Assembly: GCA_913043225.1 (NCBI GenBank)
Contig: CAJWLU010000003.1
Span: 32,001-96,000 of the forward strand
DNA from: an uncultured Acidobacteriota bacterium
GTDB lineage: Bacteria; Acidobacteriota; Vicinamibacteria; Vicinamibacterales; UBA8438
Direction: 5' to 3'
Length of the DNA stretch: 64,000 nucleotides
The position numbers and the translations under genes were made by a program. The notes below the pieces were generated by a model. The model ran no database searches, was not told the DNA's origin, and saw only the letters and a program-made list of their open reading frames with translations. Positions 1 through 64,000 of the stretch are shown here, one piece after another (position 1 is the first letter of the stretch; each line of letters begins with the position of its first letter).

Positions 1-215
1 ATGCTGCGTCGCGTCAAGTTGTTGTTCTTGAGCGACCGAAAGCCCTTGTCGTGCATAAACTGGAGCTGATCAACCAGGTCCTGACTGGCGTGGCGCTGGA
101 ATATGCCGGCATGGGGGTAGTCGAGTCCGAACGGCGATCCGGCACTGGTCTGCCAGGCAGCCGGGCGGGTGGCCGCCAGTCCGACAACCGGTTGGAGAAA
201 CCGTCGTCACTGCGT
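1..215 (-). pseudogene. Decayed 5' part of a Tat-exported hydroxypyruvate isomerase/xylose isomerase-like TIM-barrel gene (runs off window edge)
   Basis: Manual translation gives ACG CAG TGA CGA CGG TTT CTC (would be MQRRRFL if ATG and CGA are restored), then ...FGLDYPHAGIFQRHASQDLVDQLQFMHDKGFRSLKNNNL. This resembles the YAPHxGMF...DQLxFMxDxGFxxLEDN start of the family. Absent from the ORF track. Confidence 0.6.
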
Positions 216-328
216 GTTTGTGGAGCCCCCTGTCCTGCGTCGCGAGTCTATTGTGCATCGCAAGGTTGCCGAACGCCCGCTGGGTCACCCTTGACAGCGA
301 TTCTCCGAGCCTCGAAACTCCAGGCACC

Positions 329-1108
329 ATGAGCGAATCGACCCCCCTGGCGGGAAAGACCGGTCTCGTGTTCGGCGTCGCGAACAAGCGGAGCATCGCT
401 TGGGCCATTGCGCAGGCCTGGGCCGAGGCCGGCGCGAACCTGATCTTTAACTACCAGGGCGAGCGGCTCCGGGGCAACCTCGAGCAGCTGACCTCGACGT
501 TCGGCGAGGACGTGCCGATGTATCCCTGCGATGTCAGCAGCGACCAGGAGATCGACGCGTTCTTCGAGCGAGTGCGGTCGCACACCGACCGGGTCGACCT
601 GCTGTTGCATGCGGTGGCGTTTGCCCCGAAGGAGGCGCTCGAGGGCGATTTTCTGGGCACTACCCGCGAAGCGTTCGCCGCCTCTCACGACATCAGCGCC
701 TATTCGTTGGTGGCGTTGTCCCAGCGGGCCGCACCGTTGATGACTGCCGGCGGCAGCATCATAGCCATGAGCTACTACGGCGCCGAGAAGGTCGTCCCGC
801 ACTACAACGTCATGGGGGTCGCGAAAGCGAGTCTTGAGGCGTCGACCCGCTATCTGGCCCGTGATCTTGGCGAGCGGCAGATCCGGGTGAATTGCATCAG
901 CGCCGGACCGGTGCAGACGCTGGCGGCGCGTGGTATCTCGGGCTTCACCACTATGCTCAACCACTACAAAGAGCATGCGCCGCTCAAGCGGAGTTGCGAC
1001 CCGGTCGAGCTGGGCAAGACCGGTGTGTTTCTGGCCAGCGATGGCGCCGCCGCCATCACCGGGCAAACCATCTACGTGGACGGCGGCTACCAGATTATGG
1101 GGATGTGA
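329..1108 (+). CDS. fabI: Enoyl-ACP reductase FabI
   Basis: GVANKRSIAWAIA, YNVMGVAKASLE, RVNCISAGPVQTLAA and YVDGG motifs; ATG at 329. Confidence 0.95.
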   Translation: MSESTPLAGKTGLVFGVANKRSIAWAIAQAWAEAGANLIFNYQGERLRGNLEQLTSTFGEDVPMYPCDVSSDQEIDAFFERVRSHTDRVDLLLHAVAFAPKEALEGDFLGTTREAFAASHDISAYSLVALSQRAAPLMTAGGSIIAMSYYGAEKVVPHYNVMGVAKASLEASTRYLARDLGERQIRVNCISAGPVQTLAARGISGFTTMLNHYKEHAPLKRSCDPVELGKTGVFLASDGAAAITGQTIYVDGGYQIMGM

Positions 1109-1110
1109 TT

Positions 1111-2118
1111 ATGAGCATGCGTGTTCTCCTCTCGGTATCGGCGGTAGGTTTGTTCTTGGGCGTGGCGGCGCCCGCCGCCGCGCTGTGCCACCCTGACGGC
1201 GACGTGGAGTTCATCTGTGGACCGGTTAGTCCCGAGGACCTCGTGCTGGTGCCCGATTCGCCGTGGGTGATCGCGGCCGGTATGGAGGACGACGGCTATC
1301 TCTATGCCATCGATCGACGGGATCTCAGCGTCGTGTCGCTGTTTCCCTCGGCCAGTTATCGCGCGAAACCGGATCCCCTCTACAGCGGGTGTTCACGCAT
1401 GGTGACCGGTGGTTTCCGGCCCCACGGTCTTAGCCTCCGGGCGGGCGCCGGAGGTAGACACACCCTGTATGTCGTGCGCCACGGCGCCCGGGAAGCGATC
1501 GAAGTGTTCGAGCTCAATGCTCGGCCCGGTGTGCCGGCCCTGACCTGGCAAGGCTGCGCGGAGGCGCCCGACGGCGTGACCTTTAACTCGGTGACCGCGC
1601 TCCCAGAGCAGGGGTTTGCCGCGACGCACTTCAACCGTCCCGAGGGAGAGTTGTGGGAGTGGGCGCCCGGCGATGGGTGGACTGAGGTGCCCGGAAGTAC
1701 CTGGAACGGCCCCAACGGTTTGGTATCGTCGCCGGACGGAGCGTGGTTCTACATCGGTGGGTGGGGAACCAACTCGCTGGTGCGGCTCTCGAGAGGGCGG
1801 ACGCCGGTCGAGGTAGATACCGTGGAGGTTGGATTCCACATCGACAATGTGCGCTGGGCCCCCGACGGCTCGCTGCTGGCGGCAGGGCACCACTGGGATG
1901 ACGATGCCGCCTTGGGCCGGTGTCTCCAGCAGGGTGACTGCGACGGCGTGACCTCGCGAGTGGCCCGGGTGGACCCCGAGACCCTCAGCGCCGAGGAGAT
2001 CGTCCGTTATCCCTCGAACGACTACTTCCTGTTCGGCACCGTGGGACTGCAGGTCGGCGACGAGGTCTGGGTCGGCAGCATCGCCGGCTCGAACCGGATT
2101 GCCCGATTCCGCCGGTAG
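1111..2118 (+). CDS. Exported SMP-30/gluconolactonase/paraoxonase-like six-bladed beta-propeller
   Basis: Signal peptide; PEDL, PHGL, NGPNGL and HIDNVRW motifs. Confidence 0.75.
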   Translation: MSMRVLLSVSAVGLFLGVAAPAAALCHPDGDVEFICGPVSPEDLVLVPDSPWVIAAGMEDDGYLYAIDRRDLSVVSLFPSASYRAKPDPLYSGCSRMVTGGFRPHGLSLRAGAGGRHTLYVVRHGAREAIEVFELNARPGVPALTWQGCAEAPDGVTFNSVTALPEQGFAATHFNRPEGELWEWAPGDGWTEVPGSTWNGPNGLVSSPDGAWFYIGGWGTNSLVRLSRGRTPVEVDTVEVGFHIDNVRWAPDGSLLAAGHHWDDDAALGRCLQQGDCDGVTSRVARVDPETLSAEEIVRYPSNDYFLFGTVGLQVGDEVWVGSIAGSNRIARFRR

Positions 2119-2168
2119 CTGCCGGTAGCCGGTATGGACGTCCAACCGGCTAACTTACGGGCACTTGG
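2118..2168. repeat. REP-like palindromic repeat, copy 1
   Basis: GCTGCCGGTAGCCGGTA-x-GGCTAaCTTACGGGCACtTGG; stem TAGCCGGT/ACCGGCTA; matches 40138-40187. Confidence 0.65.
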
Positions 2169-2322
2169 CTGTACCCGCGGGGGTCGAGTGCCTCGGTGCC
2201 GAGGGGACTAAGTGCCTTCGCTGTTCCACAGTCTAGAGCCCACGTCCGGAACGGCGGGGTTCGTCCTTGTCCCCGCCTCTACTTCCCGTTAGGCTTACGA
2301 TCCCACTCGCGAGAGGACAGAG

Positions 2323-2787
2323 ATGGCCAAGGTCACAATCACCGTCAACGGCAAGACCCGTGCGGCGGAGGTCGAGCCGCGCATGCTGCTCGTGCACTTC
2401 CTGCGGGAACAGCTCAATCTCACCGGTACCCACGTGGGCTGCGATACCAGTCAGTGCGGCGCCTGCACCGTGCTCATCGATGGTCGGAGCGCCAAGTCGT
2501 GCACCGTGTTCGCCGTGCAGGCGGATGGGTCCGAGGTCACGACGATCGAGGGCCTCGCCGTTGCCGACGAGCTGCATCCGCTGCAGAACGGGTTCTGGGA
2601 GGAGCACGGACTGCAGTGCGGCTATTGCACGCCTGGCATGATCATGTCGGCCGCGAATTTGCTGCAGGACAATCCGTCGCCTAGTGAGGAGGAGATCCGA
2701 CACGGACTTGATGGCAACCTATGCCGGTGCACGGGTTATCAGCATATCGTCAACGCCGTGCAGCATGCGGCCGGGACCAAGGAGTAA
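2323..2787 (+). CDS. coxS: 2Fe-2S small subunit, CoxS/CutS family
   Basis: [20 protein letters not shown] and NLCRCTGY motifs. Confidence 0.9.
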
Positions 2788-2790
2788 CCG

Positions 2791-5166
2791 ATGGCGGCAT
2801 CACCAGTACTGCCGAAGTTGGTCGGGACCCGCGTCAAGCGCCGCGAGGATCCGAGGCTGATCCAGGGTAAGGCCACCTACGTCGATGACGTTAAGCTCGT
2901 GGGCATGTTGCACGTCGCCTTCAAGCGGAGCGACGTGGCTCACGGTCAGATCACCAACGTCGATACGAGCGCGGCTGCCGGTATGCCCGGCGTCGAGGCG
3001 GTCTATACCGGCGCCCAGATTGCCGAGTTCGTCGGGCCGATGCCGATCGGCACGCCATTCCCGTCACCCGATCACCATCCCGTGGCCGTGGACACGGTCC
3101 GCTATGTGGGTGAACCGGTGGCCGTGGTAGTGGCAACCGATCGCTACCTGGCGCGGGATGCGGCCGACGCTGTCGTCGTTGACTACAAGATGCTACCGGC
3201 GGTGGTCGATCCAGAGAAGGCCATGACCGGGGAGCCAGCGCAGATTCACGCTGACTTCGAGAACAACCTCGCGGTGGACTCCCTGCCGAGCGGCACCGGC
3301 GTGTCCGCCGATCTGCAGACGGTCGACAGCAGCGCCGTAGACGAGGCCTTCGCCAAGGCCGAGCAAGAAGGCGTCGTGGTGTCGCAGCGGATGGTCAACC
3401 AGCGGCTAGCCCCGACGGCGATGGAGCCGAGGGGGGTCGTGGCGCACTACGAGCCTGGCAAGGACTCGATGACCATCTGGTCGTCGACACAGAACCCCCA
3501 CATCCTGCGTACGTTCATTGCCGGGATGAACGGGATGGGGCAGGACCAGGTGCGGGCGATCGCGCCTGAAGTCGGCGGTGGGTTCGGCGCCAAGATCAAC
3601 ATTTACGGCGAGGAGTACGTCGTCGCTGGTGTCTCCAAACAGCTCGGCGTACCGGTCAAGTGGGCCGAGGATCGCTCGGAGGCTTTCCTGGCCACCATCC
3701 ATGGACGCGGCATCACCGGCTACATTGACATTGCCGCGAAGAAGGACGGCAAGGTGCTGGGGATGAAGCTACGCCTCATCGCTGACATCGGCGCCTACAA
3801 TATGTTGCTTACGGCGGCGATCCCGACCCTGACCACGTTGATGGCGAACGCCACCTACGACATCCCTGCCATCCGCACCACGCTGTACGAGGTGTTCACG
3901 AATAAGACGCCGACCGACGCCTACCGCGGAGCCGGACGTCCCGAGGCGACCTACTTCGTCGAGCGCGGCATGGACATGCTCGCGCGTGAGCTCGGCATGG
4001 ACCCCGGCGAGGTGCGGCGACGGAACTTCATTCAACCGGACCAGTTCCCCTACGCCACCCAGATGGGGGCGGTCTACGACTCGGGCGACTACGCGAAGGC
4101 GCTCGACAAGGCGCTGGAAGCAGCGAATTGGGATCAGCTCAAGGCCGAGCGTGATGCGGCCCGGGCCGAGGGCCGGCTCGTCGGGATCGGCCTGGCGATG
4201 TATGTCGAGGTGTGCGGTCTCGGACCGTCGGCCTCACTGCCGACCGGAGGCTGGGAACATGGGCAGGTGACCATCGAGCGTGACGGTCGTATCAGCGCCA
4301 CCACCGGGGCGTCACCGCATGGTCAGGGTAACGAGACCACCTTCGGCCAGATGCTTGCCGACCAGTTCGGCGTGCCGCTCGAGCACGTCACCATCCACCA
4401 CGGTGACACCGGCGTGGTGAAGCAGGGCATCGGTACCTTCGGCAGCCGCTCTCAGGCGGTGGGGGGCACCGTCCTCCACATGGCGGGCGAGAAGGTCAAG
4501 GCGAAGATGGCCAAGTTCGCGGCCGCTCTGCTGGAGGTGCACGAAGACGACCTCGAGTTCGGCGACGGCAAGATCTCGGTCAAGGGCTCGCCCGACTCGA
4601 GCAAGACCATCGCCGAGGTCGCTGCCTACGCCTATGTGCCGGTGCCGCTGCCCGAGGGGCTGACCCCCGGTCTCAGCGAGGAAGCGTTCTGGGAGCCGGC
4701 CAACAACACCTATCCATTCGGGTGTCACATCTCGCTGCTCGAGATCGACCGGGACACCGGCGAGCCGACGTTGCTTAAGCTGGTGGCGGTTGACGACGCC
4801 GGCAACCTCATCAACCCGCTCATTGTCGAGGGGCAGATCCACGGCGGTCTGGCCCAGGGCGTTGGCCAGGCCATGATCGAAGAAGTGGCCTACGGCGATG
4901 ATGGGCAGCCGCTGACCGCTTCGTTCATGGACTACGCCATTCCGCGCGCGGCCGACCTGCCGCGGTTCGAGCTCTCGGCCACCGTGACCCCGACCCCGGT
5001 CAATCCGCTTGGGGCAAAGGGCGTCGGTGAAGCCGGCACCCTGGGCTCGACCCCGTGCATCGTCTCGGCCGCCGTCGACGCGTTGTCCGAGTTCGGAGAG
5101 AAGCATGTCGACATGATGCTGCGGCCCGAGAAGCTGTGGCAGATCATCAACGGAGGACAGTCGTGA
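2791..5166 (+). CDS. coxL: Molybdopterin large subunit, xanthine dehydrogenase family (form II CoxL-like)
   Basis: GGGFGAK, AYRGAGRPEA, GTFGSRS and KGVGEAG motifs. Confidence 0.88.
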   Translation: MAASPVLPKLVGTRVKRREDPRLIQGKATYVDDVKLVGMLHVAFKRSDVAHGQITNVDTSAAAGMPGVEAVYTGAQIAEFVGPMPIGTPFPSPDHHPVAVDTVRYVGEPVAVVVATDRYLARDAADAVVVDYKMLPAVVDPEKAMTGEPAQIHADFENNLAVDSLPSGTGVSADLQTVDSSAVDEAFAKAEQEGVVVSQRMVNQRLAPTAMEPRGVVAHYEPGKDSMTIWSSTQNPHILRTFIAGMNGMGQDQVRAIAPEVGGGFGAKINIYGEEYVVAGVSKQLGVPVKWAEDRSEAFLATIHGRGITGYIDIAAKKDGKVLGMKLRLIADIGAYNMLLTAAIPTLTTLMANATYDIPAIRTTLYEVFTNKTPTDAYRGAGRPEATYFVERGMDMLARELGMDPGEVRRRNFIQPDQFPYATQMGAVYDSGDYAKALDKALEAANWDQLKAERDAARAEGRLVGIGLAMYVEVCGLGPSASLPTGGWEHGQVTIERDGRISATTGASPHGQGNETTFGQMLADQFGVPLEHVTIHHGDTGVVKQGIGTFGSRSQAVGGTVLHMAGEKVKAKMAKFAAALLEVHEDDLEFGDGKISVKGSPDSSKTIAEVAAYAYVPVPLPEGLTPGLSEEAFWEPANNTYPFGCHISLLEIDRDTGEPTLLKLVAVDDAGNLINPLIVEGQIHGGLAQGVGQAMIEEVAYGDDGQPLTASFMDYAIPRAADLPRFELSATVTPTPVNPLGAKGVGEAGTLGSTPCIVSAAVDALSEFGEKHVDMMLRPEKLWQIINGGQS

Positions 5167-6017
5167 TTCCGTCCGCATTCGACTACGCACGGGCAACCTC
5201 GGTTGAGGACGCCGTCGCCAAGCTGGCCGAGGCTGGCGGCGCGGCCAAGCTGCTGGCCGGTGGGCACAGCCTGGTACCGATGATGAAGCTGCGGCTCAAT
5301 GAGCCGTCGACACTGATCGACATCGCGCGGATCCCTGGACTCTCCGGAATCCGGGCCGATGGTGACGCCATCGAGGTGGGGGCGGCGACAGTGCACCACG
5401 AAGTCGCGACCTCCGACCTGCTCGCCGAACAGTGTCCCGCGCTCGCCGAGACCGCGGCAGCCATTGGCGACCCACAGGTGCGGAACCGCGGCACGCTCGG
5501 AGGCAGTCTGGCCCACGCCGACCCGGCCGCCGACTACCCCGCGGTCCTGCTCGCACTCGATGCGAGCGTGCAGCTGCAGGGGGCCAACGGTACGCGCAGC
5601 GTCAACGCGTCAAATTTCTTCCAGGGCCTGTTCACGGTCGACCTGGGCGCCGACGAGATCATCACGGGCATCCGGTTCGCTCCGGCCAAGGTGGCCGCCT
5701 ACGCCAAGCTCTACCAGAGGGCGTCCCGGTTCGCCATCGTCGGTGTGGCCGCGGCGCTTGAGGTGACTGACGGCAAGATCTCGTCCGCGAGACTCGGCCT
5801 GACCGGCGCGTCGACGCACGCGACTCGCATGAGCGCGTCCGAAGCGGCGCTGGTGGGCACCGACGCCACGGCCGAGGCGACCGCCGAGGCGCTGGGCGAC
5901 CCGGGCGCCGGGATCGAGGATGTGAACGACGATCTGCACGCCAGCGAGGGGTATCGCCGGGCGATGGTGTCGGTGTTCACGCGCCGCGCCGTGGCCGCCG
6001 CGCTGGCCCGCGCGTAG
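5163..6017 (+). CDS. coxM: FAD-binding medium subunit, CoxM/CutM family
   Basis: LLAGGHSLVP and QVRNRGTLGGSLAHADP; GTG start overlaps the coxL stop. Confidence 0.88.
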   Translation: MIPSAFDYARATSVEDAVAKLAEAGGAAKLLAGGHSLVPMMKLRLNEPSTLIDIARIPGLSGIRADGDAIEVGAATVHHEVATSDLLAEQCPALAETAAAIGDPQVRNRGTLGGSLAHADPAADYPAVLLALDASVQLQGANGTRSVNASNFFQGLFTVDLGADEIITGIRFAPAKVAAYAKLYQRASRFAIVGVAAALEVTDGKISSARLGLTGASTHATRMSASEAALVGTDATAEATAEALGDPGAGIEDVNDDLHASEGYRRAMVSVFTRRAVAAALARA

Positions 6018-6169
6018 GCAGGTGTGTAGATTTCCCGGCGATCCGCTCGTGTGGACAGCGTTGCTCGGTCGGTCACAGCCCACCTGGCTGCCCCTTCCTC
6101 GCGCCTTGCCACACGGACGGCTTGCCTGGAAACCACCGCTTCGGGCCGTACCGGCTTGTCGCCGCCCCG

Positions 6170-6186
6170 TTGGCACTGCGGCAGCA
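6170..6186 (+). promoter_or_regulatory. Possible sigma-54 (-24/-12) promoter
   Basis: TTGGCACTGCGGCAGCA has GG-N10-GC spacing and a perfect -24 element but an imperfect -12; about 45 nt before the CDS at 6231. Confidence 0.25.
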
Positions 6187-6230
6187 CCTGTGTAACGATC
6201 TGGTGATCTGTTGACGGTTTCGTGGAGTAA

Positions 6231-7058
6231 TTGAAGATGACAAGACGGTTGTGCGCGCTCGTTGGCGCAGCGGCGTTGATCCTGACCCTGGCTCCGTCCG
6301 GGGCGTTGGCGCAGGGAGACATCCCGCGCGCGTTTGATGGCAATCCGGACCTGAACGGGGTCTGGCAGGTGATCGGGACCGCCCACTGGGACCTCCAGGA
6401 CCACCCGGCTGGTCCGGGGCTGCCCGATATGGGCGCGATCGGCGCGATTCCGCCCGGTCAGGGCGTGGTCGTGGGCAACACCATTCCGTATCGACCCGAG
6501 GCACTTGAGCAGAAGCAGGGCAACTTCGAGAACCGGTTCACGGACGATCCGGAGATCAAGTGCTTCATGCCGGGCGTGCCCCGGGCGACCTATCTGCCCT
6601 ATCCGTTCCGCATCATCCAGGGCGACAAAAAGATCATGTTCATCTACGGGTTCTCCGATGCGAACCGGACGGTGCACATGGACAAGGAGAACCCGGAGCC
6701 CGCGCCTATCGACTCGTACATGGGACGCTCGCACGGGAGCTGGGATGGCGAATCGTTGGTCGTCGACGTGGCTGGCTTCAACGGGGAGTCCTGGTTTGAC
6801 CGCGCCGGCAATTTCGCCAGCAATACCTTGCACGTGGTGGAGCGTTACACGCCGATCAATGCCAACGCGTTGATGTACGAGGCGACCATCGAGGATCCGG
6901 CCGTGTTCACCGAGCCGTGGACCATCCGGATGCCGCTTTATCGTCGTCTCGAGGCAAACGCCCAGGTGCTCGAGTTTAAGTGTGTCGAGTACTCGGAGGA
7001 TCTGCTCTACGGACATCTGCGCCGTGAGCCGACCCGCCCGGCGCCGGAAGATCGGTAG
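6231..7058 (+). CDS. Exported uncharacterised protein, PDLxGxW/WxGDxLVV family (divergent member)
   Basis: Signal peptide; PDLNGVW, IKCF, GSWDGESLVVD and LEFKC motifs. Confidence 0.8.
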   Translation: MKMTRRLCALVGAAALILTLAPSGALAQGDIPRAFDGNPDLNGVWQVIGTAHWDLQDHPAGPGLPDMGAIGAIPPGQGVVVGNTIPYRPEALEQKQGNFENRFTDDPEIKCFMPGVPRATYLPYPFRIIQGDKKIMFIYGFSDANRTVHMDKENPEPAPIDSYMGRSHGSWDGESLVVDVAGFNGESWFDRAGNFASNTLHVVERYTPINANALMYEATIEDPAVFTEPWTIRMPLYRRLEANAQVLEFKCVEYSEDLLYGHLRREPTRPAPEDR

Positions 7059-7125
7059 ACGAACCCGGTCGCGGCCGCGAAGCGGGTAGAATCGGGGAAG
7101 ACTACGAAGGTAGCGAGGTAGGACG

Positions 7126-7560
7126 ATGCGAAAGACGATAGCCACAGTGGTAGCCGGGATCGGACTCGGCGTGCTCGTGACCGGAGCGGCCGTGCAGGCG
7201 CACCACGCGTTTGCGGCGGAGTTCGATGCGGACAAGCCGGTCCGGCTCAGAGGCACCATCACCAAGATGGAGTGGATCAACCCGCACTCGTGGATCCACA
7301 TGGACGTCGAGAACGATGCCGGTGGCGTCGATAGCTGGATGATCGAGGCTGGGCCCCCGGGGGCGCTGGTGCGCCGCGGCTGGTCGAAGCAGTCGGTCAC
7401 GCCCGGCATCGAGATTCTCGTTGAGGGCTATCAGGCGATCGACAGCGCGTTCCGGGCCAACGGCCGCGACGTGACACTGCCCGACGGCCGCCGTCTGTTC
7501 GCCGGTTCGTCCGGCACCGGCGCGCCGCGTGACGGTAGCGACCCGACCGAACCCGAATAG
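7126..7560 (+). CDS. DUF6152-family exported protein
   Basis: AVQA-HHAFAAEFD, WINPHSW and W-x-x-E-x-G-P-P motifs. Confidence 0.8.
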   Translation: MRKTIATVVAGIGLGVLVTGAAVQAHHAFAAEFDADKPVRLRGTITKMEWINPHSWIHMDVENDAGGVDSWMIEAGPPGALVRRGWSKQSVTPGIEILVEGYQAIDSAFRANGRDVTLPDGRRLFAGSSGTGAPRDGSDPTEPE

Positions 7561-7565
7561 GGTCC

Positions 7566-7773
7566 CGTTCACGGCGTTTTTCGACTTTCGGCGGTGGGAA
7601 CCACGGAGATGTGGCCTCACCGCCGTTTCTCGATCTGGGAATTGGCAGAAAGTCGGCCTAAAGAAGCGGGCTTTGTGGAACGAAGCCTGCAGGGCGAGCA
7701 AGGCGCGCCCTGCGGCGTGGCTCGGGGCGAAGGGGGTCCCACTAACGCCGCGAGGGGCTTGGGGCGAAGCCCC
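7566..7773. repeat. Highly structured intergenic element with multiple inverted repeats (MITE/REP-like or structured RNA)
   Basis: Stems CGACTTTC/GAAAGTCG, GGCGGTG/CACCGCC, GCAGGGCG/CGCCCTGC, GCGGCGT/ACGCCGC and GGGGCTT/AAGCCCC. Confidence 0.5.
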
Positions 7774-7790
7774 ATGGATGGAGGACAGTC

Positions 7791-9515
7791 ATGAGTGACA
7801 GACGATTGATTCTGGCCGTACTCGCGGGAGCGTTGCTCGTCAGCCCGGCCGCCGCGAGCGCCGCCGACTATCACCACGTCCACCTGACCGCGTCCAACGC
7901 CACCGAGGCGATCGGCTGGTACTCGCGGCATCTGGACTGCGAGCCGTTGTCAGATCGTGACGACGGCGTGGAGTGCGACGGAGTACAGATCGTCTTCGAC
8001 TCGACGCCGACGCTTGGCAGCAGCCAGCGGACCGGCATCGATCACCTCTCGTTCTCCTATGAGGATCTGACCGCCAAGATGGCGGAGCTCGAGGGCGTCG
8101 GCGTTGGGGGCCGCGGCGTGCGGTTGCAGAGGTTCGACGACGGGGCGACGCTGCGCGACGTGCAAGGTCTCTTCAAGTACGGGTTCATCTTCGACCCCTG
8201 GGGAACCCGTATCGAGCTGGTCGAAGACAGCGACACCCTCGGGTTCCACCACATCCACCTTGCATCGACCGACCCCGAGGCGACGCTGGACTGGTATCAG
8301 CAGACCTTCGGCGGTGAGCGCGCCCAGCTCAGGGACATGCTCGATGGGGTGATGCTGAACGACATCTGGCTGCTGGCGATGGAGCACACGGAAGGCCAGC
8401 CGGCCGCCACCGCCGGTCGCGCTATCGACCACATTGCGTTCGAGGTGGACGACCTCGACGCGCTGACCGGTCAGCTGCAGGGCGCCGGCATCTCGATCCT
8501 CGAGGCGCCCGGCGTGCCCGAGGGTGGCCGCACCGCGGCTCGGCGGGCGTTCGTGTCCGGGCCGGACAATGTGAGCCTGGCGCTGGTCGAGGCCGGGTTT
8601 GCGGGCGTGGACGTGGCCGTCGACCATGGCACCGACATCACCACCGAGCAGGTGGAGAACTACACCGTGCCCAGAACCCCATGGGGCGACCCGGACCTGC
8701 AGGCGGTCTGGACCGGTGACGCCGCGCACGGGATCCCGCTGGAGCGGCCAGAAGAGCTGTCCGACTCCGATGTGCTGACGCCGGAGCAGGCGGCGGCGCG
8801 TCGGGAGCGCGGCACGCTCGGCAGCATCTGGGGCTACGAGTCGGAGTGGCGTGACACGACGCTCGGCTATGTGAAGTCTGCGCCGTCGCGGCAGGTGGCC
8901 ATGGTCATCGATCCGCCGGACGGTCGCATTCCGCCGATGACGCCAGAGGCCCTGGCCGCTCGCAACGCCAACCGTCGCGACATGTCCGGGCGGACGCCGG
9001 TGGCTGGCCCCGAGGATCTGAGCATCTTCGTGCGCTGCATCACGCGCGGGCAGGTGCCGTCGCCGGGCATCTACAACAACGGCCTGCAGATCGTGCAAGG
9101 ACCGGGGTATGTGGCGATCACGCAGGAGATGATTCACGAGACCCGCATCATCCCGACGACGCCGACGCCGAGGCCCGGTCCGGATGTGACGGCGTATCGG
9201 GGGTACTCCCGGGGGCGCTGGGAGGGTGACACCCTGGTGGTGGAGATCACCAACTTCAACGAGGGGGGGTCGTATCGTGGTTCCAGCCCGGATCTGGTCA
9301 TGACCGAGCGCTACACTCGCACCAGCCCAGACACGCTGCAGTATGCGTTCACGATGGACGACCCGTCGGTGTGGACGCAGCCCTGGACCGCCACCTTCAC
9401 CTTCGTCCGTGACGAGACCCAGTACGAGCTGGTCGAGTATGCGTGCCACGAGGGCAACTACGGCATGCCCAACATCCTGAGTGGCGCGCGGGCACGCGAG
9501 GCCGACGGTCAGTAG
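7791..9515 (+). CDS. Exported protein: two VOC (glyoxalase-like) modules fused to an EYACHEGNY-family domain, paralogue 1
   Basis: Signal peptide; HHVHL...DPWGTRIELVE and FHHIHL...IDHIAF; C-terminal PDLQAVW...EYACHEGNY; GGAGG RBS. Confidence 0.85.
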   Translation: MSDRRLILAVLAGALLVSPAAASAADYHHVHLTASNATEAIGWYSRHLDCEPLSDRDDGVECDGVQIVFDSTPTLGSSQRTGIDHLSFSYEDLTAKMAELEGVGVGGRGVRLQRFDDGATLRDVQGLFKYGFIFDPWGTRIELVEDSDTLGFHHIHLASTDPEATLDWYQQTFGGERAQLRDMLDGVMLNDIWLLAMEHTEGQPAATAGRAIDHIAFEVDDLDALTGQLQGAGISILEAPGVPEGGRTAARRAFVSGPDNVSLALVEAGFAGVDVAVDHGTDITTEQVENYTVPRTPWGDPDLQAVWTGDAAHGIPLERPEELSDSDVLTPEQAAARRERGTLGSIWGYESEWRDTTLGYVKSAPSRQVAMVIDPPDGRIPPMTPEALAARNANRRDMSGRTPVAGPEDLSIFVRCITRGQVPSPGIYNNGLQIVQGPGYVAITQEMIHETRIIPTTPTPRPGPDVTAYRGYSRGRWEGDTLVVEITNFNEGGSYRGSSPDLVMTERYTRTSPDTLQYAFTMDDPSVWTQPWTATFTFVRDETQYELVEYACHEGNYGMPNILSGARAREADGQ

Positions 9516-9538
9516 GCAGATCCGGAAAGGAAATCCAG

Positions 9539-11263
9539 ATGGTGTTTCGACGTCCGAGTCTTGCGCTGGTAGCCGGCGCGCTGTTTCTCTCGCCCCTTGC
9601 GGCTGACGCTGCCGACTACCACCACGTGCATATCACCTCGTCGGACGCCACCGAGGCGGTGCGCTGGTATTCGCGTCACCTCGACTGCCAGCCCCTGTCG
9701 GACCGTGACGACTCGGTCGACTGCCAGGGCGTGCAGGTCACCTTTGATTCGCAGCCATCGCTCGGGAGCAGCCAGCGGACCGGCATCGATCGTCTCTCGT
9801 TCTCCTACGCGGATCTCACCGCGAAGATGGGCGAGATCGAGTCGGTGGGGGTCGGCGGGGCCGGCGTCCGGTTGCAGCGGTTCCCGGACGGATCCACGCT
9901 GCAGGATCAGCCCGGGCTCTACAAGCATGGGTTCATCTTCGACCCGTGGGGCACCCGGATCGAGCTGGTCGAGGACAGCGACAGGATCGGGTTCCATTCC
10001 ATCCATCTCAGCGCCACCGACCCCGCGGCGACACTGGCCTGGTACGAGGAGCACTTCGGCGGTGAGGCCGCGCAGCTCCGAGGGCAGATCGACGGTCTGC
10101 GGTTCGGCGACATCTGGCTCTTCGCGTTGCGGCACGAGGACGGGGTGCCGGCGGCCACGACCGGTCGAGCCATCGACCACATCGCGTTCGAGCTCGAGGA
10201 CGTCGACCGCGACAGTGTTCAGCTGGCCCAGGCCGGCGTCTCGTTCACCCAGCAGCCGGCGGTGCCGGAAGGTGGTCGCACCGGGGCCCGGCGCGGGTTC
10301 GTCGCGGCGCCCGACAATGTCAGCGTCGCGGTGGTCGAGGCCGGTTTCGCCGGGGTGGCCCGCTCGATGGACGACGTGGTCGACATCACGACCCAGCAGC
10401 GGGACTACACCGTGCCTCGCACCCCGTGGGGAGAGCCCGACTTCCAGGGGGTCTGGACCGGCGACGCCGCCCACGGGATTCCGATGGAGCGCCCCCGGGA
10501 CCTCACCGACACCGAGGTGCTGACGCCCGAGCAGGCGGCGGCGCGTCGCGAACGGGGCACGCTCGGCAGCATCTGGGGCTACGAGTCGGAGTGGCGCGAT
10601 ACGACCCTCGGCTACGTCAAGTCCGCGCCGTCACAGCAGGTGGCGATGGTGATCGATCCGCCGGATGGGCGGATCCCCGATTTCACGCCAGAGGCTCAGG
10701 CCCGTCTGGCAAACCGGGTCGACACGTCCGGCGTGCGCCGGCTCGCGGCTGGTCCCGAGGATCTGAGCCCCTGGGTGCGCTGCATCACTAGGACCCTGAT
10801 CCCGACCCCGCAGGTCTACAACAACGGTATGCAGATCGTGCAGGGGCCGGGCTACGTGGCCGTCCAGCGCGAGATGATTCACGAGACCCGGGTCATCCCC
10901 ACCGAGCCGAAGCCGCACGTGGGCGAGTCGATCACCTCCTGGCTGGGCGATGCTCGCGGGCACTGGGACGGCGATACGCTGGTGGTGGAGATCAAGAACC
11001 TCAACGGCCGGGTGCCGTTCCGTGGGACCACCGACGCGCTCACGCTCACCGAGCGTTACACGCGCACCGGACCAGATACGCTGCAGTATCAGTTCACCAT
11101 CGACGATCCGGAAGCGTTTACCCGCCCCTGGACCGGGATGTTCACCTACGTGCGTGACGAGACGCAGTACGAGCTCGTGGAGTACGCCTGTCACGAGGGG
11201 AACTACGGGATGCCGAACATTCTGACCGGTGCTCGCGCTCGAGAGCAGGAAGAAGGCCGTTAG
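9539..11263 (+). CDS. Exported VOC + EYACHEGNY-family fusion, paralogue 2
   Basis: Co-linear with 7791-9515 and the same length (574 aa from ATG 9539). Confidence 0.85.
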   Translation: MVFRRPSLALVAGALFLSPLAADAADYHHVHITSSDATEAVRWYSRHLDCQPLSDRDDSVDCQGVQVTFDSQPSLGSSQRTGIDRLSFSYADLTAKMGEIESVGVGGAGVRLQRFPDGSTLQDQPGLYKHGFIFDPWGTRIELVEDSDRIGFHSIHLSATDPAATLAWYEEHFGGEAAQLRGQIDGLRFGDIWLFALRHEDGVPAATTGRAIDHIAFELEDVDRDSVQLAQAGVSFTQQPAVPEGGRTGARRGFVAAPDNVSVAVVEAGFAGVARSMDDVVDITTQQRDYTVPRTPWGEPDFQGVWTGDAAHGIPMERPRDLTDTEVLTPEQAAARRERGTLGSIWGYESEWRDTTLGYVKSAPSQQVAMVIDPPDGRIPDFTPEAQARLANRVDTSGVRRLAAGPEDLSPWVRCITRTLIPTPQVYNNGMQIVQGPGYVAVQREMIHETRVIPTEPKPHVGESITSWLGDARGHWDGDTLVVEIKNLNGRVPFRGTTDALTLTERYTRTGPDTLQYQFTIDDPEAFTRPWTGMFTYVRDETQYELVEYACHEGNYGMPNILTGARAREQEEGR

Positions 11264-11354
11264 CGTCCCGCCGAACGGGGTTGGGTCAAGACTGTGGCCG
11301 GACCGGCCACGAGCGCCACCGCCGCGAGTTGGTGCGAGGCTGCCACGCTGCTGG

Positions 11355-13103
11355 TTACCCCTCGGGCAGGGCAAAGATGAACAGGTTGTTGCCGATGCTT
11401 GGTCGGTGGTCAGGGTTCAGCCGGGCCAGTACACCGGTGTTTAGCGAGCGGCCGGTGCTGACCGCCACATACTGCTGGCCCTCGATGGCGTAGGTCACCG
11501 GAAACCCGGTCACTGGCGATCCGATGTTGATCTCCCAGAGCAGTTCTCCGGTGTCCTGGTCGATAGCCTTGAAGCGGCCATTCGAGTCGCCGAAGAACAG
11601 CAGGTGCCCGCCGGTGGCGACCACCGACATCGTGAAGGCCTCCTGATCGTGGCTCCAGGTGACCTCGCCGGTCTCCACCGAGATCGCCTCAATGGTGCCG
11701 AGTTGCTGTTCGCCAGGCGTGATCTGCGCCCGGACGTTTAGTGAGTACCAGCCGTTTCCGGAGTCGACCATGACCCGGCCACAGGTATGGCGGAGCGGCA
11801 TGTACATGTGGTTCGTGAGGGGGCTATAGGCGCCTGCCTCCCAGTCCTTGCCGCCTTGCCAGATGGGGCACGCCATGACCTCTTGGCCGTTTCCCGTGAA
11901 GACCACCTCGGAGTTTTCGGTCACCGCACCGGTCGCTCCGTCGATATGACTTACCACGTTCTGGCTGACCGACGGGGTTGCCCAGAGAAACTCGCCTGTC
12001 TCGCGATCGAGCGTGTAGATGATCCCGGTCTTGCCCGGGATGCCGGTGACCACCCGCCGGCGCTCCCCTGACTCCAGTCGCGGGTTGATCCAGGCGACTG
12101 CCTCCGGGTTCGGCGCCACCGCGGTGTCGACCAGGATCCGTTCGAACGGGTGATCCAGATCCCAGTGGTCGTTTAAGTGTTGGTAGTACCAGCGGATCTC
12201 GCCGGTGGTCCCGTCGAGCGCGAGTGTGGAGTTGTGGTACAGGTGCGTGTTAGTGACGCCGCCCACCAGGAACTTTGGCGCGGGCGAGGTTACTGACGTG
12301 CCGATGTAGACGAGGTCCAGTTCGGGGTCGTAGCTCGGCACCATCCAGGCGCCCACGTGCTTGCGCTCCTCGTAGGGCAGCCCTCCCCAGGTCTCGTCGC
12401 CAGGTTCCCCTGGGCGGGGGATGGTCCGGCGGCGCCACAGCTCCTCTCCAGTGCGCGCGTTGTGGGCGGTAATGACGCAGGCGTCTGGGCCAGAGTCCGG
12501 CATACAGCCCCGGCCAGAGTAGATCCTGCCATTGCCGATGATCGGACCGGATGACTGGTGGGCCGGTAGTTCCCGATAGTCGAGGATCTGAGTCTCCCAC
12601 ACTAGTTCCCCGGACGAGGCGTCGAGCGCGAACACGTAGTCGTCGGCGCTGGTGTCGATGATGAGGCCTTCGTAGATTGCCAGGTTGCGGTTGATCCTGG
12701 AGAGCATGGGGATGATGTAGTCGTCCAGATCGTCCGGCAGGTTCCGACGATACTCCCAGACGAGGTCGCCGGTGGCGGCGTCCAGTGCCTGGATGACGTC
12801 GCCCGGATTCGGCATGTACATCATGCCGTCGTAGACCAGCGGAGTGCCCTGGTTGCTGCCGTCGTTTAGCGCCCGGGTCCACACCATGCGCAGTTGGTCG
12901 ACATTGCTCCGGTCGATCGTGTCGAGCGGGCTGTAGCCCCAGCCATTCAGGGTGCGCCGCCACATCGGCCAGTCTTCGGGCGCCGGGTTTTGCAGCATGG
13001 CGTCGGTCACCGGGACGAAGTCGGCCGGCTGGGCTGCGGCTGGGCCGGCCAGGACGGTCGTCACCAACAGGAGTGCGGCGGTCGCGCTACGGGTATGGGG
13101 CAT
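11355..13103 (-). CDS. Exported PQQ-binding beta-propeller dehydrogenase (alcohol-dehydrogenase-like)
   Basis: W-x-M-W-R-R-T...GYSPL, TPLVYDG, DHWDLD, GKTG and TYAIEGQQYVAV; tryptophan-docking repeats; signal peptide from ATG 13103. Confidence 0.85.
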   Translation of the reverse strand: MPHTRSATAALLLVTTVLAGPAAAQPADFVPVTDAMLQNPAPEDWPMWRRTLNGWGYSPLDTIDRSNVDQLRMVWTRALNDGSNQGTPLVYDGMMYMPNPGDVIQALDAATGDLVWEYRRNLPDDLDDYIIPMLSRINRNLAIYEGLIIDTSADDYVFALDASSGELVWETQILDYRELPAHQSSGPIIGNGRIYSGRGCMPDSGPDACVITAHNARTGEELWRRRTIPRPGEPGDETWGGLPYEERKHVGAWMVPSYDPELDLVYIGTSVTSPAPKFLVGGVTNTHLYHNSTLALDGTTGEIRWYYQHLNDHWDLDHPFERILVDTAVAPNPEAVAWINPRLESGERRRVVTGIPGKTGIIYTLDRETGEFLWATPSVSQNVVSHIDGATGAVTENSEVVFTGNGQEVMACPIWQGGKDWEAGAYSPLTNHMYMPLRHTCGRVMVDSGNGWYSLNVRAQITPGEQQLGTIEAISVETGEVTWSHDQEAFTMSVVATGGHLLFFGDSNGRFKAIDQDTGELLWEINIGSPVTGFPVTYAIEGQQYVAVSTGRSLNTGVLARLNPDHRPSIGNNLFIFALPEG

Positions 13104-13123
13104 TTCGACTCTGCCAGGTTGGG

Positions 13124-14134
13124 TTAGTTCGAAGCGCGACGACGCCCAGACGGACGCTGTCCAAGTGCCCGTTGCATCACTTCGTACTGCACTCCGATGA
13201 TTCGGCCGATCGACTGGATCCAGTAGTCGGCGTCGTGACGGCCAGCCATCTGCATATAGTCGAACGGGATGTCGCGTTCCATCAAGATGCCGGCTAGCTC
13301 TCGCGCGCCGCTGATGAGGCGGTCTTCGGTGCCACAATCTAGGTAGATGTGAGGCAGTGCCTCCTGCGGCACCTGATCGATCAGGGTGAACGGGTCGTAG
13401 GCGTCGGCGTCCTCGGCGGTCACGAACTCGGTTCCCTCCGGGGTCCGTTCCACCTGGCTACTGAAGCCGTCGATGCCGATGAGCGGGTTCGGTTGTTGCC
13501 GCCGCCGTTCGCGTTCGGCCCGCTGTGCTTCGGTTAACTGCCGTCTCGGCTGGCGGGGTGGCTCCTCTCCACGCATCCGTCTTGAAACCTGCCGCGCATG
13601 CTCCAGCGCGCCGCTGGTGCTCCCGATGGAGATGAAGAGCTCAGGGTTGCGCAGACCCAAGCTTATCGAGCCGTAGCCGCCCATGGAGAGTCCTGCGATC
13701 GCCCGACCCTCTCGTCTGGCGATCGTCCGGAAGTTCCAGTCCACGTGGCTCACCACATCCACCACGATGTGGTCTTCCCAGTTGTTGGTCTGGCCACCGG
13801 TGCTTTCGGCCCAGTTGGCGTACCACGAGTTCCCGCCGTCGGGCATCACCACGATGAGGTCGTCGTAGAGGCTGGCGTAGAACGGCGTGCCGTTGGCGAG
13901 TCCCCAGGCGGTGTAGTTCTGGGTCAGCCCGTGCAGGAGATACAGCACCGGATACCGTTCGGTCGACGCCGCATAGTCGCTGGGTAGCAGGATGTTGTAT
14001 TTCATGTCGCGGTCGACGGCCGGGCTGTAGAACTCGACCGTCAGTAACTCCGGTGTCTGGGCCGTGGCTGGCTGACCCAGCCCCACCAGGACAACCGCCG
14101 TCACCGTTGTTACGAGCGCTCTCTTCAGAGTCAT
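13124..14134 (-). CDS. Exported alpha/beta-hydrolase esterase (S-formylglutathione hydrolase/tributyrin esterase-like)
   Basis: YPVLYLLHG, GLSMGG nucleophile elbow, DCGTED and GRHDADYW. Confidence 0.85.
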   Translation of the reverse strand: MTLKRALVTTVTAVVLVGLGQPATAQTPELLTVEFYSPAVDRDMKYNILLPSDYAASTERYPVLYLLHGLTQNYTAWGLANGTPFYASLYDDLIVVMPDGGNSWYANWAESTGGQTNNWEDHIVVDVVSHVDWNFRTIARREGRAIAGLSMGGYGSISLGLRNPELFISIGSTSGALEHARQVSRRMRGEEPPRQPRRQLTEAQRAERERRRQQPNPLIGIDGFSSQVERTPEGTEFVTAEDADAYDPFTLIDQVPQEALPHIYLDCGTEDRLISGARELAGILMERDIPFDYMQMAGRHDADYWIQSIGRIIGVQYEVMQRALGQRPSGRRRASN

Positions 14135-14201
14135 GTATTCTCCTGCCGGTTGCTGTCGCGTTCGCCCTTCATCTTAATCCCGTCAGTCCGAGGTGCATCC
14201 G

Positions 14202-15512
14202 TCAATAGGGGAGGCCGGTGCGCCAGTCACCAATCGCCAGCTCCCGGCTCGCGAACTGGTAGATCACGAGCCGTTTGCCGGCCAGACGGTCTCGTCCCTG
14301 CTGCCGCTGAGCGGCCAGTAGCTGACGCGTGGCGTAGCTTCCGGCGTCGTTCTGACGCAGCGCATCGAGGGGACGACCCAGGCGTAGGCTCAGCTGTTCG
14401 GTTAGACCCGCCGCGGTACCCCAACCAAGCGCCTCCAGTGAGTAGATGTTGGCGAAGCTATCCCCAAGTAACAGGATCTCGGCGGTGGGATCAGGTTGCC
14501 ACCCCTGCCCTTCCGGATCCAGTACCTGCGTCAGCGTCACCCGTTCGGCCGCTCGGTCCGCTTGTGCCTGAGGCAGGTTCAGGAGCGCCAGCGTGTCGCC
14601 CTGGTTCCTTGCCTGGCGGGTGGCGGTCGAGTAGGTGCGTGGCGCTCCAGCCCAGTCGAGGTCGAGCGACTCGATGTGGTCTGCGAGTAGGTCACTGGCC
14701 AGGTCGACGCCGGCTGGGGTCCAGTGGGTATCGCTTCGAAGATACAGTGGGACGTCGTCGATCTGACGTGCCTGCCAAAAGTCCGCCGTCAGATCGACGA
14801 TGTCGATGCCCTCCGCGCGCACCGCGTCCAACCAGGCCGCCTGCGAGGTGTTGCGCATCGGTTCCACGGCGTTCTCTGCCCGCCGTACGTAGCGGTCGGG
14901 ATAGATGGTGGGTTTGAGGGGCACCGGGACCACGACCAGCGCGATCCCGCGTGCCTGCAAAGCGTCGCGCAGCTCGATGAGTGCAGCCCGGGGATCTGGC
15001 TCGACGTCGGGGTCCGCCAGGAGACGGGCGGCCAGGCGTTCCGGTTCGAGAAACCCTGGCCCCGTCACATACTCCACGTCCGGGCGGTAGAACAGCCAGC
15101 CACCCCGGCCCGGATAGACAGACTCGGTCGAGCCACCCAGCCAGCTGGTGACGACCAGATTCACCATAGGCACCAGTGCGTCGATCAGCGGCGATCGTTC
15201 TTCCAGCGACGTTTCGTAGTCGGCGATGTTGACGCCGACACGCTCGTTGGCTAGCGCCAGCGCGTCGATCCAGCCGTCGACGGCGGCGACCGACGAGATC
15301 TCGTCCCAGACCGGGGGGAGGGTGCGCGGATCGAGCACGCTGGGCCAACGTCCGGGATCGGCCCGCAAGTCCGCGATGGTGTGCCAGCCGAGCGTCCCAA
15401 CCAGGAAAACGAGCGCGCCGGCCGTCAAGAGACGACTGACCGGGGCCGTTACCACGGTCTGGCCCACCTCGTTGCGCGCCTGGCGTTCCCGTTCCTCGGG
15501 TGTGGTCAGCAT
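14202..15512 (-). CDS. AlgJ/AlgX-like SGNH polysaccharide O-acetyltransferase
   Basis: GWLF, D-T-H-W (SDTHWT) and GDSF motifs; directly follows the MBOAT gene. Confidence 0.8.
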   Translation of the reverse strand: MLTTPEERERQARNEVGQTVVTAPVSRLLTAGALVFLVGTLGWHTIADLRADPGRWPSVLDPRTLPPVWDEISSVAAVDGWIDALALANERVGVNIADYETSLEERSPLIDALVPMVNLVVTSWLGGSTESVYPGRGGWLFYRPDVEYVTGPGFLEPERLAARLLADPDVEPDPRAALIELRDALQARGIALVVVPVPLKPTIYPDRYVRRAENAVEPMRNTSQAAWLDAVRAEGIDIVDLTADFWQARQIDDVPLYLRSDTHWTPAGVDLASDLLADHIESLDLDWAGAPRTYSTATRQARNQGDTLALLNLPQAQADRAAERVTLTQVLDPEGQGWQPDPTAEILLLGDSFANIYSLEALGWGTAAGLTEQLSLRLGRPLDALRQNDAGSYATRQLLAAQRQQGRDRLAGKRLVIYQFASRELAIGDWRTGLPY

Positions 15513-15514
15513 GG

Positions 15515-16927
15515 TCAGAAGATGAAGTAGATGAACGGGTTGAATGTCTGGCTAGCCATCAGGCTCACTGAGATGCCGAGCAGCACTAGGCACCACGCGG
15601 CCCTGAGGGGGGTCAGGGTGCGGGTGAAGTTCCAGGTCTGCGGCGCTGTCCACACCACCAGCGCGGCGACGACCAGGGTCAGCGCGTAGTAGGGCTGATA
15701 CAGAAGTCCGCCTACCAGCGCCGACTCGGGTGGGGTCGGGGCCAAGCCGACGAGCGCGGCCAGGTAGCCAAGCGCCACAGCGAGCGTCGGCGCACGGAAG
15801 AACACCCACGCCAGACAGACGATGGCGAACGTGACCGCCGTGGCGGCGGTGGCCGGCAGACGGCGATACAGGCTGGTCTTGCCGCGGCTCCGCTCGAACG
15901 CCAGCATGGCGCCGTGGATGCCGCCCCAGATGATGAAGTTCCAGGAGGCGCCATGCCAGAGACCGCCCAGCAGCATCACGGTCATGAGGTTCACGTAGGT
16001 GCGGAGCCGGCCCTTGCGGTTTCCGCCGAGCGGCAGATAGAGGTAGTCCCGCAGGAAGAACGAGAGTGACAGGTGCCAGCGCTGCCAGAACTCGGTGATC
16101 GACCGGGCCCGATACGGAGAGTCGAAGTTCTTCGGAAACACGAAGCCCAGCATCAGACCGAGCCCGACCGCCATGTCGCTGTAGCCGCTGAAATCGAAGT
16201 AGATCTGGAACGCATACGCCACCAAGCCGTACCAGGCGTCGATGACATGCAGTGCGCCCGCTTCGAAGCAGGTGTCGGCGATCTTGCCAGCCGGGTTCGC
16301 CAGCATGACCTTCTTCGCCATGCCGCAGGCAACGAACGACACGCCACGCGCGAACTTGGCTACGGTGTGTTCCCGGCTGCGAAGCTGGTCGGACACCTCG
16401 CGGAACCTGACAATCGGACCGGCGACCAGCTGTGGGAACAGCGCCACGTAACAGGCGAAATCGATGATGTTCGAGAGCGGGCGCGCCTGACCGCGGTAGA
16501 TGTCGATGGTGTAGCTCATCGACTGGAAGGTGTAGAAGCTGATGCCGAGCGGCAGCGTGACGCGAAAGAAGGTCTCCCACTGCAGGTGGTCGGCGCCCAA
16601 CGCGCTCACCAGCACGTTGTAGTTCTCCAGTCCGAAGTTGAAGTACTTGAAGAATCCGAGCAGACCCAGGTTCGTGACGATGGAGACGGTCAGGGCGGCG
16701 CGGTGTCGTCGGGTGCGCGGCCCTGGTTCGCCCACCACTAGTCCGCAACCGTAGTCGACGAGCGTGCTGAAGAGCATGAGCAGCACGAACGCCGGGTTCC
16801 ACCAGCCGTAGAAGACGTAGCTGAGCGACGCGAGCAGTAGGTGGCGTAGCCGCTGTGGCGCGAGGTAGTAGGCAGCCAGCGTGAGCGGCAGGAAGACGAA
16901 AACGAAGATGTATGAGGAGAAGACCAC
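15515..16927 (-). CDS. algI: MBOAT O-acyltransferase, AlgI-like
   Basis: LPLGISFYTFQ, FPQLVAGPIVR, QIYFDFSGYSDMA, FWQRWHLSL and GLWHGASW. Confidence 0.85.
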   Translation of the reverse strand: MVFSSYIFVFVFLPLTLAAYYLAPQRLRHLLLASLSYVFYGWWNPAFVLLMLFSTLVDYGCGLVVGEPGPRTRRHRAALTVSIVTNLGLLGFFKYFNFGLENYNVLVSALGADHLQWETFFRVTLPLGISFYTFQSMSYTIDIYRGQARPLSNIIDFACYVALFPQLVAGPIVRFREVSDQLRSREHTVAKFARGVSFVACGMAKKVMLANPAGKIADTCFEAGALHVIDAWYGLVAYAFQIYFDFSGYSDMAVGLGLMLGFVFPKNFDSPYRARSITEFWQRWHLSLSFFLRDYLYLPLGGNRKGRLRTYVNLMTVMLLGGLWHGASWNFIIWGGIHGAMLAFERSRGKTSLYRRLPATAATAVTFAIVCLAWVFFRAPTLAVALGYLAALVGLAPTPPESALVGGLLYQPYYALTLVVAALVVWTAPQTWNFTRTLTPLRAAWCLVLLGISVSLMASQTFNPFIYFIF

Positions 16928-17028
16928 CGCGGTTGCCGGGGGACCAGCCCATCATAGCGCGGAAGCCGGTGCGCACCGTCACGCCATATAATGCGGGCCT
17001 CGACGCGATATCTGACGGGAGGTTCTCC

Positions 17029-18900
17029 GTGACACGTGCGCACACCAATCCTGGCGGCCTGTTCATCGCCGTATTGTCGTGGCTCTGGCTCGCTGGGTGT
17101 GGCTCGCCAGGCCCTGGCGATACGGTCGGGGACGACGCGGCTCCTCCAACGGCTGCCGTCAGCGGCGACTGGCCCATGTATCGCTACGATCTCGCGGCGA
17201 CCGGGTATTCGCCGCTTGGCGAGATCACCGTAGCGAACGTGTCCACGCTGACCGAGGCCTGGACCCATTCGCTGACGCCCGTTGATCCGGAGGCACGCGG
17301 ACCGAACTCGCAGATGACGCCGATCGTGGTCGACGGGGTCCTCTATGGGACCGCGGCCGACCGGGTGGTGGCGCTTGATCCCGCCACGGGCGCCGAGTTG
17401 TGGAGACACGCGGTGGACGGGGCTCGTCCCTCGCGTCGCGGGGTTTCGTACTGGCCAGGTGGTGCCGGCCTCAAGCCTCGCATCATCTTTACCACGGGGC
17501 TCCATCTACGCGCCGTCGATGCCGCCACGGGCACTCCCGTCGAGGCGTTCGGCGCCGCCGGGCTGGTCGAGCTTGGCGTGCCCTACAACTCGGTGCCGAT
17601 GGTGGCGGGCAACGTCGTCGTGGTTGGAGCCAACACCCCACCAGGGAGCATTGGTGGCATCGGGAATGCCCGGGCCTACGACGCTCGAACCGGGGAGAGG
17701 TTGTGGGAGTTCTCTTCGGTCGCACAGCCAGGCGAGCCTGGTCACGATACGTGGGAGGGAGATAGCTGGCAGGACCGGTTGGGCGCGAACGCCTGGCCGT
17801 TCTACTTTTCGATGGACGAGGAGCGGGGGCTGGTCTATCTCCCGCTGGCATCGCCGATTCCTGGTGACTATGGCGGCGACCGGTCCGGCGACAATCTCTA
17901 CGGCAACTCGGTGGTGGCAGTCGACGCCGAGACCGGCGCGTATCGTTGGCACTTCCAGACCATCAGACACGATCTTTGGGACGCCGACCCGCCGGCGCCG
18001 CCCGCGCTGTTCGACATCGGTGAGGTCCCAGCTCTAGGCGTGACCACCAAGTCGGGCTACCTGTACATCCTCAACCGGGAAACTGGCGAACCGATCTACG
18101 GGGTCGAGGACATCGACGTGGCCCCGAGTGATGTTCCAGGCGAGGAGACCGCGGACACCCAGCCGGTGCCGCTGCGGCCCACCGGCCTGTCGCGATTGAC
18201 CTACGACTCGGCGGACCTCGTCACCGCGGAGATGACATCGGCCGAGCACGCGGCGGCCTGTGGGGAACTGGTGGGTTCGCTTGGTGAGATCTTCAACGCC
18301 GGACCGTTCACGCCCTGGGTCTATCGGGCCCCGGGTTCGCCGCTTCGCACGACGCTGTCGTTCCCGGGGCAGGTAGGCGGCGCTAACTGGGGCGGTGTGA
18401 CCGTGGACCGCGAGACCGGCTATCTCCTCGTGACGACCCAGGACATGGGCGCGCTCGGCTTCGTCGAGGACGCGCCAGACGATCACCCGTTGGCCTATCG
18501 TCGCGGAACGATGCGACCCGGGAGCTTCACCGTTCGACTCGATGACACCACGCTGCCGTGCCAGGCGCCACCCTGGGGACGATTGACCGCGGTGGACGCG
18601 GCGACCGGCGACATCGCCTGGCAGGAGACGCTGGGGGTGACCGACTCGTTGCCGGACGGGAAGCAGGCGACAGGGCGGCTGATACGCGCCGGGGCCATCA
18701 CGACCGCCGGCGGACTCGCGTTCGTGGCCGGTACCGACGACAACCGGCTGCGCGCCTTCGAGACCGCGACCGGGCGTGAGGTGTGGACCGAGCGGTTGTC
18801 CGGGTTCGGCAACGCCAATCCGATGACGTATGCCGTCGACGGGAAGCAGTACGTGGCGGTGGCGGCGAACGATACACTCGTTGCCTACGCGCTGCCCTGA
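17029..18900 (+). CDS. PQQ-type quinoprotein, glucose-dehydrogenase-like; probable lipoprotein
   Basis: GTG start after GGGAGG; LAGC lipobox; [22 protein letters not shown] and [13 protein letters not shown]. Confidence 0.85.
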
Positions 18901-20048
18901 GGATCCCGCTGGGCGATCACGCCGGCGTCGAGGAGCGCCCCGATCTCGTCCGGCGTGAGTCCCCAATCACCGAGGGTTTCACGCGTGTGATCGCCGGGCG
19001 CTGCCGGCGCCCCGCGGACGGCGCTCGGCGTCCGGCTGAAGCGAGGCGCGGCGTTCGGCTGCCAGTGACCGTCCCGCTGCACGAACGTCTCCCGTGCCTT
19101 AAGATGCGGGTGCTCGGGCGCCTCGGCCATGCTGAGCACCGGCGCGAAGCAGGCGTCGGTGCCTTCCAGTCGCTCCACCCACTCGTCCCGCGTGCGTGTC
19201 TTGATCCGGGCGGCCAGTCTTGCCTTGAGTTCCGGCCAGTCGTCGGACCGCGTCGACCGCGGCAGTTCGTCGGCGCTCACGCCCAGCAGGTCGAGCATCG
19301 TGTCGTAGAACCGCGGCTCGATCGGGGCGAGCGCGATGTGCTTGCCGTCGCTGGTCTCATACACATCGTAGAAATGGGCCCCGCCGTCAAGTGCGTTGTG
19401 CCGACGCTGGTCGTCCATCATGCCGGCGGCTCGGAACCCGTAGAGGCCGGTCATTAGCGACGCTGCGCCGTCGACCATCGCCGCGTCGACCACCTGCCCC
19501 TGGCCTGACGTACGGGCTTCCAGGAGCGCCGCGGTCACGCCCAGCGCCAGATAGAGCGCCCCGCCGCCGAAGTCGCCCACGAGGTTGAGGGGGGGGATCG
19601 GGCGGTCCTCGGTACCGATGGCGTGGAGGGCGCCCGTCAGTGCGATGTAGTTGAGATCGTGACCAGCCGCCGTGGCCAGGGGACCAGCCTGACCCCACCC
19701 GGTCACTCGACCGTAGACCAGTCGCTCGTTGACAGCGAGGCACTCCTCAGGGCCCAGGCCAAGACGCTCGGTGACACCAGGGCGAAATCCCTCGATCAGC
19801 GCATCGGCGTCCCGGCAGAGGCGCAGTACGAGTGCGCGACCGTCAGGATGTTTGAGATCGACCGCGGCCGACCGCCGGCTGCGATGGAGATAGGCGTGCT
19901 GGTTGGGTGTGCCGAGGCCCAGGCCGGACGGACTCAGCCGGTCCAGACGGAGCACGTCGGCCCCCAGCTCGGCCAGGAGCATGGCGGCCATCGGGCAGGG
20001 ACCGATACCAGCCAGCTCGATGACCCGGACGCCGTCGAGGGGGCCCAC
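18885..20048 (-). CDS. CaiB/BaiF class III CoA-transferase / alpha-methylacyl-CoA racemase-like
   Basis: [28 protein letters not shown] and VDAAMVDG. Confidence 0.9.
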
Positions 20049-20061
20049 GCGGACGTCCCGT

Positions 20062-20499
20062 CTAACGGCGCCTGGAGGGTGCCCGGTATTCCTCGTCGGT
20101 GACCGGGTCCATCCAGTTGACGCCGCCTTCGTAGACGGTGATCTGGAGCACGTGCTCGTCGTGGGCCGCGCCGTGCCAGTGTTCGATGTCTGGTCCGGTC
20201 CACCACGGTTCGCCCGGGAGCATCTCGTAGATCGGCTCGTCCCGGACCTGCGTCAATGCCCGGCCCTCTTCGACCATCAGCAGCTGGCCCCACTCGTGGG
20301 TGTGCCAGTTCGACCGAACCCCGGCGGGGAAGCGGAGTTTGATGGCGCCGAGGTTCTCATCGTCACCCCGGGTGGGGGCGCCGCCCATGAAGTTGCTCTG
20401 CCACGCGGAGATCGGTTCGCCGAGGGTGAGCACCGTGGTAACGGTTGCAACGGCCGCCGCGGCCAGAAGGAATCGAGGACGGGTGCGAAGTAGCTGCAT
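20062..20499 (-). CDS. Exported cupin-domain protein
   Basis: WHTHEWGQ and EHWHGA cupin motifs; N-terminal hydrophobic signal. Confidence 0.85.
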
Positions 20500-20658
20500 G
20501 GGCGGCAGTATACCGCCTGCACGCGGATGCGCCTGAAGGTCGGGTTGCTATCCCAGGCCGGCGCCGAACCGACACCCGGCCATCGGCGTTGACGCCTCCG
20601 TGTTGAACGGTCCACAATGCCGCTCGCCATTCGCGGTCCCACTAGCATCGTAAAATCC

Positions 20659-21669
20659 ATGAGTTCTCGCTTTTGCAGCGGTTGCAGACTTGTTGCCCTC
20701 GCGGTCGTACTGGTCGGTCCGTTTCCGAGCCCCACCGCACGCGCCCAATCTCCTGACCATCGGACAGTAGATTTGACCTACCACATTGAGGTCGCGCCGC
20801 CGCTCCATCCCGGCCCGGTTTCGGTCTGGATCCCGCTGCCAGTCGAGGATGCCCATCAATGGGTGATTTCGACAGAAGTCGAGTCCCCGGTCGACTACAC
20901 CGTAGGGACCGAGTCCGAGTACGGGAACCGCATGCTGCATCTGCGGGTCGAGACGCTTACCGAGCCATTGCCCGTGACGCTACGATTTAGGGTCCGGCGT
21001 CACGAAGTGCGCGCCGAGTTCGATGGGGCTTCGACCACTCTCGGGCCTCCGCTGGGGCGTTGGTTGGAACCTGACCGGCTCGTGCCGCTCGACCAGCGGA
21101 TCAGGACGATTGCGCTCGAGACCACCGATGGCGCTAGGACGCCGCTCGACCGTGCCCGGCGTGTCTATGACTACGTGGTCGATACGATGACCTACGACAA
21201 GAGCGGCACCGGGTGGGGGCGGGGCGACATCTACTGGGCGTGCGACGCACGTGCCGGTAATTGCACGGATTTCCACGCGCTGTTCATCGGTCTCAATCGG
21301 GCAGTCGGGATCCCGGCCACTTTCGAGATCGGGTTTCCACTGCCACCTGATCGGCGGGATGGTCAGATCGAGGGTTACCACTGTTGGGCGCAGTTCTTCC
21401 TCGACGGCGTCGGTTGGGTGCCGGTGGATACCTCAGAAGCCAATAAGTTTCCCGAACTCCACGAGTACTTTTTCGGCGCGCATGACGCACACCGTGTTCT
21501 GTTCACGAAGGGACGGGACGTCACGCTGGCACCACGGCAGCAGGGTCCTCCCTTGAACTACTTCATCTATCCTTACGTCGAAGTCGGGGGTCAGCCGTAT
21601 GATGGAGTGACGCATCGCGTCAGGTTCACCGACGTCCCAGATGATGCAGCGAAAGGAGATCCACGATGA
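20659..21669 (+). CDS. Exported transglutaminase-like (Cys-His-Asp) protein
   Basis: GNCTDFH, YHCW and WVPVD triad motifs. Confidence 0.85.
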   Translation: MSSRFCSGCRLVALAVVLVGPFPSPTARAQSPDHRTVDLTYHIEVAPPLHPGPVSVWIPLPVEDAHQWVISTEVESPVDYTVGTESEYGNRMLHLRVETLTEPLPVTLRFRVRRHEVRAEFDGASTTLGPPLGRWLEPDRLVPLDQRIRTIALETTDGARTPLDRARRVYDYVVDTMTYDKSGTGWGRGDIYWACDARAGNCTDFHALFIGLNRAVGIPATFEIGFPLPPDRRDGQIEGYHCWAQFFLDGVGWVPVDTSEANKFPELHEYFFGAHDAHRVLFTKGRDVTLAPRQQGPPLNYFIYPYVEVGGQPYDGVTHRVRFTDVPDDAAKGDPR

Positions 21670-22067
21670 TCCGGAATCTCGATTCCAGCACGGTACTTCT
21701 CGCGGCGGTCTCGCTAGCGGTCGTAATCGTCTTGGTGCCGGCGTCGGTCTTCGCGCAGAACGCCGAAGTAGCCGGCGCCTGGGTCCTGACCGTCGAGACC
21801 GACGTGGGCGGTACCACCAATCCGAGCATTACGTTGGAGCAGAATGGCTCGGCGTTGACGGGCCACTACTCGTCGGACACGCTGGGTGAGGCCGAGGTGA
21901 CAGGTACCGTCGAGGGCCAGGAGGTGAGCTTTTCGTTCGATGCCGAAGCGGGCGGCTATGCTCTCGAGGTGAGCTACACCGGGACCCTGCAGGACGACGG
22001 GACGTTGTCCGGTGCGATGGATCTGGGCGGGCTCGCCAGCGGAACCTTCGTCGGGAAGCGGCAGTAG
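21666..22067 (+). CDS. Small exported beta-strand-rich hypothetical protein
   Basis: Signal peptide ending VFA-Q, then VAGAW; ATGA overlap with the upstream gene. Confidence 0.75.
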   Translation: MIRNLDSSTVLLAAVSLAVVIVLVPASVFAQNAEVAGAWVLTVETDVGGTTNPSITLEQNGSALTGHYSSDTLGEAEVTGTVEGQEVSFSFDAEAGGYALEVSYTGTLQDDGTLSGAMDLGGLASGTFVGKRQ

Positions 22068-22580
22068 CTAGCGGCCGAGCTTGTCGTCCGGCGGTACGCT
22101 GGCCGGCGGCTGCACGCCGTTGAGCCTCGCATACACCAGCATCTGCCCATAGTGGTTGAAGCTGTTGAAGCTGTGGTACGCGATTCCGGCGGCCACGGCT
22201 GACCGCGGCATAGCCCCGAACGCCGTCGGCACTGGGTCAGACGCGTTGCCCGCGTTCAGATCCGCCACGGCTCGGCGCGCGTAGGCCAGCGCCTCTCTCA
22301 AGTAGGACACGCTCGCCTCTTTCGTCTCGAGGCCGTCTGGGCCGTTGTTGTGGGTGCCTGGTCCGTGCGGCGACCTTTCCTCCCTGACTAGCGCGGCGGT
22401 CATATAGATCATGGTGGCCGTGTGCCTGACCTGTTCCCCGAAAGTACGTGCGTTGCGAAAGTGCTCTCCGGTAGGAACGAAGCCGTAGCGGTTCGCTGGC
22501 ATCGCTTCGGCCAGGGCAAGTACCTCGCGCTCCACTAGAGTGAGCTGATCGTCGAACATCGTGGTCACGATGCAGAGCAT
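22068..22580 (-). CDS. DinB/YfiT-family protein with a 3-aa duplication in its His motif
   Basis: AEAMP...RTFGEQVRH and YHSFNSFNHYGQ; start codon uncertain. Confidence 0.75.
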   Translation of the reverse strand: MLCIVTTMFDDQLTLVEREVLALAEAMPANRYGFVPTGEHFRNARTFGEQVRHTATMIYMTAALVREERSPHGPGTHNNGPDGLETKEASVSYLREALAYARRAVADLNAGNASDPVPTAFGAMPRSAVAAGIAYHSFNSFNHYGQMLVYARLNGVQPPASVPPDDKLGR

Positions 22581-22640
22581 GCCATGAATGGCGTTGCCGT
22601 TTCCGGAACGAGTCTGGTCCTGCTGTTGGCTCGGTATGGC

Positions 22641-23066
22641 TCAGGGACCGAGGAGCGGTTCGTAGCTCAGTGGGTCGAGCGGGGTAGCCCCGGCGGGCAC
22701 CGAGTTTAGGCGGAGCAGGTAGGCCAGGACGTTCGTGTAGCTTTCACCGCGGGGACGCACTCCGGCGGGAGGCATGCCGTCGCGCATCCTGACAAACAGA
22801 TCACGAATACGGCGTTCGCCCCAGCGGTCTTCGAACCCTGGTCCGGATAACGCAGGTGCCCGACGAGGGAAGCCGTCGCTTGCCTCGTGACACTCCGCGC
22901 ATCTACGGTCGTACTCGAGACGGCCGGCGTCTGCCTGGGCGGCGGTGTAGGTAGACTGTGCGCCGATGGTGGCGGGGAGCGCGTTCCAGACCACCACTGT
23001 CAGACAGCATTTCACCATCAGCTTCAGCCCAAAACTTAGTTCGGGCGCTGTGGACTCTGGTGGCAT
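22641..23066 (-). CDS. Monoheme c-type cytochrome
   Basis: CAECH, distal MPP and YTAAQADAG; start may instead be at 23018. Confidence 0.8.
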   Translation of the reverse strand: MPPESTAPELSFGLKLMVKCCLTVVVWNALPATIGAQSTYTAAQADAGRLEYDRRCAECHEASDGFPRRAPALSGPGFEDRWGERRIRDLFVRMRDGMPPAGVRPRGESYTNVLAYLLRLNSVPAGATPLDPLSYEPLLGP

Positions 23067-23104
23067 GCTCGGACGCCGCCGCGGCGCTTCGCAGATAGCG
23101 AGGA

Positions 23105-23860
23105 TCACTGGTAGCGCCACGCGAGCAGGCGGCGTTCCAATCTGCTGGCCAGCGAGAATAGCGCGAGTACGCAGCCCATGATCACGATGATCAGGGCGAT
23201 GGTGAGGCTGGTGTTGTAGGTGCTCTGGGCGAACTGTAGGAGATAGCCGAGGCCACGGCTCGAGGCGACGAACTCGCCGACTACTGCGCCGGTGAAGGCG
23301 AAGCCCACGGCCACCTTGAAGTTGCCGAGCACCCAGGCGGTGACCGATGGGACGTAGACCTCGCGCACGAGCACCGACTGGCCGCCGCCGAGGGTGCGCA
23401 CCCGTTCCACCAGGCGTTGGTCGACCTCTCGTACGCCGTTGTATACGGCGAAGAAGATCAAGACCGCGACCAGGACCGTGGCCAGTGCCAGCTTCGATGC
23501 CAGCCCGATGCCGAGCCAGATCACGAAGAGCGGGGCGAGGATGACCCGCGGGATGGCGTTCAACAGGATCATCACCGGCTCTAGTAGCTCGGCGACGAAT
23601 GGGAAGAGCGCGGCGGCGAAGCCGAGGGCGATTCCCAGGAGCAACCCGATCAGCAGGCCGGCGAAGGCGGCCAACGCGGTCGCGCCCAGGTGGGGCCAGA
23701 TCTCACCCGTGGCAACCAGCTCGGCTAGCACCGCGGCCACCGTGGTCGGAGCGGGCAGATAGAACGGGTCGACCATGCCAGTGCGAGTTAGGGTCTCCCA
23801 CACCACGAGCAGCGTCAGGCCGGCCAGCGCGCGTCTGGCTCCCTTCGGGAGGCGCGTCAT
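23105..23860 (-). CDS. ABC transporter permease, NitT/TauT family
   Basis: NAIPRVILAPLFVIWLG and GAVVGEF. Confidence 0.9.
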   Translation of the reverse strand: MTRLPKGARRALAGLTLLVVWETLTRTGMVDPFYLPAPTTVAAVLAELVATGEIWPHLGATALAAFAGLLIGLLLGIALGFAAALFPFVAELLEPVMILLNAIPRVILAPLFVIWLGIGLASKLALATVLVAVLIFFAVYNGVREVDQRLVERVRTLGGGQSVLVREVYVPSVTAWVLGNFKVAVGFAFTGAVVGEFVASSRGLGYLLQFAQSTYNTSLTIALIIVIMGCVLALFSLASRLERRLLAWRYQ

Positions 23861-24624
23861 GATTCCTTCTGCTCGCTGTCGGGGGCGCCGGTGAGCGCTT
23901 GCCACAGCCCGTTGACTGCCGCTGGAAACTCCGGATGCTGACGGACCTGCAGTAGGTCGCGAGGGCGCGGCAGTGCGAGCTTCAGCGCCGCGACCACGTC
24001 GGCGCGGGGGCCTTGGCCTAGGACGTAGACTTCGTCTGAGACACTCACGGCCTCTTCCAGGTCGTGGGTGACCAGCATTACGGTCAGCCCGTCCTTCTCG
24101 ACCCAGGTCACCAGTTCCTGCGTTAGACGTGTCCGGACGATGGCGTCCAGCGACGCGAACGGCTCGTCCATCAGTAACAGCCGGGGCTCCAGCACCAGCA
24201 CCTGTGCCAGCGCGGCGCGTTTGCGCTGGCCGCCGGACAGCTGGGCCGGGTAGCGACTGCCGAGTCCGGTCAGACCGACCCGCTCCAGCCACGACGTGAC
24301 CCGCCGGTCGATGTCATCGGGCGGCAGGTTGCGGATGCGTAGCCCTAGTCCGACGTTCTGGGCGACGGTCCGCCACGGCAGCAGTGCATCGTCTTGAAAG
24401 AGGAAACCGACCTCGGTCGGGGCGGCGTCGCAGTCAATCGTGCCGCCCAGCGGCTCGAGGAGCGAGGTCACCGCACGCAGTACGCTGGTCTTGCCAGAGC
24501 CGGATGGTCCGACCAAGCTGACGAAGCGGCCGGTGCCCACCTCGAGGCTCACCCCGTCGAGCACCGGCTCTTCGCCGTAGCCGACCGACAGGTCCCGGAT
24601 GCGCAACATATCGTCGTGGGGCAC
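23857..24624 (-). CDS. ABC transporter ATP-binding protein, NitT/TauT family
   Basis: GPSGSGKT, LSGGQ and LLMDEPF. Confidence 0.92.
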   Translation of the reverse strand: MPHDDMLRIRDLSVGYGEEPVLDGVSLEVGTGRFVSLVGPSGSGKTSVLRAVTSLLEPLGGTIDCDAAPTEVGFLFQDDALLPWRTVAQNVGLGLRIRNLPPDDIDRRVTSWLERVGLTGLGSRYPAQLSGGQRKRAALAQVLVLEPRLLLMDEPFASLDAIVRTRLTQELVTWVEKDGLTVMLVTHDLEEAVSVSDEVYVLGQGPRADVVAALKLALPRPRDLLQVRQHPEFPAAVNGLWQALTGAPDSEQKES

Positions 24625-25707
24625 CTAACCGGACAGTGCGCCTGGATCGAGCAGCGAGTCGAGTTCGACATCGCCTGGAGTGAGGAGGCCGGCCACTTCC
24701 TGCGCGCGTTGCACGCGCGCCGCCGCCTCTCGGTCGATCGCCACCGACTCCGGATACAGCGACGTGCGATAGCGTTCGACGATCTCGCCGAGGTGGTCGA
24801 GATCGCCGCCGGCCACCAATGCACTTGGCAACGCGGAGAGTACGTCGGCGACCGGAAGCTGGCGGGTGTCCCGAAGACCCGCCGCGAGCGCCGCGGCCAG
24901 CCGCCGGATCTCGTCCAGCCGCTGATCCCGTTCATCCGCACGCACCGAGACACCCATGAACTCGTAGGCGCCGCCGACGTGACGTTCGGCTTCGGTCAGG
25001 TCCATGAAGTTGACCAGTTCGCGTCCTCCGGCCTCGATCACCAGCGAGAGCGCCGGCTCCTGCAGCATCCCGGCGTCGACCTGCCCCAGTCGGAGGGCGT
25101 CGAACAGGTTGGTGCCGATGGCGGCGATGTCTACCGCGCTTGGGTTCACCCCGTTACGGTCAAGGAGATAGAGCAGGAGGGCATGGTCGGCGTTGCCGAG
25201 GCCGGAGACCCCGACAGTGCGACCCGCGAGGTCGCTGACCGCGGTGATGGCCGTCGCCCGATCGGGGGCTACACCGAGCGCGAACAGTGGCAGCCGGCCG
25301 GTTGAGGCCACCCGCCTGATCGCGGCGCCGTTGGCCGCTGCCTGGAGGACGACATCGAACGAGGTGCCCGCATAGTCGACCGAACCTCCGACGAGTGCCT
25401 GCATCGCGGCGCTACCGCCGCGGGTGTAGACGAGCTCAGCAGCCAGTCCCCGGTCGGTGAAGTGACCACGGACCCGGGTGACCTCGTAGGGAATGACGCA
25501 CAGGAGCTGGCCGCAAAAGGCCAGTCGGACTGAGGTCGAGCCGTCGGACGGCGGGTCTGCACACCCGCTCACGGCGATGACACCGGCGGCGCCCAGCAGT
25601 CCTTTGAGGGCGGTACGGCGGTCCCAGGCCACGCCCACGTCCGGCCAGCGCCGGTCCGCAGCCACCGCGCCCCGAAGAACGGGGTTCGTGGCTTCGCAGC
25701 AGCCCAT
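24625..25707 (-). CDS. ABC substrate-binding protein (NMT1/SsuA-like), putative Tat lipoprotein
   Basis: DRRTALK twin-arginine, VSGC lipobox and GGSAAMQAL; adjacent to ATPase and permease. Confidence 0.85.
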   Translation of the reverse strand: MGCCEATNPVLRGAVAADRRWPDVGVAWDRRTALKGLLGAAGVIAVSGCADPPSDGSTSVRLAFCGQLLCVIPYEVTRVRGHFTDRGLAAELVYTRGGSAAMQALVGGSVDYAGTSFDVVLQAAANGAAIRRVASTGRLPLFALGVAPDRATAITAVSDLAGRTVGVSGLGNADHALLLYLLDRNGVNPSAVDIAAIGTNLFDALRLGQVDAGMLQEPALSLVIEAGGRELVNFMDLTEAERHVGGAYEFMGVSVRADERDQRLDEIRRLAAALAAGLRDTRQLPVADVLSALPSALVAGGDLDHLGEIVERYRTSLYPESVAIDREAAARVQRAQEVAGLLTPGDVELDSLLDPGALSG

Positions 25708-25755
25708 GTCGTGGGTGGTCGGACGGGCCCAGGAATTGGGTCCGGCGAGCCTGTG

Positions 25756-26298
25756 CTAGCGGTTCACGTAGGCGTTTGCGAACTCCTTGAGGCGTTCGCT
25801 CCGCAGGCCAATCGTCTCGGCTTCGGTCATCGCGCGGTCCTGCGCCCAGCCGTCCTGCTGCACCCGCTTGATGAACCACATCGCACCGACGCGGTTGGCC
25901 GACGCGCAGTGGATGTAGGCCGGCTGGTTTGCCGGGTCGGCGATCGCGTTCAGGAACTGCTCGGTCGTTTCGTCGCTTGGTGCGCGGAACGGGATGTGTA
26001 TGTAGGTCAGGCCGGCCGCCGCGGCGGCGGCGCGGCTGCCGTCGATGTTGGCGCCTTCCTCCTCGGCCGTCCGGAAGTTGATCACCGAGGCGAAGCCCAT
26101 TTCCTTCAGTGCGGGCATTGCCGCGGACGGGGTCGCCCCCGCGCAGGCCACGGTGGCGTCGATGCGTGTGTAGTTGCGGACGCCTTCAGGGGCTTCGTCC
26201 TGCGCGTTGACGGCCCAGCCGGCCGCGACGATCAACACAAGAACACTGCTTGCCAACAGTGGGAGGCAAGCGGTCGTCAGGGGGCGTCGCATGGGCAT
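25756..26298 (-). CDS. Exported DUF442/tyrosine-phosphatase-fold protein (sulfur-transferase-like)
   Basis: VINFR and HCASANR (CX5R) loop; signal peptide. Confidence 0.8.
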   Translation of the reverse strand: MPMRRPLTTACLPLLASSVLVLIVAAGWAVNAQDEAPEGVRNYTRIDATVACAGATPSAAMPALKEMGFASVINFRTAEEEGANIDGSRAAAAAAGLTYIHIPFRAPSDETTEQFLNAIADPANQPAYIHCASANRVGAMWFIKRVQQDGWAQDRAMTEAETIGLRSERLKEFANAYVNR

Positions 26299-26500
26299 TT
26301 CTCCTCGGTCTAGCCGCTGGCTCGGTCGCCCGCGGGAAGCAACTGATCGTGCCACGATACCACGCCTGATTTCCCCTCCCGAGAGGTGTGCGAGGCCCCC
26401 CGAGCTGGCCGGTTTGGTCGCCGGCATGCGGTGGCGCGGTAGACCGGGCAGTTCGACGTTGCCCGCGAGCAGGTCCGGATAGTCGCGTTGTCAGCTCTTG

Positions 26501-28648
26501 CTATTCAGCCAGCGGGTGCGGGCGGATCTGGAACTTCACCAGGTTGCCCGGCTCGGCCGGTCCTCCTTCGACGTGCCACGCGGCGTCGGCACCATAGGTG
26601 GCGTAGAGGCCGCGGCCCTTCCAGCCGCCGTCCGGGTCGTCTATGCGGCCGTCGACGCCGCGGCTGTGGAAGCCCATCGGGTACGGCACCCGCATTACCA
26701 CCCACTCACCGCTCTCGGGGAGCAGTGCGAGCAGCGAGTCAGAGCTTGAGCCGTTGGCGATCGGGATGTTGTCTCCGAGCCCCAGCGTGTTGAACTGGTC
26801 CACCCAGTTGTAATAGTGGAAGTCGGTGCCGATGTCGGTGCCCCGGAAGTTGGGCCCAGGCGCTTTGTAGAAGGTCCAGCCCTCGTCGCACTGTCGACCG
26901 TTGCGCATCTCCGGTCCGCCGAATACGGTGCACTTCGATCGGTCGAAACTGGCGAAGTGGCTGCTGCCGGCCAGTGCCGCCCAGAGCACGCCGTTGCGGT
27001 CAACGTCGAGCCCGCGTGTCCGGTAACCCTGCTCCGCCGGTACGCTATAGAACTCGGTGAGGCAGGTTTCCGGCGGGTCGTCGCCCTTCTCCATTCGGAC
27101 CAGCTTGCCCGGGTAGTCATCCGACACGGCCCACACCGCATCGTCGAGCGGGTTGGTGATGACCGCGTAGGCCCCCACCAGGATACGGGTGTCGAGCGCG
27201 GGGTCGAAGGTGGCTTCCTGGTCGCGCCGGGCCGGTTCGTTCCACGGCCGAGTGATCTTGCCATCGCCGTTGGTGTCGATGACGGTCGGGCACCAGCCCT
27301 GGGAGGCTCGCTCGTCGCCGGTCTCGTCATACATCTTCACGTCGAGCCAGCCGATAACGTTCCGGTCGCCGCTGAAGTAGAGCGTGTCGTTGGCGTCCTC
27401 GGCGAACTGTAGGTGGTGGGTGCTGAAGCAGGTGTGAATCAGCACGAACTTCTGCTTCTCGGGGTCGAAGTAGCCGGTGTGTCGTCCTGCCCGAGTCATA
27501 GGGAAGTTCTGGGCGTAGGGGTTGTCCGACCCCTCCCGGCACCAGTTGGGGTTGTCGACCTCCTGCACGCGTGTGGTCAGCCAGACCCGTCCGTGCTGGT
27601 CGAGCATCGGGTTATGCGGGTTGGCCGGGTCTACCCAGATCGCTTCGGAGCCGAAGTCACGCCAGGGCTCGAACCCCTCCGTCTGGAACATCGACGGTAT
27701 GGTGTCGCGGGGAACACGCAGCGGGATCTGGAGCATGGTCGATTGATGCACGTTGGGATCGGTGATGAGCAGGAAGTCGTTGCCGATGTCCACGCCGTAG
27801 ATCGGACCGTTGGCGTTGACCGTCGGGTTCCGCTTGTCGGTGGCGATCTCGTCGTGCACGAAGGCGACGTTATTGCCCCAGTTCCACTGGGTGAGCACGA
27901 CGTTACGCTCGATGCCTTGGGGACGCGGCGGCACCGGAGGCGCCTCCCCAGCCGCGATCCGGCTGCTCCAGTCCGAGAGCATTGCCAGCCCGCGCTCACG
28001 GCCCCACTGTGTGATGAAGCTGGTCATCAGCGACCCGCGCTGGCCTCGCCGGGTGCGGTGGTCCCAGGCCGCCGCTGTTGAGTCGAACTGATCGAGGTCT
28101 GGCACCACTCGGGTCCGTTCGTTGCCGACCTGGTGGCAGCGCTGGCAGCCCTTGAGCACGTTGATCCACTCGCTCTGGCTTCCGAGGCGTTCGTTGATGC
28201 CGTTGCCGTCGACGCCGGTTCCTGGGAACTCGTGTGCCTCGGGTAGGTTAATGAGCGACAGCCAGTAGGTCGACGGGTAGACCTGCGCCGCTTCCTGCGG
28301 GGTCGCGGCCACGGTGGCCGTCAGCTCCAGTTCTGCGCCCGGCCGCGCTTCGGTATGTCCCGAGTCGACCAGGCCATAGCCTCGGACCCAGACCTCGAAG
28401 ATGACGTCGGGTAGCTCCGGCAGCAGGAAGCGGCCGTCGTCGTCGGTGACCACGATCTTCCGGTAGACGGTCTCGAGCTCGTCGGTTTCGGCGATTACCC
28501 AGACGCCGGCCTCCGGGCCCACGCTGCTGGTTACCTGTCCCCGGATCACTCCGGTGTTTTCCTGGGCGTCTACTGCGACCCAGGACCAGGTCCCGAGTCC
28601 GACCGCTACCAGCCCAATCGCTGCGACGGATCCCACGATCTTATCCAT
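26501..28648 (-). CDS. Exported protein: carboxypeptidase-regulatory-like N-domain, CxxCH heme c motif, probable beta-propeller
   Basis: IRGQVTS...VVTDDDGRFLLPELP; CQRCH; PHNPMLD..GRVW and THHLQF. Confidence 0.8.
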   Translation of the reverse strand: MDKIVGSVAAIGLVAVGLGTWSWVAVDAQENTGVIRGQVTSSVGPEAGVWVIAETDELETVYRKIVVTDDDGRFLLPELPDVIFEVWVRGYGLVDSGHTEARPGAELELTATVAATPQEAAQVYPSTYWLSLINLPEAHEFPGTGVDGNGINERLGSQSEWINVLKGCQRCHQVGNERTRVVPDLDQFDSTAAAWDHRTRRGQRGSLMTSFITQWGRERGLAMLSDWSSRIAAGEAPPVPPRPQGIERNVVLTQWNWGNNVAFVHDEIATDKRNPTVNANGPIYGVDIGNDFLLITDPNVHQSTMLQIPLRVPRDTIPSMFQTEGFEPWRDFGSEAIWVDPANPHNPMLDQHGRVWLTTRVQEVDNPNWCREGSDNPYAQNFPMTRAGRHTGYFDPEKQKFVLIHTCFSTHHLQFAEDANDTLYFSGDRNVIGWLDVKMYDETGDERASQGWCPTVIDTNGDGKITRPWNEPARRDQEATFDPALDTRILVGAYAVITNPLDDAVWAVSDDYPGKLVRMEKGDDPPETCLTEFYSVPAEQGYRTRGLDVDRNGVLWAALAGSSHFASFDRSKCTVFGGPEMRNGRQCDEGWTFYKAPGPNFRGTDIGTDFHYYNWVDQFNTLGLGDNIPIANGSSSDSLLALLPESGEWVVMRVPYPMGFHSRGVDGRIDDPDGGWKGRGLYATYGADAAWHVEGGPAEPGNLVKFQIRPHPLAE

Positions 28649-28678
28649 CGTCGTCTCCTGTCTCCTGAGTTCTTCGTG

Positions 28679-30286
28679 TCACTCCGTGCCCCGGTCGCTG
28701 ATGCCCCCGAGGTTTCGAAGCAGAGTCACCGTCTCCGGCCAGGCCTTCTCCGTGTTGGCCACGAAGACACCCTCGGCCACCATCAGTGGTGTCCATCCCA
28801 GGGCGTTCCTGGCGTTTATATCGGCGCCCTCGTCGAGAAGGTACTGCACGATCTGGTTCGCTCCGATCATCGCGGCGCCGTGCAGCGCCGTGCTGCCGTG
28901 CCACCGCATGTCTCCACGGTCGCGCTGGGCATCGAGCTGCGCCAGGTTGAGCGGGTGCCGCAGGAGCAGTGTCAGCCCGTCGCCTTCGAGCTCGGTGTCG
29001 CCGAAGTCGGTGGCCGTATAGACGTCGCCGCCGAGCGAGTGCGCCAGTCGTACCGCTTGCAGCCGGGTCGCCTCGGGGGTGCCGTTGTTCGGCCCGGGGC
29101 TCTCGCCGTCCCAGAAGCCGACGCCGGCCGCCGCCATCATCGGTGACACCCCCTGGGCGGTCGGTGACAAGACGTCGGCGCCGTGCTCGGCGAGGAGCTG
29201 CATGTAGTCGACGTCGGCATGCTTGGCGGCCAGGTAGAACGGCGTCGCTCCGACGAAGCTCAAAAAGTTCCGGCCCACCGAAATCCCAGACGGGCCGCGG
29301 ACCACGCCTAAGTCGACTTCGAACGGGACCTCCTCCCACTCAACGCGACGGTTCGGTTCGGCTCCTGACTCGAGCACCGCCCGCGCCAGCTCTAGGCTGT
29401 CGGTCATGCCGGTCGGCAGCGGTGGTCGTCCGGACCCCGGACGTCGAACCCACGAGAGTGCGTGCAGAATCGAGCCTCGTCGGTCTGGCAGGTTCGGGTC
29501 CCCACCCGCTTCGAGCAGCGTCAGGCCGAGCTCAAAATGAGCGTTCAGCACCGACGCCACGAGTGGCGTGGTCCCGTCACGAGCTGGAGCGTTAACGTCG
29601 GCGCCGGCGGCCAGCAGCGCTCGCACCGCGTCGATGTGCCCCTCGCGTACCGCGAATAGCAGCGGTGTCAGCGCGTCAGCCGACCGGGCCTCGACGTCGG
29701 CATCGGCGGCAGCCAGGGTCGTGATCGCCTCGGCGTTGCCGGCCTCGGCGGCCCACATCAACGCCGTCTGGTTCTGCCAGCTTTCGCTGGCGTTCACTGC
29801 CGCCCCGGCGGAGAGGAGCGCGTCGATTACGGGGACCCGGCCCGTGCGGGAGGCCAGCATCAAGGGGCTGTCGCCGCCCGGACTCGCGGTGTTGACCTCG
29901 GCCCCGGCGTCGAGCAGAAGCCGTACCATCCCTAGGCTGCCGTTGGTGGCGGCCAGCGTTAGCGGGGTTACCCCGTAGCGGTTCGTCGCCTCGGCGGTGG
30001 CGCCCGCCCCGACCAGTGCGCGGGCGATCTCGACCGCATCGGACTCGGCCGCCCAGTGGAGCGCGGTCGTGCCGTCCGGTCCGGAGGCATCGGGAGATGT
30101 ACCGTCGCCGAGAAGGCGTCGTACGGTACCGGTATCGCCCAGCTGGATCGCGTCGAGGAGCGCGAGCGCGGGGTCCTGTCCTGCCCTGGCGCCTGCCGCG
30201 GTCAGCGTCAGCGCCAGGGAGAGGAGGATCCGCGTCGAGAGGAAGCGCGGTCGGGTGTTGTTAGGCATTTCGAACCCCCGGGCCAT
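28679..30286 (-). CDS. Exported ankyrin-repeat protein (cassette 1)
   Basis: Repeated TALHWAA/TPL..AA/GADVN; signal peptide. Confidence 0.9.
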   Translation of the reverse strand: MARGFEMPNNTRPRFLSTRILLSLALTLTAAGARAGQDPALALLDAIQLGDTGTVRRLLGDGTSPDASGPDGTTALHWAAESDAVEIARALVGAGATAEATNRYGVTPLTLAATNGSLGMVRLLLDAGAEVNTASPGGDSPLMLASRTGRVPVIDALLSAGAAVNASESWQNQTALMWAAEAGNAEAITTLAAADADVEARSADALTPLLFAVREGHIDAVRALLAAGADVNAPARDGTTPLVASVLNAHFELGLTLLEAGGDPNLPDRRGSILHALSWVRRPGSGRPPLPTGMTDSLELARAVLESGAEPNRRVEWEEVPFEVDLGVVRGPSGISVGRNFLSFVGATPFYLAAKHADVDYMQLLAEHGADVLSPTAQGVSPMMAAAGVGFWDGESPGPNNGTPEATRLQAVRLAHSLGGDVYTATDFGDTELEGDGLTLLLRHPLNLAQLDAQRDRGDMRWHGSTALHGAAMIGANQIVQYLLDEGADINARNALGWTPLMVAEGVFVANTEKAWPETVTLLRNLGGISDRGTE

Positions 30287-30423
30287 AACCCGCTACCGAT
30301 GGCAAGGAACGACTATACAATATCTGGGCTGACGCACAGGACATCCGCTGGGAGGTCGGCGGCCGTCTAGCGAGGCCGACCGTTGACACGGAGGCCGCCT
30401 TGGCGGGATAAAGGAACTTCACC

Positions 30424-32790
30424 ATGCAGCATCGAGGTGTGGTTAACGCGGCGGTCGCGTCGCTGGCCGTCGTCGGTGTCTTCCTGCCCGTGGCGGTTGC
30501 GGCGCAGCTAGCTTCGGGCGGGGCCGGTCAGGTGACGGCCACGCTCGATCGCTATTGCGTCGCCTGTCACAACGACCGCCTCCGCACCGCTGAGCTGTCG
30601 CTCGAAGGGCTCGACCTGGCTCGGATTGGCGACCACGCCGAGGTTTGGGAGACGGTGGTGCGCCGGTTGCGGCTACAGACCATGCCGCCAATCGGCCGGC
30701 CTCGTCCCGAGGCCGAGGTCTACGATGCGGTCGCCAGCGAGCTTGAGGCGGCACTCGACCGGCACGCGGCCGACGCGCCCGACCCGGGGCGCCGACCGGC
30801 GTTGCACCGGCTCAGCCGGACCGAGTACCAGAACGCGGTGCGTGACCTACTGGCGTTGGACCACCTGCCGAAGGAGTTCGACATCGGCGTGATGCTGCCG
30901 GCCGACAACGCCACCAGCGGTTTCGACAACCTGGCTGATCTCCTCTTCGTCTCGCCCACGCTGATGGAGCGGTATCTTGGCGCTGCACGGAAGATCAGCC
31001 GTCTCGCGGTCGGCGACTCGACGATGCTTCCGATCGTCGATACCTATCAGCTGGACCGCAATCTCATCCAGGATCGCCACCTTGAGGGGATGCCACTCGG
31101 GACTCGTGGAGGTACTAGGGTTCAGACCTATCTCCCACTCGACGGCGAGTATCTGATCACGGTCGAATTCCCCGGCGCCGTCCGCCAGGAGAGCGATCTT
31201 GATGTCAGCGTCGATGGTGAGCGGGTGGCCCTCCTCACCGTGGGGCGGAACCCTCAGCAACGGGGTGCCAGCGGCGTGTTCACCTTCGAGGCCGAGCCGG
31301 ACGTCGAGACCCGGGTACCGCTCCAGGCTGGTCCACGCGACATCACGGTCGCCTTCTTGCCCAGAAGCGCAGCCGCCTCGGGAGGCGTGGTGCGGTCGGG
31401 TCGGGGCGGGCGAGGCCGTCAGCCATCGATTGCCAGTGTCATCGTGAGCGGGCCGTTCGGGGCTGATGGGGCGGGCGACACCCCCAGCAGGCAGCGTATC
31501 TTCAGCTGCCGGCCGGGTACCGGTGAAGCTTCTGCCGTCCGTGAAGCCTGTGCCCGCGAGATTCTGGCTACCACCGCCCGTCGGGCCTATCGCCGGCCGG
31601 TGAGCGAGGAGGACATCACGCGTCTCCTCCCGTTCTACGAGCAGGGAGTTGAGGAGGGCGGGTTCGAGCGTGGTATCCAGCGGGCGATCGAACGGGTGCT
31701 GGTCAGCCCCGAGTTCCTTTTTCGTATCGAGCGGGACCCGGCCGACGCCGCGACTGACGAGATCTACCAGGTGTCGGAGTTGGAGCTGGCCTCGCGGCTG
31801 TCGTTCTTCCTTTGGGCCAGCATTCCAGATGACCAACTATTGGAGCTGGCCAGTGCGGGGCGTCTGCGCGAGCCCGGTGTGCTCGACGAGCAGGTGCGGA
31901 GAATGCTCGCCGACCCACGGGCCGAGGCGCTGACCACCAACTTCGCCGAGCAGTGGCTGTTCTTGCGAGATATCGAACTGAAGGAGCCCGATGCCGGCTA
32001 TTTCCCATCGTTTGATGAGAACCTCCGTCAGGCATTCCGGCGTGAGATGGAGCTGTTCGTCGACAGCGTCCTGCGCGGGGACGACAGCGTGCTCGAGCTA
32101 CTGACTGCGGAACACACGTTCGTGAACGAGCGGCTCGCCAAGCACTACGGCATTCCCCACGTCTTCGGCAGCCGGTTCCGGCGGATCGAACTCGAGGAGG
32201 AGTCGCGCCGGGGGCTACTCGGCAAGGGGGCGATCTTGACGCTGACCTCCTACGCCAACCGCACGTCGCCGGTGCTGCGAGGGAAGTGGGTGCTTGAGAA
32301 CCTACTGTCGTCGCCGCCTCCTCCGCCGCCGCCTGATGTCCCGGCGCTTGACGAGACGACCGACGACGGTCGGCCGAGGTCGATGCGTGAGGCGATGGAG
32401 CAGCACCGCGCCAACCCGGCGTGCGCCAGCTGTCACGCGCAGATGGACCCGCTCGGGTTCGCGTTGGAGAACTTCGACGCTATTGGCCGCTGGCGGGTCC
32501 TGAGCGAGACGGGAAACCCGATCGACGCGAGCGGTCAGTTGCCGAGCGGCACCAGCTTCGAGGGTCCGGCAGGACTCCGTGATCAGATCCTGGCTTCGCC
32601 CGACCGGTTCGTCACCACCGTCGTGGACAAGTTGCTGATGTACGCCCTCGGGCGCAACATCGAGGCCCAGGACTACCCGACCATCCGTTCCGTCGTGCGG
32701 GATGCCGCGCGCGACCAGTATCAGTTTGCGACCATCGTCAACGGCATCGTCAAGAGCACTCCATTCCAGATGCGAAAGGCCCAGTCATGA
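30424..32790 (+). CDS. DUF1592/DUF1588/DUF1587/DUF1595/DUF1585 di-heme c protein (cassette 1)
   Basis: YCVACH...MPP; RLSRTEY; ELASRLSFFLW; SPVLRGKW; CASCH..MDPLGF. Confidence 0.9.
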   Translation: MQHRGVVNAAVASLAVVGVFLPVAVAAQLASGGAGQVTATLDRYCVACHNDRLRTAELSLEGLDLARIGDHAEVWETVVRRLRLQTMPPIGRPRPEAEVYDAVASELEAALDRHAADAPDPGRRPALHRLSRTEYQNAVRDLLALDHLPKEFDIGVMLPADNATSGFDNLADLLFVSPTLMERYLGAARKISRLAVGDSTMLPIVDTYQLDRNLIQDRHLEGMPLGTRGGTRVQTYLPLDGEYLITVEFPGAVRQESDLDVSVDGERVALLTVGRNPQQRGASGVFTFEAEPDVETRVPLQAGPRDITVAFLPRSAAASGGVVRSGRGGRGRQPSIASVIVSGPFGADGAGDTPSRQRIFSCRPGTGEASAVREACAREILATTARRAYRRPVSEEDITRLLPFYEQGVEEGGFERGIQRAIERVLVSPEFLFRIERDPADAATDEIYQVSELELASRLSFFLWASIPDDQLLELASAGRLREPGVLDEQVRRMLADPRAEALTTNFAEQWLFLRDIELKEPDAGYFPSFDENLRQAFRREMELFVDSVLRGDDSVLELLTAEHTFVNERLAKHYGIPHVFGSRFRRIELEEESRRGLLGKGAILTLTSYANRTSPVLRGKWVLENLLSSPPPPPPPDVPALDETTDDGRPRSMREAMEQHRANPACASCHAQMDPLGFALENFDAIGRWRVLSETGNPIDASGQLPSGTSFEGPAGLRDQILASPDRFVTTVVDKLLMYALGRNIEAQDYPTIRSVVRDAARDQYQFATIVNGIVKSTPFQMRKAQS

Positions 32791-34148
32791 TCATCTCCAA
32801 AATGGCGCTCCCGCGCCGGACGTTCCTGCGTGGCCTCGGGGCGAGCGTGGCGCTGCCGTTGCTTGATGCCATGGTGCCAGCCGCCACCGCGTTGGCCCAG
32901 ACGCCCGCCACTCCGGCGCCCCGGCTCGGTTTCGTCTATGTGCCCAATGGGGTCATCCAGGAGCAGTGGGTGCCGGCGGCCACCGGCTCCGGGTTCGAGC
33001 TGTCACCCATCCTGAGCCCACTGAGGCCGGTGCAGGATCGCCTCGTGGTCCTGAGCGGTCTGGCCCATCGTCAGGCCGACTCGTTCGGGGACGGGAACGG
33101 CGACCATCCGCGCGCCACGGCCGTGTGGCTGAGTGGAGTCCATGCCTGGGAACGGAATGGACGACTGGGGCCGACCAGCATCGAACTTGGCGTGACCGCC
33201 GACCAGATCGCGGCCCGGGAGCTCGGTCAGGCCACACCACTTCCATCACTCGAACTGGTGCTCGAGCGGCCGACCGCCATATCGTGCGATTCTGGCGACT
33301 GCTTCTACTCGAACACCATTACCTGGCGTGACGAGACGACGCCGCTCGAGATGGAGCCGCACCCGCGCGTCGTGTTCGAGCGGCTGTTTGGCGACGGCGG
33401 CAGCGCCGCCGACCGCAGAGCTCAGGCGCGTCACTCGGGCAGCATTCTCGACTCGGTGACCGAGGAAGCCCTGAACCTCGAGCGGACGCTGGGGGCCGGC
33501 GACCGGGGAAAACTGGCCGAATATCTCGACTCGGTCCGAGATCTCGAGCAGCGAATCGGCAAAGCCGAAGCCCGCGATGATCAGACCGAGATCGACCTAC
33601 CCGATCGTCCGATTGACATCCCGGAGGACTTCGAGGAATACGCCACACTTATGTTCGATCTGCTCGCCCTGGCCTACCAGGCTGATGTCACCCGAGTGAG
33701 TACGCTGATGATGGCCCGGGAAACCAGCCCGCGGACGTTTCCGCAGATCGGGGTGCCGGACCAGCATCACACCGTGTCGCACCACCGAAACGACCCAGAT
33801 TACATCGCCCGCAAGGCGAAGATCGACACCTACCACATCAGCTTGTTCGGGCGCTTCCTGGAGAAGCTCCGGGCCACCCCTGACGGCGACGGGAACCTGT
33901 TGGACCACTCGATGATCGTCTACGGCGGTGGTATCGGGAATGGCAACCTGCACGAGCACACAAACTTGCCGTGCCTCGTGGCGGGCGGTGGAACCGGACG
34001 GCTTAAGGGCGGGCGGCACCTGGCCTATCCGGAAGACACGCCGATGGCCAACCTGCTATTGACCGTGCTCGACAAGGCCGGGGTTCGTGCCGACAAACTT
34101 GGTGACAGTACAGGGCTCTTGAATACCGCCACGCTAGCGGACGTCTGA
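32787..34148 (+). CDS. DUF1552 (HXXSHH) Tat-exported protein (cassette 1)
   Basis: LPRRTFLRG Tat motif; YVPNG; HHTVSHH; GRLKGGRH; ATGA overlap with DUF1592 gene. Confidence 0.9.
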   Translation: MIISKMALPRRTFLRGLGASVALPLLDAMVPAATALAQTPATPAPRLGFVYVPNGVIQEQWVPAATGSGFELSPILSPLRPVQDRLVVLSGLAHRQADSFGDGNGDHPRATAVWLSGVHAWERNGRLGPTSIELGVTADQIAARELGQATPLPSLELVLERPTAISCDSGDCFYSNTITWRDETTPLEMEPHPRVVFERLFGDGGSAADRRAQARHSGSILDSVTEEALNLERTLGAGDRGKLAEYLDSVRDLEQRIGKAEARDDQTEIDLPDRPIDIPEDFEEYATLMFDLLALAYQADVTRVSTLMMARETSPRTFPQIGVPDQHHTVSHHRNDPDYIARKAKIDTYHISLFGRFLEKLRATPDGDGNLLDHSMIVYGGGIGNGNLHEHTNLPCLVAGGGTGRLKGGRHLAYPEDTPMANLLLTVLDKAGVRADKLGDSTGLLNTATLADV

Positions 34149-34150
34149 TC

Positions 34151-35224
34151 ATGAAGCGCATCATCCTGGTTGAGACAGCGGCAGTGGTGCTACTCGTGGG
34201 GGGCATCGCCGCAGCGCAGGGCGATATCCCGCGCATGGCGAGTGGGAAGCCCGATCTGTCGGGAACCTACGACGCGGCCACACTGACGCCGTTGCAGCGG
34301 CCCACGGGCCTCGGCGAGAAGATGGCGCTGACCGACGAGGAGGCGGCCGAGCTGGCCGAGGGGATGCGGCAGGCGATGGCTGCTGCCAACCAGCCCAGTG
34401 ACCCGAACCGAGGTGCCCCTCCCGATGGCGGCGACGGGTCGCTTGGAGCGTCCGGTAACGTAGGTGGTTACAATGCGTTCTGGATTGACCCAGGGTCTGG
34501 TGCCTATCAGATCGACGGGCAGTGGCGGACCTCCATCCTGATCGATCCCCCCAACGGCCGGTTCCCGCCACGGGCGGCGGGTGCGCCCACCCGGAGCTTC
34601 AGTGGCCGCCAGAACGACGGCACCGCCTACTGGCTCGAGGATGGGCTCGACGCCGAAGGTCCCTACGACAACATGGAGCAGAGGCCCTACGCCGAGCGCT
34701 GCCTGCTCAGTTTCGGGTCCACCTCGGGACCACCGATGCTGCCGTCGCTCTACAACAACTTCAAGCGGATCGTTCAGAGCGAGGACACGGTCATCATCCT
34801 GGCCGAGATGGTGCACGATGCTCGCATTGTCAGGATGAACACCGAGCACGATCCACCGCACATCAAGAAGTGGCTGGGCGATTCGATCGGTTGGTGGGAA
34901 GGCGACACGCTGGTGGTCGAGACAACCAACTTCATCGACCGCCCCGCGTTCAGCCAGGGGACGGGAAGCATGACCGTTACCGAGCGCTTTCGCATGGAGA
35001 GCGCCGGCCAGCTGGTCTACAGCTTCACGGTCGAAGATCAGACGGTGTGGACCCGTCCATTCACCGGAGAGTACGCCTGGCCGCGTAGCCCTAACAAGCT
35101 ATTCGAGTACGCCTGCCACGAGGCGAATTACGCTCTGGAGGGCATCATGAAGGGCGCCCGTCTGCTGGAAGCGGAATTCAGAGGCGAAGAGCCGGAAGGT
35201 GTCGCCAATCCCACCGGCCGCTAG
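34151..35224 (+). CDS. Exported EYACHE-family protein
   Basis: PDLSGTY, ERCL, EMVHDARIV, GDSIGWWEGDTLVVET and EYACHEANY. Confidence 0.85.
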   Translation: MKRIILVETAAVVLLVGGIAAAQGDIPRMASGKPDLSGTYDAATLTPLQRPTGLGEKMALTDEEAAELAEGMRQAMAAANQPSDPNRGAPPDGGDGSLGASGNVGGYNAFWIDPGSGAYQIDGQWRTSILIDPPNGRFPPRAAGAPTRSFSGRQNDGTAYWLEDGLDAEGPYDNMEQRPYAERCLLSFGSTSGPPMLPSLYNNFKRIVQSEDTVIILAEMVHDARIVRMNTEHDPPHIKKWLGDSIGWWEGDTLVVETTNFIDRPAFSQGTGSMTVTERFRMESAGQLVYSFTVEDQTVWTRPFTGEYAWPRSPNKLFEYACHEANYALEGIMKGARLLEAEFRGEEPEGVANPTGR

Positions 35225-35266
35225 TTGATGATGGCCACATCATTGCTTGGGGTGTCCGGGCCAGTC

Positions 35267-36127
35267 TCATAGACTGCGGCGTCGAACACTGTTGCCGAGT
35301 TGACGAGCTTCGGCGAGTAGCGCCTGGGCGGCCTCAGCTAGCGGTCGCGATGTCGCCGTCTCGGCCGTGGCGGGAGGACTCTCGGCGATCGCGGCCTCGG
35401 TCTCGCCCGGGTCGCCTAGTCCAGCTCCGCGCTGGCGTGCGATTTGTTCCCGCAGCTGGTCGCGGATGGCCCACGCATCCTCTAGACCGCGGAAGTGACC
35501 GACGTGTAAGTTGTTTCCGCCGCTCCCGTCTCCTTCGTCAGATTTGCCCCCGCCTCCCGCCGTGTGCACCTCGAGCTCCGCAAGGCCGAAGAGGCGGTGC
35601 AGCGGGTCTTGCCGAATCTTCATGTTCTGGATGTTGGCGACCGTCATCGTCTGCTCGCGTAGTTTCCAGAGCCCTTCGCGGATCCGCAGGCTTTCGTCGC
35701 TCACCATGTACCAGTGCATCTCCCAGCGGAGGGTGACGAGCAGTCCCGAGAACACGAGCTGGGTCACATACCCAGTGATGGCCAAGCTTTCGAAGAAAAG
35801 GAGGATCTGGGTGCCGCCGAGCTCCACCCCAAGGATGCGGTCACTGATCCGGCCGATGACTCCCTGGCTCCGTTCGACGATGCCTAGGACCTCTTCCGGT
35901 GGTGCCTCACCGGTGTTAGGCATGAAGACGGGCAGTTCGCCACCGCTGAAGAACGACAGCGAGACGATGATACCGATGAGACCGCCGATCTGCGCCAGTG
36001 CCCACTGGATGCGGCGCACGGTCAGGTACCGCCGCGAGGCTCGGAAGACGTTGAGGCTGGGACCGGCATTGGGGGGTGGGGCCGGCTGCTCGGACACCCT
36101 TAACCACCGCAGCACCCTGTCCTTCAC
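35267..36127 (-). CDS. Bacterial PH-domain (bPH_2) membrane protein
   Basis: TM segments, then IREGLW...NIQNMKIRQDPLHRLFGL..LEVHTAGGG. Confidence 0.8.
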   Translation of the reverse strand: MKDRVLRWLRVSEQPAPPPNAGPSLNVFRASRRYLTVRRIQWALAQIGGLIGIIVSLSFFSGGELPVFMPNTGEAPPEEVLGIVERSQGVIGRISDRILGVELGGTQILLFFESLAITGYVTQLVFSGLLVTLRWEMHWYMVSDESLRIREGLWKLREQTMTVANIQNMKIRQDPLHRLFGLAELEVHTAGGGGKSDEGDGSGGNNLHVGHFRGLEDAWAIRDQLREQIARQRGAGLGDPGETEAAIAESPPATAETATSRPLAEAAQALLAEARQLGNSVRRRSL

Positions 36128-36690
36128 CGTGATGGCTCCGTTCCATCGCCGGGGCCACCGGTTGCCCGCGCCTCGAGGGCCCGCCGAAGTGCCGCTAGCT
36201 CGCGCGTCGTCGCCTTGAGTGCCCTTGCCACCGCTACCAGCTCATCGGCGCTGGCCGTCTCCGCCAGAGGCGGCGTCGAGTTTGAGCCTGATCGCGCCCC
36301 CCGCATACGGTCGTAGAGATAGTCCCGAACCTGCTCGTACTCAAGGAGCCCTTCAATCATCATCTCGGCCTTGGCGGAGCCGCTGGCGGTTTGGAGTTGC
36401 ACACGACCCAGACCGAGCCAACGTTCGAAGGCGTTGCTCTCTAGATGGATGTCCTGCAGACGAGCGTAGGTCAGACTGATGTCCTTGCGGAACAGGATCC
36501 CCCAGCGCATGTTCACGCCTTCATCGTCGAAACGGTAGCGGAGCGTCCGGTAGCGGAGCCAGCTCGCTAGCGCCGCGATCGGATAGAAGGGACCGGCCAG
36601 CAGCGAGGCGAGCAGGTAGTACTTCAGGAGGTTCGGGTGTGGCCGATCGATCGTGCTTACCTGCAGGTCTGGGGTAACTGGGGTGTTCAT
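36124..36690 (-). CDS. Bacterial PH-domain (bPH_2) membrane protein
   Basis: WGILFR...RLQDIHL...ERWLGL..VQLQTASG; ATG at 36690. Confidence 0.8.
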   Translation of the reverse strand: MNTPVTPDLQVSTIDRPHPNLLKYYLLASLLAGPFYPIAALASWLRYRTLRYRFDDEGVNMRWGILFRKDISLTYARLQDIHLESNAFERWLGLGRVQLQTASGSAKAEMMIEGLLEYEQVRDYLYDRMRGARSGSNSTPPLAETASADELVAVARALKATTRELAALRRALEARATGGPGDGTEPSR

Positions 36691-36902
36691 TACTCGCATC
36701 CAAGGGCTCTGGCCTGGTCGATACGCGGGGTCGAGAAGTCGTTGGCTCCGACGACGCCGAGATCGCCGTAGTCTTGATCGCCGGCCAGGATCAGCACGAA
36801 ATTAGGCTGGTTGGCCGGTGGGAACGTCTTTGGGTCGCGCCCCGCCGCGCCGCTGCAGCCAGCCAGGGCGAAGGCGAAGAGGACGCGCACTCGAGGCGGC
36901 AT
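36690..36902 (-). pseudogene. Truncated arylsulfatase N-terminal fragment
   Basis: LAGC lipobox, then PNFVLILAGDQDYGDLG...TPRID, then a stop after 70 aa; canonical form is PNxxxIxADDxGYGDLG...TPNID. Confidence 0.7.
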
Positions 36903-37252
36903 GAGCAGCCTGAGTCTACTGCGCCGGGACAGGATCGGCGTACCGGTTCTTCGACCCCGAGATGCGGTCGTAAGGGACCAAGTTGACGGCCCATCGTTCA
37001 CGACTGCGTCGGAGAAGAACCGGACTCTGACCACCCTTACCCTCGCCTGGTAACCGGTAACCATCTAACCTAGGAGCTGCGCAGCGGCCGGTTGTGGCTC
37101 CGTCTTGGTCGGCGAGTAACCGTTCGCTGGTCCTGCCTGTCCAAATAGATCAGACGGTCCGGAAGATCCGGACCCCGCGGAGGGTCTCGATCCACAGGGG
37201 GCGACGGTCTCCGAAGTAGGTGACGCTAGCGCCTGACGTTAAGGGGTGCGTG

Positions 37253-37636
37253 ATGACGGTTCAAAGATGGTCTCGACGGGCGTTCGTGGGATTTGCGACG
37301 GCAGCCATGCTGCTGATCTCGGCCGATCTCACCCTGGGCCAGCGACGGACGGTGCGGCATCACCGGCATGGACATGTCGTGAAGACCCTGCCGCGTGGGC
37401 ACGCCAAGGTGGTGGTCCGAGGTGTGACATATCACTCGCGCGGCGGCGTCTTCCATCGACCCCAGGCTACGGGGTGGTTGGTGGTGGCCCCACCGATGGG
37501 CGCTGTGCTCACCGCGCTGCCGCCTGGGGCGCGCCTTGTGCGGGTGAAAGGGGTGCGAGATCACCTCCATAACGGCGTGCACTACCGTCCTATGATCCGC
37601 AACGGCGTGTCGGTCTACGTCGTCGCGCGGCTCTGA
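37253..37636 (+). CDS. DUF6515-like exported protein, His-rich
   Basis: LP.G...VVVRGVTY...GVF.RP...VVAPPMGA...LP.G two-repeat pattern. Confidence 0.6.
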   Translation: MTVQRWSRRAFVGFATAAMLLISADLTLGQRRTVRHHRHGHVVKTLPRGHAKVVVRGVTYHSRGGVFHRPQATGWLVVAPPMGAVLTALPPGARLVRVKGVRDHLHNGVHYRPMIRNGVSVYVVARL

Positions 37637-37643
37637 CGAAGAG

Positions 37644-37678
37644 CGAACCGGGTGGCGTGCTCACCGCCGCCCGGTTCG
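37644..37678. terminator. Strong GC hairpin downstream of CDS (terminator-like, no U-tract)
   Basis: CGAACCGGGTGGCG/CGCCGCCCGGTTCG 14-bp stem (one G-U pair), 7-nt loop. Confidence 0.4.
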
Positions 37679-37712
37679 TCCGACCGGCGGCCCGTGATAC
37701 TTGATCTGGGCG

Positions 37713-38921
37713 ATGTCTGATCAAGTTACTTCCGCTCCCCGCCCGCTCGACGGTATCCGTGTCGTCGATCTCAGCCGTGTCGTCTCCGGTCCGTACTGCA
37801 CCATGCAGCTCGCCGACATGGGGGCCGAGGTCATCAAGATCGAGGAGCCGGGGCGGGGAGACGAATCGCGCGCCTTCGGCCCCCCGTTTCATGGCGGTGA
37901 GTCGCCCTACTACCTGTCGGTGAATCGTAACAAGCGGAGCTGCACCCTGAATCTCAAGAGCGAGGCGGGGCGCGAGGTGCTCTGGCGTCTGCTCGATCAG
38001 GCGGATGTGGTGATCGAGAACTTCCGGCCGGGCGCCGTGGCCAGGCTGGGGTTCGACTATGCGACGGTGTCCGCACGCTGTCCGCGGCTGATCTACTGTT
38101 CTATCTCCGGGTTTGGCGACAGCGGACCCGACGCCACCCGCCCCGGGTACGACCTGGTGGTACAGGGCGAGTCGGGATTGATGGATCTCACCGGCGAGGA
38201 AGGCGGACCGCCTACGCGGATCGGCACCTCGATCTGCGACCTGACGGCCGGCGTCATGGCCACCCAGGGCATCCTGCTTGCACTCTATGCCCGCCACACC
38301 ACGGGGCGCGGTCAGCAGGTGAAGGTGGCCATGCTCGACGCCATGGCCTCGTTCCTCACCTACACCGCCGGCATCTACTTCGCGTCCGGTGAGGTGACGA
38401 CCCGTCGGGGCAACGACCATCCTTTCGTGGTGCCGTACCAAACGCTCCGCGCGAAAGACGGCTGGATGAACCTCGGGATCGCGAACGACTCGCTGTGGCG
38501 GCGCTACTGTGACGCTATCGAGCGGCCCGATCTCCGGGATGATCCCCGCTTCGCGTTGGCACCGGATCGAGTGAAGCACCGCGACGTGCTCGTCCCGATC
38601 ATCGTGGAGCTGTCGGCCAGCCGGACGGTGAAGGAATGGGTGCAGCTGCTGGGCGAGGCCGGTGTTCCCTGTGGAGCGATCCGGAACGTGGGGGAAGTTT
38701 GCGAGCACCCGCAGCTTCTGGAGCGAGGTAAGGTCGTCGACGTTCCGCATCCCACTGCGGGCACGGTCAAGCTGATGGGGATGCCGATCGAGCTGAGCGA
38801 CACGCCGGGGCGTATCGAAGCCCACCCGCCACTTCTTGGCGAGCACACCGAGGAGGTGCTCGAGCAGGCCGGCTACTCTGACGTCGAGATCGCCACCCTT
38901 CGAGCTGGCGGGATCGTCTAG
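37713..38921 (+). CDS. CaiB/BaiF class III CoA-transferase (formyl-CoA transferase-like)
   Basis: PLDGIRVVDLS, NRNKRS, ENFRPG and GYDLVVQG. Confidence 0.92.
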   Translation: MSDQVTSAPRPLDGIRVVDLSRVVSGPYCTMQLADMGAEVIKIEEPGRGDESRAFGPPFHGGESPYYLSVNRNKRSCTLNLKSEAGREVLWRLLDQADVVIENFRPGAVARLGFDYATVSARCPRLIYCSISGFGDSGPDATRPGYDLVVQGESGLMDLTGEEGGPPTRIGTSICDLTAGVMATQGILLALYARHTTGRGQQVKVAMLDAMASFLTYTAGIYFASGEVTTRRGNDHPFVVPYQTLRAKDGWMNLGIANDSLWRRYCDAIERPDLRDDPRFALAPDRVKHRDVLVPIIVELSASRTVKEWVQLLGEAGVPCGAIRNVGEVCEHPQLLERGKVVDVPHPTAGTVKLMGMPIELSDTPGRIEAHPPLLGEHTEEVLEQAGYSDVEIATLRAGGIV

Positions 38922-39234
38922 AACGTGCTCCCGGCGATTCGTCCGTCCGGACGGTGTTTCGACCGCTGTTACAGCCACCCCGGCTGCGCCCTTGGCCGCG
39001 CGTGACCAGACGAACGACTTGCCGGTCTTGCTCAATCCCCACACCCCGAATCGCCACGCGCGCCTCCAGCCGGCCGACACCTGTGGGCGTCTAGCAGCCA
39101 GAGGAAGGGACGGCGTCTGTGCGGTCACGGTCGGTGGGAGGAGCACGCCGCCGGCAGGCGCGAAGACCAGGCGCGCTCGAATACGCATAGGGGTGTTGTC
39201 CGGCACCTAAGGGTTGGCGCGTATAATCGGGCCG

Positions 39235-40155
39235 ATGCGTGGACATGCGGCAGCCGCCCTAACCGCGGTCCTGCTTGCTACCGGGGTGCCCCTGCACGCC
39301 CAGACGTCCGAGGTGCCCCGTTCCTCGTGGGGAACTCCGGACCTGAGTGGCTACTGGGAGTACCGCACCACGACGCCGCTACAGCGGCCAACCGAGTTCG
39401 GCGACAGGGCGGTTCTGACGCCGGAGGAAGTCGCCGCGTATCTACCCCGGCGGCTGGCCGATATCGGTCACGAACGGGATCTACAGCTCAACGCTGATTG
39501 GTGGCAACCAGGCGACCTCACCGACGGTCGCACGTCGCTCATCATCGACCCACCGGACGGACGCCTGCCCGAGCGCTCGGAGGCTGCGCTCGAACGGGCG
39601 CGGACACTGGGTCTCGCGTCGAGGTTGCGGCCTGCGGACGGTCCCGAGGACCGCGAACGCTACGAACGTTGCATCATGGGGCGGACGGTTCCGCTGCTCG
39701 CTGTGCCGCCTCCGCGACTGGTTCAGTTCTTCCAGAACGAGGACCACCTGATCATCCTGCACGAGCAGAAATCGGACATCCGGATCATCCCGATTGACGG
39801 TCCAACGGCGATCGCCGATGTGATTCGTCTGTGGTCTGGCCGATCGCGCGGTCATTGGGAGGGGGACACCCTGGTGGTGGAGACCACCCATCTCAACGGT
39901 GCCTGGACGGTCAACGGGACGAGCGCTGACATGCACGTGGAAGAGCGCTTTACCCGGACGGCGGAGGGCATAGATTTTGGCTTCACGATCACCGACCCTA
40001 CGTCGTTCGCCGCGCAGTGGTCGGTGGAGTTCCCGATCGCGCCTGGTAACGGGCCGCTCTTCGAGAACGCTTGTCACGAAGGGAACTACAGCATGCCGCT
40101 CATCCTGAGCGGAGCCAGGGCGGAAGAACGACGTGCGGCTGCCGGTAGCCGGTAG
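39235..40155 (+). CDS. Exported ACHEGNY-family protein
   Basis: PDLSGYW, ERCI, GHWEGDTLVVET and ENACHEGNY. Confidence 0.85.
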   Translation: MRGHAAAALTAVLLATGVPLHAQTSEVPRSSWGTPDLSGYWEYRTTTPLQRPTEFGDRAVLTPEEVAAYLPRRLADIGHERDLQLNADWWQPGDLTDGRTSLIIDPPDGRLPERSEAALERARTLGLASRLRPADGPEDRERYERCIMGRTVPLLAVPPPRLVQFFQNEDHLIILHEQKSDIRIIPIDGPTAIADVIRLWSGRSRGHWEGDTLVVETTHLNGAWTVNGTSADMHVEERFTRTAEGIDFGFTITDPTSFAAQWSVEFPIAPGNGPLFENACHEGNYSMPLILSGARAEERRAAAGSR

Positions 40156-40187
40156 AAGTCGGACTGGCTACCTTACCGGGCACGTGG
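40138..40187. repeat. REP-like palindromic repeat, copy 2
   Basis: GCTGCCGGTAGCCGGTA-x-GGCTAcCTTACcGGGCACgTGG; matches 2118-2168. Confidence 0.65.
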
Positions 40188-40254
40188 TCATGCGTTTCGG
40201 GAACTAGATGCCTGGGGCAGAGCAGCAAGCGACATCATCGTTGCGGAGGTTTCC

Positions 40255-41283
40255 ATGACTCGACACACCCCACTTGTCATTCTCGTCTGGACGCTCGCTT
40301 CCACGATGGCTGCCACGGTGGTGGCACAGGAGTACGAACCTTCTCGTACCGGAGACGGCAAGCCCGACCTGCAGGGAGTCTGGGACTTTCGCACGTTGAC
40401 GCCTCTCGAGCGGCCCGAGAGCCGGGGCGATCAGGCGGTGCTGACGCCAGAGGAAGTGGCCGAGTTCGACGCTCAGTCGGTCGAGCGTGAGCGGGCGGCG
40501 TATGCACCGAGCGAGGTACGGGACGAGCCGCTCCCGGTGGGTGGCAACGTCGGTGCCTATAACAGCTACTGGGTGGATCAGGGGGCCTCGGTTGTCGACG
40601 GTGCTCGGACGTCGCTCATTGTCGACCCACCCGACGGGCGGTTACCCGCGCTGGCGCCAAGGGTCGAGATGGTGACACTGTCACTCGGTGAGGACCTTCC
40701 CGGCGAGCACCCGATCCGGGTCCGAGCGGCCGGGATCGGCGCCGACCACTGGGAGGATCGCGGGCTGGCTGAGCGCTGCCTGCTCGGGTTCAACTCCGGT
40801 CCGCCGATTGTGCCCGCCGGCTACAACCAGAACATCCAGATCTTCCAGACCCCGGACCACGTCGTGATCCTGAACGAGATGGTGCATGACGCGCGTATCG
40901 TTCCGCTCGACGGGCGTGACCATCTGCCCGAGGAGATCACCCAGTGGCTGGGAGACTCGCGGGGCTACTGGGATGGTGACGTGCTGGTCGTGGAGTCACA
41001 GAACTTCAGCGATAAGACCGCGAGCTTCAACCCGTCGGTCGCCCACTCGGTCGGAAGCGGCACCACCCTGCGGCTGACTGAGCGGTTCAGTCGCGCTGGC
41101 GACGATACGTTGCTCTACGAATACACGGTGACCGACCCCGCGACGTTCACCGCACCTTTCACCGTTTTGCTTCCGATGAAAAAGGGCGATGTGATGTACG
41201 AGTACGCCTGCCACGAAGGCAACTACGGCCTCCCGAATATGCTGTCCGGCGCCCGGGCACTGGAGTTGGCCCGTAGCCGGTGA
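40255..41283 (+). CDS. Exported EYACHEGNY-family protein
   Basis: PDLQGVW, ERCL, EMVHDARIV, GDSRGYWDGD and EYACHEGNY. Confidence 0.85.
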   Translation: MTRHTPLVILVWTLASTMAATVVAQEYEPSRTGDGKPDLQGVWDFRTLTPLERPESRGDQAVLTPEEVAEFDAQSVERERAAYAPSEVRDEPLPVGGNVGAYNSYWVDQGASVVDGARTSLIVDPPDGRLPALAPRVEMVTLSLGEDLPGEHPIRVRAAGIGADHWEDRGLAERCLLGFNSGPPIVPAGYNQNIQIFQTPDHVVILNEMVHDARIVPLDGRDHLPEEITQWLGDSRGYWDGDVLVVESQNFSDKTASFNPSVAHSVGSGTTLRLTERFSRAGDDTLLYEYTVTDPATFTAPFTVLLPMKKGDVMYEYACHEGNYGLPNMLSGARALELARSR

Positions 41284-41326
41284 AGGCCCGCCCGTGCAGA
41301 ACGTGCGCGTTCCGGGAGCGCAGCGG

Positions 41327-42205
41327 CTAGTCCAGCTCGTTGTAGATCTTGGTCGTGTTCATCTCGGCGCTGGTCAGCGAGCCACGACTCATTGCGTAGT
41401 TGGCGTACCGAGCCGGAAGGTTGAGGTTCTCGGCCGCATCAGCGGCGGTGCGACCGGCTGCCTTCTCGCGCTGCACGGCGGCGAGGAAGTCGCGGTTGAA
41501 CTCGCCGAACTCTCGGAAGTCGGCCCAGGTCATGACCGGGCTGTGGCCGGGGATGACCATGTCGATCCCACTGATGCCGTCGGCGGCCGCCAGCAGCGTT
41601 TCGGGATAGCTCACACCGCTGCCACCGTTGTTCACGTCGATGTAGGGCACACCCTTCCATGCGAACAGGTCGCCGGTGTGGGCTACGCCCAGAGAACGGA
41701 AGACGACGATCGTGTCGCCGTTCGTATGGCCATGCCCGAAGTGGTAGAGGTCGATCGCCTCGTCACCATCGAGCAGCGTCATCCGGTCGGTGTACGTCTC
41801 GCCCGGAAGATACCCGCGTCCGCTGGCCGACTGGAAGGCGTCCATCCTCTCCATGTTGGCTTTTGTATTGGCGTGCGCCACCACGTTGACGCCGGCGTCA
41901 AAGTCGATGTTGCTTCCGACGTGGTCGCCGTGGGTATGGGTGTTGATGATGATCGACACTGGCTTGTCGGTAACCGTCCGCACCTGGGCGAGGATGGCGT
42001 CGCCCCAGCCGGGGTTCTTCGTATCGACCAGCACGACCCCATCGTCGGTCACGTAAGCTGCGGTGTTTCCGCCGCCGCCGGTGATCACATAGAGGTTGTC
42101 CTTGACGTTCGCGATCTCGGCCACGTTGGTCTGTGCGACCGGCCTGCTCATGGTTGCCACCACGCCCACGGCGATCAGCAGACCAAGTACGGCAGTGCGT
42201 CTCAT
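41327..42205 (-). CDS. Exported metallo-beta-lactamase-fold hydrolase (cyclase-like)
   Basis: THTHGDH, GHTNGD, HTGDL and IPGH. Confidence 0.88.
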   Translation of the reverse strand: MRRTAVLGLLIAVGVVATMSRPVAQTNVAEIANVKDNLYVITGGGGNTAAYVTDDGVVLVDTKNPGWGDAILAQVRTVTDKPVSIIINTHTHGDHVGSNIDFDAGVNVVAHANTKANMERMDAFQSASGRGYLPGETYTDRMTLLDGDEAIDLYHFGHGHTNGDTIVVFRSLGVAHTGDLFAWKGVPYIDVNNGGSGVSYPETLLAAADGISGIDMVIPGHSPVMTWADFREFGEFNRDFLAAVQREKAAGRTAADAAENLNLPARYANYAMSRGSLTSAEMNTTKIYNELD

Positions 42206-42270
42206 GACGGGTCCCCTTCCTTGCGATAGTTCGAACGCCACAATATATGCCTGTCCGGTGAAGCTCTCGT

Positions 42271-43530
42271 TTAGCCAGGCTGGTAAGTGGTGAGATGATG
42301 GTCGAGCACCATCTGCTCGGTCAACTGGGTGCCGAATCCGGGTCCTGCGGGGGCGATCACCTCGCCGTTCTCCACCGGGCACGACATGGCGTCAAGGAGC
42401 GGGCCGGGCGGGAAGCTCTCGGCCATGGTGCAGCTGGGTGAGGTGAGCGCAATCGGGAAACCCCAGCAGCTAGCGCCGCGATGCGGGATGAGCTCGAGAC
42501 CGGCCGCCTCCACCAGGCGTGAAATGCGCCGACCCGCCGTCGTGCCTCCGCACCAGGTGATGTCTGGCTGCAGCACCTCGGCTGAGCGCAGCCGAGTCAG
42601 CACCTCAAACCCGTGCTCTGTGTACTCGTGCTCGCCGCACGCAATCTTGGTCCAGCCGGGACCGCCGCCTCCTATTCGTCGAACCAGCTCGGCGTAGCCG
42701 AAGACGTCGTCCGGCGAGAGCAGCTCCTCCATGAAGTAGAGGTTGGCCGGCCTTAGCCGCTCGGCCACTGGCAACGCCCACTCAACGGTGCCGTTCCTGG
42801 AGACACAGTCGGTCATGAGGTTGCCGTCGGGTCCGAGCTCGTCTCGCGCCGCCAGTACAACGTCGATGGCTCGATCTAGATCCGCGGCGGAGGTGTGCGG
42901 CCCCACCGGCAGGGAGCGTTTGAAGTTACGGATCCCTGCGGCTTTGCCCTGTGCGATGTCGCCGCCGGTCTGGTAGATCGGGATCCGGTCGCGCGTGGTA
43001 CCCCCGAGGAGCTCGTAGACCGGCTGGCCGGTATGCTTGCCGGCAATGTCCCACAGCGCGTTGTCGACCGCGCTGAGCGCCATGGCGAACACCCCGCGGC
43101 GTCCATAGAGGACGGCCGAGGTATACATCTGGTCCCAGAGTTGCTCGACGTTCAGCGGGTTGGCCCCGAGGACCAGGTACTTCAGGTGCCCGTCGATGAT
43201 CTCCACCGCCGCCGATCCGCCGGCCCCCATCCCGAAGCCCGTGATGCCCTGGTCGGTCTTGATGACTGCGATGATGGCCGAGGGCAGTTGCTCAAAGGGG
43301 CCTCCCCAACGCCAGCGACGTGGGTCGTCGTCGCCGTCGAAGGTGGGCGGGTCGAGGAGGCCTTCGGAACGCCGGTTGATGTAGATCGGGTAGGCATCGA
43401 CCGCGTCGACCCGGATCGACGGCGACTGGGCGGCGAAGAGCTCACGGCCAGAACCGCCGGCGGCCGCCAGAGCGGCCAGGCCTGCACTCTGGCGAAGGAA
43501 GCGGCGACGGCTGGGCAGAGACGTGGTCAT
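42271..43530 (-). CDS. Mandelate racemase/enolase-superfamily dehydratase (L-rhamnonate dehydratase-like) with Tat signal
   Basis: SRRRFLR; ALSAVDNALWD; FMEE; GEHEY; LQPDITWCGG; IPH. Confidence 0.85.
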   Translation of the reverse strand: MTTSLPSRRRFLRQSAGLAALAAAGGSGRELFAAQSPSIRVDAVDAYPIYINRRSEGLLDPPTFDGDDDPRRWRWGGPFEQLPSAIIAVIKTDQGITGFGMGAGGSAAVEIIDGHLKYLVLGANPLNVEQLWDQMYTSAVLYGRRGVFAMALSAVDNALWDIAGKHTGQPVYELLGGTTRDRIPIYQTGGDIAQGKAAGIRNFKRSLPVGPHTSAADLDRAIDVVLAARDELGPDGNLMTDCVSRNGTVEWALPVAERLRPANLYFMEELLSPDDVFGYAELVRRIGGGGPGWTKIACGEHEYTEHGFEVLTRLRSAEVLQPDITWCGGTTAGRRISRLVEAAGLELIPHRGASCWGFPIALTSPSCTMAESFPPGPLLDAMSCPVENGEVIAPAGPGFGTQLTEQMVLDHHLTTYQPG

Positions 43531-45035
43531 CGACTAGCCGGCACCGCCTCCATGAGATGCGCCAGGGCGGCGCGCAGGGCGCGGCCGCCGGCCCGCTGCC
43601 CCGCGTAGTGGCCTTGGCGAACGACTACCAGGTCGTGTGAAGGGATGATGAGCGTGGTCTGGCCGCCGGCGCCAGACATGTAGTACGCGTCGCGTGGCAC
43701 CGGGAACGTGCCCGTGCCATTGATCCAGAAGAATCCGCCGTAGATCGGCCGGCCGTCAGCTTCCCACGCCGGCGCCAGCGTGCTCACAAACTCGGCGTAG
43801 CCCTCCGGCAGAATCCGTTCGCCGTTCCACATCCCGTCCTGTAGATACAGGTTGCCGAGCCGAGCCCAGTCACGGGCCGGCGCCAGCTCGTAGCCCTGCA
43901 GCAGATAATTGCCATGCGGATCGGTCTCGAGCACGAACCCGCGGGCGCCGATCCTGTCGAACAGCTCGCGCTGCGGAAAAGACAGATACTCGTCGCTGCG
44001 TCCTTCCACACCGAGACGGACGAGATAGTTGATGAGCACCGGATCCGAGTTGCGATAGCGGCCGATGATGTTGGGCGGCCACTGCTGCGGTCGCGTCGCG
44101 GCCCACTCGAACGAGTTGACGGTGCCTGTGTAGACGTACAGGTGGTCCGGGTAGCCGAGCGTGGGGTCCAAGTCGGGGTCGGCCACGCCCTGGAACCTAA
44201 GGCCGCTCGACATTCGGAGGATGTCGGCGATCCGGATCTCCTGCCGCGGGTCACCCGGCTCCTGCCACTCGGGGATCGGCGCCGGCTGGTAGAGCTCGTA
44301 GGTCCCCTGCTGGATCAGCACGCCCATCAGCGTTGCGGTCAGACTCTTGCCCATCGACCAGCTCTCGAGTGGCGTGTGCATGGTGATGCCGTCGCCGTAG
44401 CGTTCCCCGATGATGCGCCCTTTGTGGGTGACGACCAGTGCCGCCGTCATCCCGGCCGGGTCGAATCCCGCGTCGAGCGCTTGGGCCAGGCGGTCCTGGT
44501 CGATCTCGGCCGGGAGGGGCGTTTCAGGGAGCATGTCGCCCAGAGGCCACGGCTGCGTGGATGGATCGGGGAGGGTGCTGGTGATCTCGACCGGCTCAAA
44601 AAAGACGTCGTCCTCGCCGATCGGTAACGCCACACAGCCGTGGTCGCCGTTGAACTTTGCGGTTCGCACCACGCCGTCCGGCAGCGACAGGCTGATCTGT
44701 CGCAGGTCGTGGTCAACCTCGATGGCGGTCACGTGACGCCGCTGTTCGTAGGGCGCGCTGAAGAACCCGACGTTCTCGGCCGCGAACTCCGGGTCGAGTC
44801 CAGTGACGAACACCGCCGAGCAAAGCGTCTTTGCGAATCCCGCCGTGTGATGCCAGATCGGGTCGCCCGGCGGCGCCTCGTACTCGGTGTCGAGCTCGAC
44901 CGCCGCGGCACGCGCCAGCAGGGCGTCACGTCCGCTTTGTGCTTCCGCCTCATTCGTTGAGGGCGAGGTCAGCGTCAGCATGGCGACCACAACACCCATG
45001 ACGGCAACGCCGCCCGCTCGGATGGATCTGGACAT
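43527..45035 (-). CDS. Exported serine hydrolase, beta-lactamase class C-like
   Basis: SWSMGKS (SxxK), YRN and MSSGL motifs; signal peptide. Confidence 0.85.
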   Translation of the reverse strand: MSRSIRAGGVAVMGVVVAMLTLTSPSTNEAEAQSGRDALLARAAAVELDTEYEAPPGDPIWHHTAGFAKTLCSAVFVTGLDPEFAAENVGFFSAPYEQRRHVTAIEVDHDLRQISLSLPDGVVRTAKFNGDHGCVALPIGEDDVFFEPVEITSTLPDPSTQPWPLGDMLPETPLPAEIDQDRLAQALDAGFDPAGMTAALVVTHKGRIIGERYGDGITMHTPLESWSMGKSLTATLMGVLIQQGTYELYQPAPIPEWQEPGDPRQEIRIADILRMSSGLRFQGVADPDLDPTLGYPDHLYVYTGTVNSFEWAATRPQQWPPNIIGRYRNSDPVLINYLVRLGVEGRSDEYLSFPQRELFDRIGARGFVLETDPHGNYLLQGYELAPARDWARLGNLYLQDGMWNGERILPEGYAEFVSTLAPAWEADGRPIYGGFFWINGTGTFPVPRDAYYMSGAGGQTTLIIPSHDLVVVRQGHYAGQRAGGRALRAALAHLMEAVPASR

Positions 45036-45101
45036 GGTCTCTCCTTGGCTTGCAATCGAAGCCTAGCACGGGCGACATCGGTTGACTTCCCCGGTCTTCT
45101 C

Positions 45102-46613
45102 ATGTCTCCTGTCTCCTGGCTTCTGTCTACTGACGGACCCTCCTCCTTGCTGTTCACAGACCCCACTTTTCTCCTGCGTTTCCTCCCACTGTCGCTTGCC
45201 GCGTTCTTTCTGGCGCTGGCGGTGACGCCGCGGTCGTGGCGCGTATCGGGGCGGCGATTTACCTTCGCCAATCTGGTGTTGCTGACCAGTGGCCTCTGGT
45301 TCTTGTTGGTCGGAGCCGGCGTCTACGCGCCATGGCTGGTGGGGCTGGTGGTGGGGAACTACGTGGCTGGGTTGAGCATCGACCGTCTCCGCCAGCGTGC
45401 CGAGGCAACCGGCGCCTCGACTCCGTTGCCAGAGGCGATGTTGACACTCGCGCTGACCGCCAACCTCGTCATGCTACTGGTCAGCAAGTACGCGCTGGCG
45501 TTACCAGAGCCTGTGGGTGCCACGGGGTTTGCGATGCCCCAACTCCTGGCGCCACTCGGCATGCTGGTGGTCGTATGCCAGGCCACCTCCTACGTCGTGG
45601 ACGTGTTCCGCGGCGAGTTTCCGGCGCAGCGCAGTCCGATCCGGGCCGGCGTCTACATGCTGTGTTTTCCGTTGCTCTGCGCAGGGCCGCTCGTCCGGTA
45701 CGGTGAGTTGGGGCGTCAGCTGGCCGATCGACGTGTCACCCTGGCCGGTTTCTCGTACGGCGTGAGGAGATGGCTTGTCGGCTACTGCAAGGTGGCACTC
45801 TTTGCGCGGATTCTCGGTGAGCCTGTCGACCTGATGTTCGGCTTGGGTGCCAGCGAGCTCGGTGTCGGAACGGCGTGGCTCGGGGCCGTCTTCTTCACCC
45901 TGCAGATCTATCTGGATCTTTCCGGGTACGCCGACATGGCCATCGGCTTCGGCCGCATGTACGGGTTCCGGGTGGGCGAGCACTTCCGGTGGCCCTACGG
46001 GGCCGATTCGCTCACCGAGTTCTGGCGCCGCTGGCAGGTGACACTGGGCGACTGGTGCGCGGCCTACCTCCGCGTGTCGCTCGATCCTGAGTCCGAGCGG
46101 TCACGTTGGCTGGACGTCCGATCGGTACTCCTGCTGTTTCTGGCGCTGGCCTTGTGGCACGGACCGGGGTGGACCGTGGCGCTCTGGGCGGGGCTGCACG
46201 GGCTTCTGGTCGTGGTCGAGCGGCATTGGTTGAGTGCTTGGCTCACGCGGCTGCCCGTGTCGGTGCGCCGGGTTTACCTGCTGCTGACATTGGCCGTGCT
46301 TTGGGTGCTGTTCCGGGCTCCGTCGCTCGATGGTGCCGGAATCGTGCTGCGGGCGATGCTGGGGCTGGGAGCCGCCGGGAAACCGATCGCGTTCGAGCTC
46401 GAGCTGTTCGAATGGGTCGCCATCGCTTTGGCGGCCCTGTCGACCGTGCCCGTATGGCCCAGCTTCAGTCGCTGGCTGGTGGCGGTGGATGCGCTCACCA
46501 CTTCCACCATCATCCTGCTGTCGGCCAGTTTCCTCTATTTGTGGCGTAGCCTCGTACGCGGTTTGTGGTTTGCCACCGGTCGCTCCGAGCGTCATGACGA
46601 GCCTGAGAAGTAG
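45102..46613 (+). CDS. Divergent MBOAT O-acyltransferase (AlgI-like)
   Basis: QATSYVVD, AGPLVRY, QIYLDLSGYADMA, EFWRRWQ and LWHGPGW; start uncertain. Confidence 0.8.
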   Translation: MSPVSWLLSTDGPSSLLFTDPTFLLRFLPLSLAAFFLALAVTPRSWRVSGRRFTFANLVLLTSGLWFLLVGAGVYAPWLVGLVVGNYVAGLSIDRLRQRAEATGASTPLPEAMLTLALTANLVMLLVSKYALALPEPVGATGFAMPQLLAPLGMLVVVCQATSYVVDVFRGEFPAQRSPIRAGVYMLCFPLLCAGPLVRYGELGRQLADRRVTLAGFSYGVRRWLVGYCKVALFARILGEPVDLMFGLGASELGVGTAWLGAVFFTLQIYLDLSGYADMAIGFGRMYGFRVGEHFRWPYGADSLTEFWRRWQVTLGDWCAAYLRVSLDPESERSRWLDVRSVLLLFLALALWHGPGWTVALWAGLHGLLVVVERHWLSAWLTRLPVSVRRVYLLLTLAVLWVLFRAPSLDGAGIVLRAMLGLGAAGKPIAFELELFEWVAIALAALSTVPVWPSFSRWLVAVDALTTSTIILLSASFLYLWRSLVRGLWFATGRSERHDEPEK

Positions 46614-46804
46614 CGGCCGGGCATAGCGCCGAACACCGAGCGGAACATCGCGACGAACGCATTGGAACTGTCATAGCCAACGTGGAGCGCCACCGATGTG
46701 CCGTCGGGCAGCAGCACTAGCGATCGATGTAGTCGGACCTGACTGCGCCACGGTTGAAACGACAGCCCGTTCTCGGCGAGAAAGCGTGCGAGGTGTGAAT
46801 TGGC
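46592..46804 (-). pseudogene. Start-less AraC-family C-terminal HTH remnant
   Basis: Manual translation: HLARFLAENGLSFQPWRSQVRLHRSLVLLPDGTSVALHVGYDSSNAFVAMFRSVFGAMPGRYF. Confidence 0.75.
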
Positions 46805-47671
46805 CTACGCCTCTTCAGGTTTCCGTGCCTGCATGCCGCTGACCCGCTTGCCCTTAACCGTGATTGGCCAGCGTGACGGCTCGTGGTGCGCGAGATACTC
46901 GCGGCGCGAGACCGAGCCGATGATCATCGACTTGGTTAGCCACCAGTTCTTGGGGCGCGCCCCGAAAATGATGTGCGCCACGCTCAGACCGGCAAGCGAG
47001 AGTCCGGTCATGCCGTGAAAGACATACACCCATCCCCAGGTGCCTTCGCCCAGGATGTAGGGATTTGGGGTGATGAACGGGGTGCCCATCCGCCACAGCA
47101 TCACCATGCCGGTCAGGCTCACCGTGCAGCCCACGAAGGTGAGTACTAGGTGGTAGAGCCGGTTCCCGATCGGGTACTTGGCCGGGTGCGGTCCGGGTAC
47201 GTCGTGCCCTGCTTCCCGCATTACCTCGGCCTTGAACTCGGGAATATCCTTGGGACCGACCCAAATCGACCAGAAGTCGAGGAAGAAGACCGTGTGAAAG
47301 ATGTGATAGACGATGGCGCCGGTGAGCACAAGCCCTGCCGTGTAGTGGATAGTGACCCAATCGAATTGCCACCCCATGATCGGGAAGAACGCGGTGCCCA
47401 GTAGCGTGAAGATGGAGCCTGCCATCACCCAGTGGAACAGCCGCGCCATGAACGTGTGGCGCTTTACCCGCTTCGGCAGTTCGGGATACCTGGTCTCGAG
47501 CTCGTCGGTGTCCTGCTCGGCCCGCACCCGGTGCGCCGACAGGATGATGTAGGACGCGTGTGCGACCAGGAAGGTGATGAACACGAACACCGAGACCCAG
47601 AGCGCGTTCCAGGCCACGTGCGTGAGGACCGTGCGTCCCCACGGATCTGTAGCGGTTTCAAGGAAATCCAA
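46805..47671 (-). CDS. Cytochrome b, formate dehydrogenase gamma / Ni-hydrogenase b-type family
   Basis: RLFHW, IHY, FHG and AHI His positions in TM helices; KYPIGNRLYH; SMIIGSV...HH. Confidence 0.8.
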   Translation of the reverse strand: MDFLETATDPWGRTVLTHVAWNALWVSVFVFITFLVAHASYIILSAHRVRAEQDTDELETRYPELPKRVKRHTFMARLFHWVMAGSIFTLLGTAFFPIMGWQFDWVTIHYTAGLVLTGAIVYHIFHTVFFLDFWSIWVGPKDIPEFKAEVMREAGHDVPGPHPAKYPIGNRLYHLVLTFVGCTVSLTGMVMLWRMGTPFITPNPYILGEGTWGWVYVFHGMTGLSLAGLSVAHIIFGARPKNWWLTKSMIIGSVSRREYLAHHEPSRWPITVKGKRVSGMQARKPEEA

Positions 47672-47723
47672 GGCGCAGCGATTCTAACAGGTCAACCAAA
47701 GCCCAAAGTCGGGGTGAGCGTCC

Positions 47724-50246
47724 CTATCGCATATACCCGAGACTGCGGAGCCGCTGGATCTCCTCGGGGCTCATGTCGGCCGCGGCGTCCTCGTCGGTAG
47801 GCAGTTTTCTAGCTTCGGCGTAGCGGAGCCGCTCGGCTAGCGCGTCCTTGAGCCGTTCGACGATCTCTGGGTGGTCGGCCGCCACGTCGTGGTGGTTGAT
47901 CGGGTCCTCGGCGTGGTTGTAGAGCTCCCATTCGGTCATCTCCTCGGGAGGGTCGACGTTCTGGACCAGTTTCCATCCGTCCAGCACCACCGCGTACTGA
48001 TCCACATCGTCGAGCGCACGCTCACGGTTGCTTGGTATCCGTTTCCGCTCGGTGAAGGCGGCCCGCTCGACCCAGCCAGTGGCTGCTGGATCCTCAGGGC
48101 TGGCTATGAGTGGAAGCAGACTCTGTCCCTGGACGAGCTCTGGCACAGGAACCCCGGCTAGCTCAAGTAGTGTTGGCATCATACTGAGCGTTTCGACCGT
48201 GTCCTCGACGATGAGCCCCGACGGCAGTACGCCGGGCCAGTGCATCAGCAGCGGCACGTTCACCGCTTCGCCATACACGGTGTTGCCATGCCAGCCCCAG
48301 CCATGGTCGAGAAACTCCTCTCCGTGGTCGCTGACGAAGGTTAGCAGCGTGTCCGCCGCGAGCCCCCGTTGTTCGAGTCCCTCCATGAGCCGGGCCACCT
48401 CCGCGTCCATGCCGCGGATCGACCCGTCGTACCAGTCGAGCTGGTGTGCGGCGTAGGCGTCGGCGTCGACACCGGCCGCTTCCAGTTCCTCCCGGTTGGG
48501 GAACCGTTCCGGATCGAAACGGTTGCCATCGGCGCGGCGGCGCTCCTCCCCGAGCGAGTCGTTCACTGCTTCGAGATCCGTCTCGTGTCGCTCTTTCCCG
48601 TCAGCGGCGGCATACAGCAGGTCGTACGGCGGATAGGGCTCGTAGCGATCGTGGGGGTCGAACGCATGAAGGAAGGCGAAGAACGGGACGTCGTGGCGGT
48701 CGTCCAGCCAGGTGAGGAACCGGTCGACGTAGGTGCGCGCGGTCTTCGAGCTGCTGTGGCCTAAGCTGTCGTTGTCGATCGACGCCCGTTCGTGCAGCAC
48801 CTCCATGCCCTGGTGCAGGTTGCTCAGCCGTCCAGTGAATGGCACCGACGAGGTGCCAAAGGTGGCGTAGCCAGCTCTGCGAAACGCCTCGGCCAGCGTC
48901 GTGGCGCTCGATGACAGCCGATCGGGTGGACCGAGGATGCCCGTGGACGTCGGGTAGACGCCGCTCATCAGCGACGGCACGGCCACCTTCGTCCAGGTGC
49001 CCGGTGAGATTGGGTCGGCAAAGCGGACCCCGTTCTCGGCGAGCGCTGTCAACGTCGGAGCCGTCTCGCGGCTATGCCCCCAGGCGTCGAGGTGGTCGTG
49101 GCGCAGGGTGTCGCCGAGGAAGATGATCACCCCCTGGGGCGCACGGGCGCCGCCGTCAGCGAGAGCCGCGCGCGCCTCGGTGATGTTGTCCGCATTCGGG
49201 ACGAACTCGGCGCCGCTGTTGCGTACCACCGGTGTTCCCCAGTAGCCGACAAGCCCGTCTTCGGCGCCGTCGAGAGACAGCGTGAGCGTTATGTCCTGTC
49301 CATTGAATGCCGACAGATCGATCCGCTGCGGCTCCCATCGTCTCGGCAGGGTCACGGTGCGCTGCCAGATCGAAGCGTCGTCGACCCTGACGTCGAAGGT
49401 GACCGGATGGTCCTCGACGGTCCCGACCGCCAGATCGAGCCAGGGGGTGTCGGGCAGCGTGAGGTCGAGCGACACCGACTCCGGCGCGCGGCTCACGATC
49501 GTCTCCCGGAAGACGTTGTCGAGCCCCTGCCAGCCTGGCCCCGAGGGGATTGACCGCAGGTGCTCCTTCTGTGCGATCAGCCGGACCGATTCGATGGCGA
49601 ACTCCGCATCGGCGACGTCAGTCGGCCGGATCAGGATGTTACGGGTGCCCCCGGCCGAGAACGACTGCCCGGGGTTCTCGAGTCGGTAGGTGTGAAATTC
49701 GTCGCCCGGTTCCAGATCGGCGTGCAGCGGATCCTCGGCCGACTCACGGACGCTTCGGAGGGTCCGCTCCTCGTCGAGTTTGCTGGCCCCGCTGAACCGC
49801 ACGCCGAGCTGCGAGCCGGCCGACACCCGCATGCTGATTTCGACCGCATGCAGAATGTCGTTCTCGTCGAGTACGTTCTCTGGACGCACGGCGTGGAGGA
49901 CCGGAAGCTCGCCGGTTGTGCCCACCAGTTGACCGTCGACGACCTCCAGGTCCTCGACGTCGTTCAGTGCCCGCCAGCCGAACGTGTCGGTCAGGTCTTC
50001 CGGCTCTTCGGCGTTCTCTTCCTCGTCGTCGTCCTCGGACGGCTCGGGAGGCTCTGGTAGCCCGATTGTGCCGTTGCCGTCGAACCGCCATCCGGTCGGT
50101 TCGCCGGGCAGGACGTCTACCGTGCCGCTGACGGTGGCGTCGTCGAACACGTCGACGATCCTCAGTGCGATGCCGTCTGGCGCAGTGCCGCACGAGGCGA
50201 GAGCAATTGTGCCGAGGGCAGCGGTGAGGGCATGCAGCGCGCGCAT
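47724..50246 (-). CDS. Sulfatase-like (alkaline phosphatase superfamily) lipoprotein with a long N-terminal extension
   Basis: LASC lipobox; DTLRHDHL, DPHDRY, SDHGEEF and LRSLGY; WTKVAVPS in place of CxPxR. Confidence 0.8.
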   Translation of the reverse strand: MRALHALTAALGTIALASCGTAPDGIALRIVDVFDDATVSGTVDVLPGEPTGWRFDGNGTIGLPEPPEPSEDDDEEENAEEPEDLTDTFGWRALNDVEDLEVVDGQLVGTTGELPVLHAVRPENVLDENDILHAVEISMRVSAGSQLGVRFSGASKLDEERTLRSVRESAEDPLHADLEPGDEFHTYRLENPGQSFSAGGTRNILIRPTDVADAEFAIESVRLIAQKEHLRSIPSGPGWQGLDNVFRETIVSRAPESVSLDLTLPDTPWLDLAVGTVEDHPVTFDVRVDDASIWQRTVTLPRRWEPQRIDLSAFNGQDITLTLSLDGAEDGLVGYWGTPVVRNSGAEFVPNADNITEARAALADGGARAPQGVIIFLGDTLRHDHLDAWGHSRETAPTLTALAENGVRFADPISPGTWTKVAVPSLMSGVYPTSTGILGPPDRLSSSATTLAEAFRRAGYATFGTSSVPFTGRLSNLHQGMEVLHERASIDNDSLGHSSSKTARTYVDRFLTWLDDRHDVPFFAFLHAFDPHDRYEPYPPYDLLYAAADGKERHETDLEAVNDSLGEERRRADGNRFDPERFPNREELEAAGVDADAYAAHQLDWYDGSIRGMDAEVARLMEGLEQRGLAADTLLTFVSDHGEEFLDHGWGWHGNTVYGEAVNVPLLMHWPGVLPSGLIVEDTVETLSMMPTLLELAGVPVPELVQGQSLLPLIASPEDPAATGWVERAAFTERKRIPSNRERALDDVDQYAVVLDGWKLVQNVDPPEEMTEWELYNHAEDPINHHDVAADHPEIVERLKDALAERLRYAEARKLPTDEDAAADMSPEEIQRLRSLGYMR

Positions 50247-50586
50247 CGGGCTTTCTCCTGATCCTTCAGCCGAGTGAGTTCCAATCATACAGGTCGTGTG
50301 GTGCGAGCTGAGGGTTGCGGCTCGAAGAACAAGAACCGAGTCGCGTCGCGTGGTCGGTCATACAATGGGCGTTCCTGGTGCTCATTGCTCATGAACACGC
50401 GCCGACGGGGCGTCTCGCTGCTGCCGAGGCGCTGCGACGGTTCGGGTTGTCGGAGGACGCCGACGCCGCGTGAACGCGCAGGGGTTCGGCGGCAGTTTCG
50501 CATCTACGTGCCGCAGCTACTCGACAAGAGCCTGGCCGACCTGGATTAGGCGCGACGCTCACCACTCACACCGGAGGAATACATCT

Positions 50587-51672
50587 ATGTCGCTCGATCA
50601 CTACGTTACGCTAGGCCGTTCAGGTCTTCGGGTAAGCCAGTTTTGTCTCGGTGCCATGACCTTCGGCGAAGACTGGGGCTGGGGCTCCAGCGTCGACGAT
50701 TCCGAGGCCATCCTGACCCGGTTCGTTGATGCCGGAGGCAACTTCATTGACACTGCCAACGCCTACACCAAGGGACATTCGGAGCGGATCATCGGCGACT
50801 ACATCCGAAGCCGCGACGTGCGACGCGACCAGCTGGTGATCGCGACCAAGTTCTTTGCCAACCTCTATCCGTCGGATCCGAACGGTGGCGGCGCGAACCG
50901 GAAGTCGGTGGTGGCCGCCTGCGAGCAGTCCCTTCGACGTCTTCAGACTGACTACATTGATCTGTACTGGATGCACCTGTGGGATCGCTTCACGCCGATC
51001 GAAGAGACGATGCGTGCACTCGACGATCTCGTGGCGGCGGGCAAAGTGCGCTATGTCGGTTTCTCTGACACGCCTGCCTGGAAGGTAGCGCAGGCGCAGG
51101 TCACCGCAAGCTTCCGCGGTTGGGCACCGTTGGTGGCGCTGCAGATCGAGTACTCGTTGATCGAACGCACCGTCGAGGGCGAGCTGATTCCGATGGCCCA
51201 GGAGCTCGGCCTGGGCGTCACGCCGTGGTCGCCGCTCCGCGGTGGCGTGTTGTCGGGCAAGTACACACGTGAGAACAAAGATACGGTCGACCCCGGTCGC
51301 GGCGAGCGGGTGAGGATGTTCCTGACCGAGCGCACGTTTGGGATCATCGACGAGCTGATCCGGATTGCGGGCGAGCTCGGCACCAATCCGGCAGCGGTGG
51401 CGCTGGCGTGGGTACAGTCGCGCCCGGGCGTCGATGCCACCATCATCGGGGCGCGGACGCTGTCTCAGCTGGAAGGCAACCTGGCGGGTTTGGAGGTGAC
51501 GCTCGACGAGACCCAGGTTGTGGCGCTCGACGATGCTTCGACGCCGACTCACAGCTTCCCCACGCCGTTTCTGCAGATGGCGCCGACCATCATGCACGCG
51601 GGCGCTACGGTCGACGGCGTGCCGTCGGAACCGTGGCCGATGGCGCCCAACAACGACGAGGAGCGGTACTAG
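50587..51672 (+). CDS. Aldo/keto reductase
   Basis: LGRSGLRVS, IDTANAY, SLRRLQTDYIDLY and PWSPL; GGAGG RBS. Confidence 0.93.
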   Translation: MSLDHYVTLGRSGLRVSQFCLGAMTFGEDWGWGSSVDDSEAILTRFVDAGGNFIDTANAYTKGHSERIIGDYIRSRDVRRDQLVIATKFFANLYPSDPNGGGANRKSVVAACEQSLRRLQTDYIDLYWMHLWDRFTPIEETMRALDDLVAAGKVRYVGFSDTPAWKVAQAQVTASFRGWAPLVALQIEYSLIERTVEGELIPMAQELGLGVTPWSPLRGGVLSGKYTRENKDTVDPGRGERVRMFLTERTFGIIDELIRIAGELGTNPAAVALAWVQSRPGVDATIIGARTLSQLEGNLAGLEVTLDETQVVALDDASTPTHSFPTPFLQMAPTIMHAGATVDGVPSEPWPMAPNNDEERY

Positions 51673-51674
51673 TG

Positions 51675-53252
51675 TTAGGGCTGGTCGGTGGCGCCGAGCG
51701 GGACGTCGCGCAGTCGTTCCTGCACGGTGCCCGCGATTCCGAGACTGGTGTCGGCGCCGAGCCGCGCCAGCAACTCAGCGGTTTCCGGCCAGCTCTGGAA
51801 CTGGAACGACTGCTTGGCTCCCTCCGCCATTCGGTAGGCGGTGCGGCCGCGGAAGTCGCGGGCATCGATGTCGGCACCCTGAGCGACGAGATACTCTACG
51901 ACCTCATTCAGACCACGGAAGGTCGCGCCGTGTAACGCCGTAAAGTCGGCCTCGTTGGTGGCGTTGACGTCCGCCCCCGCCTCTAGCAGGAACGCCACGG
52001 CCGCCTCAGCACTACGCGCCCGCACCCCGCGTGGTTCGCGCGGCGTGTAGGTCGCCTTGCCCAGTCCGGCTGCCGCCATCAACGGGGTGGTGCCGTCGTC
52101 AGTGGCCAGGGTGAGATTGGCGCCGCCGTCAATCAGGGCCTGCAGCACCTCGACGCTGCTCGACTGGAAGCTTGGGATCACGCTGTAGATCAGGCTGGGG
52201 GCGCCATTCATCTCGAAGGCGGCGACCCAGAGCGGCGTGGCGCCGCGCAGATCACCGGTACCCGGAGCAAACGGTTCAAAGGCGCCCTTCTTGGGATAGC
52301 CGATGTAGAACATCAGCATCGCCGAACTCGTGATCCGCGCGTTCGGCTCGGCGCCCCGGGAGAGCAGATCCTGGACGAGGCCAAGCCGGGCGTCGGCGCG
52401 AAGCCGACCGCCTCCGATCGGGCCGTGGCGCCGGGTCCACTCTGAGACCCAGGTCGACACCGAGCCGGCGGCTGCGTGGAGGGCGCTGAAGCCGCCCATC
52501 CAGCTGTTCGCGTCGGCGCCCTCTTCGAGCAGGAAGTGCGCGAATGGCGCTCGGCCTGCTGCGATGGCGAATGCCAGGGCGTGAGTGCCGTCCCCGCTGG
52601 GGGTGTTGACGTCGACGCCTGCCTCGAGGAGCGCTCGACCCATCTCGATGTCACCGGTGCGCGCGGCGAACATCAACGGTGTGAAGCCGGGGTTCGCCTC
52701 GATCGTGGGATCGGCGCCGCGCGCTAGCAGCAGACGCACGATCTTATGGTGGGGTGCCGCCAGCGCCCACATCAGCGCGGTGCTGTTGGTGTCGCGCGTT
52801 ACCGCGTTCACCTGCGCCCGGTGGTCGAGCAGCAGCTGGACTAGCTCGACGTTGCCGGTGTGGGAGGCGGTCATCAGCGGCGTCAGTCCGCTGGTTTGCA
52901 CCGCGGCTGCGTTGGCCCCGGCGTTGAGGAGCGTCGTGGCCATGGCCACGCTCGCGTTCTCGGCGGCCCGCTCCAGCGGGGTCACCCCGTGGTCGTCGGC
53001 CAGGTTTGGGTCGGCTCCGGCCGCCAGCAGGCCAGCTGCCGCGTCGAGAGCGTTCCAGTGTGCAGCCCAGAGCAACCCTGTAGTGCCGTCGGCGCGAGCG
53101 ACGTCGGGGTTGCCCCCCTCGTCGAGCAACGTCTGCACCTCGGCCCATTGCTGGTCGGCGGCAAACTGGACGAGGGCGGGGGTCTGGGCCGTCACCGGCG
53201 TGGCGACCGTGACGACGGCGAGCGAGAGAAGCGCGGAAAGCAGGCGAGGCAT
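51675..53252 (-). CDS. Exported ankyrin-repeat protein (cassette 2, divergent)
   Basis: Multiple ankyrin repeats; signal peptide ending VTA-Q. Confidence 0.9.
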   Translation of the reverse strand: MPRLLSALLSLAVVTVATPVTAQTPALVQFAADQQWAEVQTLLDEGGNPDVARADGTTGLLWAAHWNALDAAAGLLAAGADPNLADDHGVTPLERAAENASVAMATTLLNAGANAAAVQTSGLTPLMTASHTGNVELVQLLLDHRAQVNAVTRDTNSTALMWALAAPHHKIVRLLLARGADPTIEANPGFTPLMFAARTGDIEMGRALLEAGVDVNTPSGDGTHALAFAIAAGRAPFAHFLLEEGADANSWMGGFSALHAAAGSVSTWVSEWTRRHGPIGGGRLRADARLGLVQDLLSRGAEPNARITSSAMLMFYIGYPKKGAFEPFAPGTGDLRGATPLWVAAFEMNGAPSLIYSVIPSFQSSSVEVLQALIDGGANLTLATDDGTTPLMAAAGLGKATYTPREPRGVRARSAEAAVAFLLEAGADVNATNEADFTALHGATFRGLNEVVEYLVAQGADIDARDFRGRTAYRMAEGAKQSFQFQSWPETAELLARLGADTSLGIAGTVQERLRDVPLGATDQP

Positions 53253-53378
53253 GGGTCCCTCGTTATTGGTTGGAGCTTCCGGCACTATAGCGCAGACTTG
53301 CCGTGGGGGGCACGCTGATCGGCAGGAGCTGAGGTAACATACGCGAGCTACCTCGTCAATCTAGGGATAGGGAGCGCG

Positions 53379-55739
53379 ATGCAGCTGGTATGGCGAACGG
53401 CCGTGCGAAGCGTCTGGACGTTGGGTGTGGCGGTATGTGTCCTCGCCGCCGTCGCACCGGCGCGGGCGCAGCTGGCGACCTCCGACGGCCAGGGGTTGGT
53501 CCAGGACTACTGCGTACGCTGCCACAATGATCGCCGACTCACGGGCGGACTGTCGCTCGAGGGGGTTCAGGCGGACGATCCAACCGCGCACGCGGAGATT
53601 TGGGAGAAGGTCCTCCGGAAGCTGCAGGCCCGCTCCATGCCGCCGGTCGGATCGCCTCGTCCAGACGAGGTTGTTTACGCCCAGGTGATCCGTGCGCTGG
53701 AGCTCGCGATCGATCGCGAGGCGGATGCCACCCCGCGCCCAGGTCGAACGGCCTCTTTCCATCGACTCAGTCGCACCGAGTATCAGCACGCCGTCCGCGA
53801 TCTGCTAGATCTCGAGGTGGACGTGGGTGGCTGGTTGCCGGGAGACGACGCAGCCTATGGCTTCGACAACAACGGCGACGTGCTGTCGATGTCGCCCGTG
53901 CTGCTCGATGCGTATCTCACGGCGGCAAGCCGGATCAGCCGTCTGGCCGTCGGCGATATGTCGGCCGGCGCCGATGTGGCCAGCTATCGGTTCTCGAAGT
54001 CGCTCCTGCAAGAAAACCGGATCGAGGGGCTGCCGTTCGGTTCGCGTGGTGGGGGTGCCGTGCGCCATTACTTCCCGCTGAACGGGGAGTATGTGCTGAA
54101 ACTCGATCTGGCCGGTCCGAGGACGCAGTCCGAGACCATCGAGATTCGCCTCGACGGCGTCAAAGTCGGCGAGGTTGCCTCCAACGCTCGCCCACCCTTT
54201 GGTGGCGAGGCGATAGGCACTCAGGTGCGGATCCAGGTCGAGGCGGGCGCGCATACTCTCGGTGTCGTTTTCCTCAAGAGAATGCTCGCCCCCGAGGGCC
54301 GCTTCCCCGCCTACTTCCCGTGGGCCAACAGTGCGGTCTTCTCGACCACTTTTGGAGCCAAGACGTATCTCCATCTGGACGGGATCGAGATCACGGGGCC
54401 GTTTGAGCCGACCGGTCTCGGCGATACACCGAGTCGTCGCCGCATCTTCAGCTGTCGGCCCGGAGGCGACGTTCAAGCCGAGGTGTGCGCCCGCAGCATC
54501 TTCGAGCGGCTGGCCCGCCGCGCCTACCGACGCCCAGCGACTGAGGACGACCTCGAGGTGCTGCTCAGCTTCTACCGCGACGGGCGCGCCGAGGGCGGGA
54601 GCTTCGACGATGGCGTCCGTGTTGCCCTCAGCCGTCTTCTGGTCGACCCCGACTTCTTGTATCGGGCCGAGCTGGATCCGCCGGGCGTCACCCTGCCGTA
54701 TCGGTTGTCCGATCTAGAGCTGGCATCCCGGCTGTCGTTCTTCCTGTGGAGCAGCCTGCCGGACGACGAGCTGCTCTCAGTGGCTGAAGAGGGACGGCTG
54801 TCGTCGCCTGCGGAGTTGGCAACTCAGGTACGACGGATGCTGGCAGACGAACGGGCCACGGCACTCGTCTCCGATTTCGCCGCACAGTGGCTATTTCTGC
54901 GCAATCTGCGGATGGTCTCACCGGACCAGTTCCAGTTCCCGGAGTGGGACGACGACCTCCGGGCGGCGATGGCGCGTGAGACTGAGCTCTTCCTCGATCA
55001 CCAGAGACGCGAGAATCGTCCGGTGGCCGAGCTGCTGATCGCCGACTACACGTTCGTCAATGAGCGCCTGGCTCGCCACTACGGGCTCGACGACATCTAC
55101 GGCACGCAGTTCCGACAGGTGGAGCTCTCGAACCCGCGACGAGCTGGCCTGCTCGGGCACGCGAGCATCCTGACGGTAACGTCGATGCCGAATCGCACGT
55201 CGCCGGTGCTCAGGGGGAAGTGGTTGCTCGAGAATCTGCTGGGCATGCCGCCGCCCGCGCCGCCGCCTGACATACCCGAGCTGCCAGAGAACGAGCGGGG
55301 CGACGCGCCACGTTCGATTCGCGAGCGGCTCGAGCAGCATCGCGAGAACCCGGTCTGCGCGAGCTGCCACGCCACGATGGATCCGCTGGGCTTCGCGTTG
55401 GAGCCGTTCGACGCCATCGGACGTTGGCGCACGCGCGATGATGGTCTGCCGGTGGATGCGCGCGGCGCACTGGTCGATGGCACGGAGATTGACGGCCCTC
55501 GTGGACTGCGCGAGATGCTCGTCACCCGACAGGACGAGTTCGTGCGGACGTTCATCGAGAAGCTGATGACCTTCGCGCTCGGTCGTGGCGTCGAGTACTA
55601 CGACATGCCGGCCGTCCGGAAGATCCTGCGCGAGACCGCCGATCAGGGTCACACGTGGGAGTCGGTGATTCTCGGCATCGCGAACAGCGTACCGTTCAAG
55701 ATGCGGGAGCGACGCGACGGTGCCATCCCGGTCAACTGA
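53379..55739 (+). CDS. DUF1592-type di-heme c protein (cassette 2)
   Basis: YCVRCH...MPP; ELASRLSFFLW; CASCH..MDPLGF. Confidence 0.9.
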   Translation: MQLVWRTAVRSVWTLGVAVCVLAAVAPARAQLATSDGQGLVQDYCVRCHNDRRLTGGLSLEGVQADDPTAHAEIWEKVLRKLQARSMPPVGSPRPDEVVYAQVIRALELAIDREADATPRPGRTASFHRLSRTEYQHAVRDLLDLEVDVGGWLPGDDAAYGFDNNGDVLSMSPVLLDAYLTAASRISRLAVGDMSAGADVASYRFSKSLLQENRIEGLPFGSRGGGAVRHYFPLNGEYVLKLDLAGPRTQSETIEIRLDGVKVGEVASNARPPFGGEAIGTQVRIQVEAGAHTLGVVFLKRMLAPEGRFPAYFPWANSAVFSTTFGAKTYLHLDGIEITGPFEPTGLGDTPSRRRIFSCRPGGDVQAEVCARSIFERLARRAYRRPATEDDLEVLLSFYRDGRAEGGSFDDGVRVALSRLLVDPDFLYRAELDPPGVTLPYRLSDLELASRLSFFLWSSLPDDELLSVAEEGRLSSPAELATQVRRMLADERATALVSDFAAQWLFLRNLRMVSPDQFQFPEWDDDLRAAMARETELFLDHQRRENRPVAELLIADYTFVNERLARHYGLDDIYGTQFRQVELSNPRRAGLLGHASILTVTSMPNRTSPVLRGKWLLENLLGMPPPAPPPDIPELPENERGDAPRSIRERLEQHRENPVCASCHATMDPLGFALEPFDAIGRWRTRDDGLPVDARGALVDGTEIDGPRGLREMLVTRQDEFVRTFIEKLMTFALGRGVEYYDMPAVRKILRETADQGHTWESVILGIANSVPFKMRERRDGAIPVN

Positions 55740-55785
55740 CCGGAGCGAGTGAACATCAAGGGTCGGGTAGCTACAGGAGTCCCTC

Positions 55786-57138
55786 ATGTACATCACTAGC
55801 AAGGCGTTGCCACGACGCACGGTGCTCCGTGGCCTGGGCGCCACCATCGGGTTGCCGCTCCTCAACAGCATGGTGCCGGCGATGACCGCTCTGGCGCGGA
55901 CCGCCGCCGATCCGGTCAGGCGTTTCGCGACCGTGTATGTCGGTAATGGCGCCGCGGTTGGCTATTTCACCCCCGAGCAGGAGGGGGCTGGCTACGAGCT
56001 GACACCGATTCTTGAGCCGTTGGCACCGATGCGCGATCGGGCGCTGGTGCTCACCGGCATCGACAATCCACCCGCACTAGCCCTCGAGGGCGAGCCACGT
56101 GGTGGACATGGCCGGATCCCGTCTGCGTTCATGAGCGGCATTCACGCCAAGCCCACCATCGGCGCCGACTATCAGTCCGGCATCACGATCGATCAGATCG
56201 CTGCCAACCATCTTGGAGACGACACCCAGCTGCGGTCTCTCGAGCTGTCCATGGACTCGCCGGAGTTTGGCGGGACCTGCGACACGGGTTTTGCCTGCGT
56301 CTACACCAACACGCTGTCCTGGCGCGGACCGACCACGCCGCAGCCGATGCAGAACAACCCGCGGCTGGTGTTCGAGCGCATGTTCGGCGAGGGTGGGACC
56401 ACCGATCCTGCCGTGCGCCTGGCCCGCTGGCGGCAGCGGGCCAGCATTCTCGACTCGGTGCGAGACAAGGTCGACGGGTTGGGAGGCACCCTGGATCCGG
56501 AGGACCGAGCCAAGCTCGACGAGTATCTCGAGGCGATTCGCAACATTGAGCGGCGCATCCAACTGGCCGAGGAGCAGAGCGACCGGGAGATTCCCGAGGT
56601 GATCCAGCCGGCCGGGGTGCCTGCGACTTTTGCCGAGCACGCGGAGCTGATGTTTGATCTTCAGGTGCTGGCCTTCCAGGCCGACCTCACGCGCGTTACC
56701 ACGTTCATGCTCGCTCGCGAGCTGAGCGGCCGCGCCTACCCCGAGATCGGGGTATCTGAGGGCTTCCATGCCATTTCGCATCACGGCAACAACCCGGAGA
56801 AGATCGCTGACCAGGCCAAGATCAACGCCTATCACACGGCTAAGGTCGTCTACTTCCTTGAGCGGCTGCAGTCGGTGCCTGACGGCGACGGGACGCTACT
56901 TGACAACAGTCTGGTGCTGTTCGGCAGCGGGATGGGAAACAGCAACGAGCACGATCCACGTCAGCTTCCGCTAGTCCTGGCCGGCGGGGTGGGCGGTCGT
57001 CTGAAGGGTGGACGCCACATTCGCTATCCGTCGGGTACGAGGCTGACCAACCTGCACATGACGTTGCTCGCCAAGCTCGGCGTCCCGGTCGAGTCGATCG
57101 GCGACAGTACCGGCCATCTCGAGGTGGGTCTGCTGTGA
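55786..57138 (+). CDS. DUF1552 (HXXSHH) Tat-exported protein (cassette 2)
   Basis: LPRRTVLRG; FHAISHH; GRLKGGRH. Confidence 0.9.
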   Translation: MYITSKALPRRTVLRGLGATIGLPLLNSMVPAMTALARTAADPVRRFATVYVGNGAAVGYFTPEQEGAGYELTPILEPLAPMRDRALVLTGIDNPPALALEGEPRGGHGRIPSAFMSGIHAKPTIGADYQSGITIDQIAANHLGDDTQLRSLELSMDSPEFGGTCDTGFACVYTNTLSWRGPTTPQPMQNNPRLVFERMFGEGGTTDPAVRLARWRQRASILDSVRDKVDGLGGTLDPEDRAKLDEYLEAIRNIERRIQLAEEQSDREIPEVIQPAGVPATFAEHAELMFDLQVLAFQADLTRVTTFMLARELSGRAYPEIGVSEGFHAISHHGNNPEKIADQAKINAYHTAKVVYFLERLQSVPDGDGTLLDNSLVLFGSGMGNSNEHDPRQLPLVLAGGVGGRLKGGRHIRYPSGTRLTNLHMTLLAKLGVPVESIGDSTGHLEVGLL

Positions 57139-58679
57139 GCCGTCTGCGCACGAGACTGATCGCGTTGGCGTTGGCCGGGGTCGGTCTAGCCTCGGGTGCG
57201 CGAGCGGCCGTCGACGCGCCACTGGTCGAGGCAGCTTCTCGCGGCGACGCGGGGGCGGTCCGAGTGCTGCTCGACGAGGGAGCGGATCCGGACGAACGCC
57301 AGGGTGATGGCGCCACGGCGTTGCATTGGGCCGTCCACCGGGGCGATGTCTCGATGGTTGAGACGCTTCTGGCGACCGGCGCCACAGTAGACGCCGTCAA
57401 CGAGCTGGAGGTGACGCCGCTGCTCCTCGCCGCGTCGAACGGGCAGGTCGCGGTGGTTGATCGACTACTGGCTGCCGGCGCAGACCCGGAGGGTGGCATA
57501 ACAGACCGCGAGCGTCCCCTCATGCGCGCGGCGTGGGTCGGTAGCACGGCCGTGGTGCGGGCGCTGCTCGACGCTGGCGCCGATCCGAACGGGATGGAGC
57601 CGGCGCGTCAGCAGACTGCGCTCATGTGGGCCGTATCCGAGCGCCATCCCGACGTGGTCCAGCTCCTGCTCGATCGTGGCGCGGACGTCGCCGCTGCCAC
57701 GGTGACGCATCGGACTGGGCGGGCGGCCACACGTGACATCGTAGGCTACACGCCGTTGCTCTTCGCGGCGCGCGTAGGCGATGCCGAGTCACTAAGGCTA
57801 CTGATCGATTTCGGGGCGGATCCCAACGCCGCGTCGAGCGACGGGATGAGCGCGCTGATTCTGGCCACCGTGCGCGGTTATCCGGATGTTGCCATGCAGC
57901 TTCTCGACGCCGGCGCCGATCCGAACGCGGCGGATCCTGGCTATTCGGCTCTGCACTGGGCGGCAGGCTGGTGGGAGACCACACTCACCACCACCGACTT
58001 CCGTCCGGACCGCGAAGGCAACGACGAGTGGAACAGCCTGCCCGGGTTGACCGAAGGGAAGGCCGAGCTGGTCGCGGCGCTCCTGGCTACGGGGGCCGAT
58101 CCGAACTTGCCGATGGAGCGGACGCCACCCAGAGCGGGCGCCACCCGGAATCCCAGCATGCCCGAGCTGCGCGGCGCCACCCCGTATCTGCTGGCCGCCG
58201 CGGCCGGCGACGCGGAGGTGATGCGGCTGCTGGCGGGTGCAGGGGCGGATCTGACGCTGACTACCGACGCCGGCGCTACCCCGTTGATGGCGGCGGCCGG
58301 TTTTGGCCGAATGCTCGGTGAGAACACCGTCGACGAGGAGCGTATTATCGAGGCTGCTCGCCTCGCGCTCGAGCTTGGGGCCGACCTCAGCGCGACCGAC
58401 GAAGTGGAGAACACGGCTTTGCACTACGCGGCGTATCATCGGCTGACGTCACTCGTCGGGCACCTGGTCGAGCAGGGGGCCGTGCTGGGGCAGCGGAATA
58501 AGTTCGGCGAAACGCCGCTTTGGTTGTCTGAGCTCGCGATTCAGTTTTACGGCGGCGGGACATACCAGATCGTGCCCACGGTGACCGGTGATCTCTTGCG
58601 TACCCTAGGCGCCGATCCCACGACGCCGTTCTACGATCGGGCCCGCCCTCGCGACTGGCCCGATCTCCAGCTTCAGTAG
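57135..58679 (+). CDS. Exported ankyrin-repeat protein (cassette 2, downstream)
   Basis: Ankyrin repeats; signal peptide; GTGA overlap with DUF1552 gene. Confidence 0.9.
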   Translation: MSRLRTRLIALALAGVGLASGARAAVDAPLVEAASRGDAGAVRVLLDEGADPDERQGDGATALHWAVHRGDVSMVETLLATGATVDAVNELEVTPLLLAASNGQVAVVDRLLAAGADPEGGITDRERPLMRAAWVGSTAVVRALLDAGADPNGMEPARQQTALMWAVSERHPDVVQLLLDRGADVAAATVTHRTGRAATRDIVGYTPLLFAARVGDAESLRLLIDFGADPNAASSDGMSALILATVRGYPDVAMQLLDAGADPNAADPGYSALHWAAGWWETTLTTTDFRPDREGNDEWNSLPGLTEGKAELVAALLATGADPNLPMERTPPRAGATRNPSMPELRGATPYLLAAAAGDAEVMRLLAGAGADLTLTTDAGATPLMAAAGFGRMLGENTVDEERIIEAARLALELGADLSATDEVENTALHYAAYHRLTSLVGHLVEQGAVLGQRNKFGETPLWLSELAIQFYGGGTYQIVPTVTGDLLRTLGADPTTPFYDRARPRDWPDLQLQ

Positions 58680-58688
58680 CTCATCCCG

Positions 58689-59009
58689 ATGAGTCTCGTG
58701 CGTCCCTTGCTGCACGGCGTGCTGCATGTGGCCGCGCCAGTCGTCCTGGCCTTTGTCGCGTGGCGCTCGACCTGGCGTCGGGCCGCCGCAATCATGCTGA
58801 CCACGCTCCTGGTCGATCTCGACCACTTGCTGGCCGATCCCATCTACGATTCGGACCGCTGCAGCATCGGGACCCACCTGCTGCACACTCCTCTGCCGAT
58901 CGTTGTCTATGTCCTGCTGGCCAGCTGGCCGAAGACCCGTCTGGTCGGGGTCGGGCTGTTGCTTCATATGCTGCTCGACGGTGTTGACTGTTGGTGGGTG
59001 GGGCACTGA
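58689..59009 (+). CDS. DUF6122-like small membrane protein
   Basis: HxxLH, VDLDHLLADPIYD..RCSIG.H.LH and HMLLD. Confidence 0.75.
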   Translation: MSLVRPLLHGVLHVAAPVVLAFVAWRSTWRRAAAIMLTTLLVDLDHLLADPIYDSDRCSIGTHLLHTPLPIVVYVLLASWPKTRLVGVGLLLHMLLDGVDCWWVGH

Positions 59010-59111
59010 GCCGCCCGCCCCTGCCCGTTCGGCACCGCTGACCGAGGGTGCCAGCCGGGGAGAGTGTCCACGATCGGTTGACACCGGTCGCCGCTGCGCG
59101 AGAGCCTTCCG

Positions 59112-60482
59112 ATGGCCGTGGACCAGACATCTCACGTCTCGCCGCTCACTCTTCCCCGGTTCGCGCGGTTCTACGCCCCGCTGGCGGCTACCAGTCTGCT
59201 GCTGACGTTGACCAACCCGCTGCTGGCGAGCGCGCTCTCGCGCAACGTGAATCCGGCCATCGCTCTCGCCGGGTTTGGCGTCGCCTTCTCGTTGTGCGGC
59301 GTCCTCTACAGTCCATTACTGGTAGGGCAGCAGGTGGCCGCGACGCGCCTTCTCGACGGGCACCGGTTTGGTCCGGTCTTGGCGTTCTGGGTTCGGATTG
59401 GCGCACTGCTGTCGGTCGTGACACTGTTGATCGGAACGACCCGCTTGGGCGATTGGGTGCTCGGCGGCCTAATCGGCGTTTCGGGCGACGTCTTCGAGGA
59501 GGCCAGCACCGCGCTCCTGCTGCTGTCGCCGGTCCCAGTGTTGACGGCGGTCCGGGCGGCTCACCAGGGACGATTGGTGGCCGGGCATCGGACCCAGCCG
59601 ATTGCGGCGGCGACCGGAGTCCGTACCGCGGTCCTGGCGTTGGTGGCGGTCTCGCTGACCCTGCTCACATCGGGTGGGGCCTGGGTGGGTGGCGCGGCGT
59701 TCTCGGTGGGGCTGTTGGTCGAGACGGTGCTGGTGGTATTGGCCCGGTCCGGGGTTGGTGCTCCGGCCGGTCCGGTGGCTTCCGAAGAGGGAGCCCTAGG
59801 GGTGAGCGAAGCGAGGCTACTCCGTTTTTCGACGCCGCTCGCGGTGAACACCCTACTCTGGTGGAGCACGCCGCTCCTGATCAACAGCGTGCTCGCACGT
59901 TCTCCGTTCCCGGCTGAGGCGATCGCGGCGTTCATCGTGGTCGAAGCGGTGGCTTGGTTTCTGGTGGCTCCGGTGGGCCAACTGCAGCACGTGGGCATCG
60001 CGCTCGTCGACTGTAAGCCGGCCCACCGTGCCGTGCAGATGTGGTCCCTTGCCCTGGCGATGGGGGTCGCGCTGCTGATTGCGGTGATCTCTACGCCTCC
60101 GGTGCGGCGCACCCTGCTCGGGGCGGTGTTTGGCCTCGACGCCGGCCTGCTCGGTGACATCGGGGCGGCGTTGCCGTTTGCCGTGGCCTATCCGCTACTC
60201 TACGCCCACCGGCAGTACTACCAGGGGCTCTTCACCCGCTGCGGGCGCCCCGACGCCGTCGGATGGGGTGGGGCGCTCCGGGTGGTGACGGTCTTCCTGG
60301 TGGCGGTGGCGGCGCTCGGGCCGCTCGGCCACGTGGGAGCCACGCTGGGGGTTTTGGCCGCGGTCGCCGGCCTGGCCCTGGAAGGCGTGTTTCTTGAACG
60401 CACGGCGCGGCGGCAGGTGATGACGGTCCTCCCGGAGTCTGAACCGGCTGTCCGGCAGCCGCTGTCGGAGAGCGTGACATGA
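59112..60482 (+). CDS. MATE/MOP-superfamily (ANKH-like) multi-TM transporter
   Basis: Two similar halves beginning RFYAPLA and RFSTPLA; about 12 hydrophobic segments. Confidence 0.65.
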   Translation: MAVDQTSHVSPLTLPRFARFYAPLAATSLLLTLTNPLLASALSRNVNPAIALAGFGVAFSLCGVLYSPLLVGQQVAATRLLDGHRFGPVLAFWVRIGALLSVVTLLIGTTRLGDWVLGGLIGVSGDVFEEASTALLLLSPVPVLTAVRAAHQGRLVAGHRTQPIAAATGVRTAVLALVAVSLTLLTSGGAWVGGAAFSVGLLVETVLVVLARSGVGAPAGPVASEEGALGVSEARLLRFSTPLAVNTLLWWSTPLLINSVLARSPFPAEAIAAFIVVEAVAWFLVAPVGQLQHVGIALVDCKPAHRAVQMWSLALAMGVALLIAVISTPPVRRTLLGAVFGLDAGLLGDIGAALPFAVAYPLLYAHRQYYQGLFTRCGRPDAVGWGGALRVVTVFLVAVAALGPLGHVGATLGVLAAVAGLALEGVFLERTARRQVMTVLPESEPAVRQPLSESVT

Positions 60483-61156
60483 AGTTTTCCGAGGCCAGTC
60501 GATCTTGCGGACGACGGTTCATGGCCGTCGTGACCACCATGCTTGCGATCGGATGCGGAGCGCCGGCCTCCGTTCCGCCGACCGACAACACCGTCCAGAG
60601 CCATCTGCCCGACGGCTATGCGCTGCGTCTCGATCGGCCGAATCGCCAGCGCAGCGATTTCGGCGCCTCGTTCGAGGCGGGGCGCCTGGAGATCGAGACC
60701 GGGCCGGCCGGCATCCTCTATGAGCCCGACCGAGAGATCGAAGCGTCGAGTTTCCGAGTGGGGGCGACTTTTACCCAGCTCGCGGCGCCCATGGGGCATC
60801 GGGAGGGGTACGGGTTGTTCGTGGGAGGGCAGGGTCTGGCCGGGCCTGATCAGCGTTACTTGTATTTCCTGGTGCGTGCCGATGGCCGGTATCTCGTGAA
60901 GCGTCGCGACGGGGAGCGCACCACCGAGCTTTCTGGCGGCTGGCAACCGTCAGAGGCGGTCAGTGTGCCAGCCGAGCCGGGGGCCGAGGTCATGAACGAC
61001 CTGGCGGTGGAGGCGACCGATGGACGGCTGCGACTGTTATGCAACGGCGAGACGGTGGCTGAGCTGGCGGTCGAACCGGCCGATGTGACCGGGGTGTTCG
61101 GGGTGCGAGTGAACCACAACCTACGGGTGCGTGTGGACGATTTCGGTACTCGATGA
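60479..61156 (+). CDS. Putative lipoprotein, ConA/DUF1080-like beta-sandwich
   Basis: LAIGC lipobox; HREGYGLFVGG, YLYFLVR and GVRVNHNL; start may be 60521. Confidence 0.6.
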   Translation: MKFSEASRSCGRRFMAVVTTMLAIGCGAPASVPPTDNTVQSHLPDGYALRLDRPNRQRSDFGASFEAGRLEIETGPAGILYEPDREIEASSFRVGATFTQLAAPMGHREGYGLFVGGQGLAGPDQRYLYFLVRADGRYLVKRRDGERTTELSGGWQPSEAVSVPAEPGAEVMNDLAVEATDGRLRLLCNGETVAELAVEPADVTGVFGVRVNHNLRVRVDDFGTR

Positions 61157-61232
61157 GTTGCCCGCCTCCCCGGTGTTGCGCCCGGTGGTGGCGGTATACT
61201 GAAACCCGACGGTACAACAGCAGGAGGACGTC

Positions 61233-63632
61233 ATGCACGCGCGACTCGCGGTGATCGCGGCGGTGGCGGCCGGCCTCGTGGCGCCGGACGCCGGGTGGCT
61301 CGGGATCCAGGCCGCCGGACAGCCATCCGTAGAGGTGCCCTCGCGCGCCCTCCTCGATCAGTACTGCGTCACCTGTCACAACGACCGTCTGCAGACCGCC
61401 GAGCTGTCGCTCGATGGCGTGGACGTCTCGGATCCGGCCGCGCATCGTGACGTGCTCGAACGGGTCGTACGGAAGCTCCGTAAGGGGCAGATGCCGCCCG
61501 AGGGCCGTCCTCGACCGCCGGCGGACCAGATCGAACAGTTCGTGAGCCGGCTCGAAGTGTCACTGGATCGGGTGGCCGAGTCGAGATCCGACCCGGGCCG
61601 CGTGGCGTCCCGCCGGCTCAATCGAGCCGAGTATGTCAGCGTCATCGAGGACCTGCTGGCACTGGAGGTCAATGGCGAGGAGCTTCTGCCGTCCGACATG
61701 GCTGGCTTCGGGTTTGACAACAACGCCGAGGTGCTGTCGATCACGCCCGGGCTGATGTCGCGCTATATCGCCGCCGCCACGAAGATCAGTCGGGCGGCGA
61801 TCGGGAGTCCGGACATCCGTCCGGTGATGCAGCTCTACGAATTGGGCTACGAGCGCCGCGACGTCCGGGCCGGCGAGGCTCTGCCGTTCGCGACCCATGG
61901 TGGTCTGGCCGTTCGGCATCACTTCCCCCTGGACGGGGAGTATCTGTTCGCCATCCGCCTGAAGCGGAACGAGACCATCGAGACGATCGACGGTATCGCC
62001 GAGGACGAGCATCAGATCGAGCTGCGCATCGACCACGCGCTGGTCGAGCAGTTTGCCATCGGCGGTCGCTATCCTGGGCCGGATCCAGGGCAGCTCATCG
62101 CGGTGCCCGAGGATGACGTCGAGGGGCAGCGGCTCCATGAGTATCGGATGACGGCCGACCACGCGCTCGAACTCCGCGTCCCGGTCGAGGCGGGTACCCG
62201 GCTGGTGTCGGTGTCTTTCACCGATGCTGCCCCGTCACCTCATCCCAGCCCGCAGCTGCCAGGCATCGACAAGGTCTTCGTGTCGGGCCCCTTCGATGGT
62301 CGGGTGCCCGAGGACACGCCGAGTCGTCGTCGCATCTTTGTCTGCCAGCCTGAATCGGCGGTCGACGAAGAGCCGTGCGCGCGACAGATTCTGGCGTCGC
62401 TTGCGCGGCGAGCCTATCGACGGCCGGTGCAGACCGAGGACATCGATCCGCTCCTGGGGCTCTATCGTGAGGGTCGTGTAGAGCGGGACTTCGAGTTTGG
62501 GATCGAGCGGGCCCTCGAGGCGCTGCTCGCGATGCCCGAGTTCCTCATGCGGATAGAGGAGCATCCGGTGGACACGGCGCCGGGTGGGGTGTATCCGGTC
62601 AGCGATTTAGAGCTAGCCACCCGCCTGTCTTTCTTCCTCTGGAAGAGTCTTCCGGACGAGGAGCTGCTCGGGCTGGCTGAGGAGGGCCGGCTGCGAGAGT
62701 CTGGGGTGCTCGCGGCGCAGGTGGCCCGGATGCTTGGGGACGAGCGGGCCACGCGGTTCATGCACGACTTCGCCGGTCAGTGGCTGCACCTCCGCAACAT
62801 CGACGACCAGGCGCCAGACGGGGCACTCTTTGCCGGGTTCAATGATTCGCTGCGGAAGGCCATGGTCACCGAGACCCAGCTGTTCTTCCGTAGCCAGGTG
62901 AGCGCCGATCGACCGGTCACCGAGCTCCTGTCAGCTAATTACACGTTCCTGAATGAGCAACTCGCCCGCCACTACGGTGTCGATGATTTGTATGGCAGCC
63001 ACTTCCGCCGTTACGAGTGGCAGGACGATCGGCGTCACGGGCTCCTTGGCCAGGCCAGTTTGTTGACCGTGACCTCCTACGCCAACCGTACCTCGGTGGT
63101 GCTGCGCGGGCTGTGGGTGCTCGAGACGCTGCTGGGCGCGCCCCCGCCGCCCCCCCCGCCCAACGTGCCGCCGTTGCCTGAGAGCGACCGTCGAGCCCCC
63201 ACGTCGCTGCGGGAACGGATGGAGCAGCACCGGGCGAGCCCCGTGTGCGCCTCCTGTCACACGCAGATGGATCCGCTCGGGTTCGCCCTCGAGCACTACG
63301 ACGCGATCGGCCGATGGCGGGAGACCGACGGCGGAGCGCCAATCAACGCCACGATCACCTGGCAGGGAGACACCATCGACAGCCCGCGCGCGTTCCGGGA
63401 GATGCTGCTCGGATCCGGCGATGAAGTCGTACGCACGATTACCGAGAAGCTGATGACCTACGCGCTCGGTCGCGGAGTGGATCATGCCGATGCCCCCGCG
63501 GTGCGCCGGATCGTGCGGGAGCTTGCCGCCTCTGATCACCGCTGGTCCGCTTTGGTGCTCGGGATTGTCGAGAGCGATCAGTTCCAGCGGCGCCGTGCCC
63601 CGGAAGCCGTCGACGCGACCGCCGCCCAGTAG
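61233..63632 (+). CDS. DUF1592-type di-heme c protein (cassette 3)
   Basis: YCVTCH...MPP; ELATRLSFFLW; CASCH..MDPLGF; AGGAGG RBS. Confidence 0.9.
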   Translation: MHARLAVIAAVAAGLVAPDAGWLGIQAAGQPSVEVPSRALLDQYCVTCHNDRLQTAELSLDGVDVSDPAAHRDVLERVVRKLRKGQMPPEGRPRPPADQIEQFVSRLEVSLDRVAESRSDPGRVASRRLNRAEYVSVIEDLLALEVNGEELLPSDMAGFGFDNNAEVLSITPGLMSRYIAAATKISRAAIGSPDIRPVMQLYELGYERRDVRAGEALPFATHGGLAVRHHFPLDGEYLFAIRLKRNETIETIDGIAEDEHQIELRIDHALVEQFAIGGRYPGPDPGQLIAVPEDDVEGQRLHEYRMTADHALELRVPVEAGTRLVSVSFTDAAPSPHPSPQLPGIDKVFVSGPFDGRVPEDTPSRRRIFVCQPESAVDEEPCARQILASLARRAYRRPVQTEDIDPLLGLYREGRVERDFEFGIERALEALLAMPEFLMRIEEHPVDTAPGGVYPVSDLELATRLSFFLWKSLPDEELLGLAEEGRLRESGVLAAQVARMLGDERATRFMHDFAGQWLHLRNIDDQAPDGALFAGFNDSLRKAMVTETQLFFRSQVSADRPVTELLSANYTFLNEQLARHYGVDDLYGSHFRRYEWQDDRRHGLLGQASLLTVTSYANRTSVVLRGLWVLETLLGAPPPPPPPNVPPLPESDRRAPTSLRERMEQHRASPVCASCHTQMDPLGFALEHYDAIGRWRETDGGAPINATITWQGDTIDSPRAFREMLLGSGDEVVRTITEKLMTYALGRGVDHADAPAVRRIVRELAASDHRWSALVLGIVESDQFQRRRAPEAVDATAAQ

Positions 63633-63666
63633 TGTCGGCCGAAAGCAAAAAACTCCGAGTGCAACC

Positions 63667-64000
63667 ATGTTCATCACCAAGACGCATTTGCCCCGCCGGA
63701 CCGTACTTCGCGGACTTGGCGCCAGCCTCGCGCTGCCGCTGCTCGACGGTATGGTACCGGCGCTCACCGCTCAGAGCCGGACGGCCGCCGCACCGGTGAA
63801 ACGGTTCGGCGTGTTCTACGTGCCCAACGGCATGTCGATGCCCTATTGGTACCCGGCCACTGAGGGTCCGCTCGACGAGATGCCGCCGATCTTGCGGTCG
63901 CTTGAGCCGTTTCGCGACCGGGTGTTGATCTGCGGCGGGCTCGACGACGAGTCGGCAAACCTGGTGAAGGGAGGCGGCGACCACGCGCGGTCGGCCGGAA
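63667..64000 (+). CDS. DUF1552 Tat-exported protein (cassette 3), truncated by window end
   Basis: MFITKTHLPRRTVLRGLGASLALPLLDGMVP...FYVPNGM...GGGDHARS; absent from the ORF track because no stop falls in the window. Confidence 0.85.
   Translation, partial: MFITKTHLPRRTVLRGLGASLALPLLDGMVPALTAQSRTAAAPVKRFGVFYVPNGMSMPYWYPATEGPLDEMPPILRSLEPFRDRVLICGGLDDESANLVKGGGDHARSAG

Follow-up and report, generated by a model that had tools for sequence, protein, structure and literature searches.

Putatively cognate ankyrin-repeat proteins accompany DUF1592–DUF1552 gene pairs in an uncultured Acidobacteriota bacterium

We identified exported ankyrin-repeat proteins that, judging from ortholog comparisons, are cognate partners, one per pair, of gene pairs encoding a DUF1592 cytochrome with two heme-binding motifs and a twin-arginine DUF1552 protein; this is the main new result of the analysis. 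The pair itself has been published and is uncharacterised. The accessible text of He et al. 2017 (PMC5615132) describes a Group III PSCyt3/PSD4 gene adjoining a DUF1552 gene, with its function given as unknown. This pair has the same domains and gene arrangement as the copies analysed here, and the Group III features (PSCyt3 with PSD4, often PSD2/PSD3/PSD5, and an adjacent DUF1552 gene) were present in all three of them. However, an ankyrin appears neither in that text nor in its seven readable supplements, whereas the trio described here, from Acidobacteriota, has a one-to-one ankyrin. Elsewhere, a table on stress response lists a DUF1552 gene (PMC2754498), and a protein table includes a DUF1592 protein that carries CBM2 (PMC6004670). 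An ankyrin partner of the pair was not found in the open-access papers searched, and the matched third component is apparently undescribed. Combining observed linkage, pairing and motifs with predicted folds, we suggest that the trio may be a periplasmic heme-wired metallo-oxidoreductase with a matched ankyrin subunit, a reading whose chemistry we infer and to which we give about even chances.

The window, i.e., the whole 64,000-nucleotide stretch of DNA that was analysed, contained three DUF1592–DUF1552 pairs, as the preliminary description had reported; ORFs of all three cassettes were intact and their families were confirmed by Pfam. Copy 1 consists of a 788-aa large subunit (30424..32790, + strand; Pfam, two CxxCH motifs and a predicted model) and a 453-aa DUF1552 protein with a twin-arginine N-terminus (32787..34148, +; Pfam and a predicted model), and its partner ank1 is an exported 535-aa ankyrin-repeat protein (28679..30286, −; Pfam ankyrin matches). 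Copy 2 comprises a 786-aa large subunit with two CxxCH motifs (53379..55739, +; Pfam and motif count) and a 450-aa DUF1552 protein (55786..57138, +; PF07586), with the exported ankyrin ank2 (536 aa; 51675..53285, −) upstream and the exported ankyrin ank3 (514 aa; 57135..58679, +) downstream. The GTG start of ank3 at 57135 overlaps the TGA of copy 2 DUF1552 by 4 bases, bearing out an earlier observation, and ank3 is translationally coupled to copy 2. In copy 3, a 799-aa large subunit with two CxxCH motifs (61233..63632, +; Pfam and motif count) precedes a DUF1552 gene with an ATG start at 63667, of which only the beginning (63667..64000, +) lies in the window; the gene extends beyond the window end, encodes 449 aa in full and is complete on the contig. 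All three large subunits matched PSD3, PSD5, PSD4 (DUF1592), PSCyt3 and PSD2 above curated cut-offs, with a weak Pfam match to cytochrome c at the N-terminus, and motif counting verified that each has exactly two CxxCH motifs. DUF1552 copies 1 and 2 matched PF07586 with E ~1e-90, and the three ankyrins showed Pfam ankyrin repeats and hydrophobic N-termini.

The cassette had been described as triplicated, which did not hold: the window copies are three of 26 old paralogs, with pairwise identities of 46–49% for large subunits, 48% for the two complete DUF1552 proteins and 34–37% for the ankyrins, and a recent tandem triplication was rejected. In the source genome (3.85 Mb, 96% complete), blastp detected 32 genes for the large subunit, 26 for DUF1552 and 23 for related ankyrins. 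Pfam likewise gave 26 DUF1552 matches and placed ankyrin repeats in 24 frames, the additional one being a single repeat match on contig C20. A large subunit was found immediately 5' of DUF1552 in 26/26 units, and 22 of the 23 family ankyrins (22/24 counting all ankyrin genes) adjoined a unit. Chance placement gave a mean of 0.3 adjacent ankyrins over the whole genome and 1.1 within the same contig, and none of 2000 placements reached 22. Two divergent units had no ankyrin. Two other families were considered as additional partners and rejected: family x (87 copies), a candidate fourth partner, was adjacent in 4/87 cases, a value equalled in 199/2000 same-contig placements, and family y (9 copies) was adjacent in 2/9, equalled in 148/2000.

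Gene order is not a reliable guide to which ankyrin belongs to which pair. For copy 1, the ankyrin adjoining the ortholog in locus L114 was closest to ank1 (66% identity vs 47% for the next). For ank2, the five best matches (66–71%) occurred in five loci from five genera (L144, L166, L182, L191 and L216), where the five top matches for the cytochrome (73–80%) and DUF1552 (82–87%) of copy 3 also lay, and in all five the ank2 ortholog divergently adjoined the copy-3 ortholog. The best matches of ank3 were in loci shared with those of copy 2. At the DNA level, genome G005 carried cytochrome 2, DUF1552 2 and ank3 together on contig C66, with ank2 beside copy 3 on another contig, and ank2 also adjoined copy 3 in G009; in G011 the best ank2 matches were ~385 kb from the best copy-3 match, and G001, of the same genus, matched the window gene order over three contigs. 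These comparisons identify ank2 as the cognate partner of copy 3 despite its position upstream of copy 2. The divergent ankyrins previously noted upstream of copies 1 and 2 are correctly located, but the assignment of ank2 to copy 2 was not upheld. Copy 2, ank3 and two other genes separate ank2 from copy 3, and the simplest reading is that the copy 2 block was inserted between ank2 and its pair. The two other genes, at 59112-61156 (+), encode an ANKH/MATE-like membrane protein (weak match) and a lipoprotein-like protein without an assigned family.

A similar separation was found elsewhere in the source genome, where an orphan ankyrin on contig C1 matched an ankyrin-less unit on C9 (via loci L120 and L169). 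We further compared 25 of the own DUF1552 proteins with 136 foreign triples, using an ortholog cut-off of at least 70% identity. For 14 of the 25 such an ortholog was present, and tracing the orthologs' ankyrins back to the source genome gave 14 distinct own ankyrins, of which 12 adjoin the pair and 2 are displaced; the other 11 had no close ortholog and were uninformative for pairing. The 14/14 distinct assignments support an earlier proposal that the ankyrin is a copy-specific factor. The persistence of a partner despite separation speaks for a requirement of every pair for its own ankyrin, although it does not show physical contact.

We further checked the occurrence of these genes in other genomes. 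Of 12 genomes belonging to the same genus or family, one had no match and the other 11 had 10–47 each; eight genomes of the same order had 0–13 each, and of 401 genomes sampled from the phylum that includes genome G021, 8 matched with one copy each. The genome collection supplied 80 loci, in which a cytochrome was upstream of DUF1552 in 80/80 and an ankyrin adjoined the pair in 72/80 (62/65 where the flanks were full). For another 100 loci, chosen among the 150 top-scoring matches listed, an ankyrin was adjacent in 83 and absent in 14, with no cytochrome call in 3; both sets are biased toward the same branch, contain kin and possibly overlap. Thus, an enrichment of ankyrins beside these pairs, posed earlier as a prediction, was observed in related loci as well as in the source genome. 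The orientation of the ankyrin varied (downstream, upstream or divergent relative to the pair). On a tree of 78 DUF1552 proteins built with a quick method, the position label changed 16 times (minimum 3, shuffled 30). Since the label changed at least several times on this tree, the linkage appears to outlive rearrangement.

Outside Acidobacteriota, 15 loci were found. An ankyrin was present in 7 of them (the Novosphingobium plasmid L238, L242 and five loci of genome G022), all with the cysteine pair corresponding to C167–C172, which forms the cysteine-pair loop of copy 1 DUF1552. The remaining 8 (Planctomyces L239, Chondrinema L240, Sphingobium L241 and L243–L247) had no ankyrin, and the cysteine pair was absent in 7/7 that could be aligned. 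Window DUF1552 proteins have this loop, in contrast to the planctomycete and Bacteroidota examples checked. Thus, among the loci examined, the ankyrin is confined to the DUF1552 branch with the cysteine-pair loop, and their co-occurrence may reflect a single evolutionary event. The 8 ankyrin-less loci, together with the two divergent own units, indicate that the pair can exist without an ankyrin. A metagenome scan with a divergent DUF1552 yielded only 4 close loci, with an ankyrin in none. A complete trio has a cultured carrier, Novosphingobium sp. KACC 22771, on the plasmid mentioned above (L238).

The predicted model of the copy 1 large subunit (94 sequences; pLDDT 92.9, pTM 0.93) consists of a cytochrome c domain, PSD3, a beta-sandwich insert (~204–349), a helical PSD5/PSD4 core, a second heme motif and PSD2. 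Heme 1 has the motif C45/C48/H49 with M87, and heme 2 the motif C667/C670/H671 with H661; both CxxCH motifs, M87 and H661 were conserved in 94/94 aligned large subunits. Heme 1 therefore has the class I cytochrome c arrangement of CxxCH and a downstream Met in all sequences. For heme 2, the Met of the C-terminal MDP had been taken as ligand, which we correct: this residue (M674) was present in 70/94, whereas the His six residues before the second CxxCH was present in 94/94, and the invariant H661 is the likely ligand. Genes for cytochrome c assembly occur in the source genome. The beta-sandwich insert resembled CBM35/CBM6 jelly-rolls (Z 9.3 in tied rows, rmsd 3.0–3.5, 103–113 aligned residues), a likeness between a model and a common fold that is no proof of sugar binding. 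It was the most variable part of the large subunit (36% mean identity vs 59–63%). In a fold search with the whole cytochrome, only the insert and the cytochrome c domain were matched and the helical core was barely covered.

The DUF1552 model (143 sequences; pLDDT 89.8, pTM 0.92) matched sulfatases, nucleotide pyrophosphatases and phosphoethanolamine transferases (Z 17.1, rmsd 4.0, 264 aligned, 11% identity), and all 50 listed structural matches were hydrolases or transferases of the sulfatase/phosphatase superfamily. DUF1552 is thus predicted to share the core alpha/beta fold of the alkaline phosphatase/sulfatase superfamily. PDB sequence searches found nothing at E 1 with single proteins and nothing under E 0.3 with profiles; local hhalign alignment with sulfatases was weak (P 0.017) and left the nucleophile region unaligned, and global hhalign gave no alignment. 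Four histidines were nearly invariant (H107 in 141/143, H328 and H332 in 143/143, H389 in 142/143) and were also present in 14/14 aligned DUF1552 proteins from loci outside Acidobacteriota, whereas H333 of the HXXSHH family name was not kept in distant examples. H107 opens the helix after strand 2 within an HxRxxxxLTG motif, spaced as in the sulfatase motif, and presumably corresponds to the nucleophile position of the superfamily; we take H328, H332 and H389 to be its first metal site. The register with sulfatases was deduced from spacing and secondary structure. In this register, DUF1552 differs from the superfamily in that HxRxxxxLTG replaces the C/S-x-P-x-R nucleophile motif (CSPSRASILSG in the L207 sulfatase), so that a His stands in place of the nucleophile, and V-P-N-G and G-S-G stand where the Asp and Asp-His/Asn metal ligands are expected, the carboxylate ligands being lost; identity is 8–15%, and the partner is a heme protein. 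We predict that DUF1552 holds one metal ion on the four histidines, given this register and the geometry of the superfamily. The fold match and conserved histidines favour a metal-type site, consistent with an earlier suggestion of a metallo-subunit.

The N-terminus of DUF1552 contained a twin arginine in 147/147 sequences and an AxA-like site in 92/147, and tatC is present in the genome. The twin-arginine segment (32787-32900 and its paralogs) was more conserved than mature DUF1552, with a conservation of 0.86 for residues 10–32 vs 0.65 for the mature part. It was modelled with pLDDT 79–88, and its linker was 14 residues long in 127/147. This segment may stay on the protein, or a partner may bind it.

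In 156 triples (Neff ~105), the top covariation between cytochrome and DUF1552 involved R424–S223 and S428–E227, an i,i+4 helix pattern on which mutual information (MI; Z 12.3 vs shuffled maximum 8.3) and mean-field DCA agreed. This helix–helix signal supports an association of the two proteins, as supposed earlier. MI also tied the DUF1552 site loops (98–106, 162–169, 313 and 392) to loops of the sandwich and to the insert loops of the ankyrin, but ancestry can cause such links, and DCA on the same triples neither repeated them nor gave a clear direct ankyrin contact. Partial correlations of ankyrin distances were 0.32 with the beta-sandwich, 0.23 with the heme-2 region and 0.12 with DUF1552 (109 triples); neither these mirror correlations nor cognate pairing prove contact, since linked genes share history. 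When complexes of DUF1552 (45–443), the beta-sandwich and the ankyrin were predicted and the ankyrin scored, the median was 0.65, compared with 0.58 for a control with DUF1552 replaced and 0.00 and 0.00 for unrelated partners; this prediction was given no weight in either direction.

In the C-terminal half of the ankyrins the insert loops are long and variable, and M177 was conserved in 80/80. A CxxC tail was rejected as a general feature (0/3 window ankyrins, 2/80 aligned, where foreign rows end at profile ends and tails could be missed), and NCBIfam gave only generic ankyrin matches far under cut-offs, which does not support an effector role. According to citing papers, ankyrin genes beside, and needed for, a heme enzyme include AnkB for KatB in Pseudomonas (PMC12754779, PMC2830190) and Cj1386, which delivers heme to KatA in Campylobacter (PMC11442138). 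By analogy, the ankyrin could act only transiently in the periplasm, helping its own copy to assemble or mature, rather than being a subunit of the working enzyme, which would also fit its tolerance of displacement and divergent transcription and its absence from one family branch. We consider this unlikely. As far as these reports go, AnkB and Cj1386 each serve a single catalase, whereas window-type ankyrins (~500 aa with insert loops) form about two dozen matched paralogs, and a protein that carries heme would have no need of a separate copy for each. Furthermore, window-type ankyrins appear to lack a conserved heme ligand, since near-invariant Tyr, His or Cys residues were not seen in them except at the usual positions of the repeats, and their variable insert loops would suit recognition of a variable surface.

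In the preferred reading, a heme-wired oxidoreductase with a bound ankyrin, DUF1552 would fold and be loaded with metal (Cu, Fe or Mn) before Tat carries it out of the cytoplasm, and the cytochrome and ankyrin would exit by Sec. A helical hairpin of DUF1552 (~220–265) may dock on the cytochrome core, and a substrate under the cysteine-pair loop would be oxidised at the metal, with electrons passing to heme 2 (His661/His671), heme 1 (His49/Met87) and the respiratory chain. The ankyrin would stay bound, most likely on the variable beta-sandwich, its insert loops helping to fix the pocket, and the 10–47 paralogs per genome could be a panel for different small organic substrates. The DUF1501 and PSCyt2/PSD1 module of PVC bacteria, for which the accessible text proposes electron transfer, similarly combines a twin-arginine enzyme-like protein with a cytochrome and has additional protein-binding domains, for which a part in assembly or in recognising the substrate is proposed; it differs in its Pfam families and in having Big_2 and WD40 partner domains rather than ankyrin (PMC3542564).

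A copper monooxygenase can be fed by a cytochrome domain, and four-His sites suit Cu or non-heme Fe. Electrons may thus flow in reverse, the hemes feeding a histidine-bound metal that activates O2 or H2O2, as in an oxygenase or peroxidase, a reading also compatible with the CBM-like insert and with the enrichment of PSCyt genes in oxic layers given in the accessible text of He et al. (PMC5615132). We regard it as distinctly unlikely, because an outer His/Met heme and a probable His/His heme near the core would suggest a downhill path from the metal, and no reductase gene was a constant neighbour. Least probable is that DUF1552 is a metal-dependent hydrolase or transferase with His107 as nucleophile and the heme protein as scaffold or redox switch: its structural matches agree with this, as do neighbours of the metallo-beta-lactamase fold (10/80 loci) and cyclases (12/80), but the Cys/Ser/Thr nucleophile and carboxylate ligands are absent, and the branch keeps both heme motifs, ligands included, without exception, which would be hard to account for in a plain scaffold.

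The other common neighbour families in the 80 loci were NHL propellers (16), PQQ dehydrogenase-like proteins (16) and outer-membrane barrels (14); with the commonest reaching 16/80 loci, none was constant as an electron acceptor or substrate gene. These varied periplasmic catabolic neighbours fit scavenging, and no substrate is named by them. As a tentative extension of the oxidoreductase reading, the trio could represent a new heterotrimeric class of periplasmic redox enzyme with a four-histidine phosphatase fold, a two-heme wire, and an ankyrin reader and CBM-like insert setting specificity, serving as a main Vicinamibacterales route for oxidising diverse organics. If so, redox chemistry would join the alkaline-phosphatase superfamily and bacterial ankyrins would gain a specificity role. 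The PSCyt/PSD–DUF1552 families have lacked a function since they were named, yet 10–47 copies are carried by 10 of the 11 other genomes of the host family among the 12 searched. The analysis supplies concrete residues for mutation, and co-expression would need the right ankyrin, about which gene order can mislead.

Several additional genes and units were observed. A divergent subfamily (L037, L038, L047 and L049; G000 contigs C8, C35 and C37) had seven di-heme large subunits and a single DUF1552 protein, the latter without the cysteine pair and without an ankyrin; possibly, one catalytic subunit is shared by several cytochromes. An exported family with 87 copies in the genome, represented at 34151-35224 (+), 39214-40155 (+), 40255-41283 (+) and within 6231-11263, had an Arg-Cys and an E-Y-A-C-H-E-G-N motif that were invariant in 73 aligned sequences. 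It had no Pfam or NCBIfam match, its atlas neighbours were all hypothetical and it was not enriched beside the cassettes. Behind ank1, 26501-28648 (−) encodes an exported 715-aa protein with one CxxCH, 9 copies in the genome and no Pfam match, and genes resembling it lie beside units in L073, L084, L114, L122, L183 and L233. A sulfatase-family lipoprotein at 47724-50288 (−) does not have the usual C/S-x-P-x-R motif. Just past the window end (L032:6014-8823), a small exported cytochrome c'-like gene (weak match) overlaps copy 3 DUF1552 and is followed by an epoxide hydrolase and then a twin-arginine glyoxalase-fold gene.
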